64,000 bases of DNA from an uncultured virus (IMG/VR IMGVR_UViG_3300032397_003421) (IMGVR_UViG_3300032397_003421), one strand, 5' to 3'. Shown: positions 1-64,000, counted from the stretch's first letter. A program made the numbers and translations. Notes: generated from the sequence alone by a model not told the origin.

Positions 1-239
1 TATACATGATGATCTTTATCTTTAGTTAAATACATTGGAACTAAAACCCCATCACCCTGTCTAGAAGTCATAATAATTTTATCAATTACTATTCTACCAT
101 TACAAGATTCTAGTATATCCCCTTCTTTAAATTTTGGTTTATATTTTGTAGAGCACTTTAATACACTATTTACACCACCGTATTTTTTTTCTAATTGTTC
201 ATATTCTTCCGTACTTATTTTAATAGTTTCTATTTCCAT
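1..239 (-). CDS. hypothetical protein, truncated by window edge (MEIETIKISTEEYEQLEKKYGG...)
   Basis: Manually translated open frame from ATG at 239 to window start, preceded by GAGG. Confidence 0.55.
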   Translation of the reverse strand, partial: MEIETIKISTEEYEQLEKKYGGVNSVLKCSTKYKPKFKEGDILESCNGRIVIDKIIMTSRQGDGVLVPMYLTKDKDHHV

Positions 240-317
240 TTCTTTTTTTCCTCTTTAGCTTTTATTTTGAATTTAAAGTTTTTCATAAAATTTTGTGCTG
301 TGGAAAATGCAATCTCT

Positions 318-1538
318 TTAGAGTTGCATAGGAACAGCACATACCTCCATTATATAATTTTTTCTTGCACTAATTCTCTCTAAATATTTCTTTGCATTCC
401 AACTTTTATTAAAAATATTTCCTAAAATATCCATTATAACAAATGCTCCTGAACTTCTTTTCCCCTTAATAAAACCAATACCTTCGGGGGTTTTTACTTT
501 GTCAAATTTCTTAAATCCAAATAATTTTCCAGTTGGTATTTTCTTTTCACTTCTAATACCCTTCGTTTGTTGATAGTCACCTTTAGCTACATTTTTCTTA
601 ATGAAATAATAATTCAAATCTTTAATTATTTCACTATCACTACAACAAATAGCAATAGCATCATTACAATGTGATTTAGATAATTGCAATATTTGTTCTC
701 TCTTGAATTTAGTTTCATACCCAAAAGTTTCAACAAAATCACCAAATTTCTTTTTAAGTTGTGATTTGGTAATCCCAATTTCAGTAGCATGTTTAGTTAT
801 AGATTTTTTACCTTTTATTTCAAATTCACCTTTGTGTAATTTGTCATGACAACCTTCACATAAAGTAATTAAATTTTCTGGAGAATCTGTTCCCCCATTA
901 CTTCTAAAAATAATATGATGAACATGCAGTTTACTTTTTTTAGTTTTACAATGTTGACATGTAAATCCATCTCTATCGAGAATAAACGCCTTTACATTAT
1001 AAAATCCTTTCTGTTGCCCTTTCTGATAATCTTTAACTTCAGAATTACTTATTTTATGAATATCAAAACTTGCTAATTCTAAAATCCATTTAGAGACAGG
1101 GAGTAACTTTTCAATAAATTTCTTTTCTCTTAAATGAGAATTTAATTTGCTTAAAAGTGAAGGAGCAAGTCTATCTTTTCTAAGGGAATTTGCTCGGTTA
1201 TTCCATCTTGCTTCTCTGTATCTTGTTTTTCTTCCTCTTCTGTTTCTTCTGTACATTTTTCTTTGTTCCATCTTTTTTGAAACATCTTGACGAATAAACG
1301 TTTCTGATTTGTACAAAACTTTACCATTTGAAATACAAGCTGTTCCAATAACCTTGCTTCCTGTGTCCATTCCTGCAATCACTTCTTGTTTATAGTTTGT
1401 TGTCTCTATTAACATTTTAATAGTGAATGGCGTTTTTTTAATTGCTTTAGCTTTACCTTCTTTTAACAATATTCTTGCTATTGATGGTTTTGTGGGCATT
1501 AAAGGTTTCCCTTCTTTGTTTAAAACATAAACTAACAT
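318..1538 (-). CDS. iscB: IscB RNA-guided endonuclease (probable start ATG 1538, MLVYVLNKEGKPLMP)
   Basis: PLMP motif, RuvC-I GMDTG, R-rich bridge helix RRNRRGRKTRYR, RuvC-II LELASFD, HNH HVHHIIFRSNGG..NLITLCEGCH, RuvC-III SHCNDA; GGAGG RBS before 1538. Confidence 0.95.
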   Translation of the reverse strand: MLVYVLNKEGKPLMPTKPSIARILLKEGKAKAIKKTPFTIKMLIETTNYKQEVIAGMDTGSKVIGTACISNGKVLYKSETFIRQDVSKKMEQRKMYRRNRRGRKTRYREARWNNRANSLRKDRLAPSLLSKLNSHLREKKFIEKLLPVSKWILELASFDIHKISNSEVKDYQKGQQKGFYNVKAFILDRDGFTCQHCKTKKSKLHVHHIIFRSNGGTDSPENLITLCEGCHDKLHKGEFEIKGKKSITKHATEIGITKSQLKKKFGDFVETFGYETKFKREQILQLSKSHCNDAIAICCSDSEIIKDLNYYFIKKNVAKGDYQQTKGIRSEKKIPTGKLFGFKKFDKVKTPEGIGFIKGKRSSGAFVIMDILGNIFNKSWNAKKYLERISARKNYIMEVCAVPMQL

Positions 1539-1544
1539 CTTAGT

Positions 1545-1828
1545 TAAATCCTCCTTTCGGGTAATGTGTATCAAAAGCATTGAGGTTACTTTTGAATCCA
1601 ACGTCCTCTCGAAGAGATGATGAAGAGTTTAACGACATAAGCACTATTCCTAACACATCAGAATTGTTTAACTTATATCCTAAGAGGTCAGAACTGAGGC
1701 GACATCCTAACGTTACTATTTTCTTCTCATCGTTTATCAAACTTTCTCCCCCATTTGATCTTCTGGTAAACAAGCATCTTTAATTTTAAATTTTAAAGAT
1801 ACAACTCTTTAGAGTTGTGTTTATTTAC
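1545..1828 (-). ncRNA. omega-RNA (HEARO-like) scaffold of IscB
   Basis: About 280 nt of relatively GC-rich non-coding sequence between the element end hairpin and iscB start, with HEARO-like segments (GTAAATAAAC-hairpin, TTTACCAG, GGATGTCGCCTCAGTTCT, TTAAACA, CGAGAGG, ATTACCC). Confidence 0.8.
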
Positions 1829-2045
1829 TATTTATTCTATATCCTTAGAGTTAGCTACTAAGATAACAAGAATTATAATAGCTAAAGTCATAACAATAAT
1901 CAAATCTTTCATCTTTTCTCCTTATTTTTAAATAATAATTTCCATTTTTATACTTTATCAAATTTACAAAACCCCATTTCTTATGGATAAAATTATTGAT
2001 TTACTTTTTATCCAATGGACATAAAAGTACAATCTCTTTATAGAA

Positions 2046-2612
2046 TTATATTATTTGAATTAACATATCTCTATAAAAATCATCATAAGTATAATTAGTA
2101 GACCATATACCATTAGACCACATTATTTTTTCCCACCATCTCTTACTTCCTTCATATCCAATAAATTCTCCACTGATGAGGTCAAGTCCATTGTCAATTC
2201 TATTATGAAAGAAACGTCCCATAAGGATAACGTTGTTTCTATTATATATTTGCTTTGGCGCCTGTGCCCGGCTCACAATATGTGCACCATCCGTAAATTT
2301 TTGAAATAACCAAAATCCTTCTTGTTGCTCTACTATTTTTAATTCTTGAACAGTTAATATTTTCATAACTAAACATGAATAATCTCGTATTATTAAATCT
2401 CTTTTTAATGCTTCCCACTCCCAATCTTTTTCTATGTGTTCTTTTTCATATTCTTTAGTTTTTTTATCTACATATTTTTTATAACATTGAATTTGTTTTG
2501 AATCTTTCTCACATTGTTTAGATTTAAATGTTTGACGTAAACATCTACCTTCTCTACACTTTTCAATAAAATCAACTTCACTTAATATTTTAAGCTTATA
2601 TAGTTCTGTCAT
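2046..2612 (-). CDS. putative HNH (NinG/Rap-like) endonuclease
   Basis: IRDYSC...DGAHIVSR...NNVILMGRFFHNRID has H-N-H spacing. Confidence 0.5.
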   Translation of the reverse strand: MTELYKLKILSEVDFIEKCREGRCLRQTFKSKQCEKDSKQIQCYKKYVDKKTKEYEKEHIEKDWEWEALKRDLIIRDYSCLVMKILTVQELKIVEQQEGFWLFQKFTDGAHIVSRAQAPKQIYNRNNVILMGRFFHNRIDNGLDLISGEFIGYEGSKRWWEKIMWSNGIWSTNYTYDDFYRDMLIQII

Positions 2613-2816
2613 TCTTTCTCTTACAATAATTTTTGCAAAATTTTAACACTTGAAAATCTGATAGATTATCTTTCCATTTTTTTACAACCACATACTTTTT
2701 CATATCTTTCCCCTAGCCACAATTATCTATCTCTTACATCATCATATCTGTTATGAAATTCAGATATAACTTTTAAATATTTATCTACTTCTTCTCTTAA
2801 ATTTTGATTTTCGATT

Positions 2817-4162
2817 GTGAACTTAACACAACTCTAAAGAGTTGTATCTTCCTGCTCTGAGTGTCTAATAACTTGCTCATATCTAACAGGCGTTAATTTC
2901 CTCTGTTCCGGAGGTATTTAATTTTAAAAGTGGGTAATCCACTTTAGTTAAACCAAAATTCTTAATATTTATAGCAGCATTAATATCTCTATCATGAGTT
3001 TCACCACAATCACAAGTCCATTGTCTATCTGATAATGTCAAATTATTATTTAACATTCCGCAAGAATGACATAATTTAGTTGATGGGTCAAAACGACCAA
3101 TAGAGATTATGGTTTTACCATACCAATTAGCTTTGTAATTTAATTGTCTAACAAACTCAGACCAGCTAACATCACTTATTGCTTTAGCTAATTTGTGATT
3201 TTTAACCATATTAGATACTGCTAAATCCTCAATACAAATAGTTTGGTTTTCACTAATTATTTTTGAAGAAAGTTTGTGCAAGAAGTCCTTACGCTGATTA
3301 GTAATTTTTTGATGAGTTCTTGCTACTTTAATTCTACTTTTATTTTTATTATTACTTCCTTTTGTTTTATGACTATATTTTCTTTGAGCTTTCTTTAACT
3401 TCTTTTCTGATTTCTTCAAGTGTTTAGGATTAGAAATCTTTTCTCCATTACTTGTTACTAAAAAATCCTTAATTCCCAAGTCAATACCAATAGTAGTTTT
3501 CTCGTTTACTGTCTTTGGTTCAATTATATTATCTGTTGTCTCAACAAGAATAATAGCAAAATATTGGCCAGAAGGATTTTTAGAAATAGTTAATGTTTTT
3601 TCTTTTCCTTCGTATAATCTGTGTTGAATTATTTTAATTCCTTCTTTTAATTTAGGAATATATAATATTCCTTCTTCTATTTTATAATGTTGAGGAATTT
3701 GAAAACTTTTATGATTATCGTGTTTCTTTTTAAATTTAGGAAAACCCTTTTTATTACGGAAAAAATTCTTAAAAGCTATATCTAAATTTCTCATTTCCAT
3801 TTGAAGAGATTGAGAATTTATTTCATTTAACCAAGGATATTCTTTTTTGAGTTCTGGTATTTTGTTGTTTAATTCAATCCATGATATACTTTTCTTGGTA
3901 TTAGTATAATGTTTAGTTTTAGCGTCAAGACCCCAATTATATAAGAAACGTGTAGAACCAAAGTGTTTAGCTAAAAACACTTTCTGTTCTTTGTTGGGGT
4001 AAATGCGATATTTATAACCTTTCTGTATCATATTTATATATTAACCAATTATTTATAAAAATAAACAAATTTTTCTTAAATTTTAACATTTTTTTAAAAA
4101 AACTTAAATTACTTCGCCTTATATACACACCTCTAAAGAGGGTGTATTTTTATGGCAGTTTT
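2817..4162 (-). mobile_element. IS605/IS1341-type solo tnpB element
   Basis: Right end ...TTAAGTTCAC at 2817 with hairpin ACAACTCTAAAGAGTTGT; left-end hairpin TACACACCTCTAAAGAGGGTGTA; TTTAT immediately outside the left end (boundary uncertain by about 2 nt). Confidence 0.85.
2883..4031 (-). CDS. tnpB: TnpB RNA-guided nuclease
   Basis: KGYKYRIYPN N-terminus, RuvC IGIDLG / IEDL / HDRDINAA, zinc finger CHSC..CDC. Confidence 0.95.
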   Translation of the reverse strand: MIQKGYKYRIYPNKEQKVFLAKHFGSTRFLYNWGLDAKTKHYTNTKKSISWIELNNKIPELKKEYPWLNEINSQSLQMEMRNLDIAFKNFFRNKKGFPKFKKKHDNHKSFQIPQHYKIEEGILYIPKLKEGIKIIQHRLYEGKEKTLTISKNPSGQYFAIILVETTDNIIEPKTVNEKTTIGIDLGIKDFLVTSNGEKISNPKHLKKSEKKLKKAQRKYSHKTKGSNNKNKSRIKVARTHQKITNQRKDFLHKLSSKIISENQTICIEDLAVSNMVKNHKLAKAISDVSWSEFVRQLNYKANWYGKTIISIGRFDPSTKLCHSCGMLNNNLTLSDRQWTCDCGETHDRDINAAINIKNFGLTKVDYPLLKLNTSGTEEINAC

Positions 4163-4216
4163 ATAAAGTTCTAATCTTTCCTCAATTTCTTTTATGGTTT
4201 TCATTTTTTTCTCCTT

Positions 4217-4951
4217 TTAATAATTTTCTGCTTCTAATTTAGTTATAAAAAAATGTATTCCAGAAGAACACTTTTCCCATCTATTTTCATCAAACTTATC
4301 TACAGTAATAAATTCACCAACTCTATATACAATAGAAGAATTGTGTTGAGATCTTGCTTCTTTTGCTTCATATATTTCTAATACTTCTACAAATTCTGCT
4401 CTACATTTTCTACTAGTAGAATTACTTCTTTTAGATTCAGCATGAATTTTTAATTTAACTATAATATCATCTCTACATTTCTTATAACCTATTATATCTC
4501 CTTCTGCACATATAGAAGTATGAGATATTAATAATTCATTTAATTTTTGATCAGCTTCAGAAAAATTTGCTTCAGAAAAATTTGCTCCAAAAAGATTTGT
4601 TCTAAAAAAATTCACTCCAGAAAGATTTGCTTCAGAAAAATTTGCTCCAAAAAGATTTGCTCCAGAAAGATTCGCTCCAAAAAGATTTGCTCTAAAAAAA
4701 TTCACTCCAGAAAGATTTGCTCTAGAAAGATTTGCTTCAGAAAAATTTGCTCCAAAAAGATTTGCTCTAAAAAAATTTGCTCCAAAAAGATTTGCTCCAG
4801 AAAAATCTACTTCAAAAAAATCTACTCCAGAAAAATCTACTCCAGAAAGATCTACTCCAGAAAGATCTACTCCAGAAAGATTTGCTTTTATTCCACCTAT
4901 TTCATTTTTACTCCATTTTAAATGATTTTCCAATATTAATTTTAAATCCAT
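4217..4951 (-). CDS. pentapeptide-repeat protein with DUF5758-like C-terminal domain
   Basis: About 22 A(N/D)LxG-type repeats followed by IGYKKC...RKCRAE...CSSGIHFF. Confidence 0.85.
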   Translation of the reverse strand: MDLKLILENHLKWSKNEIGGIKANLSGVDLSGVDLSGVDFSGVDFFEVDFSGANLFGANFFRANLFGANFSEANLSRANLSGVNFFRANLFGANLSGANLFGANFSEANLSGVNFFRTNLFGANFSEANFSEADQKLNELLISHTSICAEGDIIGYKKCRDDIIVKLKIHAESKRSNSTSRKCRAEFVEVLEIYEAKEARSQHNSSIVYRVGEFITVDKFDENRWEKCSSGIHFFITKLEAENY

Positions 4952-5002
4952 TTTTATTTTCTCCTCCTTTTAATTTTCTTATTTATAATATATAAAAAAT
5001 TA

Positions 5003-5035
5003 AACTTCCATTCTTAAAGTTTAAGAATGGAAGTT
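5003..5035. terminator. stem-loop, probable terminator after 5051..6553
   Basis: AACTTCCATTCTTAA / TTAAGAATGGAAGTT 15-bp inverted repeat. Confidence 0.6.
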
Positions 5036-5050
5036 ATAGTTAATTAAATC

Positions 5051-6553
5051 TTAGCTTAAAAATTTACCACATACTGGACAAGTATTAACTTCAACTGGTA
5101 CCATTGTTACAATATGGGTATTTTTAAAGAAGCAACTTTCATCTGAACATCCAAGAGGAGTACTATCTTTATAAGAAGGTATAGTTCCCTCAAATTTAGT
5201 AATAAATCCTACCATGAAATTTTTATCTTCATCTGAAAGTTTTTCCCAATTTAGAAAATTAATTTTACATAAAGATTCAATATCAGAATTTACTGATTCT
5301 GTTTTTACTTCTCTTCTTTTTGCTTCTGTCTTTTGTTCTTCTACTGGAGGAATAAATGTATTAGATTGTTTAGCTACAAAAATATCATAACCACCTTTAC
5401 TTACTTCTTTGATATTTGTATCACTTTCTATAAGTTCATGAAGATCCTCTTTAGAAGTAATACCGTGAGAATTATCAACTTCATTAATGTAATAGTATTC
5501 TTGATCTTTTGCTGATTCAACCTCTTCAATTTTACAAAGTTCCTCAAGTTCTTTTTCAAATGAAGTTCCAAGTTCTACATCACAAAGTTTGAATAAAGGA
5601 GTAAGATGTTTTTTAAGTTTTCTATAAGAAGACACTCTATACAACTTATCTAAATCATAAAGAGTATATTGTTTTTCTTCTTCCGATATTCTTGTTTTTA
5701 CTCCAATACTATTAGAAGCTTCTAATATATATTTAGGATAATCAGTAATGTCGAAAACTTTATAATCTTTCTCAATTTTTGTAATAACAAGATCAATGTC
5801 CATAGTTCCTATAGCAGAACAATGTTCAAAAATTTTATCATATAGCGTTGAAGGAATTCCAGTATCTGTAAAATAAATTACTTTTTTAGATCCATCAACT
5901 TGAAGAATCTCAAATGGGGCTTTTTTAGCAGAAAGTATTTTTGCATGTTTATTTTCTTTACACCAAGTATCATGTCTATCAATCCAATTACATACTACTC
6001 TTTTAGATGGATAAAAAGATTTAGGATATTTTTCTCCTATTTTACAGTTTGTTTCCACTTCTTCAAATATTTTTGTACGAATATTAGATTTGACCCATTC
6101 TCCATTTTTTCCTTTAATATTAAGATGATCTACTGGATATATATTTCCTTTTTCATCTTTAAGAATACCATCAGAAAATTTAATCCATTTACCTTCATTT
6201 ATTTTATCATAAAATTTTGTAAGAATCCAATTTGGATCTGGTAAATATTTACCATTTTTTTCAACTATTGGCCAATTAACTTTAATATAACCTTTTTTAT
6301 CTGGTTTTACAATAGAAGATTGAAGAACTAACTTAGGATCAGTTGAAAGTTTACGTTGTTCAATAGGATTACCTATTATTCTTCCTACAATTTCTTGATG
6401 AGCAATAAGACCAGTTATTTCAATATCTTCATATTCTACCCCAGCCCAATTACTATTAGTTTTTACTGCTTCTTGTTCTGCTGCTTGTACTTTTCTTTTT
6501 GCGAGCGCTTGTGCAAATACATCATCGATTTGAGTCATGTTTTGTTCAGTCAT
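5051..6553 (-). CDS. 500-aa hypothetical protein with C-terminal Zn-ribbon (possibly ssDNA-binding/replication)
   Basis: Long ORF with GAGG RBS; CSDESC...CPVC at C-terminus; function is only a guess. Confidence 0.5.
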   Translation of the reverse strand: MTEQNMTQIDDVFAQALAKRKVQAAEQEAVKTNSNWAGVEYEDIEITGLIAHQEIVGRIIGNPIEQRKLSTDPKLVLQSSIVKPDKKGYIKVNWPIVEKNGKYLPDPNWILTKFYDKINEGKWIKFSDGILKDEKGNIYPVDHLNIKGKNGEWVKSNIRTKIFEEVETNCKIGEKYPKSFYPSKRVVCNWIDRHDTWCKENKHAKILSAKKAPFEILQVDGSKKVIYFTDTGIPSTLYDKIFEHCSAIGTMDIDLVITKIEKDYKVFDITDYPKYILEASNSIGVKTRISEEEKQYTLYDLDKLYRVSSYRKLKKHLTPLFKLCDVELGTSFEKELEELCKIEEVESAKDQEYYYINEVDNSHGITSKEDLHELIESDTNIKEVSKGGYDIFVAKQSNTFIPPVEEQKTEAKRREVKTESVNSDIESLCKINFLNWEKLSDEDKNFMVGFITKFEGTIPSYKDSTPLGCSDESCFFKNTHIVTMVPVEVNTCPVCGKFLS

Positions 6554-6670
6554 CTTTTTACCTCTTTTTTTTAATGTCTCAATTTGAGACTAAATCTTAT
6601 AGATGTTACACATGGTAACTTTTCTATTAGTAGATCTTAATTTTTTTTTATAACTTTCTATCATCACATA

Positions 6671-7168
6671 TTATGCCCCCTTTTCTCCTATAAATTTTTC
6701 TACTTCTAATATTTGATCAACTAAAGAATTACATTCTGCAACACAATAATCTAAATTACAAATATCTTTAGTATCTCCAGCATGAGCACAATCAAATCCA
6801 AACCACCAAAGATTGGATTCTATAGGATAGTTTAGTTTATCACCACCATCAGAAAAAGTTAATGATCCATGAACATTAAATAATATTCGTGGTTGCAGTT
6901 TCTCACCTTCCCAAAAAGCATAGGATAGTATTCCTCTTTTATCTGGAGTAGATTTTTTTAATGTTTCTAATAATATTGGATTTTGTAAGATTTCTGCTTC
7001 TTCATCATACTTAATTCCATATAGTATTAAATCTTTAGAAACTCCTACATATCCACAATGATGTTTTTGTCCCCAATCAACAGAAATAATTACACATCTT
7101 AATCCATTGTAAATATAATCTTTATCTACAATATAACTCATAGGCCTCCTCCACAACAAACAGAACAA
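6671..7168 (-). CDS. conserved phage hypothetical protein (likely start ATG 7141)
   Basis: HCGYVGV...VHGSLTFS...WWFGFDCAHAGD motif common in phages; GGAGG before MSYIV. Confidence 0.75.
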   Translation of the reverse strand: MFCLLWRRPMSYIVDKDYIYNGLRCVIISVDWGQKHHCGYVGVSKDLILYGIKYDEEAEILQNPILLETLKKSTPDKRGILSYAFWEGEKLQPRILFNVHGSLTFSDGGDKLNYPIESNLWWFGFDCAHAGDTKDICNLDYCVAECNSLVDQILEVEKFIGEKGA

Positions 7169-7202
7169 CTAGTATAATCTCAATCATAATATATGAATAT
7201 TA

Positions 7203-7288
7203 TATTATATAAAACAGTTAAAAAAAATTAAACTATAAATTATAATTTTTAAAAAATAGTTTAATTTTTTAATTTATTTTTATATTTT
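7203..7288. promoter_or_regulatory. divergent sigma70-like promoters (AG-TTTAAT-N17-TATAAT/TATTTT)
   Basis: Minus strand TTTAAT-17-TATAAT; plus strand TTTAAT(7260)-17-TATTTT; same motif at 21168 (+) and about 53011 (-). Confidence 0.55.
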
Positions 7289-7309
7289 ATTTATTAAAAG
7301 GAGAACTTA

Positions 7310-7876
7310 ATGAAAAGATATAAATCACAATTTATGGAAACTTTTGTAAATAATCAAGAAGATACAATGAAGATTATTACTAAAGTTTTAAAACAAAATA
7401 AAATAGATTTTTGTTTTATAGGTGGGGCGATACTTCCAGAATATGGATATAATAGAACTACAGAGGATATCGATATTCTCATATCAAAAAAAGATAAAGA
7501 AAAATTTTTAATGCTAACTGGAACTTATTTAAAAAGAAAATTTAAAGATGCTCAAAAATCTTTTTATTGGAACAACCCAAAAACACAAATAGATGTAATA
7601 TATAGTGGTGATCGAGCAGGAGATATGACTAAAGGAATTGAGTATAAAGAACCTTATGAAATAGATAAGATAAAAAATACTATTCCTAAACTTACTTTAG
7701 AAAATTTAATTCAATATAAATTATGTTCTGGTACTTATGGTAAAGGAAGAATGAAAGATTTTGGAGACATTCAGGAACTTATTGTTATAAATAATCTTCC
7801 AAAAAATTATGCAGATTTATTTAGAAAAGATCTAAAAAATAAATATATCGAAATTTGGATTGACGCAATGGAGTGA
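7310..7876 (+). CDS. Pol-beta-superfamily nucleotidyltransferase with MKRY leader
   Basis: FIGGAIL...RTTEDIDILI motif, C-terminal R-x-KD-x-x-D; N-terminus MKRYKSQFME. Confidence 0.75.
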   Translation: MKRYKSQFMETFVNNQEDTMKIITKVLKQNKIDFCFIGGAILPEYGYNRTTEDIDILISKKDKEKFLMLTGTYLKRKFKDAQKSFYWNNPKTQIDVIYSGDRAGDMTKGIEYKEPYEIDKIKNTIPKLTLENLIQYKLCSGTYGKGRMKDFGDIQELIVINNLPKNYADLFRKDLKNKYIEIWIDAME

Positions 7877-7919
7877 ACTTAACACAATTCTAAAGAGGGT
7901 GTATTTTTACGGCAGTTTT
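7873..7919 (-). mobile_element. 47-bp miniature derivative of the tnpB element (fused right and left ends)
   Basis: GTGAACTTAACACAA matches 2817-2831; CTAAAGAGGGTGTATTTTTAyGGCAGTTTTATAAA matches 4133-4167. Confidence 0.85.
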
Positions 7920-8108
7920 ATAAATAATTTTTAATAAAAGTTGCAAGAAATCTACAAAATTTTTAGCTTCGTAATAACTTACTAATATTTAATTATATTA
8001 ATAAACTAATTGTATTTATAAATTAGTTTATTATTTATATAAAAAAAAATAAAAAATATTAAATAATTCTTAATTTTGAAATGTTAAAATTATTAAAAGG
8101 AGAACTTA

Positions 8109-8465
8109 ATGAAAACAATAAAAAATAATAAAAAACAAAAAAATCGTTTACAAATACGATCTAAAAAAGAGTATGATAAACAAATACAAAATCTTTCACA
8201 TGAAACACAAAATTTTGGAGCTTATCTTTATTATAGAGATATTGATGAATTCTTCACAGAACAAAATAAACCATTTTATGATAAAGTAAATGCATATAGA
8301 CTATTCCTATTATTTGGTTTTATCTATATTAAAGAAATCAAAAAATGGAGAACAGAAAGAGAAGATCTACCAGAAAATGAAATGATGAAAATGTTAAAAA
8401 GCATCATAGAAGAATCTTTTCTTGTTTTCAACTATAAAAAGGAAGAAAAAAGTGAAATTTTATAA
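8109..8465 (+). CDS. hypothetical protein
   Basis: ORF with AGGAG RBS. Confidence 0.65.
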   Translation: MKTIKNNKKQKNRLQIRSKKEYDKQIQNLSHETQNFGAYLYYRDIDEFFTEQNKPFYDKVNAYRLFLLFGFIYIKEIKKWRTEREDLPENEMMKMLKSIIEESFLVFNYKKEEKSEIL

Positions 8466-8735
8466 AAAAAGTTGTAAAATAATAGATAAAAATATATAAA
8501 AACAATAAAAGTGTCATTTTTTTTAAAAATCACTTATACTAATAAATAATCAGAGGATATAATTTTCTCTGTTTACACAGAATCTAAACGCCTTGGAACG
8601 TGAGATTAGCAATAGATTACTAATTTAAAAAGAATATTTATTCTATTGTAAAAAACAAGTTTCTCCAAGGCTACTTGCTGTGTAGGCAATAGAATATTAT
8701 ATAACAAAAACCTCTGAATAACATCGGAGGTTTTT

Positions 8736-9110
8736 GTGTCTAATGAATTATTACAAAATCTAATAAATAAATTATCTAAAATGTCTTTAGAAGAAATAGC
8801 TCTTTTTTTATTAAGAGTTAATCAACCCGAAGCAGAAAAATTAATATCTAAAATCTCTATAGAAAAAAAGGACACTAAATTTTTTGGTGATTTAAACTTA
8901 TTAAAACCATTTCTTACAAAAGAAGGATTAACTGGTTCATGGAGAAAATCCAATGATGGATTATTTAATCAAATAATTTTTAAATTTGGTGGGAATATAA
9001 ATTTCTATAAAAACGGGACTATTTTAATTCAAGGATCTTCCAATATAAAACCGATTCTTAAATATAAACTTGAGAATGCATTAAAAAAATATTTTGCAAC
9101 TTTTATTTAA
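8736..9110 (+). CDS. hypothetical protein, possible TBP-like/RNase HIII N-terminal fold
   Basis: GGAGG+GTG start; INFYKNGTILIQG motif. Confidence 0.5.
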   Translation: MSNELLQNLINKLSKMSLEEIALFLLRVNQPEAEKLISKISIEKKDTKFFGDLNLLKPFLTKEGLTGSWRKSNDGLFNQIIFKFGGNINFYKNGTILIQGSSNIKPILKYKLENALKKYFATFI

Positions 9111-10843
9111 TGAATCAAAGATTATATTTTACAACAAATAGAAGTAAAGATATTGAAATATCTAATATACTAAAAGATATACAAAAAGATATTTTTTTAA
9201 ATTATCAATTTACTAAACAATTTGAAAATATCTTCAATATTTTAGGTTATGATCTTAATGGAGAATTTATCTATTCAACTATAAATAGAGATATTTTATT
9301 ATGGCAAACTACTATAAATAAACAATATACTACTCAAATATGGAATTATAAATTAAAACTATATGAATCAATTAATAGTGAATATAAATTATCTGAACAT
9401 ATAATACGACATTGTTTTCCTCTTGAAAGTAAAAAAGCGTTTCCTAAAAAATCTAATTGGATATCCTCTAAAGAAAATAAAATAGGAGCTCATTATATAG
9501 AAAAAGACATGTGTGGTTCTTATATTAAAAATATTTCTGATATAATAATTATAGATATAGATTGTCATAAAAAAAACACATTACAAACATATAATGAACT
9601 TTTAATCTTATTAAAACATTTTAATGATTATTTGTATCTTGAAATATCCCATGAAGGAAGTTTTCATCTTTATATTAAATTAGATAAAAAATATTCTTAT
9701 ATAGAACGTAAAGAATATTTAAATAAATTAAAAAAAGAAAAAAATTTATCTTGTATTGATTTACATCTCAAAATGAGATTTCCTTTTAGTTATCACTATG
9801 AACCATGTACAGAAGAAATAGAAATATTATCTATTCAAGATTCTATCAAAAATATAAATAAAAAATATAAAGAACAAATTGGATTTAATTTAAATACCAA
9901 ACAAAATGAAAAAATTATATCTATTACTTCTACTCTTTATGGAAGAAAGAAAAAATCTAAAATTAAACACATCACTTCAGAAGAATTTCTAGCTACAACA
10001 AATATATATATATCATATAAAAATAGACATAATCCTATGTTAGAAATCTGTAGAATTGGAAAATTTAATAATTGGAATTATGATGAAATTCTTCATATTA
10101 TTAGAACATTAGATCAAGGGAGTGATGATTTAAAAAAATGGAATGATAAAATACTTTTAAAAAATATAGAAAATATATATAATAAAAGTACTATTTATTA
10201 TCAAGAATCAATCACAACTAAACCAGAAAAATTTATATCAAATATAAATAAATTACCTCTTAATATAAAAAATGTATTAGAAGATGAATCATTTATAAAT
10301 AAAATTATTTTAAATTGTGAAAAAAAAATAACAAAACTTAATCAACAAAAATTTAAAATAATTTTATTAGAATTATTTGGAGCTATATTATATGATACTC
10401 AAAATAATAGAATAACTCTTAATAATAAAAAAAATAAGTATCTTATAGGAAAACAATTTTCAAGTTATTTTGCTAATAAATTAAAAGAACATTACTTAGA
10501 AATACAATCATTTGATTGTTATGGAATAATTAAAGATATACTTAATAAAAGTAATTTATTTACTCAATTTAAATCAAATACTAGAGGTTGGTATTTTAAT
10601 ACTTTAAATTCAGAAAATAATTTTTGTAAACAATTTGATTTATTTAATAATAAAAATCATATATTATATAATAATTATAATACTATATGTTATTTAATGA
10701 TAAACTTACTTAATTCATTCTACATATTAAATAAATTAAAATTACTTATTATACAGAATTTTTTTAATGATAAAGATGATGAATTTTTAATTATAAAAGA
10801 TAAATATCTAACAAATGGATGGAATGTAGCTGATGGATTTTGA
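9110..10843 (+). CDS. AEP-like primase-polymerase / Rep-like protein
   Basis: hhhDhD motif (IIIIDIDCH) and S-x-x-G-x-x-H-h-Y motif (EISHEGSFHLYIKL); translationally coupled to 8736..9110. Confidence 0.6.
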   Translation: MNQRLYFTTNRSKDIEISNILKDIQKDIFLNYQFTKQFENIFNILGYDLNGEFIYSTINRDILLWQTTINKQYTTQIWNYKLKLYESINSEYKLSEHIIRHCFPLESKKAFPKKSNWISSKENKIGAHYIEKDMCGSYIKNISDIIIIDIDCHKKNTLQTYNELLILLKHFNDYLYLEISHEGSFHLYIKLDKKYSYIERKEYLNKLKKEKNLSCIDLHLKMRFPFSYHYEPCTEEIEILSIQDSIKNINKKYKEQIGFNLNTKQNEKIISITSTLYGRKKKSKIKHITSEEFLATTNIYISYKNRHNPMLEICRIGKFNNWNYDEILHIIRTLDQGSDDLKKWNDKILLKNIENIYNKSTIYYQESITTKPEKFISNINKLPLNIKNVLEDESFINKIILNCEKKITKLNQQKFKIILLELFGAILYDTQNNRITLNNKKNKYLIGKQFSSYFANKLKEHYLEIQSFDCYGIIKDILNKSNLFTQFKSNTRGWYFNTLNSENNFCKQFDLFNNKNHILYNNYNTICYLMINLLNSFYILNKLKLLIIQNFFNDKDDEFLIIKDKYLTNGWNVADGF

Positions 10844-11005
10844 GTATTTTCACAATTACACTAACAAATAATAGAAAATATTGAAAAAAAACATTGAAGG
10901 AAATTCAGGTAGATAATAGATTTGGACTAGTTTACAAAAAAATGAAAAAATTGTTTACATTTTTAATACAGATTAAAAAATAATTTTTAATTAAGGATTT
11001 ATAAG

Positions 11006-11272
11006 ATGAGAGATACAATATGTGATAATTATGCACTTAAAAATTCTAAAATAGGTGCTAGAGAATATTGGATGATTCATAAAGGAGATGCAACTAAAGG
11101 AAAAAGAAGCTCTTCTAAAAAAGTATATCTTGATTATAATAGGGCAAAACAAGATGTAATTGAATTATGTTTTTTAACTCCTGATGAATCGTTCTATATT
11201 TTGAAATGTATTGAAGTTTTTAAAAATGTAGATGGAGCATTAAAAGCTGAAATTATTGAAAAAATAAAATAA
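11006..11272 (+). CDS. hypothetical protein
   Basis: ORF with AAGGA RBS. Confidence 0.65.
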   Translation: MRDTICDNYALKNSKIGAREYWMIHKGDATKGKRSSSKKVYLDYNRAKQDVIELCFLTPDESFYILKCIEVFKNVDGALKAEIIEKIK

Positions 11273-11498
11273 ATTGCTATCTTTTTTAAAAGAAGATTGC
11301 AAAAAATCCATGAAGTTTTTAGCTTCATGGTAGTTCACAACTAAATTATTAATTTTATTAATAATTAAATAGGAGAAAATAGAAGAAAATTCATCACTAA
11401 AAATAATATTTTTTAAAAATTTAAAAATTTAAGTATAGGAGTTTTTACATAGGTAAATAATAGTTAATAGTTAAAAAAAAAGAACGGGGGAAAAGAGA

Positions 11499-11831
11499 AT
11501 GAATTGGTGGGAAGCAAGTAATTTGTTATTAGTTACAGTAAATATAAGTTTAGGGGTTTATTGTTTTTTTAGATTAAAAAAATTATCAAATATTATTAAA
11601 ATTGGAAAGTTTTATTACCAATGTAGAATTATATTACAAGGTATTTTGTTAGTTGAACTTTATTTTATTTTAGTTTTATTTTCATGGGTAACATACAATA
11701 TTTATGATCTTGTTTTAGAAAAATCATCTTTAGTTACTTTTTTATATGTTACTGCTTTTTTTACAAAAAGTTTTTTATTTTTCATAATTATTTTAAATTC
11801 AATTTTTTGGACAAATAAAAAATTAAAATAA
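11499..11831 (+). CDS. three-TM membrane protein (holin candidate)
   Basis: Three hydrophobic segments and a basic C-terminus. Confidence 0.55.
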   Translation: MNWWEASNLLLVTVNISLGVYCFFRLKKLSNIIKIGKFYYQCRIILQGILLVELYFILVLFSWVTYNIYDLVLEKSSLVTFLYVTAFFTKSFLFFIIILNSIFWTNKKLK

Positions 11832-11844
11832 GGATTCAATTAAA

Positions 11845-12627
11845 ATGGAAAAGAGTACCCTTGAATTAGTTGGCCAGTGGAGTGCCTATTTAGTCGTAAT
11901 TATTGTTGCATTTGTAAAAGTAGTTTATACAGTTTATCAATATTTTAAAAATTTTAAAAATATTATTAAAGATAAAGATAAAAATAAAGATAAGGATAGT
12001 TTTACAGTAAATGTAAATACTCCAATTTCTTCTTCAAATTTAATAGTTGATAAAAATGAGTTAGATCATCCTTTTTATTTTCTCTTAGAACAAGGGAAAA
12101 TACTTACTGCAATAGAAGAATTACAGTCTTCTATTCTTAAAGAACAATTAGATTATTTTTCAAAATATATTAAAACTATAGAAGTAATTGCAATAAAAAA
12201 TATGATAGGTATTCTTTCTTCAGCAAATCTTGATGACAATCTTTATATAACTTATTTTTCTAACTTTGAAAATTTTTTAACTATATGCAGTTATGAAATT
12301 ATTTCAGAATTTCGACATATGTGTAAAACCAATCATTTTTCTGAATATTCTGTAGAAGGATTTAGAGAATTATCAAAAAGAAATATAATTATTATTGAAG
12401 GAACAATAATTGAATTATTAAGAACAAAATATCCACAGCATGAAAATATTGAAAATTTTAAAAAATTATATGAAATGAAATATATGATTAGAGATGCACT
12501 TAAAGATTGTTTTCAATATTCTAGAAATATATCAATTGAAAAAATACAGAAAATAAATGAAACTATTAATTGTTTTGAAACTAAAGTATTTACTTCTTTT
12601 GGATCAAAATATGTAGTAAGAATTTAA
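11845..12627 (+). CDS. N-terminally anchored membrane protein, paralogue of 36189..36968
   Basis: Single N-terminal TM; shared YFLLEQ.K / ILKEQ.DY / YFxNFENF / KDCF motifs. Confidence 0.75.
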   Translation: MEKSTLELVGQWSAYLVVIIVAFVKVVYTVYQYFKNFKNIIKDKDKNKDKDSFTVNVNTPISSSNLIVDKNELDHPFYFLLEQGKILTAIEELQSSILKEQLDYFSKYIKTIEVIAIKNMIGILSSANLDDNLYITYFSNFENFLTICSYEIISEFRHMCKTNHFSEYSVEGFRELSKRNIIIIEGTIIELLRTKYPQHENIENFKKLYEMKYMIRDALKDCFQYSRNISIEKIQKINETINCFETKVFTSFGSKYVVRI

Positions 12628-12677
12628 AAAAATTTTAGTTCACACTAATAAAATAATTTAAAAACAGGAGATACTTA

Positions 12678-13136
12678 ATGGCTAGAATGATACATCAATA
12701 TAAAATAATAGATTCAAGTAAAGATAATTTTATGCAAATAGCAAATATAAATTTAAGAAAAGAATGGACACCTTTTACTACAATTCAACAGGCATTGATT
12801 CCTTTTATTAAAACCATATCAAATCCTAATGGTTTATTAGATTATAATAAAAAAAATATGGAAAGTAATGAGGTAGTATATAGATCTATCCCAGATATAG
12901 AAAATCTTTCTATATATTCTAAACAAGATTTATTTATTATGACTAGACAAGAACTTTGTGAGATATGTAAAGCCTATACAATTATTACTCAAAATAAAAG
13001 AAATGAAAGATTAATAAAAGAAATATTAGAATCTCAAGCAAAATATTCAACTAATAAACAAATACAAAAGGAACTAAGTCAAACAGAAATTAAAACAAAA
13101 ATTAATATTTTGTTAGATACTAATAAAACAATATAA
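12678..13136 (+). CDS. hypothetical protein with SAP/Rho-N-like helical segment
   Basis: MTRQELCEICKAYTI...RLIKEIL. Confidence 0.55.
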   Translation: MARMIHQYKIIDSSKDNFMQIANINLRKEWTPFTTIQQALIPFIKTISNPNGLLDYNKKNMESNEVVYRSIPDIENLSIYSKQDLFIMTRQELCEICKAYTIITQNKRNERLIKEILESQAKYSTNKQIQKELSQTEIKTKINILLDTNKTI

Positions 13137-13190
13137 ATAATAAAAAGTAAAAGAAAATTTTTTATTATTTTAAAAAATTGGAGTTATAAT

Positions 13191-13583
13191 GTGAAAAATT
13201 TTATAGAATTATTTATACTTGAAAATGGATTTCCTGCATCAATAGTTAAAAAAACATACATAACTGCATATAAAGAAAGTAAACAATTAGCTAAAGAAAA
13301 TGATCTAAATTTTATTAAAGAAACAATGGAAATTCTTCTTGAAATTAATAATAATAATTGTGCTTATAGATTTTTAGAAAGTAATTTTTTAAATTTTAAT
13401 GAATTTATAAATAGTCTTTTTGATGAAGATACAATTATTACAAAAGAAGAACTATTAAGTACAAATTTTACTCCAGATCAAAAACCACAAAATGGTGGAG
13501 AAAAAAATAATCATAAATTTAAAGTATCTATGTTAGGTTTTGATAATTCAGATGAAGAAGAAAATAAAGAGGCGTTAGTCTAA
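13191..13583 (+). CDS. hypothetical protein (possible head protein)
   Basis: GGAG RBS; acidic C-terminus. Confidence 0.6.
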   Translation: MKNFIELFILENGFPASIVKKTYITAYKESKQLAKENDLNFIKETMEILLEINNNNCAYRFLESNFLNFNEFINSLFDEDTIITKEELLSTNFTPDQKPQNGGEKNNHKFKVSMLGFDNSDEEENKEALV

Positions 13584-13661
13584 TTGAAAAGATATAAACG
13601 TCAATTTGATATTTATAATCATTCTATTGATTCTGTAAGATATGATTTAAAGGTGGTATAA

Positions 13662-14708
13662 GTGAGTGAAAGGTACTATCAGGACTCAGTAAATTATCCT
13701 TATGCAATAAGAAGTGTATTAGAGAGAGTTATACTTTATTTTGCTCAAATGATATATCCAACTGAAACTTTAATCAATGCAAAAAAAAGAATAATTATGG
13801 CAGATGTTTCTGATGATGGAAATTCTATTAGACGCTCAATAGATATATTTAAAACTACTGGAGGTTCTTTTCCTTCAACTTTCTACGCTATTTCTGATGA
13901 TGCTCCATTAGGATATAAATCTCATTTACAATGTAATGGAAACTATTATAGTGAACTTATTGGAGCATATATATCTTTTGTTCCTATGACTTTAACAATA
14001 CCCTTTACAACCATTTTTACAACACCTTATGACTTCTGGAAGGGAATGGCACTTTTTTCCTTGGACGAAGCATGTCTAACTAGATTAGATGTGCCTGTTA
14101 CTTTAAATGGTGTATTATGTTCTATGGTAATAGATCTTAATTACACTACAGAAAGAGGACAAATGGCATTTGATTATGAACAACAATTAAATATGGGAAA
14201 ACTCTATCCTGTAATCCACACGGTTGATATAAAATGCAGTTATATAATATTAAATATGCAAAATAGTCCTAATCAAGATACAACAGGCGGAATAAATACA
14301 CCTAAAGTTGTTTATCATGTTGATGATTTGATACTTAAGCTTTCAGAATTACAAAATGCAGTTAATCTTGATCAAAATCCATTATTAGATACTTTACATT
14401 CTCCATCTATTCCAACAATTACATCAGTACCATTAAATAATGCAATTGGAGTTTCTAAATCAAATAATATTGTATTAACTTTTAATGTAGCTATGAATGA
14501 AAACAGTGTACTAAGTAATCTTGATATGGTTCCTTATTGTGATAAAGATATGAGTTTTGATATAACTTCTAAAATACTTACTATAAATCCTAGGAGTAAT
14601 TTAACAGGTTTAACCCAATATGAAATACTAATAAACACAAATGCTAAATCAGGTGATGGAATATATTTGGAAGATGATTACAGTTTAACTTTTACAACGG
14701 TAATATAA
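13662..14708 (+). CDS. virion structural protein with C-terminal bacterial Ig-like (Big_5-like) domain
   Basis: PTITSVPLNNAIGV...IVLTFNVAMN...LTINP...YEILI...LEDDYSLTFTT. Confidence 0.7.
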   Translation: MSERYYQDSVNYPYAIRSVLERVILYFAQMIYPTETLINAKKRIIMADVSDDGNSIRRSIDIFKTTGGSFPSTFYAISDDAPLGYKSHLQCNGNYYSELIGAYISFVPMTLTIPFTTIFTTPYDFWKGMALFSLDEACLTRLDVPVTLNGVLCSMVIDLNYTTERGQMAFDYEQQLNMGKLYPVIHTVDIKCSYIILNMQNSPNQDTTGGINTPKVVYHVDDLILKLSELQNAVNLDQNPLLDTLHSPSIPTITSVPLNNAIGVSKSNNIVLTFNVAMNENSVLSNLDMVPYCDKDMSFDITSKILTINPRSNLTGLTQYEILINTNAKSGDGIYLEDDYSLTFTTVI

Positions 14709-14709
14709 T

Positions 14710-15450
14710 ATGAAAAAATATATACCATATAAGGATAATGAAAAATTCCATAGTAGTAAAAAAAGTCATTTCTTTAATGAAGCAGTTTTTAGACCAGATA
14801 ATTATGCTAAAGAATTATATAATATAATGGTTAATATTATAGAGGAATATAAAAATTCTAATTTGAAATATGATTATCAAATATGTAAGGTATTAACTGA
14901 TATTTTTTCAAAATATAATATTGTATTTATTCCAAAAGGTACTTATTATAATAATGGATATTTTTCTGGAATTAATGAGATGGAATCTGGAGAAAAATCT
15001 TTATTAATTAGAATTCTTTGTAGTTTATCTATAGGGGATTTATTTAAAAGTGATAATTTAAAACGAGATTTTTTAAAAGATTTTAAACAATTAATATTAC
15101 ATGAATTAGTTCATAGGGGACAATATATATCATTTAATAGAAATAAAATACAAAATGAATTAATTCAATTTTCAAAAAATAAAATTGATTTAGCATATTA
15201 TTCATTAAAACCTGAAATTATGGCTTATGCTTGTTTAATTGTTGAAGAATTAAGATTTCAAGATTTAGAAGATTCAGAAATCTTAAAATTTATTAATAAT
15301 AGAGATAAGTTTAAAAGATATGAAAGTAAAACTTATGATTTATATAAAGAAATTTATGGTAAATCTAATGTATTTACAAGATTACTTAAATATATTTATG
15401 AGTATATTAAAGGAGATTTAACTAAAAATATAATTGAAATAGGAAGTTAA
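14710..15450 (+). CDS. HExxH zinc-metalloprotease-like protein, paralogue 1
   Basis: HELVHRGQ plus downstream EIMAY; MKKY leader. Confidence 0.7.
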   Translation: MKKYIPYKDNEKFHSSKKSHFFNEAVFRPDNYAKELYNIMVNIIEEYKNSNLKYDYQICKVLTDIFSKYNIVFIPKGTYYNNGYFSGINEMESGEKSLLIRILCSLSIGDLFKSDNLKRDFLKDFKQLILHELVHRGQYISFNRNKIQNELIQFSKNKIDLAYYSLKPEIMAYACLIVEELRFQDLEDSEILKFINNRDKFKRYESKTYDLYKEIYGKSNVFTRLLKYIYEYIKGDLTKNIIEIGS

Positions 15451-15993
15451 ATGACATATTCAATCGTTGATACCATTTCAGAAAAGCTTGCACCAATGTA
15501 TAGAAAATTAAATGATTTTACTATCTCTACTCTATTAGGTACTGAATGTAAAGTTTTAAGAATAACTAAAACTATTGCTGATGTAATGGGAGAAACTCAA
15601 GAATCAGTTGTTAGTTATGTGATAGATAATGTAATTATAAAGCATCCATATGCAGCAAATGTTCAAATGTTTGAAACTTACAATCAAATACAACAACAAA
15701 TAACTACCGGCGCGATTGATTTGTGGGACATACTTCCGATTGAGTTAAAAGTCCCCTTAAATGATGGTAATATAGAAACTGATGCAATAGCTATAAAAAG
15801 AGGTGATATAATAGTAGAAATACTTAAAGATGAAAATCAAAATAAAATTCCTCTTATCATGGAATGTACTAAGTTATTTGGTAGCTTATTTGTAAAACAA
15901 GTCATAAATAAAAAATATGAATTGACTCTTTATAGAGGAATTTTAAGCAGTTCTATAAGAGAAGCGGTAAACACATTTGTAAATGAAAATTAG
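15451..15993 (+). CDS. putative head-closure/neck structural protein
   Basis: Beta-rich ORF of suitable size in late cluster; inference only. Confidence 0.4.
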   Translation: MTYSIVDTISEKLAPMYRKLNDFTISTLLGTECKVLRITKTIADVMGETQESVVSYVIDNVIIKHPYAANVQMFETYNQIQQQITTGAIDLWDILPIELKVPLNDGNIETDAIAIKRGDIIVEILKDENQNKIPLIMECTKLFGSLFVKQVINKKYELTLYRGILSSSIREAVNTFVNEN

Positions 15994-16010
15994 TAATGAA
16001 AGAATTAAAA

Positions 16011-16784
16011 ATGAAAAGATATAAATCAGTATTTGACAGATTAAATGAACCTGTTAATACTTTTTATAATGGGGAATATCATACTCCTCCCAGTAGAACA
16101 AGTGAATTTTTAGTTGAAGCTGTATATAGACCGGATAAATATGTTAATATAGTTTATAATCATCTTAAAAGTATTTTAAAAATTTATAATAAATCTTTTA
16201 AATATGGAGAATTAGTTTGTGAATTTTTAACAGATAAGTTTAAAGAATTTAATATTATATTTAATTATGAAGGAAGTTTTAATTCTGATGGAAGAAAATA
16301 TGCTATAAATTCAATGGATACGGGAGTCAATTCTTTAACTATCACTATTCAGTGCAGTCCTATTATTGATCAATTATTTTTAAGTATTGATTTACAAAAA
16401 TTATTTTTACAATATTTTAAGGAACTTATAGGGCATGAGTTAATACATAGAAGTCAATCTATATCAATAAAAAACTATACATTACAAAAATATATAAATA
16501 AATATATTAATATTGCGCAAGGAGTGGGTTATTATGCAGATAAAGCCGAACTTATGTCCTATGCCTGGCAAATAATTGAGGAGTTGAGATTTCAAGGAGC
16601 TTATGATATGGATATTTTAGAATATATAAAAGATATTGGTAAACATCCTGGATATTCTTGTTTAATATATGAAGAAGTATACTTAAAATATTATAGAAAT
16701 ACTATGGTAATAAATAGGTTAATAAAGTATATCTATGAATATCTAAAAGGTAATATAAATATTAATGAAATATATTTAAAATAA
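16011..16784 (+). CDS. HExxH metalloprotease-like protein, paralogue 2 (track start 15996; MKRY start 16011 preferred)
   Basis: HELIHRSQ plus ELMSY. Confidence 0.7.
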   Translation: MKRYKSVFDRLNEPVNTFYNGEYHTPPSRTSEFLVEAVYRPDKYVNIVYNHLKSILKIYNKSFKYGELVCEFLTDKFKEFNIIFNYEGSFNSDGRKYAINSMDTGVNSLTITIQCSPIIDQLFLSIDLQKLFLQYFKELIGHELIHRSQSISIKNYTLQKYINKYINIAQGVGYYADKAELMSYAWQIIEELRFQGAYDMDILEYIKDIGKHPGYSCLIYEEVYLKYYRNTMVINRLIKYIYEYLKGNININEIYLK

Positions 16785-16950
16785 AAGGAGAATTAAAAAA
16801 TGAATAAAGAAGATTTTATTAAAAATTTTAAATAGAGTTTTGGTAATCTAAAATTACCTAAAATGACATTAAAAAGATTTCTGAAGACAGAAAAAGCAAT
16901 AGAAAATTTTATAAATAAAAAATAATTTTAAAAAATGAAAAAATGAAAAA

Positions 16951-17652
16951 ATGAAAAGATATAAAAGAAAATTTACAAATGATTTTATGGGATATACATT
17001 ACCATTGATAGAAATGGTTCAGAGACCAGAAAATTATATAAATATATTAATAGAAAAGATAAAAAATTTCTATGAGAAAAATGAATTTTTAAATTTAAAT
17101 GATTTAATAGTATCTATAAATTCTTATTTTATAAATGAAAAAATAGAATTTATAGAAAGAGAAAAAAGTTCAAAGTTTGATAGTGGTTTATTTTCTGCTG
17201 GATATAAACCCAAAACAGATACAATAATTTTATTTTATACTACTGATATTTCTAATGCTTTTAAAATTAAAAATAAAAAGCATGATTATACAGATTTTAA
17301 ATGGTTTTTAGATGATTTTATTGATTTTATAGGACATGAAATAATTCATAGAATGCAATCTGTAAATGATAAAGTTAATAATATCAAAGCAATGTCAAAT
17401 GAAAATGAAAAACTTCATTATTCTCAACCCAAAGAAATTATGGCTTATGTTTGGTTAATAGTACAAACATTTAAAATGAATGGTAAAGATAATGATTATA
17501 TTAAATTCGTTTTATCAAATAAAAGAGATGATCATAATATAAAAATAATAAACTATATACCAGCATTTAAAAAGTATTATAATTTATTTGATAAAGATTC
17601 TAATGTAATGAAATTACTATATAAATATATTTATCAATATATTAATAATTAA
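16951..17652 (+). CDS. HExxH metalloprotease-like protein, paralogue 3
   Basis: HEIIHRMQ plus EIMAY; MKRY leader. Confidence 0.7.
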   Translation: MKRYKRKFTNDFMGYTLPLIEMVQRPENYINILIEKIKNFYEKNEFLNLNDLIVSINSYFINEKIEFIEREKSSKFDSGLFSAGYKPKTDTIILFYTTDISNAFKIKNKKHDYTDFKWFLDDFIDFIGHEIIHRMQSVNDKVNNIKAMSNENEKLHYSQPKEIMAYVWLIVQTFKMNGKDNDYIKFVLSNKRDDHNIKIINYIPAFKKYYNLFDKDSNVMKLLYKYIYQYINN

Positions 17653-17711
17653 TTTTAAAAATAATATTACTAATAAAAAAGTTAAAATAATAAAAAAGAG
17701 GTTATATCAAT

Positions 17712-18101
17712 ATGTCAAGTAAAAAATTTGTTCCCTATACGAGTTATTTTGGAGAAAGTAAAGAAGTTAGTAAAAAATCTAAATCTTCAAGAATTCTTGA
17801 AAGAGCTATTAAAGAGCTTTATTCAATTAAAAGAAGTTTAAATAAACTTAAAGAAGATGAAGAAATAAGTGCTGAAGATATTGCTGATGCAGTAGATTCT
17901 GTTAATGAAGTTATACAAGATATTATACCTATAGTTGGTGCGGCAGATCCTGCAATTGCTGAACTTATTGATGCAGCTAAAGAACTTGAAGATTTTAATG
18001 AAGAAGATTTCATAATGGAAGCTGAAGAAGATGAAAAAGATTCTGAAGATGATGAAGATGATGAAGAAGAGAAAAAAGAAGCTTGCAAAAAAAAGAAATA
18101 A
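17712..18101 (+). CDS. acidic prohead-core-like protein
   Basis: Highly acidic with repeated hydrophobic-x-E sites (ILE, IKE, LKE, IME); TACTAATA upstream. Confidence 0.55.
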   Translation: MSSKKFVPYTSYFGESKEVSKKSKSSRILERAIKELYSIKRSLNKLKEDEEISAEDIADAVDSVNEVIQDIIPIVGAADPAIAELIDAAKELEDFNEEDFIMEAEEDEKDSEDDEDDEEEKKEACKKKK

Positions 18102-18117
18102 TTCCTCCTAATTGTTA

Positions 18118-18166
18118 AAGAGGGCACAAAAAACTTATAAAATAAATTTATACATTGTGCCCTCTT
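18118..18166. terminator. stem-loop between convergent genes
   Basis: AAGAGGGCACAA / TTGTGCCCTCTT 12-bp inverted repeat. Confidence 0.55.
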
Positions 18167-18276
18167 ATTTAAAAATGATGATAGTAAAATTTAAATTAGG
18201 ATTTAAACCTATACAAATAATAGAAAATTTTTATACTGATTGTATTTTTATTTATTTTTTTTCAATATAAATAATT

Positions 18277-18909
18277 TCACTCATTTTTATATAAACTAGT
18301 TTTTAATTTTCCTCCATCTGTTCCTAATAATTTAATAAGTATGTTTTTGACAATCCACCAGGACGTTTTATCGAAAAATATCATGCCTTTTGGATTTGTT
18401 TTATTTGGTGGATAACTTGCATAACATCTACCAAATAATAAATTATGTTTTTTAAGAATAAATTCTAAAAAAAAGAAAAAATTCATTTGAATTCCATTTC
18501 GTATATTTCTTTCTCCTATTTGTTGAGAAGTCATTGAAGGATTTTTTATTATTGGCTTTTTAAACGAGCCCGTTCTCCATTTGAATGTCGAAAAAATTCC
18601 TTTATCAATATTTTCTATTAAGAATATTACTGGATATTTATGTATTTTAATTGTATCAGTCTTCTTATATGATTTAGGATCTGACATAACAATAAATTCT
18701 AATTTAATATTCCTCCCTACCTGTTCCCAACTTTTAGTTGATGGATTATATTTATAATTATTTCTTCTAGTTACTCTAGCAGATTTTATATCTAATTTAG
18801 CTCTTTTATTTTTATCATCTCCATCTTTTGATTTATAATATCTCCAACTTAATTTTATAACATCTGCGATAGTTAATCCTTTTGTTGTTAATCTATTTGA
18901 TTGATCCAC
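18277..18909 (-). CDS. basic hypothetical protein
   Basis: 210-aa ORF with AAGGA RBS; weak resemblance to the C-terminal domain of 28073..29182. Confidence 0.65.
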   Translation of the reverse strand: MDQSNRLTTKGLTIADVIKLSWRYYKSKDGDDKNKRAKLDIKSARVTRRNNYKYNPSTKSWEQVGRNIKLEFIVMSDPKSYKKTDTIKIHKYPVIFLIENIDKGIFSTFKWRTGSFKKPIIKNPSMTSQQIGERNIRNGIQMNFFFFLEFILKKHNLLFGRCYASYPPNKTNPKGMIFFDKTSWWIVKNILIKLLGTDGGKLKTSLYKNE

Positions 18910-19198
18910 TATTTAACATCCTTAATTATTTATATAGATTTATCTTTAATAGTACATATAAATAATTATTTACAAATATTATTATTTCTTTTAATATGAA
19001 ATTTTTTACTAATTAAAAATAATTTAAATTATTAGTCAAAAAAATAAATGATAAGATATCTTTAAGGAATGAATAATGAAAAAGTATAGATGGAGATTTA
19101 CAAAAGAACAAGAAAATTTTATTTATAAAATTTTAGATACAATATGGAAGTAATGTCGTACTAATAAATAATAAAATTATTATTAGAGAGATATTATA

Positions 19199-21151
19199 AT
19201 GGCGGATAAATTACATAAAGATAAAACTGTTTCTGACAGGTTAAAGAAGTTTTTTGGTTTTGGAATTACACCAACTGCTAATCAAATTCAAGATAAAATC
19301 CAATTATATAAAACTGTAAAAGGAATAGATAATAAAGGTAAATCTTATACTACATTAGAGAGAGAAAAATTAAGTCCTGATACGGATATGTTATTTAAGT
19401 ATTGGGTTACAGGATGTCATGATAATGCTCAAGAGTCTTGGGCTAATATGCAAAATGTTTACGATGATATGGACCTTTTATATTTTAATGCGGCTCAAAT
19501 TAGTAAATCGACAGAAATTTGGATAGATGAAATTTTGCAAGCGGACAGTAACAACCAAACAATGTTTGTTGAAGCTAAACAGAAAGTAAAAAAATATATT
19601 GAAAAATTTTTTGATGATATAAATCTTAATGAATTATTAAGACCAACAGTAGCAGATATTGTTCAATATGGTAATGCAGGATGGGTACTTGGATTTGATA
19701 ATAAAGGGATAAATGAAGTTAAGAGAATAAATATAAGATATCTTAAAGAAAGAATGGAATTTTCTCCTATTGACCTTCATGCTGCTTTAAAAGATGGAAC
19801 AAATAAAATACATGCCTATCGAAATTCTATAAATAGTATTAATGATTTAATTGATATGATACAAAATAAAGAAAATGAAGCTTCATATTTTAAAGAATAT
19901 TTATTAGGATTTATTGTTGAAGATAAAATATTACCTCCTTGGAAATTTTTACATTTTAGAAATTTAACAAATAAAAGTCCATTTGCTCCATTTGGTATTC
20001 CTACTTTTATACATGCAATGGCTCCATATAGACAATATGATGCAGCGATGGCATTACAAATGGTAGCTCGAGGAGCAATGTTTCCTAAATCTGTATATAA
20101 ATTAAAATTACCCAATATTGTAAGCCCAACAGAGAAGTTTGCTAAAGCAGCAGAATTTATGAATGAGATGTTAAATTCAGGGTTTGGATCTGCAAAGAAA
20201 GAACTTCCTGGTATTGGAGACGTAATTGTGACCATAGATGATTTATTTGATTATGAACAAATCTCTGCTGATATAGAACTTAAAGGAATAGATGATATTA
20301 AATTACTTAAAGATGATATATATGATGCATGCTTACTTCCTAGAAAACTTATAGACCCTAGTGATTCGGGATTTGGAGATTCAGGAGTAGCATATATAGA
20401 ACAATTTAAACCCTTTGCAAGAATGATTTATCGATTTCAATCCATACTTTTAAATAATATTTCTCAACTTATTAAAATACATTTAATGCATACAGGGGAT
20501 TTTGAGTTAGATGAAATAGAATTTTCTTTATCTATGCCTTATCCAGAAGCTCAAACAAACAATGATTTAATTTCTGCTCAAAGTTCATTACTTGATCTTG
20601 CTAATAATATTATAGGAGCAATAGAGGATAGAGTTACTGGTGGAGAAAAATTACCACCTGAACTTATTAAAACTATATATCATAAATTTCTACCTTATGA
20701 CGCTTCTACTGTAGATTTTTGGGTAGATGAAGCAGTAAAAGCTAAAGATAATGGAGAAACTATTTCAGATGAATCTGATGATTTTGATACAGAATTAAAT
20801 AATATTAATATAGATTCTGAAGAACCTGAAATAAATGAAGAAGGTAAATATAATTTAAAAGAAAGAAATATAAGATCAAGAAAAAGTTGGAGATTATTAG
20901 AAAGTAAAATTGGTAAGAAGAAACTTAAAGAGACTATTGAAGATATTTCATTTGAATGTTTTGTTAATTCATCGTTAAGAGATGGATCTTTAAAAGGTAG
21001 ACATTATTATACAAGTAAAAATAAATATACTGATTTTAATCTTAAAGAATTTGCAGAAATTAGAAAAAAAGGATTAAATAAATTAAAAGAAAAAAATAAA
21101 TCTTATGTTAATAGATTCGATGAATATAAAATAAATGTAGAAGAAGATTAA
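19199..21151 (+). CDS. portal protein (T4 gp20-like)
   Basis: DEILQAD, DIVQYGNAG, FLHFR...PFAPFGIP...A, IDDIKLLKDDIYDACLLPRKLI, FARMIYRFQ are typical portal segments. Confidence 0.85.
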   Translation: MADKLHKDKTVSDRLKKFFGFGITPTANQIQDKIQLYKTVKGIDNKGKSYTTLEREKLSPDTDMLFKYWVTGCHDNAQESWANMQNVYDDMDLLYFNAAQISKSTEIWIDEILQADSNNQTMFVEAKQKVKKYIEKFFDDINLNELLRPTVADIVQYGNAGWVLGFDNKGINEVKRINIRYLKERMEFSPIDLHAALKDGTNKIHAYRNSINSINDLIDMIQNKENEASYFKEYLLGFIVEDKILPPWKFLHFRNLTNKSPFAPFGIPTFIHAMAPYRQYDAAMALQMVARGAMFPKSVYKLKLPNIVSPTEKFAKAAEFMNEMLNSGFGSAKKELPGIGDVIVTIDDLFDYEQISADIELKGIDDIKLLKDDIYDACLLPRKLIDPSDSGFGDSGVAYIEQFKPFARMIYRFQSILLNNISQLIKIHLMHTGDFELDEIEFSLSMPYPEAQTNNDLISAQSSLLDLANNIIGAIEDRVTGGEKLPPELIKTIYHKFLPYDASTVDFWVDEAVKAKDNGETISDESDDFDTELNNINIDSEEPEINEEGKYNLKERNIRSRKSWRLLESKIGKKKLKETIEDISFECFVNSSLRDGSLKGRHYYTSKNKYTDFNLKEFAEIRKKGLNKLKEKNKSYVNRFDEYKINVEED

Positions 21152-21215
21152 AATATATAAAAAATAGTTTAATTTTTTAAATATTTTTTATATATTATAT
21201 ATAGGTAATTAAAAT

Positions 21216-21875
21216 ATGAAAAAATATATACCATATAAAATTGAAGAATCTAAGAATATTTATCAAAAAAAATTATTAAATAGTTCTTATATTATCAAAT
21301 TTAACGCATTAATTCGATTACAAGAAAAAGCATTATTTTTCAATAAAATTAGATATAAATTTTCTGAAACATTTCAAATGCCAGAAATTATAGATATGCT
21401 TAATGATTTAGAAAAAAATAATATAATAGAAGATTATGTAATTGGAGAAGCTACAGCTCTTTTATATTATTCTACTCCTCATCTAACAGATGATATTGAT
21501 GTTTTTATTAAAAAGAAACAAAAAGGAATTTTATTTAGTTTTACTGATCTATATGAATTTTTAAAAAATAAATATAAGGCAAAAGAAGAGGGTGAATTTT
21601 TAATTATAAAAGGTAATCCAATACAATTTTTAGTTTCTGGAGATAAACTTACTCAAGAAGCTTTTAATCATCCTAATAATGTACAGATAAGAGGTAAAAA
21701 ATTTAAGATATTTTCGTTAGAATATCTAATAGCTATTATGTTATTTTTAGGTAAATCTAAATATAGAGAAAGATTAAGAATTATAAAAGATGAAAATAGA
21801 TATAATGTGAATATATTAAATAATATTTTACATAATTATAGTTTATTAGAAAAATGGATTAAAATAGAAATATAA
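21216..21875 (+). CDS. nucleotidyltransferase-like protein with MKKY leader
   Basis: YVIGEATALLYY...LTDDIDVFI; SLEYLIAIML. Confidence 0.7.
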   Translation: MKKYIPYKIEESKNIYQKKLLNSSYIIKFNALIRLQEKALFFNKIRYKFSETFQMPEIIDMLNDLEKNNIIEDYVIGEATALLYYSTPHLTDDIDVFIKKKQKGILFSFTDLYEFLKNKYKAKEEGEFLIIKGNPIQFLVSGDKLTQEAFNHPNNVQIRGKKFKIFSLEYLIAIMLFLGKSKYRERLRIIKDENRYNVNILNNILHNYSLLEKWIKIEI

Positions 21876-21890
21876 TTAAGAGGAATATAG

Positions 21891-22025
21891 ATGGAACAAT
21901 TAGTTGAAGTAGATGGACAACAAATAACAAAAGAACAATTAGAAGAAATGTTGAAAGATTCTAATATACGACTTAAAGAAGTAGAACCTGGTAAATATAA
22001 AAAATTAGAAAAATTATTAGGGTAA
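21891..22025 (+). CDS. small 44-aa phage protein (MEQLVEVDGQQ...LKEVEPGKYKKLEKLLG)
   Basis: Manually translated; GAGG RBS. Confidence 0.6.
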   Translation: MEQLVEVDGQQITKEQLEEMLKDSNIRLKEVEPGKYKKLEKLLG

Positions 22026-22043
22026 AAATATAAGGAGTAATAC

Positions 22044-22406
22044 ATGATTTTTTCTGAACAAGAAAAGCAAGCATTTTCTAAAATAGTAGCTTTATCATCT
22101 AAAGATCAAGGGACAGTCCGTGATGTGCTCTTCGCTATATTAACTTATGCAACAATAGACGCTTTTAATCAAGAAGAAAATGAAATTATTATTCCATATT
22201 TGTGTTCTTTAAAACTAAAATATATAGAACAAGTAAATGAAAAAGGAATAGAATCTAATATTAATATAACTGCAGAACCTTCTGTAATACTTCTTAGAGA
22301 ATTTGTATCTATAAAAAACAACGAAGAACATACTACTAAAAAATATTATAAACGACAAATTAGATTATATTTTAAAAATTTATTAAAAATAGATATTGAA
22401 GAATAA
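22044..22406 (+). CDS. possible HU/IHF-like DNA-binding protein
   Basis: Two helices, then EIIIPYLCSLKL and ITAEPSVILL resembling HU topology. Confidence 0.4.
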   Translation: MIFSEQEKQAFSKIVALSSKDQGTVRDVLFAILTYATIDAFNQEENEIIIPYLCSLKLKYIEQVNEKGIESNINITAEPSVILLREFVSIKNNEEHTTKKYYKRQIRLYFKNLLKIDIEE

Positions 22407-22567
22407 ATAGAATTATTAAATAGAAATAGAATTTTTATGAAATATTATTATTATCAAGACATCTCATTAGAAGATATTTATATAATTTGGAATAAATTTT
22501 TTAATCATTATACTTTTGCATTTTATGTGGCAATTATAAAATTTAAATTTTTTGTAAGGATTATTTA

Positions 22568-22972
22568 ATGGATTGGATAATTTTATTTCAAAATAAAAAT
22601 GATAGAGTTATATTTGTTTCTTCTTTAAATCCTAATGAAAGAGATTCATTATCTTATTATCAATTTTTTGAATTTATAAATAAAGAATTCAATATACATA
22701 ATTTTTTAGAATTTAAAAATCAACTTGATAGATTTAAAGTTATATACTTATTACGAAGTGGTTTATGGGAAATAATACAACTTGAAGAACAAGAAGCAAC
22801 TTTTGAAGAATTATATAAAATAAATGGAGATAGTAAAGAACAAGAAGAAAAATCAATTACTGAAAAAACTGTTGATAAATCTAAAATATTTTTAAATAAA
22901 ATTTTTGATTTTAGAAAAAAGGAGTTTAATTATGGTATTAGGAAAAATAATTCTTTTATTAATAAAAAATAA
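22568..22972 (+). CDS. hypothetical protein
   Basis: ORF with AAGGA RBS. Confidence 0.65.
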   Translation: MDWIILFQNKNDRVIFVSSLNPNERDSLSYYQFFEFINKEFNIHNFLEFKNQLDRFKVIYLLRSGLWEIIQLEEQEATFEELYKINGDSKEQEEKSITEKTVDKSKIFLNKIFDFRKKEFNYGIRKNNSFINKK

Positions 22973-22990
22973 AATTGGAGAAATAATTAT

Positions 22991-23236
22991 ATGAGTTTAA
23001 CTTTAGAAATTGATGATACTTTTGAACAAGTATTTGAATTTGAAACTTTTGAAATTGTACTATCAAAAAATGGTAATTATCTTTTATGCGATGCAGGTTT
23101 TTTTCCAATAGAGGGATTAGAAAGTTTTAAATTAATTAGTGAACAATATATAATTTTAAATACTGATGGTGATACTTTTTTTATTTCTGAGGAAGAGTTT
23201 GAAAAAATAAAAGAAATATATATTAAACATATGTAG
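22991..23236 (+). CDS. hypothetical protein
   Basis: ORF with GGAG RBS. Confidence 0.65.
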   Translation: MSLTLEIDDTFEQVFEFETFEIVLSKNGNYLLCDAGFFPIEGLESFKLISEQYIILNTDGDTFFISEEEFEKIKEIYIKHM

Positions 23237-23297
23237 TTTATCATTAATAATTTTATCTATAAGGATAAAAAAATTTTAAATAAGGAGAAAAATATAA

Positions 23298-24220
23298 ATG
23301 AAAAAAATTAAAAAATTAACTAAAAAACAAGAAGTACAATTAGAAGTCTACAAAAATAAATGGTTAGAAATTGGTCTATCGACTAAACAACCCTCTTTTG
23401 ATAGAACAAAAGAAATTATTGATAATGTTTATATTCATCTATTAGAAAAACCAGTAGTTCCTGTAGTAGTATTGGATAATCCTTATGATACTTGGGTAGC
23501 AGTATGCATTTATGTGTTAGAACAAAATCAAGTTATGAATCAAGTTATGAATCAAGTTGAAAATCAAGTTTGGGATCAAAAAGAACTATTAAATTTTGTT
23601 TATTCTTACTTAGATGGAAATTTAATATCAGGGTATTTTTCGTTCTATGATTTTTGTTTGACGGAATTAAATATAGATTTAGATATTAAATTTAAAAATA
23701 ATTTCAATGTTTATAAAGATACTTCTGAGTTATCTTTAATCTATCCTTTTGATGATATTTGTTTTATATGTTCTAAGCCAATAGAAATACATTTTAATGA
23801 AAATAAAGTTTTGCATAATTCTAATGGAGCAAGTATTAAATATAAAAATGGATTTGAATTATATCATCTTAATGGAGTAAAAGTAACAAAAGAAATTGTA
23901 AAAATTAAACCAGAAAAAATTACAGTTAATATGATTCTACAAGAACAAAATGTAGAAGTACGGCGAGAGCTTTTAAGAAAATTAGGTATAGATAGAAACT
24001 TAAAACTAAGCCAACTAATATTTCAAAAGATGGAGTATATAAACTTTACAAGATTAAAATTGGAAATGATGTTGATGCTACTTATCTTAAAATGTTAAAT
24101 CCTTCATTAAAAGATACTTATCATTTTGAAGGAGTAGTCAATAGTTGTAATACGGTAGAAGAAGCACTTGCTTGGAGAGATTCAGAAGATATATATATAA
24201 AACCAGTAAAGTTAACATAA
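23298..24220 (+). pseudogene. DUF6745-like protein, frameshifted near 23995
   Basis: LHNSNGASIKYKNGF.LYHLNGV..NVEVRR in the first frame; expected C-terminus YLKMLNPS...HFEGV...TVEEALAWR...PVKLT* lies in another frame ending 24220. Confidence 0.75.
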
Positions 24221-24385
24221 AGGAGCATAATTATGGGAATTGTACCACCTAAAATACCTAAAATACTAAGAATTATAGAATTTAATGAATATACTGATAC
24301 TGAGGTTTGTGAATATTGTTCAACTATTAAATTACAAAATAAGATTTGTAAAAATTGTGGTAGTAAATAAAAAGGGAGAAGAAAA

Positions 24386-24700
24386 ATGAAAAAATATCAG
24401 CAGGGTGATTTAATCTTAAAAGAAAGTAAAGTTGCTAAAAAAGATTATGGTAAAAAACTTAATCATTTGATATTACAACAATCAGATGTAAGTAATCATA
24501 AACATCAAATAACTAAGGGAACTGCCATACTTTATTCTACACAAAAAATAGATGAATTTTATCTTGACGTTACTTCAGAGAAAGCCGTACTGGTGCATGA
24601 AGAACATACTTCAATAACTATTCCTAAAGGTAAATATTTTGTATATGGAGTAAGAGAATTTGATCCATTTGAAGATGTTATAAGAAGAGTAAGAGATTAG
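24386..24700 (+). CDS. conserved phage protein usually paired with DUF6745
   Basis: YQQGDL...HKH...HEEH..I.IPKGKY...REFDPF. Confidence 0.75.
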   Translation: MKKYQQGDLILKESKVAKKDYGKKLNHLILQQSDVSNHKHQITKGTAILYSTQKIDEFYLDVTSEKAVLVHEEHTSITIPKGKYFVYGVREFDPFEDVIRRVRD

Positions 24701-24982
24701 ATGGAAAACTGGAATTGTGTAGATATTATATATTCTGAAATACCAGGAACTGAAGTAACAATTAACGGAGTTGAATTAAAATTTATAAGTTTTGACATAC
24801 CTATAGAAGATATATATGAAAAAATAACTATAAATCCTGTAGATTTTTCTGGAGAGTTTAGATGTACTTCCGATAATACTAAGTTATTAAAAAAATTATT
24901 TTTAAAGCTTCCAAGAAAATTAAAGAAAAAATTACATGGAACAAGAGATTCAAGGAGAAGAAATAAAATAAATTATGTTTGA
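24701..24982 (+). CDS. hypothetical protein
   Basis: ORF coupled to both neighbours. Confidence 0.55.
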   Translation: MENWNCVDIIYSEIPGTEVTINGVELKFISFDIPIEDIYEKITINPVDFSGEFRCTSDNTKLLKKLFLKLPRKLKKKLHGTRDSRRRNKINYV

Positions 24983-26054
24983 TAATTTCAATAAAAATAT
25001 TGATATAATTTCTGCATTAAATACTTTAAATATAAAACATCAAAATAAACCAAATTCTAAAGGATGGATTGATATTATCTGTCCTTTACATAATGATCAT
25101 TCTTTTGGTAATGCTTCTATTAATATTAATAGTGGTGTTATTTCTTGTTTTAAATGTGGTCAATCAAAAAATATATCTTTTTTATTAAAGGAAAGAAATA
25201 GTAATTATATTTATACTCCTCAAATTTTAATACAACCAAAAATAAAAAAACAAATACAAAATTCTAGTATAAATAAAGATCTAATTTATAACTTTATACA
25301 TAAAGAAATAGATAAACCAGAAGATTTTTATTATTTAAAACAAAGGGGATTTACAAAAGAATTTTGTAAAGAATTTAAAATAGTTCGGAGTTTTACAGAT
25401 CCATACTGTGATTATTTTGCTTTTCCTATTATAGATTCTAATAAAAGCATATGTCTTACAGAGTTTAGAAAACTTATGCAAATAGAATATTTACAAACTT
25501 ACTATAATTCTTGTTCTTTATCTTATGAACAATTAAATGAAGATTTTAAACAGCATTGTAAAGATAATAATATTCATATTACCAATTATAAACTGTATAA
25601 AGGAAATGAGATAATAATAGATAAAGTATTATTTTATCTTTTAGATAAGAAAGTTAAATATGAATCAGGATCAAGAATAAAAGAAACAATTTTTAATATA
25701 GATAATTTAAATTATAATGAAATTTTGTGGCTTGTAGAAGGGATAGGTTCAATTCCAAAAATTTGGAATAATATTTCTAAAAATGTAACATGCACTTTTG
25801 GTTCACAAATAAGTTTAGATCAAATTATTTATTTAAAAAAATTCAAACAAGTAAATTTAGTTGTTGATCAAGATGAAGCCGGAGTAAAGATGGTAATAAA
25901 ATTGAGAGGTGAATTAAAAAATTTTTTCATAATTGATATTTTATACGAAGATACAGATGAAGAATATGTTAATGCTATTAAAAACTGTAAATTAAAACTA
26001 CAAGAGGAATTTTTAGCAAAAAGTATTTTAAAATATGGTAAAACTTTATTTTAG
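24975..26054 (+). CDS. DNA primase (CHC2 zinc finger + TOPRIM)
   Basis: CPLHND...CFKC; YLKQRG; LVEG; VDQDEAG. Confidence 0.85.
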   Translation: MFDNFNKNIDIISALNTLNIKHQNKPNSKGWIDIICPLHNDHSFGNASININSGVISCFKCGQSKNISFLLKERNSNYIYTPQILIQPKIKKQIQNSSINKDLIYNFIHKEIDKPEDFYYLKQRGFTKEFCKEFKIVRSFTDPYCDYFAFPIIDSNKSICLTEFRKLMQIEYLQTYYNSCSLSYEQLNEDFKQHCKDNNIHITNYKLYKGNEIIIDKVLFYLLDKKVKYESGSRIKETIFNIDNLNYNEILWLVEGIGSIPKIWNNISKNVTCTFGSQISLDQIIYLKKFKQVNLVVDQDEAGVKMVIKLRGELKNFFIIDILYEDTDEEYVNAIKNCKLKLQEEFLAKSILKYGKTLF

Positions 26055-26245
26055 CCCATAGTATCTTTTTCTAAAAAATTCTAAAATTTTATAGTTCCCT
26101 ATTAGTAATAAAAAAAACAATCAATATTCATAATAAAACAAAGCAAGAAATCCATAAAGTCTTCAGTTTCATAGCAATTCACTAAGAAAGAATATTAAAA
26201 AATAAATTACTAATAATTAAAATAAGTTATTAGGCATATAAATAA

Positions 26246-26698
26246 ATGAAATTTATAGAAGTAGAAACATCATCTTATTCATTTAATCCCATTCACGATT
26301 ATGGGTTAGATACCCCTTTTTTAACAGCTGGTAAAATATTAATAAGAGATTTGGGTCTTGAAAAATTTGGTAAAAATATTTTTATACAAAAAGTTATTGG
26401 TAGTGCTCTTCCTATTTATATAATTACTTATAATAGTAAATATCCTAATGTAGCTTTATCAGCCTCAAAAGTAAAAAAATTAAAATTTACTTGGATTGGT
26501 AAAATAAAAAGAAAAGCAATACATACATATGTTAAACCAGTTAAACTTACACCCCCTTTATATTTAGATTCTGCTATGGTTACTATGACATCAGGAAGTC
26601 TAGTAATTTTTCGTGACCTCGCTGGAGAATATTTAAGAAATTATAAAATGTTTTCATATACAGATACAATCTTAGACCATAAGGTGAATGGAATATAA
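26246..26698 (+). CDS. hypothetical protein
   Basis: ORF preceded by TACTAATA. Confidence 0.6.
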   Translation: MKFIEVETSSYSFNPIHDYGLDTPFLTAGKILIRDLGLEKFGKNIFIQKVIGSALPIYIITYNSKYPNVALSASKVKKLKFTWIGKIKRKAIHTYVKPVKLTPPLYLDSAMVTMTSGSLVIFRDLAGEYLRNYKMFSYTDTILDHKVNGI

Positions 26699-26848
26699 AA
26701 AATAAATAAGAGGTATATAATTATGATATGTAAAAGATGTAAAAATGGAATATATCTAAAAGAGAATTATTTTTACAAGGATAGATATATAATTATATAT
26801 AAATGTAGTGTATGTGAAAATATAATTAAACTTAAATAAAGGATAAAA

Positions 26849-27187
26849 ATGGAATCAAAAAAAATAGATACTACATTAATCTTATATTTAAAAGGAAGAT
26901 TAGATGCTTATTTATCTAAAACAGTAGAAAAAGAAATTAATGAATTTATTAATATAGAAACATCCTGTAATTTTATATTTAATTTAAAAGATGTTGAATA
27001 CTTAAGTAGTTCAGGTCTTAGAATTTTTGTTTCAACAACAAGAATTCTTAAAGAAAATAAAAGAATATTAGTTCTTTGTAATATGAATAAGGCAGTTCAT
27101 AATATATTTAGAATAGTTGAATTATTAGATATGTTTAATATTTTTAATACTGAAAAAGAAGCAATAGATTTTTTAAGAAAAAAATAG
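26849..27187 (+). CDS. STAS-domain anti-sigma-factor antagonist (RsbV/SpoIIAA-like)
   Basis: LKGRLD, NLKDVEYLSSSGLRIFV, LCNMN..V..IF.IVEL...F.IF.TEKEA. Confidence 0.9.
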   Translation: MESKKIDTTLILYLKGRLDAYLSKTVEKEINEFINIETSCNFIFNLKDVEYLSSSGLRIFVSTTRILKENKRILVLCNMNKAVHNIFRIVELLDMFNIFNTEKEAIDFLRKK

Positions 27188-27203
27188 AGAGAGAATAAAT
27201 AAG

Positions 27204-27638
27204 ATGAAATTATATGAAAGTGCTTTTAGTAGAACAGATAAAATATTAAATTGTGCAATTGGATCAAAAAAATATGAAGTAGATTTAACTGAAAATATAA
27301 AAGAGTATACTCATTTATTTGGGCCAAAACTTATAAATATAGAAAAAGTATTTGGAAAACAACTTAAATTAAAAGGTGGACCTAATCATGCTGAGTATTC
27401 TTTTAAGGGGGTTATACCTATAACCCCAGAAGGACTTTTAGCAACTGCTTATCAATTAACAGGAGATAAAATATTTAAATCTTTAAATTCTGTAATAATT
27501 ACAATATTTGGAAAAGTACAAGGTTCTTTTGATTATTGGGTAGAAGTTCCAGATTATAATCATACAGATATAGAAATAGATTTTACTTATTTATACCCCG
27601 ATACTCTTGAGATTCAAATTGATATAGTGGCAGATTAA
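27204..27638 (+). CDS. hypothetical protein with short leader (MKLYE)
   Basis: ORF in track. Confidence 0.6.
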   Translation: MKLYESAFSRTDKILNCAIGSKKYEVDLTENIKEYTHLFGPKLINIEKVFGKQLKLKGGPNHAEYSFKGVIPITPEGLLATAYQLTGDKIFKSLNSVIITIFGKVQGSFDYWVEVPDYNHTDIEIDFTYLYPDTLEIQIDIVAD

Positions 27639-27715
27639 GATGAAAAGATATAATTCTATAAAATTACAAAAAGAAAAGTACAATTAAAAAATATTTCAGA
27701 TAAAGGTAAATAATT

Positions 27716-27871
27716 ATGCCTGCTGCTAGTCATAAACAACAAAAATACATTTATTTTCTTAGAGGAAAATATAAAACTAAAACAGATACTCCAGAAAAAT
27801 TTAAATGGATATGGGATGAGGGGTATTCAAAAATAAAAGAAAGATATACTCCTTTTAATTTTAAAAAATAA
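27716..27871 (+). CDS. small 51-aa protein with DUF3008-like N-terminus (MPAASHKQQKY)
   Basis: Manually translated; AAGGT RBS. Confidence 0.55.
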   Translation: MPAASHKQQKYIYFLRGKYKTKTDTPEKFKWIWDEGYSKIKERYTPFNFKK

Positions 27872-27872
27872 T

Positions 27873-28076
27873 GTGAATCTAAGTTCTAATACTCAGTATA
27901 TAATTCGTAAATATATTAAAAATAATAAATATAGCATAATTCTTAAAACATTTAAAATTTCTTTCACAGATACTATAGATATAATTATATTATTACAAGA
28001 AGAATATACAAAGACTACAGATGAAAATATTAAAAAAGCTATAGATGAATTAAGAAAAGAAAGGTTCAAGAAATGA
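27873..28076 (+). CDS. hypothetical protein
   Basis: ORF coupled to 28073. Confidence 0.45.
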   Translation: MNLSSNTQYIIRKYIKNNKYSIILKTFKISFTDTIDIIILLQEEYTKTTDENIKKAIDELRKERFKK

Positions 28077-29182
28077 AAAGATATAAAGTTTATTTTAAAG
28101 AGAATTCGCATCCTATTATATTTCATCCTTTTAAAGCTTGGTATTTTCCAGATAAAGATGAATTTGTTAAATTTAATGCAAATAAAGATCATCTTAATTA
28201 TGTTAAATCTATGTATCAAGCATACAATGAAGGTGCTATTAGATTTTATATAAGTCCTATTGAAGTAGTTATAGAAACACTTCAACAACCTGATAATAAT
28301 TTATATTTTAAAGTTATAAAATTATTATCAAAAAATATGGAAGATTTTAATAAAGTTAAAACTATCATATGGGATTCAATTAAAGACAGAAAAACAAAAA
28401 TATTTAAAATAAAAAAATCTATTGAAATTCCTCTTGAAAAAGGTAATCATTTTAAATATGGAAAATTTAAAAATAAAGATGCTATATATGATAGTAATTA
28501 TATAAATGAAAAAGGAGATCTTATCATAATTACTGATACAGGTAAGGAAATCCCCGCTTGTAAAATAAGACTAATACAGGAAAATATTTTAGAAGAAGAT
28601 TTACGATTATCTGATCTTACTAAGCATGCTGGAGTATCTGATCTTACTAGAATTTTTATGAAAGATAGACAAAAAATAAAAGGTGCTGGTAATATATCTG
28701 CAAAATTAGTCAAAATGAAAGTTAACAAAAAGAAAGGCTGGGTAACATTTGTATTCTTATCTGAGCCTACTTATACATTTGATACTCAGATAGTAAAACT
28801 AAAAACTTCTGATAAGAGTATGAGGAAAGATAATCTATATACACAAGAAATTAGAATTTTGGATATATTTTCTTTATTAAAATCAAATCCAGAATTTAAA
28901 TCATTTAAAGATGTAACTATTGAGGAGATAAAAAAAGTTTTAAAGAATGCTGATGTTCAAGTAAGTTGTGATGATCCTAGTTTTTGGTGGCAAGGGGATG
29001 CATGGACACTTACCCAATTTGATGCTTCTATAATTCCTTGTGAAATTGAACCTAAACACTGGGGGAAATTTCATAATTATGGGGATAATTTTTTATGTAA
29101 GCATTTGAGTTTAATTTTTAATTCCATAGATTTTTACATTCCTATTATGGCAAGAATGATTTATAAATATTTAAATAGATAA
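28073..29182 (+). CDS. multi-domain MKRY-leader protein with C-terminal SWIM-like Zn motif
   Basis: VSCDDPSF...LCKHL; internal IQE/LEE candidate cleavage sites. Confidence 0.65.
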   Translation: MKRYKVYFKENSHPIIFHPFKAWYFPDKDEFVKFNANKDHLNYVKSMYQAYNEGAIRFYISPIEVVIETLQQPDNNLYFKVIKLLSKNMEDFNKVKTIIWDSIKDRKTKIFKIKKSIEIPLEKGNHFKYGKFKNKDAIYDSNYINEKGDLIIITDTGKEIPACKIRLIQENILEEDLRLSDLTKHAGVSDLTRIFMKDRQKIKGAGNISAKLVKMKVNKKKGWVTFVFLSEPTYTFDTQIVKLKTSDKSMRKDNLYTQEIRILDIFSLLKSNPEFKSFKDVTIEEIKKVLKNADVQVSCDDPSFWWQGDAWTLTQFDASIIPCEIEPKHWGKFHNYGDNFLCKHLSLIFNSIDFYIPIMARMIYKYLNR

Positions 29183-29260
29183 TTTTAAAACATAGATAGG
29201 ATTGCACTCCGAAAAGTAAATAGATATCACCTTTATTTATCTTCTATGTTTTAAAATTAT
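29179..29260 (+). ncRNA. structured RNA motif copy 1 (possibly c4-2-like)
   Basis: 18-bp perfect closing stem enclosing GGATTGCACTCC-GAAAAG and a second hairpin; similar to 61558-61625. Confidence 0.45.
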
Positions 29261-29582
29261 TCTATACCATTATTATTTTCAGAAAATATTGTTCAAAAAT
29301 ATCAATTAGAAAATAAAATAAAAACTAAATATAAAAATGGATTTTGGGATAAAAAAATTGTTTATCCTGCAGATTTTAATTCTTTTGGATGGACTTTATT
29401 TTGGAAATTATATAAAAATTATATTAATAAAGATTTTTCTCTTATTTCAAAAGAAATTTTTGAATCTCTTAAAACAATCTTACCAGAAATAGCGTTAGGT
29501 ATTAATTATATTAAAAACGAGGAAAAGAAAATATTTATAGAAAATTATCCAACATAAAAATACTATAATTATTTAACAAAAT

Positions 29583-29612
29583 AGAAAACCACTCAATTAA
29601 GAGTGGTTTTCT
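29583..29612. terminator. intrinsic terminator after the major capsid gene
   Basis: AGAAAACCACTC / GAGTGGTTTTCT. Confidence 0.75.
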
Positions 29613-29633
29613 TTTGTCTAAATTTATTCTAAA

Positions 29634-31100
29634 TTAAATAAGTGAATCAAGTGTCATAAGTCTTACAAACTTGGAATTTACAACTTTTGTGTCCTCGATG
29701 ACTGCTGAATTCCCCTCGGTTACGAAGTTAGGGTATCTTAAACTGGAATCTATCTCTGTTAATGTGCCAAAAATTATTGAACAATCCATGGCTTCTTGAG
29801 GATTTTTGTAAACAAGTAACATTTCGTTAGTTGCAACAAGTGAAGCATCTGCTGGACAAGTATAAACCTCCATATCAGAAAGAGTACCTGATTGATATAC
29901 GCCATTTTTAACATCACCCATAACATCTTTCCAAAGATCATGGTTTTTCATATATTCAGTTGCTTTAGAACCAGCAACAATCTTATTGATACCACCTCTT
30001 TTGATGTCATCATAAATTACAGCACCAACTCTTCCAATTTCTGTAAGAAGTCTTTGTGCATGAGATTTATAACTGATTTCACCAGCTGCTGCAAAGTCTG
30101 TATCAAAAGTAGCAACTGCATTACTTAAAGCTACGCGCCTTGCTTGAGCTACTGATCTATAGTCTTTTGCTCTTGCATGTTCTTGACCAACAGCCATAGC
30201 CATATAGTCTTTAGCATCTCCAAGACCAGTAGTTTCAAACATAATTTGTGTCATATCTGAAATTCTATATCCAAGAGGCATAGGACGTGCATTAAAACGA
30301 GTTTTAACAAGTTCAAGACTCATTGTACCATAATTAGTATAATTAGTTGATTGTTCTGAGTTCCAATTATATACTGCAGTAATTGCTACGCCCGCTAAAG
30401 GACCAGCACCAGCATAGAAATTTAGAGTAATAACTCCAGTTGCATAAACAACAGTATTAGTTGCTGCTGGATCAAGAAGCGTTCCAACAAGAGTACCAGA
30501 ACCATTATCAACAGCTATAATAGCGCCATCTAACAAAATTTGTGTTTTAAATGGGATAAGTGGAATATAAGTCATTGCACCAGATACGAATGTTATAGTA
30601 CCAACACCAGCACCTGTTCCAACTGATCCATAAAATTCTTCACCAGAGTAATATGGTTTTAAATTTTCATAAGATCTTGTATTTGCAGTTGTTCCTCTAA
30701 GAGCTTGCTCATATGTTGCTTGAATATAGAACAGTGCATCATCTGTAGATGTAAGAGGATATTCTGTAAATATATCACCACGTTTAGAATTAGCTGAACC
30801 TAGAAAAACTGCTTTAAGCATATGTTCTGGTTTTACTGATGTTCCAAAAGTAGTTGAATATAGATTTTCTTTAATAATCTGTTTGAGAACTTTTTCTTGA
30901 TTTTCAAGCATAATGGCTGCTTTACGAATTTTAGCAGGATTAGATGCATATTTATCTAGCATTTCTTTTCCAACTAAATCTGTTTTAGACCATTTAGATA
31001 CGCAAGCTTCACCAAGTTTGGATTTAGAACTCCATTCTTTATTGATAACTTCTTGCATTTGACCTTCACTTAGTTTTTCTGTTTGTCTTCCATGTTTCAT
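29634..31100 (-). CDS. major capsid protein (T4 gp23-like, HK97 fold)
   Basis: AIMLENQ motif, EYPL...LFYI, SLELVKTRFNARPMPL, GGINKIVAG, G.L...EVY; directly downstream of the protease/scaffold gene. Confidence 0.85.
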   Translation of the reverse strand: MKHGRQTEKLSEGQMQEVINKEWSSKSKLGEACVSKWSKTDLVGKEMLDKYASNPAKIRKAAIMLENQEKVLKQIIKENLYSTTFGTSVKPEHMLKAVFLGSANSKRGDIFTEYPLTSTDDALFYIQATYEQALRGTTANTRSYENLKPYYSGEEFYGSVGTGAGVGTITFVSGAMTYIPLIPFKTQILLDGAIIAVDNGSGTLVGTLLDPAATNTVVYATGVITLNFYAGAGPLAGVAITAVYNWNSEQSTNYTNYGTMSLELVKTRFNARPMPLGYRISDMTQIMFETTGLGDAKDYMAMAVGQEHARAKDYRSVAQARRVALSNAVATFDTDFAAAGEISYKSHAQRLLTEIGRVGAVIYDDIKRGGINKIVAGSKATEYMKNHDLWKDVMGDVKNGVYQSGTLSDMEVYTCPADASLVATNEMLLVYKNPQEAMDCSIIFGTLTEIDSSLRYPNFVTEGNSAVIEDTKVVNSKFVRLMTLDSLI

Positions 31101-31357
31101 AACTATTATTATACCTCAATTTGTATAAATTTTAATTTTATAAGTTTCTTCTTTTAAAAATTACTTTATAAAGTGTTCTTTAAATCATATATAAAATTGT
31201 TTATTTTCAAACTCAAGTGGATATTTTGAATGGCTGTTATTAGCTTACTTATTTAATTTATAAATTAGCTTTTTTGCTTCCTATAATAATCTTTTTTATT
31301 ATTTATTAGTAAAAAATAATTTAATAACTTCTTACACTTTTTGATAATTATAAACTA

Positions 31358-31389
31358 AAAAACCTCTTTTATTTCTAAAAGAGGTTTTT
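31358..31389. terminator. intrinsic terminator after the protease/scaffold gene
   Basis: AAAAACCTCTTTTA / TAAAAGAGGTTTTT. Confidence 0.7.
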
Positions 31390-31407
31390 CATATTTAAAA
31401 AAAAGAG

Positions 31408-32631
31408 TTATATCTTAAATTCGTATTTTTGAAATTTTTGATCTTTGTTATCTTTTACTGATTCTCTGAGTTTATGAATATCATTACCAAATTTATTCTC
31501 AAACATAGAAACTTTTTTAACTGCTTCTAATAGAGATCTTGATTTAAGAATTTGTTTTTGAATGTCTCTTACAGCCGGTTTATTTCTTACAACTGCTTTA
31601 TAATATTCAATAACTTCTTTTACTGGAGCTTTTGATTCTTTAACTTCAATTCTTTTTTTCTGGGTAATTGCTTCTTTTTTAGCAGCTCTTACTGCTGCCA
31701 TTTTATCTTCATCTGATTCTTTTTCATCTTCTTCATCATCTTCTGATTCTTCTAATTCATCATCATCATCTGAATCATCTTCTTCTGCTTCTTCCATTTC
31801 TTCTTCTTCATCTTCAGAATCGTCTTCATCAGTTTCTTTTACTAATTTTTTCTTTTTAGAGGTAATTGATTCTTTTTTTTCTTCTTTATCATCTTCCTCT
31901 TCTTCTGCTTCATACAAATCTTCATCATCTTCAAAGCCAAATGCATCATCTATAATATCATTTCCAGTATCTATAAAAGAATCTTCTTCATCATCAAATT
32001 CATATCCATATTCTTCTTCAAGAATTTTTTCAAGTTTAGATATTGTTTTTTCTGCAAGTTGAAGTGCTATTTTTGTTTTATTAATCTTTTTACTCATATT
32101 TTTTCTTTCCTCTTTAAACTTAGTAATATCTTGTTCTCTAAGTTGAGTATCTTCTTCATATATTTTTAAATCTGCATTTCTTTTTTCTATTTCTTCTATA
32201 AATAGTTTAATATCTTCTTCCATTTTTACTCTATCAGTAGAAAAGAGTTCAATATCTTCTTTCATTTTTTCTATTGATTTTTGAGTATCTTTATTAACAG
32301 CTTTTTCAACAATTACTTGCGCTTTTTGAAGGTTTTCTTTAAGAGTATTAATTGTTTCACAAGCTACTTGATACTTTTCAGTAAGAGTTTCTAAAGTTTC
32401 CTTAGATTCCTTAAGTTCTTTTTGAGCTAGTTCTTTTTGCTCAGCAAGTTTAGTTTGAATTGACATAATTGCAGTTTCAACTTGCGCTTTTTGTTCTGCC
32501 ATTTCTGGAATAATTGTATCAGAAACTTCTTTTAGCTCTTTTATAGCTTCAACGTAGTTTTCTTTAGCAATTGCTTCCTTTATGGTAGATTTAATTTGGT
32601 TTTTAATTGAGAGTTCCAAATATTTATCCAT
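31408..32631 (-). CDS. putative nested in-frame scaffold protein (MDKYLELSIKNQ...)
   Basis: Internal TACTAATAAAT (32661-32671) and GAGGT RBS before in-frame ATG at the protease/coiled-coil boundary. Confidence 0.6.
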   Translation of the reverse strand: MDKYLELSIKNQIKSTIKEAIAKENYVEAIKELKEVSDTIIPEMAEQKAQVETAIMSIQTKLAEQKELAQKELKESKETLETLTEKYQVACETINTLKENLQKAQVIVEKAVNKDTQKSIEKMKEDIELFSTDRVKMEEDIKLFIEEIEKRNADLKIYEEDTQLREQDITKFKEERKNMSKKINKTKIALQLAEKTISKLEKILEEEYGYEFDDEEDSFIDTGNDIIDDAFGFEDDEDLYEAEEEEDDKEEKKESITSKKKKLVKETDEDDSEDEEEEMEEAEEDDSDDDDELEESEDDEEDEKESDEDKMAAVRAAKKEAITQKKRIEVKESKAPVKEVIEYYKAVVRNKPAVRDIQKQILKSRSLLEAVKKVSMFENKFGNDIHKLRESVKDNKDQKFQKYEFKI

Positions 32632-33276
32632 GTTTTTTACCTCTACCGTTTTTTCTTTTAATTTATTAGTAATATCTTTTTCAATAATTTTTATTTCTTC
32701 TTTTATACTTTCTTCTAAATTCTCTTGAGTAGCATATACATTTTGAGATGGTTTTCTTACCCAATCGCAGTTTTCAAACTCGAAATCTTCAGTCATAACC
32801 GTTTTTCCGTCAGATTCAGATAAAGTCCCAAAGGCTACTGTACTAAAACCAACTTTACCACCGGCTTTTGCTTTTTCAAGTAATAATGATCCTATTGCAC
32901 CAATACAATATAAATCTGCTGTTGCTATATTTTCACCAACTTTAAAATTTTTCCAGACCCCGGCAGTATCTAAAACACTACCATCTCCCTCTGCTGCATG
33001 GTCCGCCAAACAATCGGCCCCTTCAAATGTTTTTTTCTTTTCTACTTCAGTCCATAATTCTTTTGGGTAAATTCTTGAATTTGCATTTTCAATAAATCTA
33101 GTAACTGGTACATTTTTAAGTACACCACGACATTCATATTGTTTACCTGCTACAGCTTCAATAAATTTAGTTTCTATTTTAATATCATCTATATTAGGTA
33201 AATAAGAAATACTTTCAATAAGTAATATCTTATTTTTTTGTTTTGCTCTTTCTTCTAATGAAATCTTTGTACTCAT
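31408..33276 (-). CDS. prohead protease (T4 gp21-like) fused to coiled-coil/acidic scaffold
   Basis: NANSRIYP, ADH, VGFSTVAFG, DWVRKPS protease motifs; then long coiled coil and D/E-rich tract. Confidence 0.85.
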   Translation of the reverse strand: MSTKISLEERAKQKNKILLIESISYLPNIDDIKIETKFIEAVAGKQYECRGVLKNVPVTRFIENANSRIYPKELWTEVEKKKTFEGADCLADHAAEGDGSVLDTAGVWKNFKVGENIATADLYCIGAIGSLLLEKAKAGGKVGFSTVAFGTLSESDGKTVMTEDFEFENCDWVRKPSQNVYATQENLEESIKEEIKIIEKDITNKLKEKTVEVKNMDKYLELSIKNQIKSTIKEAIAKENYVEAIKELKEVSDTIIPEMAEQKAQVETAIMSIQTKLAEQKELAQKELKESKETLETLTEKYQVACETINTLKENLQKAQVIVEKAVNKDTQKSIEKMKEDIELFSTDRVKMEEDIKLFIEEIEKRNADLKIYEEDTQLREQDITKFKEERKNMSKKINKTKIALQLAEKTISKLEKILEEEYGYEFDDEEDSFIDTGNDIIDDAFGFEDDEDLYEAEEEEDDKEEKKESITSKKKKLVKETDEDDSEDEEEEMEEAEEDDSDDDDELEESEDDEEDEKESDEDKMAAVRAAKKEAITQKKRIEVKESKAPVKEVIEYYKAVVRNKPAVRDIQKQILKSRSLLEAVKKVSMFENKFGNDIHKLRESVKDNKDQKFQKYEFKI

Positions 33277-33454
33277 ATATTAACCTCTAAATGAAAATCT
33301 TCTTTTCCTTTATAATTATTAGTAATAATAAAATTGAAATTTTTAAATTCATCTAAAACTAAATTTAAATATTCTAACATATCTTTTTGTTCCCAATATT
33401 TTTCTATCAATTAAATTCCTTCAACTTTTTCTTGTAATGTTTTATATCTATTCA

Positions 33455-33733
33455 TTATTCTTCTTCTTTATCTTGCCCATAATTTATTAGTTCATCACCT
33501 AATTTTGTAAACATATCTCCAACATACTTAAAAGCGCGTCTTGCCCTGCGATCACCACTTGTATGGAGAGAAGTCATTTTATCAAGAAACATTTTACGTC
33601 CCTCTTCGTTGCCAAAAGAATTATCCCGTAAAAATTCTAATATTTCTGTTACCCCTGGCTCTAACCAATCAGGTATACCATTGTTATTCTTATCATCTTC
33701 ATCTTCACTATAATATCTTATGTATCTATTCAT
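33455..33733 (-). CDS. small MNRY-leader protein
   Basis: MNRYIRYYSE; DKNNNGIPDWLE Ca-binding-like loop. Confidence 0.7.
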   Translation of the reverse strand: MNRYIRYYSEDEDDKNNNGIPDWLEPGVTEILEFLRDNSFGNEEGRKMFLDKMTSLHTSGDRRARRAFKYVGDMFTKLGDELINYGQDKEEE

Positions 33734-33735
33734 AA

Positions 33736-34233
33736 TTATATCCTTGCTTTAAGATCTCTACATAATCTAGAAATAACAGAAAACTTTATATTTTCTGTAT
33801 TATTTTCAGATGGAATTTGAGTAAAAGCACTATCAATTGCAAATCCAATTGCTTTAATTACTTTAGAATCTTCAATACCAAATTTATTTGTAAGATAATT
33901 AATCGCTTCTACCACAGCATATTAAGCTGATGCAACATTATTTATATTAATCATAGATTCTTTAATCTTTTTATCTTTCTTTTTAGAAACAGTTGATTCT
34001 TTATAATCTTCTGAATTCATTTTAGAAGTAAAATCTGATAAGTCTTGAATGAATTTATCTGCAACTTTTGTGTTTGCAAATACAAGAGCTTTAAATAATG
34101 CTATTGCAGTATTTTGTGCTTCTTCATCTTTACCCCAGTTAAGATCAATAAGATCCTTTATAGCTTTTTCTGATTTAGCTTCTTCTTCATCTTCTTTAAT
34201 TATTTGTTTAAAATTTTGTTTATACCTTTTCAT
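33736..34233 (-). pseudogene. two-domain MKRY-leader protein interrupted by in-frame TAA (33922-33924)
   Basis: Frame stays open 61 more codons after the TAA and aligns with 46419..46760. Confidence 0.6.
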
Positions 34234-34467
34234 CTACTTTTCAACCTCTATATTAGGAAATTTTGATTTAACTGCAAATTTAACTTTTAATATTTCCTCT
34301 GGTGTACCATTTGCAGATACTCTTGCTAAAGCATTTCTTGCATGTGATTCATCTGGAATAGGATATTTTCTTTCTTTAGGAAAAACAAATGCGCTATCAG
34401 GAAGATCTCGTTTTTGTTTATATGTTAATGCATCTTCTTTAAAATTAAATGAATTATATCTATTCAT
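34234..34467 (-). CDS. DUF6582-like protein with MNRY leader
   Basis: RDLPDSAFVFPKERKYPIPDESHARNALAR. Confidence 0.8.
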   Translation of the reverse strand: MNRYNSFNFKEDALTYKQKRDLPDSAFVFPKERKYPIPDESHARNALARVSANGTPEEILKVKFAVKSKFPNIEVEK

Positions 34468-34469
34468 AT

Positions 34470-34907
34470 TTATGCTTCTTTTTTTAATTCTGCAGCGAAG
34501 TCTGTTTTTGTAGTATAGTATACATCATTCTCAAAAAAATGATCACTTGATATCTTTCTAGCAAACATATCTTGAATAGCTTTTATGACTTTATTATCTT
34601 CATATTTTTTATCTAGAGATACGTGTTCATATTCTATTTCAAATCCTATATCTAATTGTTCTTTTGTTATTTTAGAAATATCTCCTTTAGATTTACCACC
34701 AGTAAGAATAGTAGTTAACATAGCATAAACATATTGTTCAAGTATATCAGCTTCTATTCCTAAATCTTCTGCTAATTTATGTATACCACTGTCATCTTTA
34801 GGAAAAGGGTTTTTTTGTAAAAAATCAACTATTTTTTGAGGTATTGATTCATCTGTTAAATCTGATAATGAATCTTCTTCTTTAAATTTTCTTATATATC
34901 TTTTCAT
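34470..34907 (-). CDS. DUF5661-like protein with MKRY leader
   Basis: EQLDIGFEIEYEH...ARKISSDH..E...YYT. Confidence 0.7.
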   Translation of the reverse strand: MKRYIRKFKEEDSLSDLTDESIPQKIVDFLQKNPFPKDDSGIHKLAEDLGIEADILEQYVYAMLTTILTGGKSKGDISKITKEQLDIGFEIEYEHVSLDKKYEDNKVIKAIQDMFARKISSDHFFENDVYYTTKTDFAAELKKEA

Positions 34908-34920
34908 TTTTATATTTCTT

Positions 34921-35211
34921 TTATTTTATATTATTTTTTAAATTTTTCATACAAAGGGTAACAACTTTTTTAATATCTAATTCAAGAAATTTATCTGGAT
35001 CTTTCTCATGTTTTTTAAAATATAAATATAACGCTTTTTTAAGCATATCTGGTAATAATTGTCCAAAACTCCCAGCTATTGCATTTTCTGCATTATCATA
35101 TAACATTTCTCCCATTAATTCAAACAATACTTCTTCATCCATAAGAATTTGAATAGTCTTATTAAAAATCTTTTGTGTATCTATATTTTCTTTTATTTTA
35201 TATCTTTTCAT
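34921..35211 (-). CDS. small MKRY-leader protein
   Basis: MKRYKIKE. Confidence 0.7.
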   Translation of the reverse strand: MKRYKIKENIDTQKIFNKTIQILMDEEVLFELMGEMLYDNAENAIAGSFGQLLPDMLKKALYLYFKKHEKDPDKFLELDIKKVVTLCMKNLKNNIK

Positions 35212-35486
35212 ATTATGTCTTTCATTAAATTTATTATAGCTTTTGCTGCATTTTTATTATCCAATTTAACATTTGCCTGTACTATACTTAAACACATTCT
35301 AGCTATTGCATCATCTACAGAACCACCAAATTTTTTAGTGTATTCTTCAGAATATTCTTTAGCTATTAATCTTAATTTTTTATCTAATTCATGAGAAACA
35401 ATTATTGTCTCTACCTCCTTTAATCTATTAAAATTCTTTGATAAATATGAGTCTTCCTCTTTAAATTTTCTTGTATATCTTTTCAT
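35208..35486 (-). CDS. small MKRY-leader protein
   Basis: MKRYTRKFKEE; TACTAATA 33 nt upstream. Confidence 0.7.
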   Translation of the reverse strand: MKRYTRKFKEEDSYLSKNFNRLKEVETIIVSHELDKKLRLIAKEYSEEYTKKFGGSVDDAIARMCLSIVQANVKLDNKNAAKAIINLMKDII

Positions 35487-35513
35487 TTAGGCCTCGTAAT
35501 AAGTTTATATTTA

Positions 35514-35780
35514 TTAGTAATAAAAAATATTAAAACTAACTTCTGCTTCTTTTATTCTATCTAACCCCATTTCTACTTGTGAATTTAAATCTGCTTTAAT
35601 ATTTGCTTTTAATATTACATCTTCAGATAAATCTGTTTCATATTTAATTTCTGTATTTAATGATTTTAAAATTAATTCTTTATCTTTATAAGATTTTTTA
35701 AAATTAATTTTTGGTTTCATATTAAATTTAAATTTAAACATATAGATCAATATAATAAATATATGCGAATAAACTACCAA
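35514..35780 (-). CDS. hypothetical protein (start uncertain)
   Basis: ORF in track. Confidence 0.4.
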   Translation of the reverse strand: MVVYSHIFIILIYMFKFKFNMKPKINFKKSYKDKELILKSLNTEIKYETDLSEDVILKANIKADLNSQVEMGLDRIKEAEVSFNIFYY

Positions 35781-36009
35781 TCATCCATTGAGAAATATCA
35801 GCTAATCTATCTTCTATTTTCAATTCTTTATTATCTCTAAAATAATATTGATATATTTCAAATATAATTCCTGCAATTAATCCAGATAACAAAGAATAAA
35901 TTGAATGAATTTGAAGAAATATTATAATGGTTATATATTGTCCTACAAATATATGAGCTAAACAATTAGAAAAATTACTATAACTATGGATAAATTTATT
36001 CCATTCCAT
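35734..36009 (-). CDS. small membrane protein
   Basis: AH...FEIYQ...D.LAD pattern with TM segments; GGAGG RBS. Confidence 0.65.
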   Translation of the reverse strand: MEWNKFIHSYSNFSNCLAHIFVGQYITIIIFLQIHSIYSLLSGLIAGIIFEIYQYYFRDNKELKIEDRLADISQWMIGSLFAYIYYIDLYV

Positions 36010-36188
36010 TAATTACCTCCCATTTGAAATTTTTTTATTTTTTGTTTCAATATAGATATTTCTAATACTAAATTTCCATATACAGTAACAAGTCCTTTTT
36101 CTTTTGCTTCTATTGCTTCTGCTTGTTTCTTTTTAAGTAATTGCCCTAATTGTTCTAAAGTTTCTATTTGTTTCATCATTCAACCTTT

Positions 36189-36968
36189 TTACTGATCTAA
36201 AGTATATTCAACTCCAATTACTTTTGAAACTTCCTTTTCAAAACAATCTTTTGTAGATTTAAGTTTAGCTTCAAAAGCTATAGATACATCTCTAGCATAA
36301 TCAAAACAATCTTTTAATTCTGTATGAATCCTTGATTGAGTTTGATATATTTTATTAAAATTTTTTATATTATCTTTTTGTGGATATCTTTTTCTAAGCA
36401 ATTCTCTTAAAGAACCTTCTATTAATAAAATATTTGTATCAACAATATCTTTATATTCAGAAATAGAATATTTTAAAAAATGAGTGTTTCTACACATTTG
36501 TCGAAAAGATACTTGAACATTTGTTTCACATATTTCCATAAAATTTTCAAAGTTAGTAAAATAAGTTCCATAATGAATATCGCTTATTCCAGCGTCTTTT
36601 AAAAGGGTCATCATTATATCTGTTACTATTATTTTTATTGATTGTATATGTTTATGTAAATAATCCATTTGTTCTTTAAGAATTATTGAATTTAATTCAT
36701 TTATTGATTTAAGAAGTTTACTTTGTTCTAATAAAAAATATAAAAAACATCTATAATCATCATTAGATAATTTAAAAGAGGTGTCAATTGGTGAATTCAA
36801 TATATTTATATTAACTTCAGAATCCTTATTTTTTTTATCTTCTTTCTTTTTATTAAAAAATTCTTTTATCCATGAATAAAAATATTTAAAAATATTTAAA
36901 AAAGCAGCAAAACCTAATACAATATAGGCAATGTTTTCACCAATTGATTTTGCTGTTTGTTCATCCAT
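36189..36968 (-). CDS. membrane-anchored protein, paralogue of 11845..12627
   Basis: Full-length similarity visible by eye. Confidence 0.75.
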   Translation of the reverse strand: MDEQTAKSIGENIAYIVLGFAAFLNIFKYFYSWIKEFFNKKKEDKKNKDSEVNINILNSPIDTSFKLSNDDYRCFLYFLLEQSKLLKSINELNSIILKEQMDYLHKHIQSIKIIVTDIMMTLLKDAGISDIHYGTYFTNFENFMEICETNVQVSFRQMCRNTHFLKYSISEYKDIVDTNILLIEGSLRELLRKRYPQKDNIKNFNKIYQTQSRIHTELKDCFDYARDVSIAFEAKLKSTKDCFEKEVSKVIGVEYTLDQ

Positions 36969-36983
36969 TCTTACTTTACCTTA

Positions 36984-37463
36984 TTATATAGAAGTTTCTT
37001 TAATATTATTTTTTTTATTATTATTATATAGAAGAACAAGAGATGATACAAAACCTAATACTACTCCTAAATCAGCGGTACTTATCATTTCAGAAGTAAA
37101 AGTTCCTTTCTTAACTGCAAGCCCAGCTGCATAGATTTTAACAAATAACATGGCAGAAGCAAGAGTACAAAAAATAAAAATCCAAAAATATAAAGGTTGA
37201 AATTTATTATTACCATAAAAAAATGTAAAAGGAACATAAGTTTGCCATTTAGATTGTTTAATTTTTTTAATATCTTCTTCAATATTTTTTTTTTCCTTTT
37301 TTGTAGAATCTTTCAAATTTTCTTTTATTTTTTTAATTTTTTTCATAGGATCTCCAATTTTAGTTATTGTTTCTTCAGTAGTAGTTATTAACTTATTTTT
37401 ATTTATTAATGTAAATAAAAAAGATACATTTGTTTTTATAAATTGTATTACAGTATTAAACAT
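36984..37463 (-). CDS. two-TM membrane protein (holin candidate)
   Basis: Two C-terminal TM helices; AGGAG RBS; TACTAATA upstream. Confidence 0.55.
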   Translation of the reverse strand: MFNTVIQFIKTNVSFLFTLINKNKLITTTEETITKIGDPMKKIKKIKENLKDSTKKEKKNIEEDIKKIKQSKWQTYVPFTFFYGNNKFQPLYFWIFIFCTLASAMLFVKIYAAGLAVKKGTFTSEMISTADLGVVLGFVSSLVLLYNNNKKNNIKETSI

Positions 37464-37582
37464 ATAAATCTCCTTTTTTTCTTTTTTATAATTATTAGTA
37501 CTTAGAAAATAATAAATATATTAATAAATAGAAAAATATGCAAATTAATATTGTTATTAACATTATTTTCTCTTAAAAATTT

Positions 37583-40252
37583 TTAAGTAATTTTTGTTAA
37601 TATTAAAGCAGTTTCTTTTTTAATTGTTATTGTAGATGTTCCCACCTCTGAGGCAAAATATAATTCAAGATTTCCTGAAACAGTAACTACTACATGACCT
37701 TCTATAATAATTAAATTATCTACATTTTGTACTTTTACTCCTACTAATCCACCAGTAGACCAATCTGCTAATGCACTTTTAGCTCTTACAGAATTAGCTC
37801 CTAAAACTCCTCCTGTAACTGCAGCTTGTGCTTGATTAACTACTCCTGTTGCTGCAATTGCTGAATCATCTACCCAACTCATATTTGCAACGAAAGAAGT
37901 TACTGTTCCTGTGTGATTTACAGATAGTTTAATACCTGTTGATGTGGCAGCCGATTGCCATAATAAATAATATTTAAAAGCGTAAGTTCCTACTCCTACA
38001 ACAAAATCTAAATTAGTTACTTTAGCTGCACTTGTAGTATTATTTGTTATTTCTGCAGATAATGCTAAAGTTGTTACTTTATTAACACTTTGTACAAATG
38101 CAGTTGATGCTGCAGAAGTATCATTAGTACTTGCTATTTTAGTTGGTATAATTGGAGATTCTATAAAAGTTTTTACTCCATTAACTGATTGAACTCCTGT
38201 AATATTTACAAATTCACTTATATTTCCAAAAGTATTATCGCCTTTAGTATAATTAGAAGATGTTCCACCTGGAATTAATTTTGCAAGAGATATACTATTA
38301 TCTACTATTTTAGTTCCTTGAATACTTATTGATGTAATTTTACTACCACTTATAGAATTATCTGCTATTGTATTAAATGAAAGAGGGTCTAATATAGATA
38401 TACTAGTTTCTTTCATAATTTGAACTCTAACTTTATCTCCAGATCTAGGAAGTTGATCTGCTACAAGTTTAGAATCAATAGTAAGTTGACTTCCAGCTCC
38501 AGCAAATAAAGTTAAAACTACCCCGCTAACTTCATATAAAGATTGATCAAGTACAACTCCATTTACTGAAACATTCATATATTCAATCCCAATTGGGGTT
38601 TGGGATAAAGTATAAACATCTTGACTTGCTGTAGCCGTAAAAGAATCTACATATATTTTACTATAGGAAGATAATTTAGAAATTGGTATGCTTGAATCTA
38701 CAATTTTACTTCCATCTATTGTATTATCTATTAAAGCAGCAATAGATAAAGGATCAAAAGAATATATATTTCCAAGTCGTACAATTTGTACTCGTAATTT
38801 ATCACCATCTATTGGAAATTGATTTGTAATTAAAGTTCCATCTAATGTTGTTTGACTTCCTGCTCCATTTAATAAAGTAAGGGTTGTATCTGCTAAAGTA
38901 TATAAAGATTGATCTAATACTATTCCATTGATAGATATAACCATATATTCTATCCCAATAGGGGTGTTTGTTAAAATAATTTCAGTTTGATTTGTAGTTA
39001 AAGTAAAAGATTCAACTGCAATTAAAGTAGGGGTTATTCCAGCAACAGAATCAACATATAATTTATTTGCCACTTCAAAATTAGTTGTAGGAGTTCCTGA
39101 AGGAGTTAATGGGCAACTTGTAAATGTTTTTATTCCTGAAATTGTTTCATTTCCTGTAAGATGTACGGCTTCTAAATCAAGTTCTTCTATTGCTGTTTGT
39201 ACAGTTGTACTAGAAATTGTACCTACAGGATTAAAAGAAACAGCAGATGCAGTTGTTGATACATTACCTGCTGCCATAGGTAAGCTAGAAACAGTTCTAT
39301 AATCATCTTGAGTAGTATCTATTGCTTGTAATATTCCATCAGCTCTTATTATTAATCTATAAATTGGTTTCATTTCTGGAGATAATCCAAAACTACCAAG
39401 ATTTGGAAATGGAATATCTCTAGCTGCCGCTACATTTTTATAGCCATTATCTGCTGCCACTGCTGCTGATACTGTTTCAACTACTATTGTTATAGGTGTA
39501 TGAACAGCTGTAGTAACATATACAAATGCATTTATAAATCTATTAACAGCAGAAGACATTGTAACTAATGAATAAGTAGAATTAACATATTGAGGTAAAT
39601 TTCCAACTTGTTTAAAAGGAACAGTAGATGCTGTTTTATCAAATGCCATTGTATTAGCGCCAGTTTGCCAAAATAATCTACAAGTATTTGGGGTTGGAAA
39701 AGCACTAGAAGCATTTACTACAAATTCAATATCTTCATCAGCAATTTCTCCTGCTGTAGTAGCAAATGTAGCTGCTGATCCAGTACCCCCATTATGTGTG
39801 AGAGTAATACCACTACGATATCTACAACCTACTGTATAATGTGCCCATATATGCCATTTATGGTCTCTATTATAAAGATGTCTTTCATCATATATAAGTC
39901 CATAATCAGTACCATTCCATAATACAGTTGCAATTAGTATATTTGAAGTTATATCTAATCCAGGAAAATTTTTAGTTGCTAATATATTACCAGTTACTCC
40001 ATCAAAATATATATAATATAATCCAGAAGTTCCATCTGTTAAAGTTGCTGTTTTATTTGAAGATACAATTATTTTTTGTCCTTGATAATAATAAGTAATT
40101 GGATTAGTAGTAGCACCAAGAGTAAATGTTGTAGTAGTTATATTTGAAGGTAATGGGTTAAATGTATCAACAGTTCGAGCTAATATTCCATGATAGTAAC
40201 TTTTTCCTGCAAGATCGGTTATTAAATTTTTTACTTGTTTTTGACTAACCAT
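37583..40252 (-). CDS. tail fibre / receptor-binding structural protein
   Basis: T/S/A/G-rich; H.TGNETISGIKTF and ASTAFV fibre motifs; duplicated internal module of about 110 aa. Confidence 0.75.
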   Translation of the reverse strand: MVSQKQVKNLITDLAGKSYYHGILARTVDTFNPLPSNITTTTFTLGATTNPITYYYQGQKIIVSSNKTATLTDGTSGLYYIYFDGVTGNILATKNFPGLDITSNILIATVLWNGTDYGLIYDERHLYNRDHKWHIWAHYTVGCRYRSGITLTHNGGTGSAATFATTAGEIADEDIEFVVNASSAFPTPNTCRLFWQTGANTMAFDKTASTVPFKQVGNLPQYVNSTYSLVTMSSAVNRFINAFVYVTTAVHTPITIVVETVSAAVAADNGYKNVAAARDIPFPNLGSFGLSPEMKPIYRLIIRADGILQAIDTTQDDYRTVSSLPMAAGNVSTTASAVSFNPVGTISSTTVQTAIEELDLEAVHLTGNETISGIKTFTSCPLTPSGTPTTNFEVANKLYVDSVAGITPTLIAVESFTLTTNQTEIILTNTPIGIEYMVISINGIVLDQSLYTLADTTLTLLNGAGSQTTLDGTLITNQFPIDGDKLRVQIVRLGNIYSFDPLSIAALIDNTIDGSKIVDSSIPISKLSSYSKIYVDSFTATASQDVYTLSQTPIGIEYMNVSVNGVVLDQSLYEVSGVVLTLFAGAGSQLTIDSKLVADQLPRSGDKVRVQIMKETSISILDPLSFNTIADNSISGSKITSISIQGTKIVDNSISLAKLIPGGTSSNYTKGDNTFGNISEFVNITGVQSVNGVKTFIESPIIPTKIASTNDTSAASTAFVQSVNKVTTLALSAEITNNTTSAAKVTNLDFVVGVGTYAFKYYLLWQSAATSTGIKLSVNHTGTVTSFVANMSWVDDSAIAATGVVNQAQAAVTGGVLGANSVRAKSALADWSTGGLVGVKVQNVDNLIIIEGHVVVTVSGNLELYFASEVGTSTITIKKETALILTKIT

Positions 40253-40325
40253 ATTTTAACTCCTATGTTATATAACAATAGGAGGGATAGTTTATATCCC
40301 TCCATAGAGTTTTTTAATTTAAATA

Positions 40326-41201
40326 TTAAACAAAATATTTTACTGAAAAAGTATCAGTTATATCTAATGCAATAATAAAATGTCCTGTCGTATTAGAATC
40401 CCAAATAAAATCAGAAGATTTCACTTGTTCAACTCCATTTTCAAGAATTTCTATTTGATTATTATCTCTAAAAGCATTAGCAGAAGCTCCAAGAACTACT
40501 CCTGAATATTCACCTGATGGAGTAGATATTCCAGATACTCCTCCAGCTCCAGTTGTAAGAGTTACAACTTCATTTGCTGCAAATGCGGTTGTAACAACAT
40601 ATTTAGCAACTTTTTGAGAAGCTCCTGTTGGTGCTACCATATCTGGAGTTATTGATCCAATTGCAACTTCATAAGTAGGAAGATTTTCTTCTGTTAACAT
40701 TACTCTTACAGCAAATTCTATTGTTGCTGTAACTGGAACAAGAGTTACTGTTCCACCAGCAGCAATATAAACAAATGATACTTGTAAATTTTCAGAAGCT
40801 GCTGCTCCAATCGCTGCTCCATCAAGAGTACCATTAGCAGCTTGAATTAAACCAAAAACTTCAAAATCTAAATACGTAATAGGATCATTTGTTGTAGCAT
40901 CTCTGATAGGAACAATATTAGCTATATTTCCTAATGAATCAGAAATATAAGTAGTAGCGGCTGTTCCAACTGCACCAGCAAGTTCTGCTGCAACTACACC
41001 ACTAGAATAAGTAGAGGCAGTTCCTAATGAAATATTCCCTGGTAGTTCTGTAGCACTGATCAAACTATATTGATCAGCTGTTAATGTTAGTGTTTGAGTA
41101 GGAACAAATGGTAGTGCTTTTACCCATGCTTTTTTTGCAAGATTGTAAAGCGATGCAAAATTGCCGCCAAATGCTACTTGTCTTTTGTTAATTTTAGCCA
41201 T
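40326..41201 (-). CDS. virion structural protein
   Basis: A/T/G-rich; C-terminal ENGVEQVK..D..W shared with 41212..41838. Confidence 0.65.
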   Translation of the reverse strand: MAKINKRQVAFGGNFASLYNLAKKAWVKALPFVPTQTLTLTADQYSLISATELPGNISLGTASTYSSGVVAAELAGAVGTAATTYISDSLGNIANIVPIRDATTNDPITYLDFEVFGLIQAANGTLDGAAIGAAASENLQVSFVYIAAGGTVTLVPVTATIEFAVRVMLTEENLPTYEVAIGSITPDMVAPTGASQKVAKYVVTTAFAANEVVTLTTGAGGVSGISTPSGEYSGVVLGASANAFRDNNQIEILENGVEQVKSSDFIWDSNTTGHFIIALDITDTFSVKYFV

Positions 41202-41211
41202 TGTTAACCTC

Positions 41212-41838
41212 CTAGGTTAATATTAAAATTTTATCTAAAACATCTAAATCTATATTAAATTTAAATGAGATATTTGAGCACCATAATACATCTACACCTT
41301 TTTCTTGATCTACTCCATTTTGAGTAATATATATTATTTTATTATCATTAAATACTAATTCACTAGATTCTAAATCTATTATATCTCCATCTACTGTATA
41401 ATTAACTCCTGAAGTATTTACATCTATGATTGTATCTTTAATTATATATCCCGTAATAGATATTACTTTCTTTTTTGTCCAACTTTGACCAGATTCTCCT
41501 TTTTCCCCTTGATCTCCTTTATCGCCCTTTTCTCCTTTATCTCCTTGATCTCCTTTTAATTCTATTTTTGCATTTAATAAAAAAATATTAGAAGTATCAT
41601 TAAAAGTAAATTTTATATCATTACCAGAAAATTCTACTGCAATAATATATTTACCTGCGGGACCAGTAATTTCACTTAAAGCAACTAAATGTTTCCAAGA
41701 AATTTCATTAACATATCTCCAATCTATATAACCAGAAACATTTCTTAATTCTATCTCTCTTCCATCTATTGGAGAAGTAAGAATAATAGATACGTCATCT
41801 ATTTCTTCTATGATATTTACGACTATATTATCAGCCAT
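41212..41838 (-). CDS. collagen-like-repeat fibre protein
   Basis: GDQGDKGEKGDKGDQGEKGE; GREIELR...IDWRY. Confidence 0.75.
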   Translation of the reverse strand: MADNIVVNIIEEIDDVSIILTSPIDGREIELRNVSGYIDWRYVNEISWKHLVALSEITGPAGKYIIAVEFSGNDIKFTFNDTSNIFLLNAKIELKGDQGDKGEKGDKGDQGEKGESGQSWTKKKVISITGYIIKDTIIDVNTSGVNYTVDGDIIDLESSELVFNDNKIIYITQNGVDQEKGVDVLWCSNISFKFNIDLDVLDKILILT

Positions 41839-42186
41839 TTATATTCCCGTTGTAATATCTTGTTCTATTTTCCACTGACCTTCTATGTACGTTTTAACTT
41901 TTCCATTTGATAAAATAATTTGAATATCATAATAATATAAAGCTGCAGGAATATCTATTATTTGAGGTACAATTTGGAATTTTCCATTTATTGCATCAAT
42001 TATTAATAATCTTCCATTTGTAGTTGATAAATCAAAATCTGATTTTAATGTTGATTTATTTGTTTTTAATGACATTTTTATAAAAGAATTAGTTAAAGAT
42101 AATGGAATTCCATTTACTAAAATAGTAAAAGTAGTTCCTTCAAATGTATCACCTTTTAAATGATCATGAAAATTATATATTTTCAT
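41839..42186 (-). CDS. BppU-N-like baseplate/fibre adaptor
   Basis: KGDTF...DAINGKF...YYYDIQI...VKTYIEG...QDIT. Confidence 0.65.
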   Translation of the reverse strand: MKIYNFHDHLKGDTFEGTTFTILVNGIPLSLTNSFIKMSLKTNKSTLKSDFDLSTTNGRLLIIDAINGKFQIVPQIIDIPAALYYYDIQIILSNGKVKTYIEGQWKIEQDITTGI

Positions 42187-42199
42187 TTATCTTATACCC

Positions 42200-42451
42200 T
42201 TAATTCCAAATACTTGAATTTCTAATTTTTAATATTTTAGTTATCCAAAAACTACCATTCCAAATTTTTATTCTTTTGTATGACATCATCAAATTACCAT
42301 TCCAAATTTTAATAATTGAATTATTTATAATTTCAGTTGTATCACCAAAAAAACTATTTGATACAAGTAAATAAGAGAAAAAATAATTATCTATTTGATA
42401 AAAATTCTTTCTATCTAATCTTCCAGGAATTTCTCTAAATATATTAGCCAT
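42200..42451 (-). CDS. small fibre-associated protein
   Basis: Repeated KIWNG motifs. Confidence 0.5.
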   Translation of the reverse strand: MANIFREIPGRLDRKNFYQIDNYFFSYLLVSNSFFGDTTEIINNSIIKIWNGNLMMSYKRIKIWNGSFWITKILKIRNSSIWN

Positions 42452-43241
42452 TTGTTATTTCAACCGTTAATTCTGGAATTCCAGAAGCTGTACTATCTGG
42501 AGTAACCATTAAAAATAAAGCCATATCTGAAAATACTTGAGGTAACCCTGTTTTAAATAAATCATGATTATCTCCACCAGCTACACTAACTACTCTTCCA
42601 GTCCATAATCTTCTCATAATATGCACATTAAAAGTTCCAGCAGAAGCAACTGTACCAGTAACAGATTCAATAATTTTAATTCCTTTATCTCCAGCTTGTA
42701 ATGGTAATTGCCACATTCTACCAAGAGTTGCTGCCACTGATACTGCAATTGGTCCAGTAGTTCTCCCTGGAACATCTGCATCATTTGTATAGGTTACAGT
42801 AACATTTTGTATTAAGGTTCCAGGAGTAACTTGTTCTACCCATAATTCTAAACCTTTATAATCACTTAATGGTAATCTCGATAAAAAAGATGGTTGTGCT
42901 GTTAAACTTACTGAAGCATTATAATTATATGCACCTGCTGAAAATAATCTATCAAATAAAGTAAATCTACCTGCTACTGTACATCCAAAATCTACTTTGG
43001 ATAAATAACCAGTATTTCCTCCTCCAAATGCATTTAAAACAGGATATCCTGCTACAGTAGGATTTGCTGGAAATATACCATTTGCAGTATTACCTACTGC
43101 TAAAGTTCCTGCCCCTGGATTTCCAGCTACATCAAATAAACTAAAAGGCATTGCAGCTACAGTTACTCGTGATGCTGTTTTCATTATAGTAATTCTTTGT
43201 TTTGCCGCACCCATATAACCATCTGTTGTTGTAATTGACAT
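42444..43241 (-). CDS. virion structural protein
   Basis: Beta-rich G/A/T ORF in fibre operon; LPLQAGDKGI. Confidence 0.65.
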   Translation of the reverse strand: MSITTTDGYMGAAKQRITIMKTASRVTVAAMPFSLFDVAGNPGAGTLAVGNTANGIFPANPTVAGYPVLNAFGGGNTGYLSKVDFGCTVAGRFTLFDRLFSAGAYNYNASVSLTAQPSFLSRLPLSDYKGLELWVEQVTPGTLIQNVTVTYTNDADVPGRTTGPIAVSVAATLGRMWQLPLQAGDKGIKIIESVTGTVASAGTFNVHIMRRLWTGRVVSVAGGDNHDLFKTGLPQVFSDMALFLMVTPDSTASGIPELTVEITNG

Positions 43242-43250
43242 AATAACCTC

Positions 43251-43796
43251 TTAGTATTCGTGATAATGTAATTTTAAAGATATATTTCTAGCTGATGTTG
43301 CTAATGATGTTAATTTTGCACTTACTCTAGAATTTGCTGCAAGTAATTCAGTTTGACATGGAATAGAACTATCTGTTGCTGAAGTACCTCTTTCAAAAGA
43401 TACCCTAGCAATTTCTTTTTCATTTCCTATTCCACCCTCAAATAATAATAATTCATATTGGTCATTACTTGATATTGTTTCTAAATTTATAAAGTGAATA
43501 TCAAAAGGAACTGTAATAGTATTTAATGGAATAATTTGAGTAAAAGTTGCATCTAATCCCCATGCAGAAGAATTAACTTTATTTATAATTGTTGCTAATG
43601 CTAAAGTTGGATAGACTTTAGCAGGTGAATGTATATGTTTTTCTAAAATATAAAGTTTAGAATAAATACTATTTCCTAATACATCATCTGTTTTATTTCC
43701 TATTACATCAGTTTCTTTTATATTATTAACACTATTTTTTAATGGAATATTTAATGTTGTTTCTTTTGCTATGGTAGTTAAAGGTGTATAACTCAT
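43251..43796 (-). CDS. virion structural protein
   Basis: In fibre operon; GAGG RBS. Confidence 0.6.
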   Translation of the reverse strand: MSYTPLTTIAKETTLNIPLKNSVNNIKETDVIGNKTDDVLGNSIYSKLYILEKHIHSPAKVYPTLALATIINKVNSSAWGLDATFTQIIPLNTITVPFDIHFINLETISSNDQYELLLFEGGIGNEKEIARVSFERGTSATDSSIPCQTELLAANSRVSAKLTSLATSARNISLKLHYHEY

Positions 43797-43810
43797 TTTT
43801 TACCTCTTTT

Positions 43811-46408
43811 TTATATTATTATCCATATGTAAGTAGCTGCACCTAAATCTATTAATAATACTGTTATACATTGCCATTGACTAACAGTAGCACTTGTTGT
43901 ACTATCAATATTTACTTCAGAACTTACAATTATATCTCCAGCTCCAATATTTTTTATGTTATATCTCTTCCCAACATATGCCGCAACTGCTGTTGGCAAA
44001 TTAACAGTAAACCCACTTACAGAATTACAAACTATATCATCATGTAAATCAGAAAGAGTTTGTGGTCCTGTTATAAATAAAGTTGTACCATTTCCAGAAT
44101 CGATCCATACATCTCCTATTGTAGGAAGAGTTGGAGGTGATGTATTAACAGTAATTTGCTCTAATCCAGAAAATGATGCAATAGGTAAATATACTAAATC
44201 TAATCCTGTAAGAGCATCGGCAATATGAACTCCTGCTTTATTTGAATCATTTTGTAATTCACTTGCTGCTGTAATTATTATTGGACCAGAGGGATCTAAT
44301 AAAGCATAATTAAAAGTATTTGTAAGATTATGGTATGTAGTTGCTGGAGTAGTGTCATCATATGACATTCTTCCAAGAAGAGGTTCATTTTTAAATACAA
44401 TACTAGATGGTGTAACTAATATTGCATCAAAAGGATAACTAGCATCTACCATGAAACTTATATTATCAAAATATAATCTTGCACTAATTGACATATAACA
44501 AGAATTCATAGCATATTTCATATTTATAAATTTACATCTATTTTGTAATGATAATATTCTTGTTACATAATCATTAAAATAAATAAGATAAGAAGATTTA
44601 TTTATTGCAGTATTTTGAACTACACTATCTCTGAAAATATCAATAACTTCAAATTTTTGTATATTTGTTGTATAACTACTAGTTAAAACTGATCCTTCTA
44701 CAACATTTAAAATAGATAAATAAGTTACGGATAAATAACTAGTAAGTAAATAAGAATCTATGGCATTAAAAGATAAGCAAGAAATATGAGTATTATAGAT
44801 ACCTGCAAAAATATCCATATGATTTCCTCTTATAGTATGATCATATCCAACATTAAAACGTCCTGTTGATACAATTTTTAAACCATAAAAATTAAGTACT
44901 CCATTTGTTGCATCTGAAATAGATATATATTTAGTTCCAAAATTTAATATAACATTATGTATAACTATATCATATGTTGCTATATCTTGACTTTGAGATA
45001 AACCACCTTGTACAAATCCTGTTTCTATCCAATCAATTCCATTTCTTAAAATAGGGATTATTCTATAAGTATAAGAAACTCCATCTCCGTTAAAAGGAAG
45101 AGAACCAGAATTCATTGTTTTAATTCTTAGAAATTTACCTGAATGTTCATCTGTTGTCCAAGATTTAGAAGTATCTGTATGTATATTGCTATCAATATCT
45201 ACTAATGCACTAAATGTTCCAGAATCTTCTATAGTAAATGCAGAATCAATATCTGCTTGAGATTTAATTTTAATTCCATTAGTTATACCAAGACCTCCAA
45301 TTATCATTTCTTTATCTATAATTAAATCATTCATGGTACTATAATCATAAACTCCATCAGCAATAAGAATTGTTATAGTAGCTCCATTTAAAATATGTCC
45401 TATATTATCTATTGCTTTATGGGGAGAATAATAAGGTAATCCAATTGTTCCATCTCCAGTTATATCATTTCCAGTAGTTGCAATATAAATAGTTCTATTT
45501 ACTAATTCACTAGGTATTACTAATGAGTTTAATGCATCTGTAACTGTAATTCCAGGAACTAGACTATCATTTTTAATGTTACTTGAAGAAGAATGCAGAG
45601 TAATAATACCTAATATACTCACTCTATCATTAATATACATCGTAGAACTATCAGTTATATAATCTCCACCTGCCTCTACTACTAAATCATAATAAGGAGA
45701 TCCTAATCCAGTTAATGTACATCCAGCCGTAAGTGTAAGATATGCACCGGATTTACATCTAAGTCCATCAGTTGCAGATAAAATTCCAAAATTTGACGCA
45801 GTAAAAAATCCACCTTCTACAATTGTACCTATTCCTGCAGAACATAAAGCAAATACATTAGAACAAACTAAATTTCCACCAGTTTGACATCTAATAGCTG
45901 TTTTAGTAGGATCAGCACTTTCACAAGAAGTTGTACAATTTTGAATAATACTTCCAAATGAACTCATTCCTGCTCCAGCAATTACTACATCACCGTCATA
46001 ATGAATTATAACAGAATCTACGGCTTCTCCATCAATTTGGACAAATGGTTTAAGCGTTATCTGTTCATTATATTTATTTGGAGATACTTTTAATAAATAT
46101 CTATTACTATCAGAAGGTGAAACAACTCCAGATAATGCAGCATTAATTGATTTAAAAGGTTTTGTAATTGCACCTGTTGGAGTATAGGCATCAATTCGTC
46201 TATTATCTATATAAAAAGTATTAGTAACTATAATTTCTGCTGATTCCCAATTTGCATTTTTTCTACTATAAGCAGATCCATCTACAGGAGCATCAGATAT
46301 TCCACCCCCTCCTCCAGCAACAGTCCAATTTGCATCTTTTCTTCCATAAGTATTTCCATCACTGGGCGCATCAGGTATTCCACTAGGCTGTACTAATTTT
46401 GTTCCCAT
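43811..46408 (-). CDS. tailspike/fibre with N-terminal foldon-like repeats and beta-helix-like regions
   Basis: DAPSDGNTYGRKDANW / DAPVDGSAYSRKNANW; G...KPFKSI..A and GND.TGDGT...PY motifs. Confidence 0.75.
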   Translation of the reverse strand: MGTKLVQPSGIPDAPSDGNTYGRKDANWTVAGGGGGISDAPVDGSAYSRKNANWESAEIIVTNTFYIDNRRIDAYTPTGAITKPFKSINAALSGVVSPSDSNRYLLKVSPNKYNEQITLKPFVQIDGEAVDSVIIHYDGDVVIAGAGMSSFGSIIQNCTTSCESADPTKTAIRCQTGGNLVCSNVFALCSAGIGTIVEGGFFTASNFGILSATDGLRCKSGAYLTLTAGCTLTGLGSPYYDLVVEAGGDYITDSSTMYINDRVSILGIITLHSSSSNIKNDSLVPGITVTDALNSLVIPSELVNRTIYIATTGNDITGDGTIGLPYYSPHKAIDNIGHILNGATITILIADGVYDYSTMNDLIIDKEMIIGGLGITNGIKIKSQADIDSAFTIEDSGTFSALVDIDSNIHTDTSKSWTTDEHSGKFLRIKTMNSGSLPFNGDGVSYTYRIIPILRNGIDWIETGFVQGGLSQSQDIATYDIVIHNVILNFGTKYISISDATNGVLNFYGLKIVSTGRFNVGYDHTIRGNHMDIFAGIYNTHISCLSFNAIDSYLLTSYLSVTYLSILNVVEGSVLTSSYTTNIQKFEVIDIFRDSVVQNTAINKSSYLIYFNDYVTRILSLQNRCKFINMKYAMNSCYMSISARLYFDNISFMVDASYPFDAILVTPSSIVFKNEPLLGRMSYDDTTPATTYHNLTNTFNYALLDPSGPIIITAASELQNDSNKAGVHIADALTGLDLVYLPIASFSGLEQITVNTSPPTLPTIGDVWIDSGNGTTLFITGPQTLSDLHDDIVCNSVSGFTVNLPTAVAAYVGKRYNIKNIGAGDIIVSSEVNIDSTTSATVSQWQCITVLLIDLGAATYIWIII

Positions 46409-46418
46409 ATATAATTAC

Positions 46419-46760
46419 CTATTTCATTTTAGCATATGCCATTATTTTTCTAGATACTCCAATTGCGATTAATTTTTTTTGTTTTTCAAATTTTTCAGGA
46501 TAAGAATCTGCCATATTCTGTAATACTTCATTTGCAGAATCTAGACCAGAAATAATTCCATCACCTATAAAACTAATACAAGTTGATCTATTCATATTTT
46601 TCTTTTTCATAATAAACATAATACATTTAGCAATAGATTCTTCCGCATCTTGTACAGTATTTATTGTAATGGAAGCTTCTGTTAATATTTCTTTATTTTC
46701 TTTAAGAATATCTTTATATAATGTATTGTCTCCACTTCTATCTATTTCATATTTTTTCAT
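46419..46760 (-). CDS. MKKY-leader protein embedded in fibre operon
   Basis: MKKYE...LKE...LTE|ASITINTV; homologous to the distal part of 33736..34233. Confidence 0.65.
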   Translation of the reverse strand: MKKYEIDRSGDNTLYKDILKENKEILTEASITINTVQDAEESIAKCIMFIMKKKNMNRSTCISFIGDGIISGLDSANEVLQNMADSYPEKFEKQKKLIAIGVSRKIMAYAKMK

Positions 46761-46786
46761 TTTATAATACCCCTTATAATATTTAA

Positions 46787-47170
46787 TTAACTTGTTGGTG
46801 AATTTTTATATCCTATAAATTCTACTGTTAAAGATGATGTAGCAGTTAAGGCAGTTGCATGAATTATAAATTTATAACATCTACCAAATGAAGTAAAATC
46901 ATCTTGTAGTATATACGTTTTTAATAATCTTACAAATGTAAATGATGAAGGATTTGCTACATATTCAGCATATTCAGCTGCACTATTTAAACTTAACCAT
47001 TCTAATGGAGCCCCACAATCATTTATAATTTGAATTTCTTGAGGATGTAATTTTCTTGCATCGGCATTCCCAGTTACAGAAGTATTAGTTTTAATTATTT
47101 CTACATTTAATACTATAGGATCTCCAACATTTAAGTCTGTATGAGTAATCACAAATCTTTGATTTATCAT
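46787..47170 (-). CDS. structural protein, first gene of fibre operon
   Basis: TACTAATA at 47208-47215; GAGGA RBS. Confidence 0.6.
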   Translation of the reverse strand: MINQRFVITHTDLNVGDPIVLNVEIIKTNTSVTGNADARKLHPQEIQIINDCGAPLEWLSLNSAAEYAEYVANPSSFTFVRLLKTYILQDDFTSFGRCYKFIIHATALTATSSLTVEFIGYKNSPTS

Positions 47171-47235
47171 TTTAAATAATCCTCATTTTTACTTTAAAAT
47201 CTTTAATTATTAGTAAAAATAAATGTAAAAAATAA

Positions 47236-47267
47236 AAAACTCTAACACTTTCATCTGTTAGAGTTTT
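47236..47267. terminator. intrinsic terminator
   Basis: AAAACTCTAACA / TGTTAGAGTTTT. Confidence 0.65.
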
Positions 47268-47312
47268 CTTGGCGAAAATCCTTGTCGGGATATATTAATT
47301 ATTTCCAACCTT

Positions 47313-47513
47313 CTAGTTATCGTTTATCATTCTCCTCAATTCTTTAATCCTATAATTTATTTCATGATATTCTTCTAATTGATCTATTGAGAGTGTATAA
47401 TCTTTTATTCTTTGAATAGTCTCATGATATTCATCTAACATATCTGGAGACATTGCATATTGTTTTTGAATATTTTTAAGATGTTCGTATTCTTTATTTA
47501 ATTGATCTATCAT
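47313..47513 (-). CDS. hypothetical protein
   Basis: ORF with internal repeat L(D/E)EYHE...RIK. Confidence 0.5.
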   Translation of the reverse strand: MIDQLNKEYEHLKNIQKQYAMSPDMLDEYHETIQRIKDYTLSIDQLEEYHEINYRIKELRRMINDN

Positions 47514-47516
47514 TTT

Positions 47517-48869
47517 TTAGTAAGACCTATATATTTCGTTACTTAGTATTTTTTCTATATTATTAAATTCTGTATAAGGTATTCTTAACAAAGGCATACC
47601 ATTAGTTTTACAGTAATTAGTTTTAATAGAGTCTTTCTCTCTCTGAATTTTCAAACTTTTGTCGCCTCCCCAATAAACAACAGGTTTAAAATGTTGTGCA
47701 CCATCATATTCAATACACATATTAAAATCAGGAAGATAGAAATCAAATTTCAATAACCCTTTATATATACACCCCTTAAATGTTTTCTGTTTCTCATAAG
47801 TAATAGATTGCTGATCAAGAATACTCGATATAGTGTTTTCACCCCTAAAATTTAAACATTTTGAACAACCTGACCCAGAAGAATGAACTTTAGCTGACTG
47901 ATAAAATTCTCCATGTTTAGGACATATAATCAACATCTTTTCAAATGCCCCTTTATAAACAGATTTTGAATAATCATAATAATTCTTATGCGTTTCATTA
48001 CATTCTTTAAAAAACGTAGAGCTATCTTTCAGTAAAATATTTTTTGTTCTTTCTGTTCCACACTTAGAACACCCTTGTCCTCCTAAATGGTTTGCTATTG
48101 ACATAGAAAATGATCCATGTATTGAACATATTAGATGAGCTTTCTCTCTAAGTGGACATAATTCTAGTTTTGAATAATCATATTTATTATTGTGAATACT
48201 ATTTAATTTGTTTATCAAAGTTTCCTTTGTATATTTTCTTTCTCCAATATCTGAACAATAATAACAATTTATAGTTCTATTACGTAGTAAAACTATGGAA
48301 TCAAAAAATATAACACCACACTTTTTGCATCTAATTTCTCCTTTTGTGTGAACACCCTCATACTCAAAATTAGAAAAATCAAGATTAGAGAATTTTAGAG
48401 CCACTTCCTCAAGATTATTATATTTTTTAAATTTTTCTGATAGGGCTATATTTTTACAAATAGGACAACCTCTCCCTAATAAGTGATTTGCAGGAGCCTG
48501 TTCAAAATCACCATGCAATCTACAAGTAATAATTACTTTCTTTTTCTTAGTTGTACAAACTACTTTGCTATACAAATAAGTATCTCCATGAATAGCCTTA
48601 AATTGAACTAAAAGGTCTTTTAAATCAAGTTGATATCTACTAGAGTTTTTATTCCCTTTGCACTTAGAGCATCCACAACCTTTTAAATGGTTTTTTGGTG
48701 TTTGCTCAAAATCACCATGAATAGGACAAGTAATTATAATATTAGTGTAGGTATTATTATACAAACTTTTCTCATAAGAATATTTACATATCGCCCGTAA
48801 AGCTACAATCTCTTTAGAGTTGTAGATGTAAGGGCGATATGTAAATTTAATTTTTAATAAAATATACAA
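47517..48869 (-). CDS. homing-endonuclease-like protein (DUF723-like repeats + PD-(D/E)xK domain); 5' end split by IS605
   Basis: Repeated YDYSK..I.C..HG.F....HL.G.GC..C units; C-terminal GE...FDFYL...IEYDG.QH...D..K...LLRIPY. Confidence 0.8.
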   Translation of the reverse strand: MYILLKIKFTYRPYIYNSKEIVALRAICKYSYEKSLYNNTYTNIIITCPIHGDFEQTPKNHLKGCGCSKCKGNKNSSRYQLDLKDLLVQFKAIHGDTYLYSKVVCTTKKKKVIITCRLHGDFEQAPANHLLGRGCPICKNIALSEKFKKYNNLEEVALKFSNLDFSNFEYEGVHTKGEIRCKKCGVIFFDSIVLLRNRTINCYYCSDIGERKYTKETLINKLNSIHNNKYDYSKLELCPLREKAHLICSIHGSFSMSIANHLGGQGCSKCGTERTKNILLKDSSTFFKECNETHKNYYDYSKSVYKGAFEKMLIICPKHGEFYQSAKVHSSGSGCSKCLNFRGENTISSILDQQSITYEKQKTFKGCIYKGLLKFDFYLPDFNMCIEYDGAQHFKPVVYWGGDKSLKIQREKDSIKTNYCKTNGMPLLRIPYTEFNNIEKILSNEIYRSY

Positions 48870-48929
48870 TATTATTGTAACATTTATAATATAATAATAT
48901 AATAATACTAATATATAAAGAGGATATTT

Positions 48930-49100
48930 ATGGAATACGAAAAAATAATATTTAATTTTCTAAAAGAATATAAAAGAAAACTTGAAAAAGTGGTAGCAAT
49001 GGAAAATATAGAAAGAGAAAAAAGTATAACTTTAACAGATTTAATATCTGAAACTTTAATTAAGGAATTTGATTTAGATAATGAAAAGACATCACTATAA
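48930..49100 (+). CDS. 56-aa possible ribbon-helix-helix protein inside the IS
   Basis: MEYEKIIFNFLKEYKRKLEKVVAMEN...ITLTDLISETLIKEF; GAGG RBS; overlaps tnpA start. Confidence 0.5.
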   Translation: MEYEKIIFNFLKEYKRKLEKVVAMENIEREKSITLTDLISETLIKEFDLDNEKTSL

Positions 49101-49479
49101 ATCAGATTGTAATTATCATATTATTATATGTCCAAAATATAGACATAAAGTAATGCATAATGAAATTAAAGATTCCTTGAAAATTAAATTTAAAGAAATC
49201 TGCGATAATTATAATTATGAGCTTTTAGATTTTTCTATTGAAATAGACCATGTTCATTTTGCCTTAAAACTACAACCAACTTATTCTATAGGCTCGGTTG
49301 TTAGAAACTTAAAGTCTATTACTGGATATTATTTGTTTAAAGATTTCCCTATTTTAAGAAAAAAATATTTTTGGAATAGTGGATTTTGGACTAATGGGTA
49401 TTTTGTTTCAACGGTAGGTCATGTCTCAAAAGAAAAAATTATGGAATATATAAAATCACAAGAAAATTATGATAACTAA
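49081..49479 (+). CDS. tnpA: IS200-type HUH (Y1) transposase
   Basis: YHIIICPKYR, DHVH, LKS, FWTNGYFVSTVG, YIKSQ. Confidence 0.95.
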   Translation: MKRHHYKSDCNYHIIICPKYRHKVMHNEIKDSLKIKFKEICDNYNYELLDFSIEIDHVHFALKLQPTYSIGSVVRNLKSITGYYLFKDFPILRKKYFWNSGFWTNGYFVSTVGHVSKEKIMEYIKSQENYDN

Positions 49480-50713
49480 AAATCAACAAATAAAGGATTC
49501 TCTTTCTGCTACAAGAGAAAAAAGAAAAACACAAACTTGTAAAGTTTATGAGTTGAAGTTGTCTGAAAATAAGTTCAATTTAAAACAAATTGATTTTTTG
49601 CATAGGATTTTCCTTGAAGCAAAATGGGTATATAATGATATTTTAAATTTTAATGATTTAAAAAACTATGATTGCAAAAAGAAAGAAGTAGAAATTATAA
49701 ATAAAGAGAAAGAAAAGGAAATAAGAGAATTAAAAGTTTTAGGTAGTCAAATTAAACAAGAAATATTACAAAGAACATGGTGTTCTATTAAGTCTCTTTC
49801 TACTAAAAAGAAAAAAGGCAAAACAAAACAAGTAGGTAGACTAAAATTTAAAAGTCAAGTGAACTCTATTCCACTAAAACAATATGGAATAACTTATAAG
49901 TTTCAAGATGGTGGTTTAAAAATACAAAATTGTAAATTCTTATTTCAAATTAAAGGATTAAAACAAATTCCAAAAGAAGCTGAATTTGCAAATGCTAATT
50001 TGATTAGAAAACCTTCTGGATATTATCTCAAGGTTACCTGTTTTCTTCCAAAAGAAAATAAAGAGATAAGCAAAGAAATAATAGGTATTGATTTTGGAAT
50101 TAAAGATGATTTAGTTTTGAGCAATGGAATTAAATTTCAAACAAAATTCACAACATCCTCCGAAATTAAAAGAGAGCAAAGAAAATTATCTAAAAAGAAA
50201 AAAGGTAGTCATAATTATTGGAAACAAAAAAATAAAGTAGCTTTAGCTTATGGGAAACAAAATAATAAAAAACAAGATTGCAAAAATAAAATTGTAAATT
50301 ATTTAAAAAATAATTATTCTCATATAGCAATTCAAAATGAAAATATAAAAGGATGGCATTCAGGACTATTTGGAAAACAAGTGCAACAATCAATTTTGGG
50401 TGGAATAATTTTGGAATTAAAACAACTTCCGCAGACACACATAGTTGATAGATTTTTCCCAAGTACAAAACTTTGTCCTGAATGTGGGACTTTAAACAAA
50501 CCAACTTTAGCAGATAGAGTATATTTTTGTGACTGTGGGTATTCTCAAGATAGAGATATTCATTCTGCAAAAAATATTCTTTTAGAAACAATACCTATGG
50601 AATGTAGGAAATTTAAGCCTGTGGAGTTTAACATCTCTGCAATAGATTATTTAAAATCTTTTGTAAGTGTGAACTGTGAAGCAGGAAGATACAACTCTTT
50701 AGAGTTGTGTTAG
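49469..50713 (+). CDS. tnpB: TnpB nuclease
   Basis: IGIDFG, AIQNE (atypical RuvC-II), PSTKLCPEC, CDCG..DRDIHSA. Confidence 0.9.
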   Translation: MITKNQQIKDSLSATREKRKTQTCKVYELKLSENKFNLKQIDFLHRIFLEAKWVYNDILNFNDLKNYDCKKKEVEIINKEKEKEIRELKVLGSQIKQEILQRTWCSIKSLSTKKKKGKTKQVGRLKFKSQVNSIPLKQYGITYKFQDGGLKIQNCKFLFQIKGLKQIPKEAEFANANLIRKPSGYYLKVTCFLPKENKEISKEIIGIDFGIKDDLVLSNGIKFQTKFTTSSEIKREQRKLSKKKKGSHNYWKQKNKVALAYGKQNNKKQDCKNKIVNYLKNNYSHIAIQNENIKGWHSGLFGKQVQQSILGGIILELKQLPQTHIVDRFFPSTKLCPECGTLNKPTLADRVYFCDCGYSQDRDIHSAKNILLETIPMECRKFKPVEFNISAIDYLKSFVSVNCEAGRYNSLELC

Positions 50714-51062
50714 TTCACAATTTTCACAAATATAAATAACTTTAGTTATATCCACATACTTATATCCAGAGTTACTCATATATTTAACTTTGGTTTTAAA
50801 TTCTCTATCAAATTTCTAGTTGTAATTACATCATTACATATATACTCTATTTTGTCAAGTTAATTTTTCCTACAATCAAGGACATCATAGTGTATACATT
50901 TCATTTCCAAAATTGATACCATTTTTTAACTGACAGTCTGTTGTCTAATTCTTGTATACATTGTTCATGCCTTAATATTATTTTTTTCAATGGATCTTCG
51001 ATAGAGTCTCTATATTCTTCAATTATTTTTTCAATTTCTTTAAACATTTTGTCCATTTTCAC

Positions 51063-51250
51063 TTATTCTCCTTTAATAATAATAAATTTTACATTAGAAG
51101 CAGAGCAATCAAGTGCATCATATTTATTATTTAATTCAAGCTTGAGTTCTGGATAAGAGAGTATACCATTTTCGCAAACTATCTTTATTTCTTTTTCCAT
51201 ATAACTTTCTTTATAGCTTTGAAGTTTATTTATAAATTGTCTTAATGTCA
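51063..51250 (-). CDS. hypothetical protein (likely start MTLRQF)
   Basis: AAGGAG RBS before ATG at 51250. Confidence 0.55.
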
Positions 51251-51273
51251 TTTTCTTCTCCTTTATTGTTGCC

Positions 51274-51313
51274 AAATGTATCGTTTTGTTGATGCCAACA
51301 AAACGATACATTT
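51274..51313. repeat. perfect 18-bp inverted repeat with 4-nt loop
   Basis: AAATGTATCGTTTTGTTG-ATGC-CAACAAAACGATACATTT. Confidence 0.9.
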
Positions 51314-51326
51314 ATTGCTTGTGCAT

Positions 51327-51548
51327 CTAGCCATACCCATGCCCAGACCCATCTCCAGACCCAGACCCATCTCCAGACCCATACCCATCTCCAGACCCAT
51401 ACCCATCTCCAGACCCAGACCCATACCCATACCCATACCTAGACCCATACCCATGCCCAGACCTATCTCCAGACCCAGACCCATACCCATGCCCAGACCT
51501 ATCTCCAGACCCATACCCATACCCGGTATCAATTATTATTTTTTCCAT
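51327..51548 (-). CDS. Gly-x (GYG/GSG/GDG) low-complexity protein
   Basis: 6-nt tandem repeats; overlaps the stop of the DUF6948-like gene. Confidence 0.65.
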   Translation of the reverse strand: MEKIIIDTGYGYGSGDRSGHGYGSGSGDRSGHGYGSRYGYGYGSGSGDGYGSGDGYGSGDGSGSGDGSGHGYG

Positions 51549-51835
51549 TCCGGAACTGCCTTAATAGATTTTTCGGCGGCTTTGCTAACCGAAATAATCT
51601 CAATCGCTTGCAATAATTCCACCTCTTTCATCGGCATCGGGAATTTGCAATTTAAAGGGTCTTTCGTCCCCTCTTCTGCAAGTTGTGACAAAGAAGCGGC
51701 TCCCGACCAATACCATATACGTATTGCATTTAACAAAACAACTTCTTGTCCTTTTCTGCTTTTTAAATTTCCTGCAAAAACACCGGCAGAATATGTCCGT
51801 ACTATTACATATTTTCCTTTTTCAGTCTTTTCCAT
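51536..51835 (-). CDS. DUF6948-like protein
   Basis: YVIVRTYSAGVFAG...WYWSGAASLSQLAEEG. Confidence 0.8.
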   Translation of the reverse strand: MEKTEKGKYVIVRTYSAGVFAGNLKSRKGQEVVLLNAIRIWYWSGAASLSQLAEEGTKDPLNCKFPMPMKEVELLQAIEIISVSKAAEKSIKAVPEWKK

Positions 51836-51845
51836 ATTTAATCTC

Positions 51846-52421
51846 CTATTCTCCTTTAAAATATTTTTGTAATTCTTCTGCTGTTGCTAATCTCATATTC
51901 CCCTTAGTTGATCTCCATCCAGAAGTAGTCACAACATTACGCTCAACATAAATTAAGGTATCTATATTGTTTTCTTCTTTATTGAATAGATAAATATCTC
52001 CTATATCTTTTCTCGTACAAGCCAAAGAATCATCAATAACAATATCATCAAATGATTTCCATATAGTCTTAGTTCCAGTACAATCAAGTTTATGTCCAAA
52101 TTGAATTGTACTTTTAGTACTATGACATTCTATTCCATACATAGAACAATCAGGACAACTACCAAGTTGTCTTAAATAATTCTTTCCTTTATATGATAAT
52201 ACATTATGTATTATAAGAGGGGTCTCTTGTTTATCTGGAATATACATCCATATATCAACAATCCATTTTTTACCCTCTTGATCATCGTAATATTCAAGCA
52301 TACAATTATCATAATTGCTCCAATATCCAACATGATATCCACTTTCATAATGATTATCTGGTGTATGAAATAACACTGAAATTTTTTCTTCAGGTTGTTT
52401 ATTTTTTATATTATACCACAT
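51846..52421 (-). CDS. hypothetical protein with DUF551-like N-terminus
   Basis: W..IK.KQPE...VL...W.YIP. Confidence 0.6.
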   Translation of the reverse strand: MWYNIKNKQPEEKISVLFHTPDNHYESGYHVGYWSNYDNCMLEYYDDQEGKKWIVDIWMYIPDKQETPLIIHNVLSYKGKNYLRQLGSCPDCSMYGIECHSTKSTIQFGHKLDCTGTKTIWKSFDDIVIDDSLACTRKDIGDIYLFNKEENNIDTLIYVERNVVTTSGWRSTKGNMRLATAEELQKYFKGE

Positions 52422-52446
52422 TTTTAATTCCTCTTTAAAAATTTAT

Positions 52447-52653
52447 TTATCCTTTTTTTTTGATTATAATTATATTATTAATAGAAATTAAAATCATCAT
52501 AAAAAATATACCATAACCAAACAAAATAATAAAGAAAGAAAATATACAATCCATAAGTGTAATATCATCTTCTTCATATGTAACTATCATTCGAAACATA
52601 AGTAAAGCTCCAATTATACCTGCTATAAGATAACTTATCCAAAATGCTGTCAT
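52447..52653 (-). CDS. small membrane protein
   Basis: Two hydrophobic segments. Confidence 0.55.
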   Translation of the reverse strand: MTAFWISYLIAGIIGALLMFRMIVTYEEDDITLMDCIFSFFIILFGYGIFFMMILISINNIIIIKKKG

Positions 52654-52741
52654 TATTTAACCTTCCTATTACAAATGTTATTTCTTCTTTAAAAAATTAA
52701 ATTTAAAAAAATTAACTTTAAAATTTTTTTCTATTTTTCTT

Positions 52742-52948
52742 TCATTTTAAACTTGTTAAAGAAGTTACCTTAATTTCTTTATTATAATTCTCATAAGAAT
52801 CACAAGAAGTTAAAAGAGTAGTATATTCTATATCTTTATTTTTTTCTGTTAATTTAACAAATTCTTCATCTATTCGTTCTAATTCTTGCATAATTTCTTT
52901 TAAAGTATTTCTTATTTTATTGATAGTTTCTTCTGATACTTCTTTCAT
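52742..52948 (-). CDS. hypothetical protein
   Basis: AAGGA RBS; sigma70-like promoter upstream. Confidence 0.55.
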   Translation of the reverse strand: MKEVSEETINKIRNTLKEIMQELERIDEEFVKLTEKNKDIEYTTLLTSCDSYENYNKEIKVTSLTSLK

Positions 52949-53020
52949 TTTATTTTTTCCTTACTTAAATTATTTTTTATATAAAATATAAAGAATTTTT
53001 GAAAAATTAAACTTTATTTT

Positions 53021-54313
53021 TTAAATTGTTCTTTTATTTCCGTGTACCCCTTTAAATATTGGGAATCTTAAACTATAATTTCCATCCTGGTTCTTTGTCT
53101 CTTCGAAGTATTTAACAGTAATAATCATATCTTTTATTAAACTAGGATTATTATAGAATTCATTCCTCTGTTCAATAGTAAATCCACTTCCAATTGATAC
53201 TCTATTACCTTTATGTTCTATAATAACATTAGTTAAAGTATCTATAGTTTTTTCAAGTTTTGTATCTTTATCTATTATTCTAAAAGGACCAAATTTAACA
53301 TCAAGGACTTTGTATTCCTCATCCATCATTTTTTTAACTTTTAACAAATCATTTGATCTCTTCCCTTTATAGGAAGAATCTTTTCTAAGAATCAATCCCT
53401 CCCAATTTTTGTCTTCTGCTTCTTTACTTAATTCAACAAATTGTTCCATTGATTCTATTTTAATTTGTTTAAGCATTTCTATTGCTGTTCCTTGATATCT
53501 ATTTAGAGTCTTTTTTAAATATTCTAATCTCTTTGAAAATATAGTATCGCTCTGCTGTTTAAAAAAGTCTTCGTATTTAATCTGATCGAATACAAGATAC
53601 TTTGGATTAGGTATATCAAAATCTTTTTTACGTATAAGTTTCATAATACTTTGGAAGTTTTCAATTCCGTTTGTATCTATTATACAGATTTCACCATCAA
53701 GTACAACATTTTTAAGATTCATTGTTTGTATTTCTTTTCTCAATACTCCAAGAGTTTCAAATTCATTTCCCTGTCTACTATAGAATTTTATATCTCCATC
53801 TTTATTTATTATGGTGAGACACCTACATCCATCAAGTTTATGTGAAGAGTAATAACCATCTTTAACAAGATCAACTTTGTTTTTAACATCCTCCCAGCTA
53901 TTCGCCAAAGCAACTTCAAAGGTAGGAATAAGTCCAGGATATATATCATTTATAATTTTATCCCCTACCCTACATTCAAGGTCTTTATCAATTATCTTAT
54001 AAAGAATGTCTTCATATTCTGAGTGATCTTTTATAAATCTATTACAGTATGATATTGCATCATGCCCTGTAATAAGTCTTTTATTAAGAGCGTCTAACAA
54101 CATAAATACATCTCCATAAGTACCTTCAGATAGAAGAGTAATATTCTTTTTAAGATTTGCACTTGATACATAATACATCTTAAAGGGATTATATACAATT
54201 TCTAACATATCTTTCATCTCTGGAAATTTTTTCAGTACTTCTTTTTTATCAAGAGTACTATTTGTTGTATTCATTTCTTCTATGAATTGTTTTGTAATTT
54301 CTAATATATTCAT
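53021..54313 (-). CDS. ATP-dependent DNA ligase
   Basis: KLDGCR (motif I), LDGEI (III), VFD (IIIa), EGLILR (IV), LLKVK (V), LRFP (VI). Confidence 0.95.
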   Translation of the reverse strand: MNILEITKQFIEEMNTTNSTLDKKEVLKKFPEMKDMLEIVYNPFKMYYVSSANLKKNITLLSEGTYGDVFMLLDALNKRLITGHDAISYCNRFIKDHSEYEDILYKIIDKDLECRVGDKIINDIYPGLIPTFEVALANSWEDVKNKVDLVKDGYYSSHKLDGCRCLTIINKDGDIKFYSRQGNEFETLGVLRKEIQTMNLKNVVLDGEICIIDTNGIENFQSIMKLIRKKDFDIPNPKYLVFDQIKYEDFFKQQSDTIFSKRLEYLKKTLNRYQGTAIEMLKQIKIESMEQFVELSKEAEDKNWEGLILRKDSSYKGKRSNDLLKVKKMMDEEYKVLDVKFGPFRIIDKDTKLEKTIDTLTNVIIEHKGNRVSIGSGFTIEQRNEFYNNPSLIKDMIITVKYFEETKNQDGNYSLRFPIFKGVHGNKRTI

Positions 54314-54329
54314 TTTTTTAATTCTCCTT

Positions 54330-55517
54330 TTAATTTAATTCTACTAAATATTTAATTGTACATTGTTCAGATTTATAAACTATGAATTCATTATTTATAA
54401 GATCAATTCCCCCTTTTGCAAATAATGAATCATAGTCTCCTTTAGACTTAAGATTTTGATATGACATAGAATACATTTCTGAAGTATGTTTATCAACTCG
54501 ATACTCCATTCCTGTATTAACTTCATATAACGCCATAAAAGCTTGTTTAGCATTCCCCTTTACCCAATAACTACCGCTTAATGAGGTATAACCCAATGCC
54601 TTCTTGCATTTATCCGCCATGTATATACCATCACCAAACATACTTCCTGTATGTACTGCTCCTGTAGGTCTTATAAGCAAACTTGATTTAAGTATATTAA
54701 GCCAATTTTCATTTCTACTACCATGCCATAAAAGTTTAGTCCAGTGTTTTACAGATTCTTTTTTCTGAACTTCAAATTTATCTTTTGATACTTTATGAAT
54801 TACTTCATATAATCCACTAAATTTATTTGATTCTGTTCCCATCATTTCTTTAACTTTATCAATTACTATTTGATCAGTTACTTTAAAAATCTTAACTCCT
54901 AATATATCTTCTAAAGTTTTATCTGAATCAATAGATGCTGTATTAATACTTACTTGTCCTCTCATTACATCCACTGCATCCTGCTCTCTTTCAAGTATTG
55001 CTTTTCCTTTTATTTTATCACCTATTCCATTAAGAATAAAATCTTGAACTTTTTTCATTTTTCTTGGAATAATAGTATAAAGTTCAGTAAGTTTATCATC
55101 AATATTTGAATTTGAAATTTTTTTATATTTCAACATATCAGCTATTTGATTTAGAATTTCTTGTGCTTTATCAATTTGTGCTTCAGTAACTTGATCCGCT
55201 GAAACTGTATAGTTATCCAATATAGATGCTTTTGAATAACTTTGTAAATCTGAAAGAAGCTTCATTATAGTAGAATTAGTAACATCTTTAAGAACTGCTG
55301 TTTTAATTGTGGATTTAAGACTGGTAATATCTTTATATCCTTTTTTGATTTTACTTTTATATATCTTATCCCAATCTAACATTGGATAAGTCATTGTTTG
55401 TTCAGTTAATCCTACTCTACCATATTTCACTAAAAAAGTAGAATTATTTTCTATCATAGTATAATACTTATTATTATTATTTTCTGAGCTAACCATTATC
55501 AATTCTATTTGTTTCAT
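54330..55517 (-). CDS. PARP-like ADP-ribosyltransferase (WGR + helical + catalytic domains)
   Basis: NNNKYY...YGRVG...KIKKGY (WGR), LYTIIPR (regulatory), LWHGSR..N, MFGDGIYMA...KALGY, NNEFIVY (H-Y-E triad). Confidence 0.9.
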   Translation of the reverse strand: MKQIELIMVSSENNNNKYYTMIENNSTFLVKYGRVGLTEQTMTYPMLDWDKIYKSKIKKGYKDITSLKSTIKTAVLKDVTNSTIMKLLSDLQSYSKASILDNYTVSADQVTEAQIDKAQEILNQIADMLKYKKISNSNIDDKLTELYTIIPRKMKKVQDFILNGIGDKIKGKAILEREQDAVDVMRGQVSINTASIDSDKTLEDILGVKIFKVTDQIVIDKVKEMMGTESNKFSGLYEVIHKVSKDKFEVQKKESVKHWTKLLWHGSRNENWLNILKSSLLIRPTGAVHTGSMFGDGIYMADKCKKALGYTSLSGSYWVKGNAKQAFMALYEVNTGMEYRVDKHTSEMYSMSYQNLKSKGDYDSLFAKGGIDLINNEFIVYKSEQCTIKYLVELN

Positions 55518-55541
55518 TTTATTTCTCCTTAGCTTACTTTA

Positions 55542-56153
55542 TTAAATTGTTAATTCATATCCAACATTATTCATAAATTCAATATATTTACTTTGTATTT
55601 TTGTTCTCCAATATGAAAGATTGGCTGTATGTTTTTCTCCTAATTCTTTTGCTATATCTTGTTTTTTCATATTTGTTTGTAATAAATTTAATAAATTTAA
55701 TTCATAAGAGGTAAGTTGTTTTTTAAAAATTTCTAAATTAGTATTAAATATTAGTATGTCTTCAAAAGATTTTGTTTTATTTTGTACAATAATTTTTTCT
55801 CTATCTACTTCATATATATATTTTTTATTTTTTGTACCTTCATACTTAAAATAAGGCTCGATGTATGATTTAAATATATAACCAAAAGAAAAAGAAGATT
55901 CATTATTTATTTTATTTATATTTACAAATTCAAGAGCTTTGATCATTAAAAAATAACATTCTTGCATATTATCTTCCATACTTGAGAGATATCTATATGC
56001 ATTAGAATACTTTTTACAAAGAGGTGCATATTTTTTATAAAAATAAGTTTCTATTTCTTGTTTCGTTCTCCAATGTGAATTATTCTTATAAATTTCTATT
56101 ACTTCTAAATCTGTTTTGTTTGAATAATTATTTGTTTTTTTCATTGTATACAC
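55542..56153 (-). CDS. sigma70-like RNA polymerase sigma factor
   Basis: Region-2-like YAPLCKKYS...EDNMQECY..MIKAL...F and region-4-like HTH LTSYE...KKQDIAKELG. Confidence 0.7.
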   Translation of the reverse strand: MYTMKKTNNYSNKTDLEVIEIYKNNSHWRTKQEIETYFYKKYAPLCKKYSNAYRYLSSMEDNMQECYFLMIKALEFVNINKINNESSFSFGYIFKSYIEPYFKYEGTKNKKYIYEVDREKIIVQNKTKSFEDILIFNTNLEIFKKQLTSYELNLLNLLQTNMKKQDIAKELGEKHTANLSYWRTKIQSKYIEFMNNVGYELTI

Positions 56154-56269
56154 TCCTACATGTATTTAATTTTTCCTTATTTAATTTTTAAAAAGTTTTT
56201 TTATAATTTGTTATTAAAAATTTTATTTTATTTTTTATTTTTTATTTTTAAGTTTTCTCCTTATTTAAT

Positions 56270-56728
56270 TTATGCTATTTCTATGAAATATGCTATCCCA
56301 GAATCAAATAATTTCCCTTTTTCAAAAAATAATTTAAGTGCTCCTATTTTAACTTCTTGAATATAGTTATAATAACCTTCTTGTAATTTTATACATTTTT
56401 GCAATAATGATTCTACTATCATTTTAACATCATTAGGATGAGTAGTATGAAGATCTTTAAAATTCTTTTTTATAGGAGGAAGTGTTATAATAACTGCGTG
56501 ATTTTGAGTATCTTTTTTATTATGTATGTCTTTTCTCCAATCTATAATAGCACATATACCAGTAGATTTTGACCATATAGCATAAATAGTTGCTTCGTCA
56601 TCATATTCAGTAATTATTTTATTTATTGCATTAGTAATCACTTTATTTACTATTTCTTTTGAAAATTGATCTTTATACCTTTTAACATATTGATCAATAG
56701 CATGATGAGTATCTATTATTTTTCTCAT
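56270..56728 (-). CDS. hypothetical protein, possible RelE/BECR-like RNase fold
   Basis: DTHHA.D.Y..R N-terminus and AVIITL strand. Confidence 0.4.
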   Translation of the reverse strand: MRKIIDTHHAIDQYVKRYKDQFSKEIVNKVITNAINKIITEYDDEATIYAIWSKSTGICAIIDWRKDIHNKKDTQNHAVIITLPPIKKNFKDLHTTHPNDVKMIVESLLQKCIKLQEGYYNYIQEVKIGALKLFFEKGKLFDSGIAYFIEIA

Positions 56729-56888
56729 TCTATTTTCTCCTTACTTACTTTATTAAATCTAATACTAATATAATACCTACGTTAGAAAAGTACAATACTT
56801 TTTTTACTTTTTTTTAAAAAATTCATTTTTTTAGTTATATAAGAAAATGTAGAATAGTTATAAAAATTAAAATATAAAGAAGGAAAAA

Positions 56889-58901
56889 ATGGTTAATATA
56901 AACAAAGAACAGTTAATAGATGATAAATATAACGATTTATCAATTGAAGAAAAACAAACTCTATATAAGATGTATTTTGATAAAGAAACTAGAGATGAAC
57001 TTAAAAAACAAGTTGAAAGTATAATATATTATTCTACTCCTCCAACACCAGAAGAATTTCTTGATCCTACTAATGGTTGGTTATCTGGATCATTTGTACA
57101 AAGTATATATCCATGGGTAAAAGCTGAATTTTTAGAATGTTTAGATAAAGAAAAAAAATATAATAAAATAGTACAATATGGATCAACAAGGATTGGTAAA
57201 ACATATCTAGCAATATTACTTATTACTTATACAATAGTATTTATACATTTTCTTAGAGAACCCGCAATGTATTATGGATTATCACCTCTTACAGATCTTG
57301 CTATATACATTATATCCTTTAAATATGATAAAACTAGAGAATTGTATTTACGTCCTATGTTTAAAATGATGGAAAAATCAGATAGATTTATACAAGTAAA
57401 ATTTCAAGATAAAGTAGCAACAGAACAAAGAAGGTTAGGTCGAGATAAAATTGTATATAGTAAAGCTTCAACTTCAGGAGAAATTACTTTAGCATCTGGA
57501 TTACAATTACAATTAGGTAATGATGATGCATTAGCTTTTATAGGGTCTAATATAATTTCTGCCTATATATCAGAAATTTCATTTTGGGTTGAAAATGCAG
57601 GAGCAACAGAAGAAAATATTTTTAGATTATATACAGATATTGCAGATAGAATTAAAGCTACTGTTGGTGAAGATTATTTAACATTTCTTTATCTTGATAC
57701 TTCTGCAAATAATGTAGATTCAATAATAGAAAAACATATACTTACTGAATTAAGATATAGAGAAGGAGTAAGATTCAATTGGGTAACTAGATGGGAAGCT
57801 CTTCCTAATAATGGTAAAAATTTTAAAAAATGGCATAAAACTGGAGAAACATTTAAAGTAATTACTGGTAATGGATCTATTCCTGCAGCTATAGTTACAG
57901 ATAATAGACAATTAGAAGATATACCATTAGATTTAATTATCAATGTTCCAATAGATTCTTATGATGCATTTAAAGATAATCTTATAAAAAGTATTAAGGA
58001 TATCGCTGGTAGGCCCACGGTGTCAGAGAATAAGTTTATTAATAATGTTGAACTAATTACAAACATGTTTAATAATTCTTTATTAAACAATATTGAAGGA
58101 GCTATAATAGCAGATTCTAATTCAATGCCTGAAAAATTATTATGGAATCAAATTAATACAAATTTATTTTTTCATAGAACACCTTCTAATTCTTTTCAGA
58201 TAAATAGGGCAATTGGAGCTCCTAGATTTGTTGGATTAGATACAAGTTATTCTATAAATGGAGATGCTACAGGAATAACAATTCTTCATAAAGAGTACGA
58301 TATAGAAAAAAAAGAATGTGTTTATGTAGTAGATTTAAGTTGTGCTATAATAGGAAAAGAAAAAGGAATAAATTTAGAAGCAGTTCCATATTTATTATTA
58401 GATTTAATTTCTGAAGCTGGATTGCCTATTTATGCTCTTTATATAGATACTTTTCAAAGTGAAACAGGTAAACAATTTTTGGAAAGAAACAATGTAAAAG
58501 TAATAAAACAAAGTGTTGATAGAGATGTAGTTCCTTATCAAATACTACTTACGACTATGATTAATGGTTTAGTTAAATCAGGAAGAAATATATTTTTAAA
58601 GAATAATTTACAATGTTTAATGGTTACCAAATCTCAAACAGGCAAAGACAAAATAGATCATCCAGAAGGGGTAATAAATAATAAATATAATAGTGATTGG
58701 AATAAGTCAATTTGTGGTACTTTTGCTAAAGATGTAAGTGATTCACTAGCTAATGCTTTATATGGTGCGTTTGTATCGAATATATCTCCTACAATTATAT
58801 ATCAAGAAGAAAATAAAAGATTTTCTAAAGATATAATTGATACTAAAGATATTATAAATAAAGCATTAATAAATCTTTTGAAAACTCGTCCACATCTATA
58901 A
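56889..58901 (+). CDS. terminase large subunit
   Basis: Walker A GSTRIGKT, Walker B AYISE, RNase-H-like RFVGLDTS...GDATG, DTFQS, KIDHP...KDVSD. Confidence 0.9.
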   Translation: MVNINKEQLIDDKYNDLSIEEKQTLYKMYFDKETRDELKKQVESIIYYSTPPTPEEFLDPTNGWLSGSFVQSIYPWVKAEFLECLDKEKKYNKIVQYGSTRIGKTYLAILLITYTIVFIHFLREPAMYYGLSPLTDLAIYIISFKYDKTRELYLRPMFKMMEKSDRFIQVKFQDKVATEQRRLGRDKIVYSKASTSGEITLASGLQLQLGNDDALAFIGSNIISAYISEISFWVENAGATEENIFRLYTDIADRIKATVGEDYLTFLYLDTSANNVDSIIEKHILTELRYREGVRFNWVTRWEALPNNGKNFKKWHKTGETFKVITGNGSIPAAIVTDNRQLEDIPLDLIINVPIDSYDAFKDNLIKSIKDIAGRPTVSENKFINNVELITNMFNNSLLNNIEGAIIADSNSMPEKLLWNQINTNLFFHRTPSNSFQINRAIGAPRFVGLDTSYSINGDATGITILHKEYDIEKKECVYVVDLSCAIIGKEKGINLEAVPYLLLDLISEAGLPIYALYIDTFQSETGKQFLERNNVKVIKQSVDRDVVPYQILLTTMINGLVKSGRNIFLKNNLQCLMVTKSQTGKDKIDHPEGVINNKYNSDWNKSICGTFAKDVSDSLANALYGAFVSNISPTIIYQEENKRFSKDIIDTKDIINKALINLLKTRPHL

Positions 58902-59011
58902 TTTTTTAAATAAATGTTGTAAGAAGTCTATAAGTTTTTAACTTATAAATAGTTCATTTACTAATAATTACTAATAAGTTCGCTAAAGAGAAAATTATAC
59001 AGGTGATATAG

Positions 59012-59383
59012 ATGGTAACTTTAAATTTTGAAGTTGTTGGCAATAAAGAAATTTCTGACCAATACTCATCAGAAAATTTGACATTAACTGGAAAGTTGGA
59101 AAGAGAAATGTATGAATTAACATCTACAGATGGTTGGATTACTAATTCTATTTCTAAAATAGGTACTATATCAAAAATTATTGCAAATGTAGAAGATCCA
59201 AGTAATACTCTTGCTACAGCAAATTTAAGAATTGTTTATGATTCATCTGGTATTGTTATTCCCATAAATGGTATATTTGTTTATTCTGTAGATACTGTAT
59301 TTGCTAATTTAATTACAAGTATAGATATGTCTACAAATAGTATTCTTCCAATGAATTGTAATCTTAGTATCTTAGGAATTTAA
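59012..59383 (+). CDS. hypothetical (likely structural) protein
   Basis: Double TACTAATA upstream; AGGTG RBS. Confidence 0.6.
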   Translation: MVTLNFEVVGNKEISDQYSSENLTLTGKLEREMYELTSTDGWITNSISKIGTISKIIANVEDPSNTLATANLRIVYDSSGIVIPINGIFVYSVDTVFANLITSIDMSTNSILPMNCNLSILGI

Positions 59384-59390
59384 ATTTAAA

Positions 59391-60092
59391 ATGAAAAGAT
59401 ATGTAAGATATTTTGGTATAGATGATTCATTTAAAATTACAGAAGCAATTATTAATCCTAATTTATATTTAGATCAAATTAAAAAAGATTTAAATGATTT
59501 ATCATTCTTTAAATTCAAAAATGTTTCTTTAAAAAATATATCATTTAAATTAAATATAATTTTTAGAAAAAGTAAGATTCAATTTATACCTCAATCAAAT
59601 ATAAATGATGATCCTTATGAGCCAAATATTAAATTTGGTATAAATAGTGGGGCAACTATATCTAATAAAACAAATGATATAGGTATCTTTATAAATGAAA
59701 ATATTGTAAGAAGTTTGCAGAATAAAGAGGCATACCCATTTTTTGTAAAATGGTTACTTTTTGTTTTAAAACATGAATTAGTTCATAGAGGTCAACATTT
59801 AAAGGTTAAAGATGCTAAATTAAGAAATGAAGTATTTCAAAAATCTCCAAAAGATAGACGAGAATATTTATCTGATAAACAAGAAATTATGGCAAGAGCT
59901 TGGGAAATTATTGAACTTTTTAAATTATTTAATTATCAACAAGATAAAATTCGGGAAATATTAAAATCAAAAGAATTAGAAAAATATCAAAATTTCACAT
60001 TAAGAGTTTATCATGATGAATTTACTATGAAGGATTGGCAATTAAAATTACTGTATAAATATATGTATATGTATCTTGAGGAGGATGAATAA
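59391..60092 (+). CDS. HExxH metalloprotease-like protein, paralogue 4
   Basis: HELVHRGQ plus EIMAR; MKRY leader. Confidence 0.7.
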   Translation: MKRYVRYFGIDDSFKITEAIINPNLYLDQIKKDLNDLSFFKFKNVSLKNISFKLNIIFRKSKIQFIPQSNINDDPYEPNIKFGINSGATISNKTNDIGIFINENIVRSLQNKEAYPFFVKWLLFVLKHELVHRGQHLKVKDAKLRNEVFQKSPKDRREYLSDKQEIMARAWEIIELFKLFNYQQDKIREILKSKELEKYQNFTLRVYHDEFTMKDWQLKLLYKYMYMYLEEDE

Positions 60093-60095
60093 AAA

Positions 60096-60332
60096 ATGGT
60101 AAAATTTTTAATGAATGTTAAAATATACTTAATAACAATACTCACTATTATTTTTATAATAATTATATTTGTAGGTATAGTTGCTTTTGTATTATATCTT
60201 AAAAATAATAATAAAAAATTACAAATAATTCCAACATTTAAAATTATAGATTGTAAAAAAGAAGATAATTTAAATACTCTTTCTGAATCAATTAATATAG
60301 CAAAAGAAATATTATCAAAGGTAAAAAAATGA
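60096..60332 (+). CDS. N-anchored membrane protein (spanin-like candidate)
   Basis: Long N-terminal hydrophobic helix; overlaps next gene. Confidence 0.5.
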   Translation: MVKFLMNVKIYLITILTIIFIIIIFVGIVAFVLYLKNNNKKLQIIPTFKIIDCKKEDNLNTLSESINIAKEILSKVKK

Positions 60333-60763
60333 AAAAATTAATATTAGTTATATTATTTATATGTGTTAGCAGTTTACTTTATGGAATAGATAATAATATT
60401 TATATAACACAATCTGATAAAATTATTGGTAGATTTACTCCAGAACAATTTGAAACTCTTGTACAAGGTGCTGATAAATATAAAGAAATTATGTTAGCTC
60501 AAGTAGAAAAAAGAGTAAATATTGTTTGTTCAGAAATTAAGGAAACAGATATAAAAGGAGAATATAAAACTAATATTCGTATTATCTGGATAAATAAAAA
60601 TAATATGGAAATAAATTTTATTGAAGTAGAACTTATATTAAATATAGATAATGATACTTCTCAAAATATACCTGAATGGAGAATTGTATATCGAGATCTA
60701 TCAGAAATTGGTTTTCCAATAACAGGAGGACTTTTAATTCTTATATTAGTACTTTTTTTATAA
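60329..60763 (+). CDS. secreted protein with C-terminal TM (spanin-like candidate)
   Basis: Signal peptide MKKLILVILFICVSSLLYG; C-terminal GGLLILILVLFL. Confidence 0.55.
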   Translation: MKKLILVILFICVSSLLYGIDNNIYITQSDKIIGRFTPEQFETLVQGADKYKEIMLAQVEKRVNIVCSEIKETDIKGEYKTNIRIIWINKNNMEINFIEVELILNIDNDTSQNIPEWRIVYRDLSEIGFPITGGLLILILVLFL

Positions 60764-60808
60764 TAATTTATAATATTATATTACTAATAAATATAAAGAG
60801 GAAATCAA

Positions 60809-61558
60809 ATGTCAGATATTTTAATAGAAGATAATTATTTAAATCTTATAAAAAAAGTCATTGCTGCGCCGATGGTCGATTCACTTTTATTAGATGACGA
60901 AGAAATAAAAGATCTTTGTATATTCCCTGTTTTACAGCGATATTTTACAAAATTTCCTCTTAAAGAGGAATATACTGCTTCAATAAATGGAGAAACATTT
61001 GTAACATTTCCAGACGATTACACCTTCGGTGTTTTAGATGCAAGAGTAGTGGATATTGGATTACTTCCGGGAAGTGGTACATCATTTTGGGATTTAATTT
61101 TATTTATGAATACAACATCAAATACAGCAACAATTAAAGGTGTTGGTGCTTATGGTGTAAAAGGTTATAATCCATCACAGTTAATGCAACAAAGAGATAT
61201 GGAAAGATATAGATTTAAATCTCAACAAAATATGTATACAACTATTAAAACAAGAGTAGATACAGAAAATAGAAAACTAATTGTATATAGCTCTATTACT
61301 GGAGCATTGAATGTTACTTGGGCTAAATATAGTAATAATTTTGCTGATGTTAAATTTGAAAGACGAGATGATGTAATTAAACTTTGTCAGGCAGAAGTTT
61401 TAGATCATTTATCAGATAGTGCTTCTATATTAGTAGATTCCGGGTTGGAAATAAATATAAATATCGAGAAATTAAGTGAAAGAGCCTCTAAATTAAAAGA
61501 AGATATTCAAACAAAATGGGATGCTATCCCTGATAATATTTTTGTTCACATGGTATAA
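60809..61558 (+). CDS. neck / head-tail adaptor protein (gp13-like)
   Basis: LIKKVIAAP....L.DEEI...C; C-terminal ININ..L..RA..LKE.I...W; TACTAATA upstream. Confidence 0.55.
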   Translation: MSDILIEDNYLNLIKKVIAAPMVDSLLLDDEEIKDLCIFPVLQRYFTKFPLKEEYTASINGETFVTFPDDYTFGVLDARVVDIGLLPGSGTSFWDLILFMNTTSNTATIKGVGAYGVKGYNPSQLMQQRDMERYRFKSQQNMYTTIKTRVDTENRKLIVYSSITGALNVTWAKYSNNFADVKFERRDDVIKLCQAEVLDHLSDSASILVDSGLEININIEKLSERASKLKEDIQTKWDAIPDNIFVHMV

Positions 61559-61625
61559 ATTTTGGATAAGGCTGTACCCTGATAAGATATATAAATCTCT
61601 AACTTTTATATATTTTCCAATATTT
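61558..61625 (+). ncRNA. structured RNA motif copy 2 (possibly c4-2-like)
   Basis: TTGGA-TAAGGCTGTACCCTGATAAG-ATATATAAA..TTTTATATAT-TTTCCAA. Confidence 0.45.
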
Positions 61626-61681
61626 TTTAAAATATTTATATTAATAAATAATAGAAAATTACAGTTTTTTATTATTTCAAA

Positions 61682-62701
61682 ATGTTAGAGGTAAGTAGAA
61701 AGATGAATAAATTTTATGTATATGTATATGTTTATTGTAACCCCTTAAAACCCGGAAGTTATAGTTATATGGAAAACGGAATAGGTATAGATTTTCCCTG
61801 TGCTCCATTTTATATTGGAAAAGGAAAAGATTTGAGATTAGATTCTCATTTAAAAGAAGCTAAAAAATATTATGATATCATCGAAGAAGAAACTATTAAA
61901 GAAGAAAAACTAAAATACAACAGACATAAAATAAATACTATAAATCAAATTCAAAGAGAAGGAGAAGAAATAATTATTTATAAAATTTGTGAGAAGTTAG
62001 AAGAAGAAACTTCTTATTTATTGGAAAGATTTTTTATAAAGTTAATTGGAAGAAAAGATAAAAAATTAGGTATTTTAACAAATATGACTGATGGCGGCGA
62101 GGGAGTTAGTGGCGCAATTATGCCAACTCCTTGGAATAAAGGACTAACTAAAGATGATAATATTTCTATTTTAATGATTGGAATAAATACATCAAATTCT
62201 CTTATTGAATATTATAAGAATGGTGGCAGTCATTGGAGTAGAGGGAAAATTGGTGTTTTTTCAAATGAAACATTGAAAATAATGAGTGATAAAAAATTAG
62301 GAAAATCAAGCCCCAGAAAAGGGCAAAAAAATTCAGAAGAATCTAAGAAAAAATGTTCTGATTCTCATAAAGGAATAAAACAATCAAAAATTACTATTCA
62401 AAAAAGAAGTGAGGCAATGAAAATAAGTTTAAAAAATAAAAACTTAATGAGTGTTAATCCAATTTCTCAATATAGTTTACAAGGAGATTTTATAAAAACC
62501 TATCAAAATTGCTATATAGCAGAACAAGAATCTGGAATTAGTGCGAAAATTATTAGAAGCCAAGCTAGAAGCAATAAACAAAATATTAAAAGACAAAAAG
62601 AAAGAAGAAAATTTATTTGGGTGTATGTAACAGATCTTAAAGATAAAATAGAAGAGAAATGGTTACAAATTCCTGATATTAGTTTTATTCATATGTGTTA
62701 A
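61682..62701 (+). CDS. GIY-YIG homing endonuclease with NUMOD3/NUMOD1-like repeats (likely start 61703)
   Basis: FYVYVY...PFYIGKG...R...H, LTNMTDGGEG, SEESKKKCSDSHKG, ISQYSLQGDFIKTY. Confidence 0.85.
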   Translation: MLEVSRKMNKFYVYVYVYCNPLKPGSYSYMENGIGIDFPCAPFYIGKGKDLRLDSHLKEAKKYYDIIEEETIKEEKLKYNRHKINTINQIQREGEEIIIYKICEKLEEETSYLLERFFIKLIGRKDKKLGILTNMTDGGEGVSGAIMPTPWNKGLTKDDNISILMIGINTSNSLIEYYKNGGSHWSRGKIGVFSNETLKIMSDKKLGKSSPRKGQKNSEESKKKCSDSHKGIKQSKITIQKRSEAMKISLKNKNLMSVNPISQYSLQGDFIKTYQNCYIAEQESGISAKIIRSQARSNKQNIKRQKERRKFIWVYVTDLKDKIEEKWLQIPDISFIHMC

Positions 62702-62728
62702 ATAACAAATTCAATTTATATTTTTAAA

Positions 62729-63142
62729 TTATCTTTGAGTTATCTCTAATTTATTTTTTTCTGCTTCTTCTTTTATTCCTTTCATTTTACCAACTATTGA
62801 CATAATAGACATAGCAAAATCTTCTATTTGAGTACTCATTTTAGTTGCTACAAATGAATTTTTTTTTGCGCACTTTCTATTTTCATATTCTTTATTTTCT
62901 ACTTCTTTTGCTTTACTTTTATATACTTTTATTGAATCTTCTAACATTGATATTTGTGCTTGTAGTTCTTGAATTTCTAGACTGTGTTCTCTATTTAAAT
63001 GAATAGTATTATCTTGTAATTTTTCTTTCCAAAATTTTTCATCTAGATGCTTTTGTTTTTTCTTTCCTTGTAAGATCATATCATTTATATCAGTTAACAT
63101 AAAAAGTTTTATTATAAATTTTTTAACCATTACATTCCTCAT
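62729..63142 (-). CDS. coiled-coil hypothetical protein
   Basis: ORF with AAGGA RBS. Confidence 0.6.
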   Translation of the reverse strand: MRNVMVKKFIIKLFMLTDINDMILQGKKKQKHLDEKFWKEKLQDNTIHLNREHSLEIQELQAQISMLEDSIKVYKSKAKEVENKEYENRKCAKKNSFVATKMSTQIEDFAMSIMSIVGKMKGIKEEAEKNKLEITQR

Positions 63143-63410
63143 TTATACATCCTTTATTCATCTTTTTAATATTATATATGCTAACTTTCTCTGATTTAAG
63201 TTTTTTGATTGAAATAATATAATCTAGTTCTCTCTTGCTTTGCTCATTTATTAACCTTTTTGAGTATAACAATTTTGTCGGATAGTTTTACAATTATCCC
63301 CTCCCTGTCTCTAATATCTTGTTTTAAAGTTTTATTTTCTGATTCGAGTTGAGATACTTTTTTACTCAGCCTATAATTCTCCGTCAAAGCTTCTTCATAT
63401 TTTTTCTGAT

Positions 63411-63605
63411 TCATACTTCCTCCTCGTCATATCTCCATTTTATAACATCTATGGCCAAACCTCCACCAGAAACAACACATCTCCATTCTTTTTTACAGCA
63501 TCCACATAAATATGCATACCCTTCGTATCCATTAGAATGAATTACCTTCAATGTTTTTTTTGGTTCTGGAATTTTATCCGGATAATTATACCATTTACTC
63601 ATCAT
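63411..63605 (-). CDS. small DUF551-like protein
   Basis: KWYNYPDKIPE...VIKWRY. Confidence 0.55.
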   Translation of the reverse strand: MMSKWYNYPDKIPEPKKTLKVIHSNGYEGYAYLCGCCKKEWRCVVSGGGLAIDVIKWRYDEEEV

Positions 63606-63973
63606 TCCTCCTCAAATATCTCTAATAAACAATTCAACAAGGCACATTCGAGTTGAGTTAGATTTTCTGGTTGATATTCCAAATAATCAAATGTTGTTAA
63701 ACAACAATCTTCTTTCCTTGTTAAGAGGCTGACCCCCTTTGAATAGAGATGTACAAATTTATTAGTTTTTAAATTATTCCAGCCCTCAACTGCCCGATGA
63801 ATGAGGAGAGGGAAATTCATACTATCTTTAAATTTATCAATATATTTTAAAATAATACTATATTGTACCATTGGTATAGGATGATCGGTTACTTCAAACC
63901 CTTCCGCAAGTTCACACATCCATTTTATAAACTCTGGCGTACATCTGTCTTTTAATTCTTTTTCCGTTATCAT
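63602..63973 (-). CDS. hypothetical protein
   Basis: GAGG RBS; coupled to 63411..63605. Confidence 0.6.
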   Translation of the reverse strand: MITEKELKDRCTPEFIKWMCELAEGFEVTDHPIPMVQYSIILKYIDKFKDSMNFPLLIHRAVEGWNNLKTNKFVHLYSKGVSLLTRKEDCCLTTFDYLEYQPENLTQLECALLNCLLEIFEEE

Positions 63974-64000
63974 AATTTGTGCCTCAAAGTTCTTTCATTA

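Follow-up and report, generated by a model that had tools for sequence, protein, structure and literature searches.

Why should mostly unrelated proteins encoded along one stretch of viral DNA begin with nearly the same ten residues? In the window (the whole 64,000-nucleotide stretch from an uncultured virus that was analysed, ~25% GC) a preliminary description listed 16 such N-termini, all of which translation reproduces, together with that of a comparator at 24386 (Table 1; genes are named by their start positions). Their proteins, said to be unrelated, mostly are: the mature parts of 17 candidates fall, by BLASTP at E <= 1e-3, into an HExxH family of four, a nucleotidyltransferase-like pair and 11 singletons. 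Thirteen of the 16 leaders are clear; the remaining three (17712, 27204 and 46760) are weak or degenerate, and these count against the reading that is favoured here, which is that M-[KEN]-[RK]-Y-x-x-x-[FY]-x-E constitutes a capsid-targeting propeptide of the T4 type that is cut off after hydrophobic-x-Glu. As judged from the sequences, this reading is reasonably probable.

Table 1. Leader-bearing genes, leader stubs and head genes of the window
Feature	Coordinates	Strand	Basis	Orthologues in relatives
Clear leader MKRYKSQFME; nucleotidyltransferase-like, 188 aa	7310..7876	+	translation	G002: MVKRYKRIESQFME
Stub (TTG)KRYKRQFDIYNHSIDSVRYDLKVV, then stop; TTG start, 25 aa; abuts Big_5 gene start	13584..13661	+	translation	
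HExxH paralogue 1; clear leader; putative 24-aa propeptide MKKY...FFNE, then AVFRP	14710..15450	+	translation, alignment	
HExxH paralogue 2; clear leader; putative 36-aa propeptide MKRY...FLVE, then AVYRP	16011..16784	+	translation, alignment	
HExxH paralogue 3; clear leader; putative 21-aa propeptide MKRYKRKF...PLIE, then MVQRP	16951..17652	+	translation, alignment	G002 29644-30354 (66% identity): MERYKRKYDE
Variant leader MSSKKFVPYTSYFGE; acidic, 129 aa	17712..18101	+	translation	G002: MSKKYKLYTSLFGE
Stub MKKYRWRFTKE, then QENF...; 25 aa	19076..19153	+	codon-pattern match	
Clear leader MKKYIPYKIEE; DUF2204 nucleotidyltransferase, 219 aa	21216..21875	+	translation, Pfam	G002 (78% identity): MERYTPHKFEE
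Degenerate leader MKLYE	27204..27638	+	translation	G002 (56% identity): MKRYKRFKE
Stub MKRYNSIKLQKEKYN, then stop; 15 aa	27640..27687	+	codon-pattern match	
Clear leader MKRYKVYFKE; 369 aa	28073..29182	+	translation	G002: MNRYKPFFED
Major capsid protein, 488 aa	29634..31100	-	tblastn, profile search	
Predicted prohead protease fused to scaffold-like part, 622 aa	31408..33276	-	Foldseek, hhalign	MNKYKTLQE, MSRYRYLED or MNYKSLQE
Candidate nested scaffold gene start	32629..32671	-	TACTAATAA motif, GAGGT, invariant internal ATG (Met216)	
Stub MNRYKTLQEKVEGI, then stop; 14 aa	33411..33455	-	codon-pattern match	
Clear leader MNRYIRYYSE; acidic, 92 aa	33455..33733	-	translation	MNRYIRYYSE, MKRYKRHFIE
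Clear leader MKRYKQNFKQIIKE; 103 aa	33922..34233	-	translation	MKRYKPVYKIKE, MEKYVPKFKIKE, MERYTSIFAE
Clear leader MNRYNSFNFKE; DUF6582 domain, 77 aa	34234..34467	-	translation, Pfam	
Clear leader MKRYIRKFKE; 145 aa, weak DUF5661 match	34470..34907	-	translation, Pfam	
Clear leader MKRYKIKE; 96 aa	34921..35211	-	translation	no homologue found in G002
Clear leader MKRYTRKFKE; 92 aa, first gene of head-proximal candidate cargo cluster	35208..35486	-	translation	
Doubtful member MKKYEIDRSG...ILTE; 113 aa, within tail-fibre region	46419..46760	-	translation	G002: begins MKKY
Comparator, leaderless	56270..56728	-	G002 orthologue	G002 (50% identity): MKKYERYQE
HExxH paralogue 4; clear leader; putative 18-aa propeptide MKRYVRYF...KITE, then AIINP	59391..60092	+	translation, alignment	

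Composition and distribution of the leader

The start M[KN][RK]Y is carried by 15 of the 84 genes of the window (~1/6), against ~0.17 expected from the internal rate of [KN][RK]Y tripeptides (37 in 18,541 residues). The corresponding DNA pattern ATGAAWARRTAY occurs 19 times in the window against 1.55 expected, and no shuffle of 100 gave 19 or more. A wider codon pattern has 21 matches in the window: 15 mark the starts of ORFs of at least 77 aa, four those of ORFs of 14-35 aa, and two (16669 and 35138) are stray and out-of-frame. The consensus of 55 distinct leaders is M-K/E-R-Y-K-R/P-x-F-x-E, its Tyr at position 4 being imposed by the search pattern; 25 of the leaders have F or Y as residue 7 and 30 as residue 8, while Glu is residue 10 of 29 leaders and residue 9 of 19. 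The leaders end, as had been described, in hydrophobic-x-Glu, a short motif whose frequency in Glu-rich proteins weighs against the capsid-targeting reading.

Only one clade has the tag, which is found upstream of the protease gene in 10 of 10 contigs with a protease identity of at least 44% (48 of 117 upstream ORFs) and in none of 24 contigs with an identity of 40% or less (0 of 186 ORFs), contigs of 26-27% GC included. One contig has 15 of 23 ORFs tagged within the 8 kb before the protease, and a complete relative of 155.6 kb (G002) has 27 of 241, against ~0.9 expected. A layout in which candidate cargo genes precede head genes is common to all relatives examined, the cargo differing, and the tag is kept across them on different proteins. 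The tagged window genes have 10 distinct best matches in G002, of which 9 fit the leader pattern although median identity is down to 50%. The tag is gained and lost as a module: the 56270..56728 protein lacks the tag that its G002 orthologue has. The degenerate 27204 leader corresponds to a canonical one in G002. The 46760 leader has no aromatic residue at position 7 or 8 and no Glu at 10, and its G002 orthologue also fails the leader pattern; the 17712 leader reads MSSKKFVPY..FGE. What must be set against capsid targeting is the comparison of losses between the window and G002: a match exists for 13 of 16 tagged and 44 of 68 other genes, with median identities of 50% and 61%, so that tagged genes are lost no more often than others and are only more diverged.

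Might the common start act in the nucleic acid or at translation initiation, as A-rich early codons or as a regulatory element of RNA or DNA, instead of as a functional peptide? In an AT-rich genome with Lys as the most frequent second residue (25 of 84 genes), nine exact repeats of ATGAAAAGATAT in the window and four short stubs that have a leader without a long ORF, the thought is natural, but it is very improbable. Synonymous variants are frequent (in three relatives Tyr4 is encoded by TAC instead of TAT in 14 of 50 pattern matches, and AGA and AGG are both used for Arg), conservation reaches Phe8 and Glu10, and one to three additional N-terminal residues are tolerated, as in the prefixes MMVERY, MENERY and MVKRY. 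The tag is on none of the 15 annotated non-head genes of the window, and the phage contigs that lack it include some of comparable GC content. Because codons and prefixes vary and no common motif is seen directly 5' of the leader ATG, the signal appears to reside in the peptide, not in the DNA.

Where the leader ends, and what follows it

The homology of the four HExxH paralogues had been said to start exactly behind the leader; the alignments bear this out, with an onset directly after FNE, LVE, LIE and ITE in 4/4 paralogues and after Glu in 7/7 database homologues fetched. Residues 1-27 of paralogue 1 have pLDDT <50 in an AF2 model. An alternative start of paralogue 2 at 15996 (MKELKMKRY) is possible. 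The DUF6582 boundary likewise agrees with the preliminary description: FKE ends at residue 11, and the matches to Pfam (PF20223, 30.9 bits vs 27.3) and PHROG (phrog_16160) begin at residues 12 and 14, respectively. In Streptomyces phage Kela the DUF6582 domain forms the C-terminal part of an untagged protein of 281 aa, and DUF5661 proteins of other phages have different, untagged N-termini.

That the tagged set makes up an enzyme-containing payload is weakly supported. The HExxH motif is invariant and one nucleotidyltransferase match lies above its cutoff (21216; PF09970, 27.1 bits vs 20.3); yet no fold can be assigned to the HExxH proteins, the nucleotidyltransferase matches are weak and no other passes its cutoff (AbiEii/DUF2204 for the 7310 protein lie under it), and the 28073 protein matched no known family in Pfam or PHROG.

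Four leader stubs (13584, 19076, 27640 and 33455) are additional to the 16 listed genes. The 13584 stub is similar to the leader of a G002 HExxH gene (MKRYKRKFDPYYHQLGRFNE), several stops lie between the 19076 stub and a 650-aa gene at 19199, and the 33455 stub matches the N-terminus of the protease in relatives (MNKYKTLQE...). Stubs of this kind, one of them matching the protease start of another lineage, are what would be expected if the common start were a by-product of recombination, a short conserved 5' segment that travelled through exchange of cassettes or with homing endonucleases and was neutral for the proteins; the near-identical leader DNA of 34907 and 35486 and the GIY-YIG genes within the cargo cluster of one relative point the same way. 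The chances of this are nonetheless slight, since the peptide motif is kept at protease identities of 44-100% with codons and non-key residues changed, and the Glu boundary falls exactly at the onset of the HExxH domain despite variable linkers. Recombination at leader DNA, moreover, is compatible with a functional tag, and has been proposed for T4 internal-protein loci.

The head module and its protease

Tagged genes are concentrated around the head module: six of them stand immediately upstream of the genes for the protease-scaffold and the major capsid protein. The capsid protein is 22-23% identical (tblastn) to annotated major head proteins and has a profile match to PDB 9ukm 'Gp23' (E 2e-6); in the alignment a conserved [IM]-x-E78, followed by N-x-YST, is a candidate maturation site. 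The 622-aa protein, which has no Pfam match of its own, had been credited with a gp21-type protease domain, an assignment that both structure and profile comparison endorse. The N-domain, modelled with moderate confidence (mean pLDDT 70.5; the other four of five models ~30), retrieves at E <= 0.001 in Foldseek only three T4 gp21 chains (5jbl; E 2.7e-6, TM 0.51-0.60), and hhalign against five Pfam Peptidase_S77-positive proteases reports a probability of 97.8% (162 columns, E 1e-12) with ENANGRIYP in common and His and Ser aligned. The moderate confidence of the model and the lack of a Pfam match weigh against the capsid-targeting reading. On this modelling, residues 1-195 are a divergent T4 gp21-family protease with invariant H93 and S145; the remainder, a coiled coil and an acidic tract, looks like a scaffold. 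A candidate nested scaffold start within it is kept in 5/5 homologues, with a predicted product beginning MDKYLE.

The TACTAATAA motif has 15 matches where 3.75 are expected, each in the orientation of the genes around it. It stands ahead of the genes for the capsid protein, the protease and tail proteins, and of several tagged genes or the operons that contain them: it lies 24 nt 5' of the 35208..35486 gene (35511-35519), 35 nt 5' of the 17712 gene and, at 14626, by HExxH paralogue 1, and HExxH paralogue 4 is the second gene behind a pair at 58959/58969. Weighing against the capsid-targeting reading, nine tagged genes share a + strand block with a primase, and a different conserved motif precedes 7310 and 21216, which may be expressed at another time.

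A leader recognized by some other protease could serve degradation or regulation, timing removal of its proteins and having nothing to do with the capsid. N-terminal degrons occur in bacteria, and another part of the G002 genome has a gene for a ClpP-like protease (phrog_1827, E 5.6e-44) that could act on the tag. Such a role is improbable: a Pfam search of the window finds no ClpP-family match, the tag is found together with the gp21-type protease lineage and is concentrated beside the gene of that protease, the leader terminus is the Glu-type site expected of gp21-family enzymes, and the head protease itself is tagged in relatives.

It is less easy to dismiss, though still unlikely, that the leader serves solely as a propeptide, taken off by a protease, of proteins of the prohead core or accessory to the scaffold, comparable to T4 gp67 and gp68, which would help head assembly and then be degraded, with no injected payload. 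Small, acidic products are encoded by several of the tagged genes near the head genes (D+E vs K+R of 20 vs 12 for 33455-33733 and 29 vs 17 for 34470-34907), the protease-scaffold of relatives has a related N-terminus, and the candidate nested scaffold product would begin MDK[YF]xE. The tagged set, however, includes proteins of 188-416 aa that have enzyme-like motifs and whose genes are far from the head genes, and ~27 kinds per genome are many for structural helpers. In T4 a single tag serves core proteins and injected proteins (PMC5694885, introduction), so that the two fates are not mutually exclusive.

Under the capsid-targeting reading, tagged proteins would be made late, along with head proteins. 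The basic-aromatic N-terminal part (Y4, aromatic 7/8) would bind the scaffold core in the procapsid, and the scaffold-fused protease domain would cut after the leader-terminal hydrophobic-x-Glu, at residues 8-14 where the leader is short and at residues 18-36 in the HExxH family, where a linker of variable length intervenes. Mature proteins would remain in the head, and some would probably be delivered with the DNA; other tagged proteins, acidic ones among them, may belong to the prohead core and be broken down instead of injected. Core binding, cleavage, packaging, injection and late timing are steps that we infer. The leader probably marks capsid cargo because of its close likeness to the T4 head-loading tag, a likeness that could be convergence.

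Comparison with known systems

In T4 the capsid targeting sequence reads MKTYQEFIAE (PMC8442874). Residues 4 and 7 of it are needed for targeting, residues 8 and 10 for processing (PMC9026906, section 2.6). The targeting code of the window had been called distinct, which does not hold: like the T4 sequence, carried by IPI, IPII, IPIII and Alt and removed by gp21, it is a ~10-residue leader on otherwise unrelated proteins, and the two agree at M1, K2, Y4 and Glu10 and in having an aromatic residue at 7/8. Both systems have a gp21-family protease, of a type that cleaves after Glu (PMC5694885, PMC9026906), and in both the cargo genes adjoin head genes and vary among relatives (PMC3012670, PMC9026906). 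The differences are those of a distant lineage: the protease is fused to a scaffold-like part and falls under Pfam S77 thresholds, the capsid protein is only remotely like the 'Gp23' chain, the leader has basic residues (R, K, R) at 3, 5 and 6 in place of the T, Q and E of T4, and in one family the propeptides are long (18-36 residues) and consist of two parts. Tagged proteins number 15 in the 64-kb window, and more in G002, against four named internal proteins of T4.

In phiKZ, 201phi2-1 and SPN3US many head-internal proteins are cut after Glu by a gp21-related protease, at the motif A/S/G-x-E, and the propeptides, most of them >100 residues, are thought to target proteins to the prohead; no common N-terminal tag is described there except in two paralogues (PMC5694885). 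The clade of the window, in contrast, is defined by its common 10-residue N-terminal tag. Encapsulin cargo-loading peptides resemble that tag as short terminal addresses that send unrelated enzymes inside an HK97-fold shell; they differ from it in being usually C-terminal and not removed by a protease, and their shell is not a virus.

The leader and its enrichment in the window

The window (64 kb, ~25% GC), in which the majority of ORFs belong to neither a Pfam nor a PHROG family and no tRNAs were found, looks like a section of a large phage genome; by database match, a 147,505-base contig encodes a protein identical to one of its own. The 16 leader-bearing N-termini listed in the preliminary description were all confirmed by translation. 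Thirteen of these leaders are judged clear and three are weak, and two of the weak members (17712 and 27204, by gene start) have orthologues with better leader copies in G002, a complete related phage genome. In a set of 84 genes (the longest non-overlapping ORFs, minus nine likely spurious ORFs, plus two small genes), 15 start with M-[KN]-[RK]-Y, against ~0.17 expected from the internal tripeptide rate. At the DNA level, ATGAAWARRTAY is observed 19 times against 1.55 expected, a count reached by none of 100 shuffles; the 21 matches to a wider codon pattern consist of 15 ORFs of at least 77 amino acids, 4 ORFs of 14-35 amino acids and 2 stray out-of-frame occurrences. The mature parts of the tagged proteins comprise 11 singletons, one family of four and one pair, so that one peptide is common to otherwise unrelated proteins. 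It is found on none of the 15 genes in the window that have an annotated function other than in the head (endonucleases, transposases, primase, ligase, PARP-like protein, STAS protein and tail-fibre-like proteins). The existence of a common leader is a real and strong observation.

The shape of the leader is taken from 55 distinct examples in the window and its relatives, all with the Y at position 4 that the search pattern demands. Position 2 is K in 32, E in 14 and N in 5; position 3 is R in 44 and K in 11; K occupies position 5 in 30, and position 6 is R in 21 and P in 13. Aromatic residues follow at position 7 (F 14, Y 11, F/Y together 25; K in a further 11) and position 8 (F 26, F/Y together 30). 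Glu stands at position 10 (29 of 55) or 9 (19 of 55) with F, Y, L or I two residues before it, an end that, judged by sequence, would fit the head-protease cleavage motif hydrophobic-x-Glu; the last residue of the short leaders is 8-14.

Of 50 pattern matches in three relatives, 14 have TAC as the Tyr4 codon; Arg3 is encoded by AGA or AGG, additional residues ahead of the motif are tolerated, and no common sequence was seen directly upstream of the leader ATG. The leader pattern is retained in 9 of the 10 distinct best matches of tagged window genes in G002, with the mature parts at a median 50% identity. The variation in codons, the extra residues, the absence of a common upstream sequence and the retention of the pattern together argue for selection acting on the leader peptide.

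Features of the window and of two related contigs (L006, L031); positions are in the window unless a contig is named
Feature	Position	Strand	Remark
Lone TnpB	2883-4031	-	IS200/IS605-type element
Pentapeptide-repeat protein	4217-4951	-	DUF5758 domain at C-terminus
AAAAATAGTTTAATTTTTTAA	7252-7272, 21160-21180	+	identical 21-nt motif
Tagged nucleotidyltransferase-like genes	7310, 21216		gene starts
Leader stubs	13584-13661, 19076-19153, 27640-27687	+	14-25 codons, tag then stop
Leader stub	33411-33455	-	as above
HExxH paralogues	14710, 16011, 16951, 59391		gene starts
Weak leaders	17712, 27204, 46760		gene starts
Major capsid protein	29634-31100	-	488 aa
Protease-scaffold gene	31408-33276	-	622 aa
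Candidate internal start	32629-32671	-	TACTAAT(A), GAGGT ribosome-binding site, ATG (Met216)
Small tagged genes	33455-35486		six genes
TnpA + TnpB pair	49081-50713	+	IS200/IS605-type element
Tandem repeat	51331-51524		period 6/18, ~32 CCATAC-like units
PARP-like protein	54330-55517	-	WGR, PARP regulatory and PARP catalytic domains
152-aa protein	56270-56728		starts past leader segment
TACTAATAA sites	8537, 13118, 14626, 17668, 19159, 26208, 58959, 58969, 60782	+	candidate late promoter
TACTAATAA sites	31303, 32663, 33316, 35511, 37492, 47207	-	candidate late promoter
Tagged-gene array	L031:1108-7555	+	~20 consecutive small genes
GIY-YIG homing-endonuclease-like genes	L006:4889-5632, L006:6918-7787	+	within and next to cargo cluster

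Several further features of the window are recorded here in their own right. The PARP-like gene (Pfam PF00644, 79 bits) has no leader and adjoins an ATP-dependent DNA ligase. The phage genome carries two IS200/IS605-type elements; TnpB copies from bacteria reach at most 51% identity (Alkalibacterium), which is uninformative on the host. The tandem repeat overlaps several short ORFs on both strands, and a pentapeptide-repeat protein is also encoded.

Head module and tagged proteins

The 488-aa protein is identified as the major capsid protein by weak tblastn similarity to annotated major head proteins and by a profile hit on a PDB chain that bears the name Gp23; its closest cultured relatives are only 22-23% identical. 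The 622-aa protease-scaffold gene lies directly upstream of it, and the cluster of six small tagged genes directly upstream of that. The sole significant PDB matches of the modeled residues 1-195 in Foldseek are three T4 gp21 chains (5jbl; E 2.7e-6, probability 1.00, TM 0.51-0.60), the quality of the model being moderate (mean pLDDT 70.5; four of five models score ~30 and one is confident). Alignment by hhalign of a profile of the protease and four relatives with a profile of five standalone, Pfam Peptidase_S77-positive proteases (75.6-98.9 bits on PF03420) extends over 162 columns at 97.8% probability and E 1e-12; His93 and Ser145 are invariant and in register with Peptidase_S77 members, and ENANGRIYP is common to both profiles. 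Profile homology and a predicted gp21/herpesvirus-assemblin-like fold place the protease domain in the gp21 family. Pfam searches gave no match at E <= 0.01 for this protein or for any of five fused homologues, PDB sequence searches with the protease (single sequence and profile) gave nothing meaningful, and tblastn against cultured phages gave no match. The remainder of the protein, a coiled coil and then an acidic tract, fits a scaffold. The motif, ribosome-binding site and invariant ATG that lie within the gene are kept in 5 of 5 homologues, the surrounding linker being otherwise variable, and mark a candidate nested gene that would encode just the scaffold part, with MDK[YF]xE as its start.

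In each of the four HExxH paralogues the propeptide falls into two parts, the MK[RK]Y start and a terminal [FLI]-x-E, joined by a linker of variable length. Homology starts at the residue right after [FLI]-x-E in these four and in 7 of 7 homologues fetched from a collection of 5.8 billion proteins, which holds eight family members in total. In the AlphaFold model of the first paralogue (pLDDT 70.2), residues 1-27 have pLDDT <50 and the remainder is folded. The label of putative enzymes rests on the HExxH motif and a downstream Glu (H131, E132, H135 and E169, invariant in 12 of 12 family sequences). Foldseek found no match to the model at E <= 0.001, and the best VIA-align Z of 6.5 is not distinctive, being in the range that the tool calls common for helical models. 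Nucleotidyltransferase matches on tagged proteins are weak, with one alone above the cutoff. The 152-aa window protein is 50% identical to a 174-aa G002 protein starting MKKYERYQE; the window copy begins just past this segment, with its own ribosome-binding site. DUF6582 and DUF5661, which are found behind the tag here, are in other phages internal, C-terminal or behind different N-termini.

Relatives, leader stubs and upstream motifs

In eight IMG/VR contigs with 67-100% capsid identity, a small tagged-gene cluster of partly different content immediately precedes the protease-scaffold gene, and in most of the eight the protease N-terminus is itself leader-related (MNKYKTLQE, MSRYRYLED, MNYKSLQE); the tagged genes are located at the head module and vary between related phages. 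A protease-profile search provided 35 contigs, and the leader was scored in ORFs upstream of the protease. At a protease identity of at least 44%, it is present in 10 of 10 contigs and 48 of 117 upstream ORFs (15 of 23 in one contig), an eleventh contig having 177 bases upstream only; at 40% or less, it is present in 0 of 24 contigs and 0 of 186 upstream ORFs. The preliminary description had raised the alternative that such N-termini merely reflect a translation-initiation bias of AT-rich genomes. This comparison serves as the control for that alternative: the distant contigs without leader include ones of 26-27% GC, and AT-rich phage genes do not carry the leader as a general property. In Pseudomonas phage QdP_Psa3, the closest cultured capsid relative, the same long "head maturation protease" adjoins the capsid gene, and no common leader was seen in 18 neighboring genes.

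The complete genome G002 (155,573 bases, with terminal repeats) has 27 of 241 ORFs that fit the leader pattern, against ~0.9 expected. Among its PHROG-named genes (replication, nucleotide metabolism, tail, baseplate), the tag is seen on one, for a phosphoribosyltransferase-like protein. G002 also encodes an anaerobic ribonucleotide reductase, an indication that the host is anaerobic. Between the window and G002, tagged genes have diverged further than the rest but are lost no more often. The densest tagged-gene array seen is that of contig L031, where small genes of the type MKRYKS/MEKYKS/MKYKS...L-x-E precede a protease that is 44% identical; in contig L006, one of the homing-endonuclease-like genes lies behind a 31-aa tagged stub.

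The four leader stubs of the window look like relics of cassette replacement: the stub at 33455 agrees with the N-terminal sequence that the protease has in other lineages, and that at 13584 resembles the leader of the HExxH gene occupying the same place in G002. Stop-codon read-through was considered for these stubs and rejected: several stops lie between 19076 and 19199, 27640 is out of frame with 27716, and the stub at 33455 ends in TAA and is followed by a separate short ORF.

The window has 15 copies of the motif TACTAATAA where 3.75 would be expected, each in the orientation of the genes around it and usually 20-60 nt ahead of the start codon of a structural or tagged gene. Copies lie before the genes for capsid and protease, before the cargo cluster and before tail-region genes; others stand before 14710, 17712 and 19199, before the operon that leads to 28073 and before the one with 59391 in it. 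The 33 sites in G002 include ones ahead of genes for the baseplate and tail, of the capsid gene and of a number of tagged genes. TACTAATAA is a candidate late promoter. AAAAATAGTTTAATTTTTTAA stands before both tagged nucleotidyltransferase-like genes, has three looser copies elsewhere, and may represent a second promoter class.

Meaning and comparison with T4

The leader is best explained as a putative T4-type signal for capsid targeting and cleavage, in a distant clade of phages. That G002 also encodes a ClpP-like protease is counted as weakening the case, as is the finding that tagged genes are lost no more often than others, and some of the acidic proteins with the tag may belong to the core and not to the cargo. 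If the tag works as in T4, the head-carried proteins of an uncultured phage can be listed from sequence alone; such proteins would be the first place to look for anti-restriction and host-takeover factors, and here almost all are of unknown family. The address-and-cut system would then also exist far outside the T4-like phages, in a lineage whose protease and scaffold are fused, and be scalable to dozens of cargo types. Given a host, engineering in this lineage could also make use of the 10-residue tag as a packaging handle.

A wider reading is offered tentatively, as one that we consider possible and rather doubtful: that in this AT-rich, myovirus-like clade about a tenth of the genes (27 of 241 ORFs in the complete genome) would constitute a tagged, fast-diverging "injectome", which a T4-like address peptide would load into the head and which would be delivered along with the DNA as a first-strike kit for anti-defense or takeover (four HExxH putative proteases, nucleotidyltransferases, the phosphoribosyltransferase-like protein), with the leader DNA serving as a recombination joint for swapping cargo cassettes and leaving stubs behind. 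Were it true, the tag would be a purely computational readout of the injected proteome of uncultured phages.

A literature search for such leaders in metagenomic and non-T4 phages, conducted outside subscription journals, returned papers on T4 and SPN3US, a single mention in a reference list and no published description of this clade's leader. The T4 capsid targeting sequence is MKTYQEFIAE (PMC8442874). According to section 2.6 of PMC9026906, T4 propeptides have 10-19 residues, with targeting mainly by residues 4 and 7 and processing by 8 and 10, and gp21 itself may carry such a propeptide; the gp21-type proteases of T4, phiKZ and SPN3US all cut after Glu (PMC5694885). Relative to T4 as presented in these papers, the aromatic register is off by one in about half of the 55 leaders, Y4 is preset by the pattern, and the phage differs from T4-like phages in protease architecture. 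The targeting code had initially been described as distinct. That description does not hold: the code agrees with that of T4 at M1, K2, Y4 and E10, carries its aromatic residue at 7 or 8 and, on these grounds, is very close to it.
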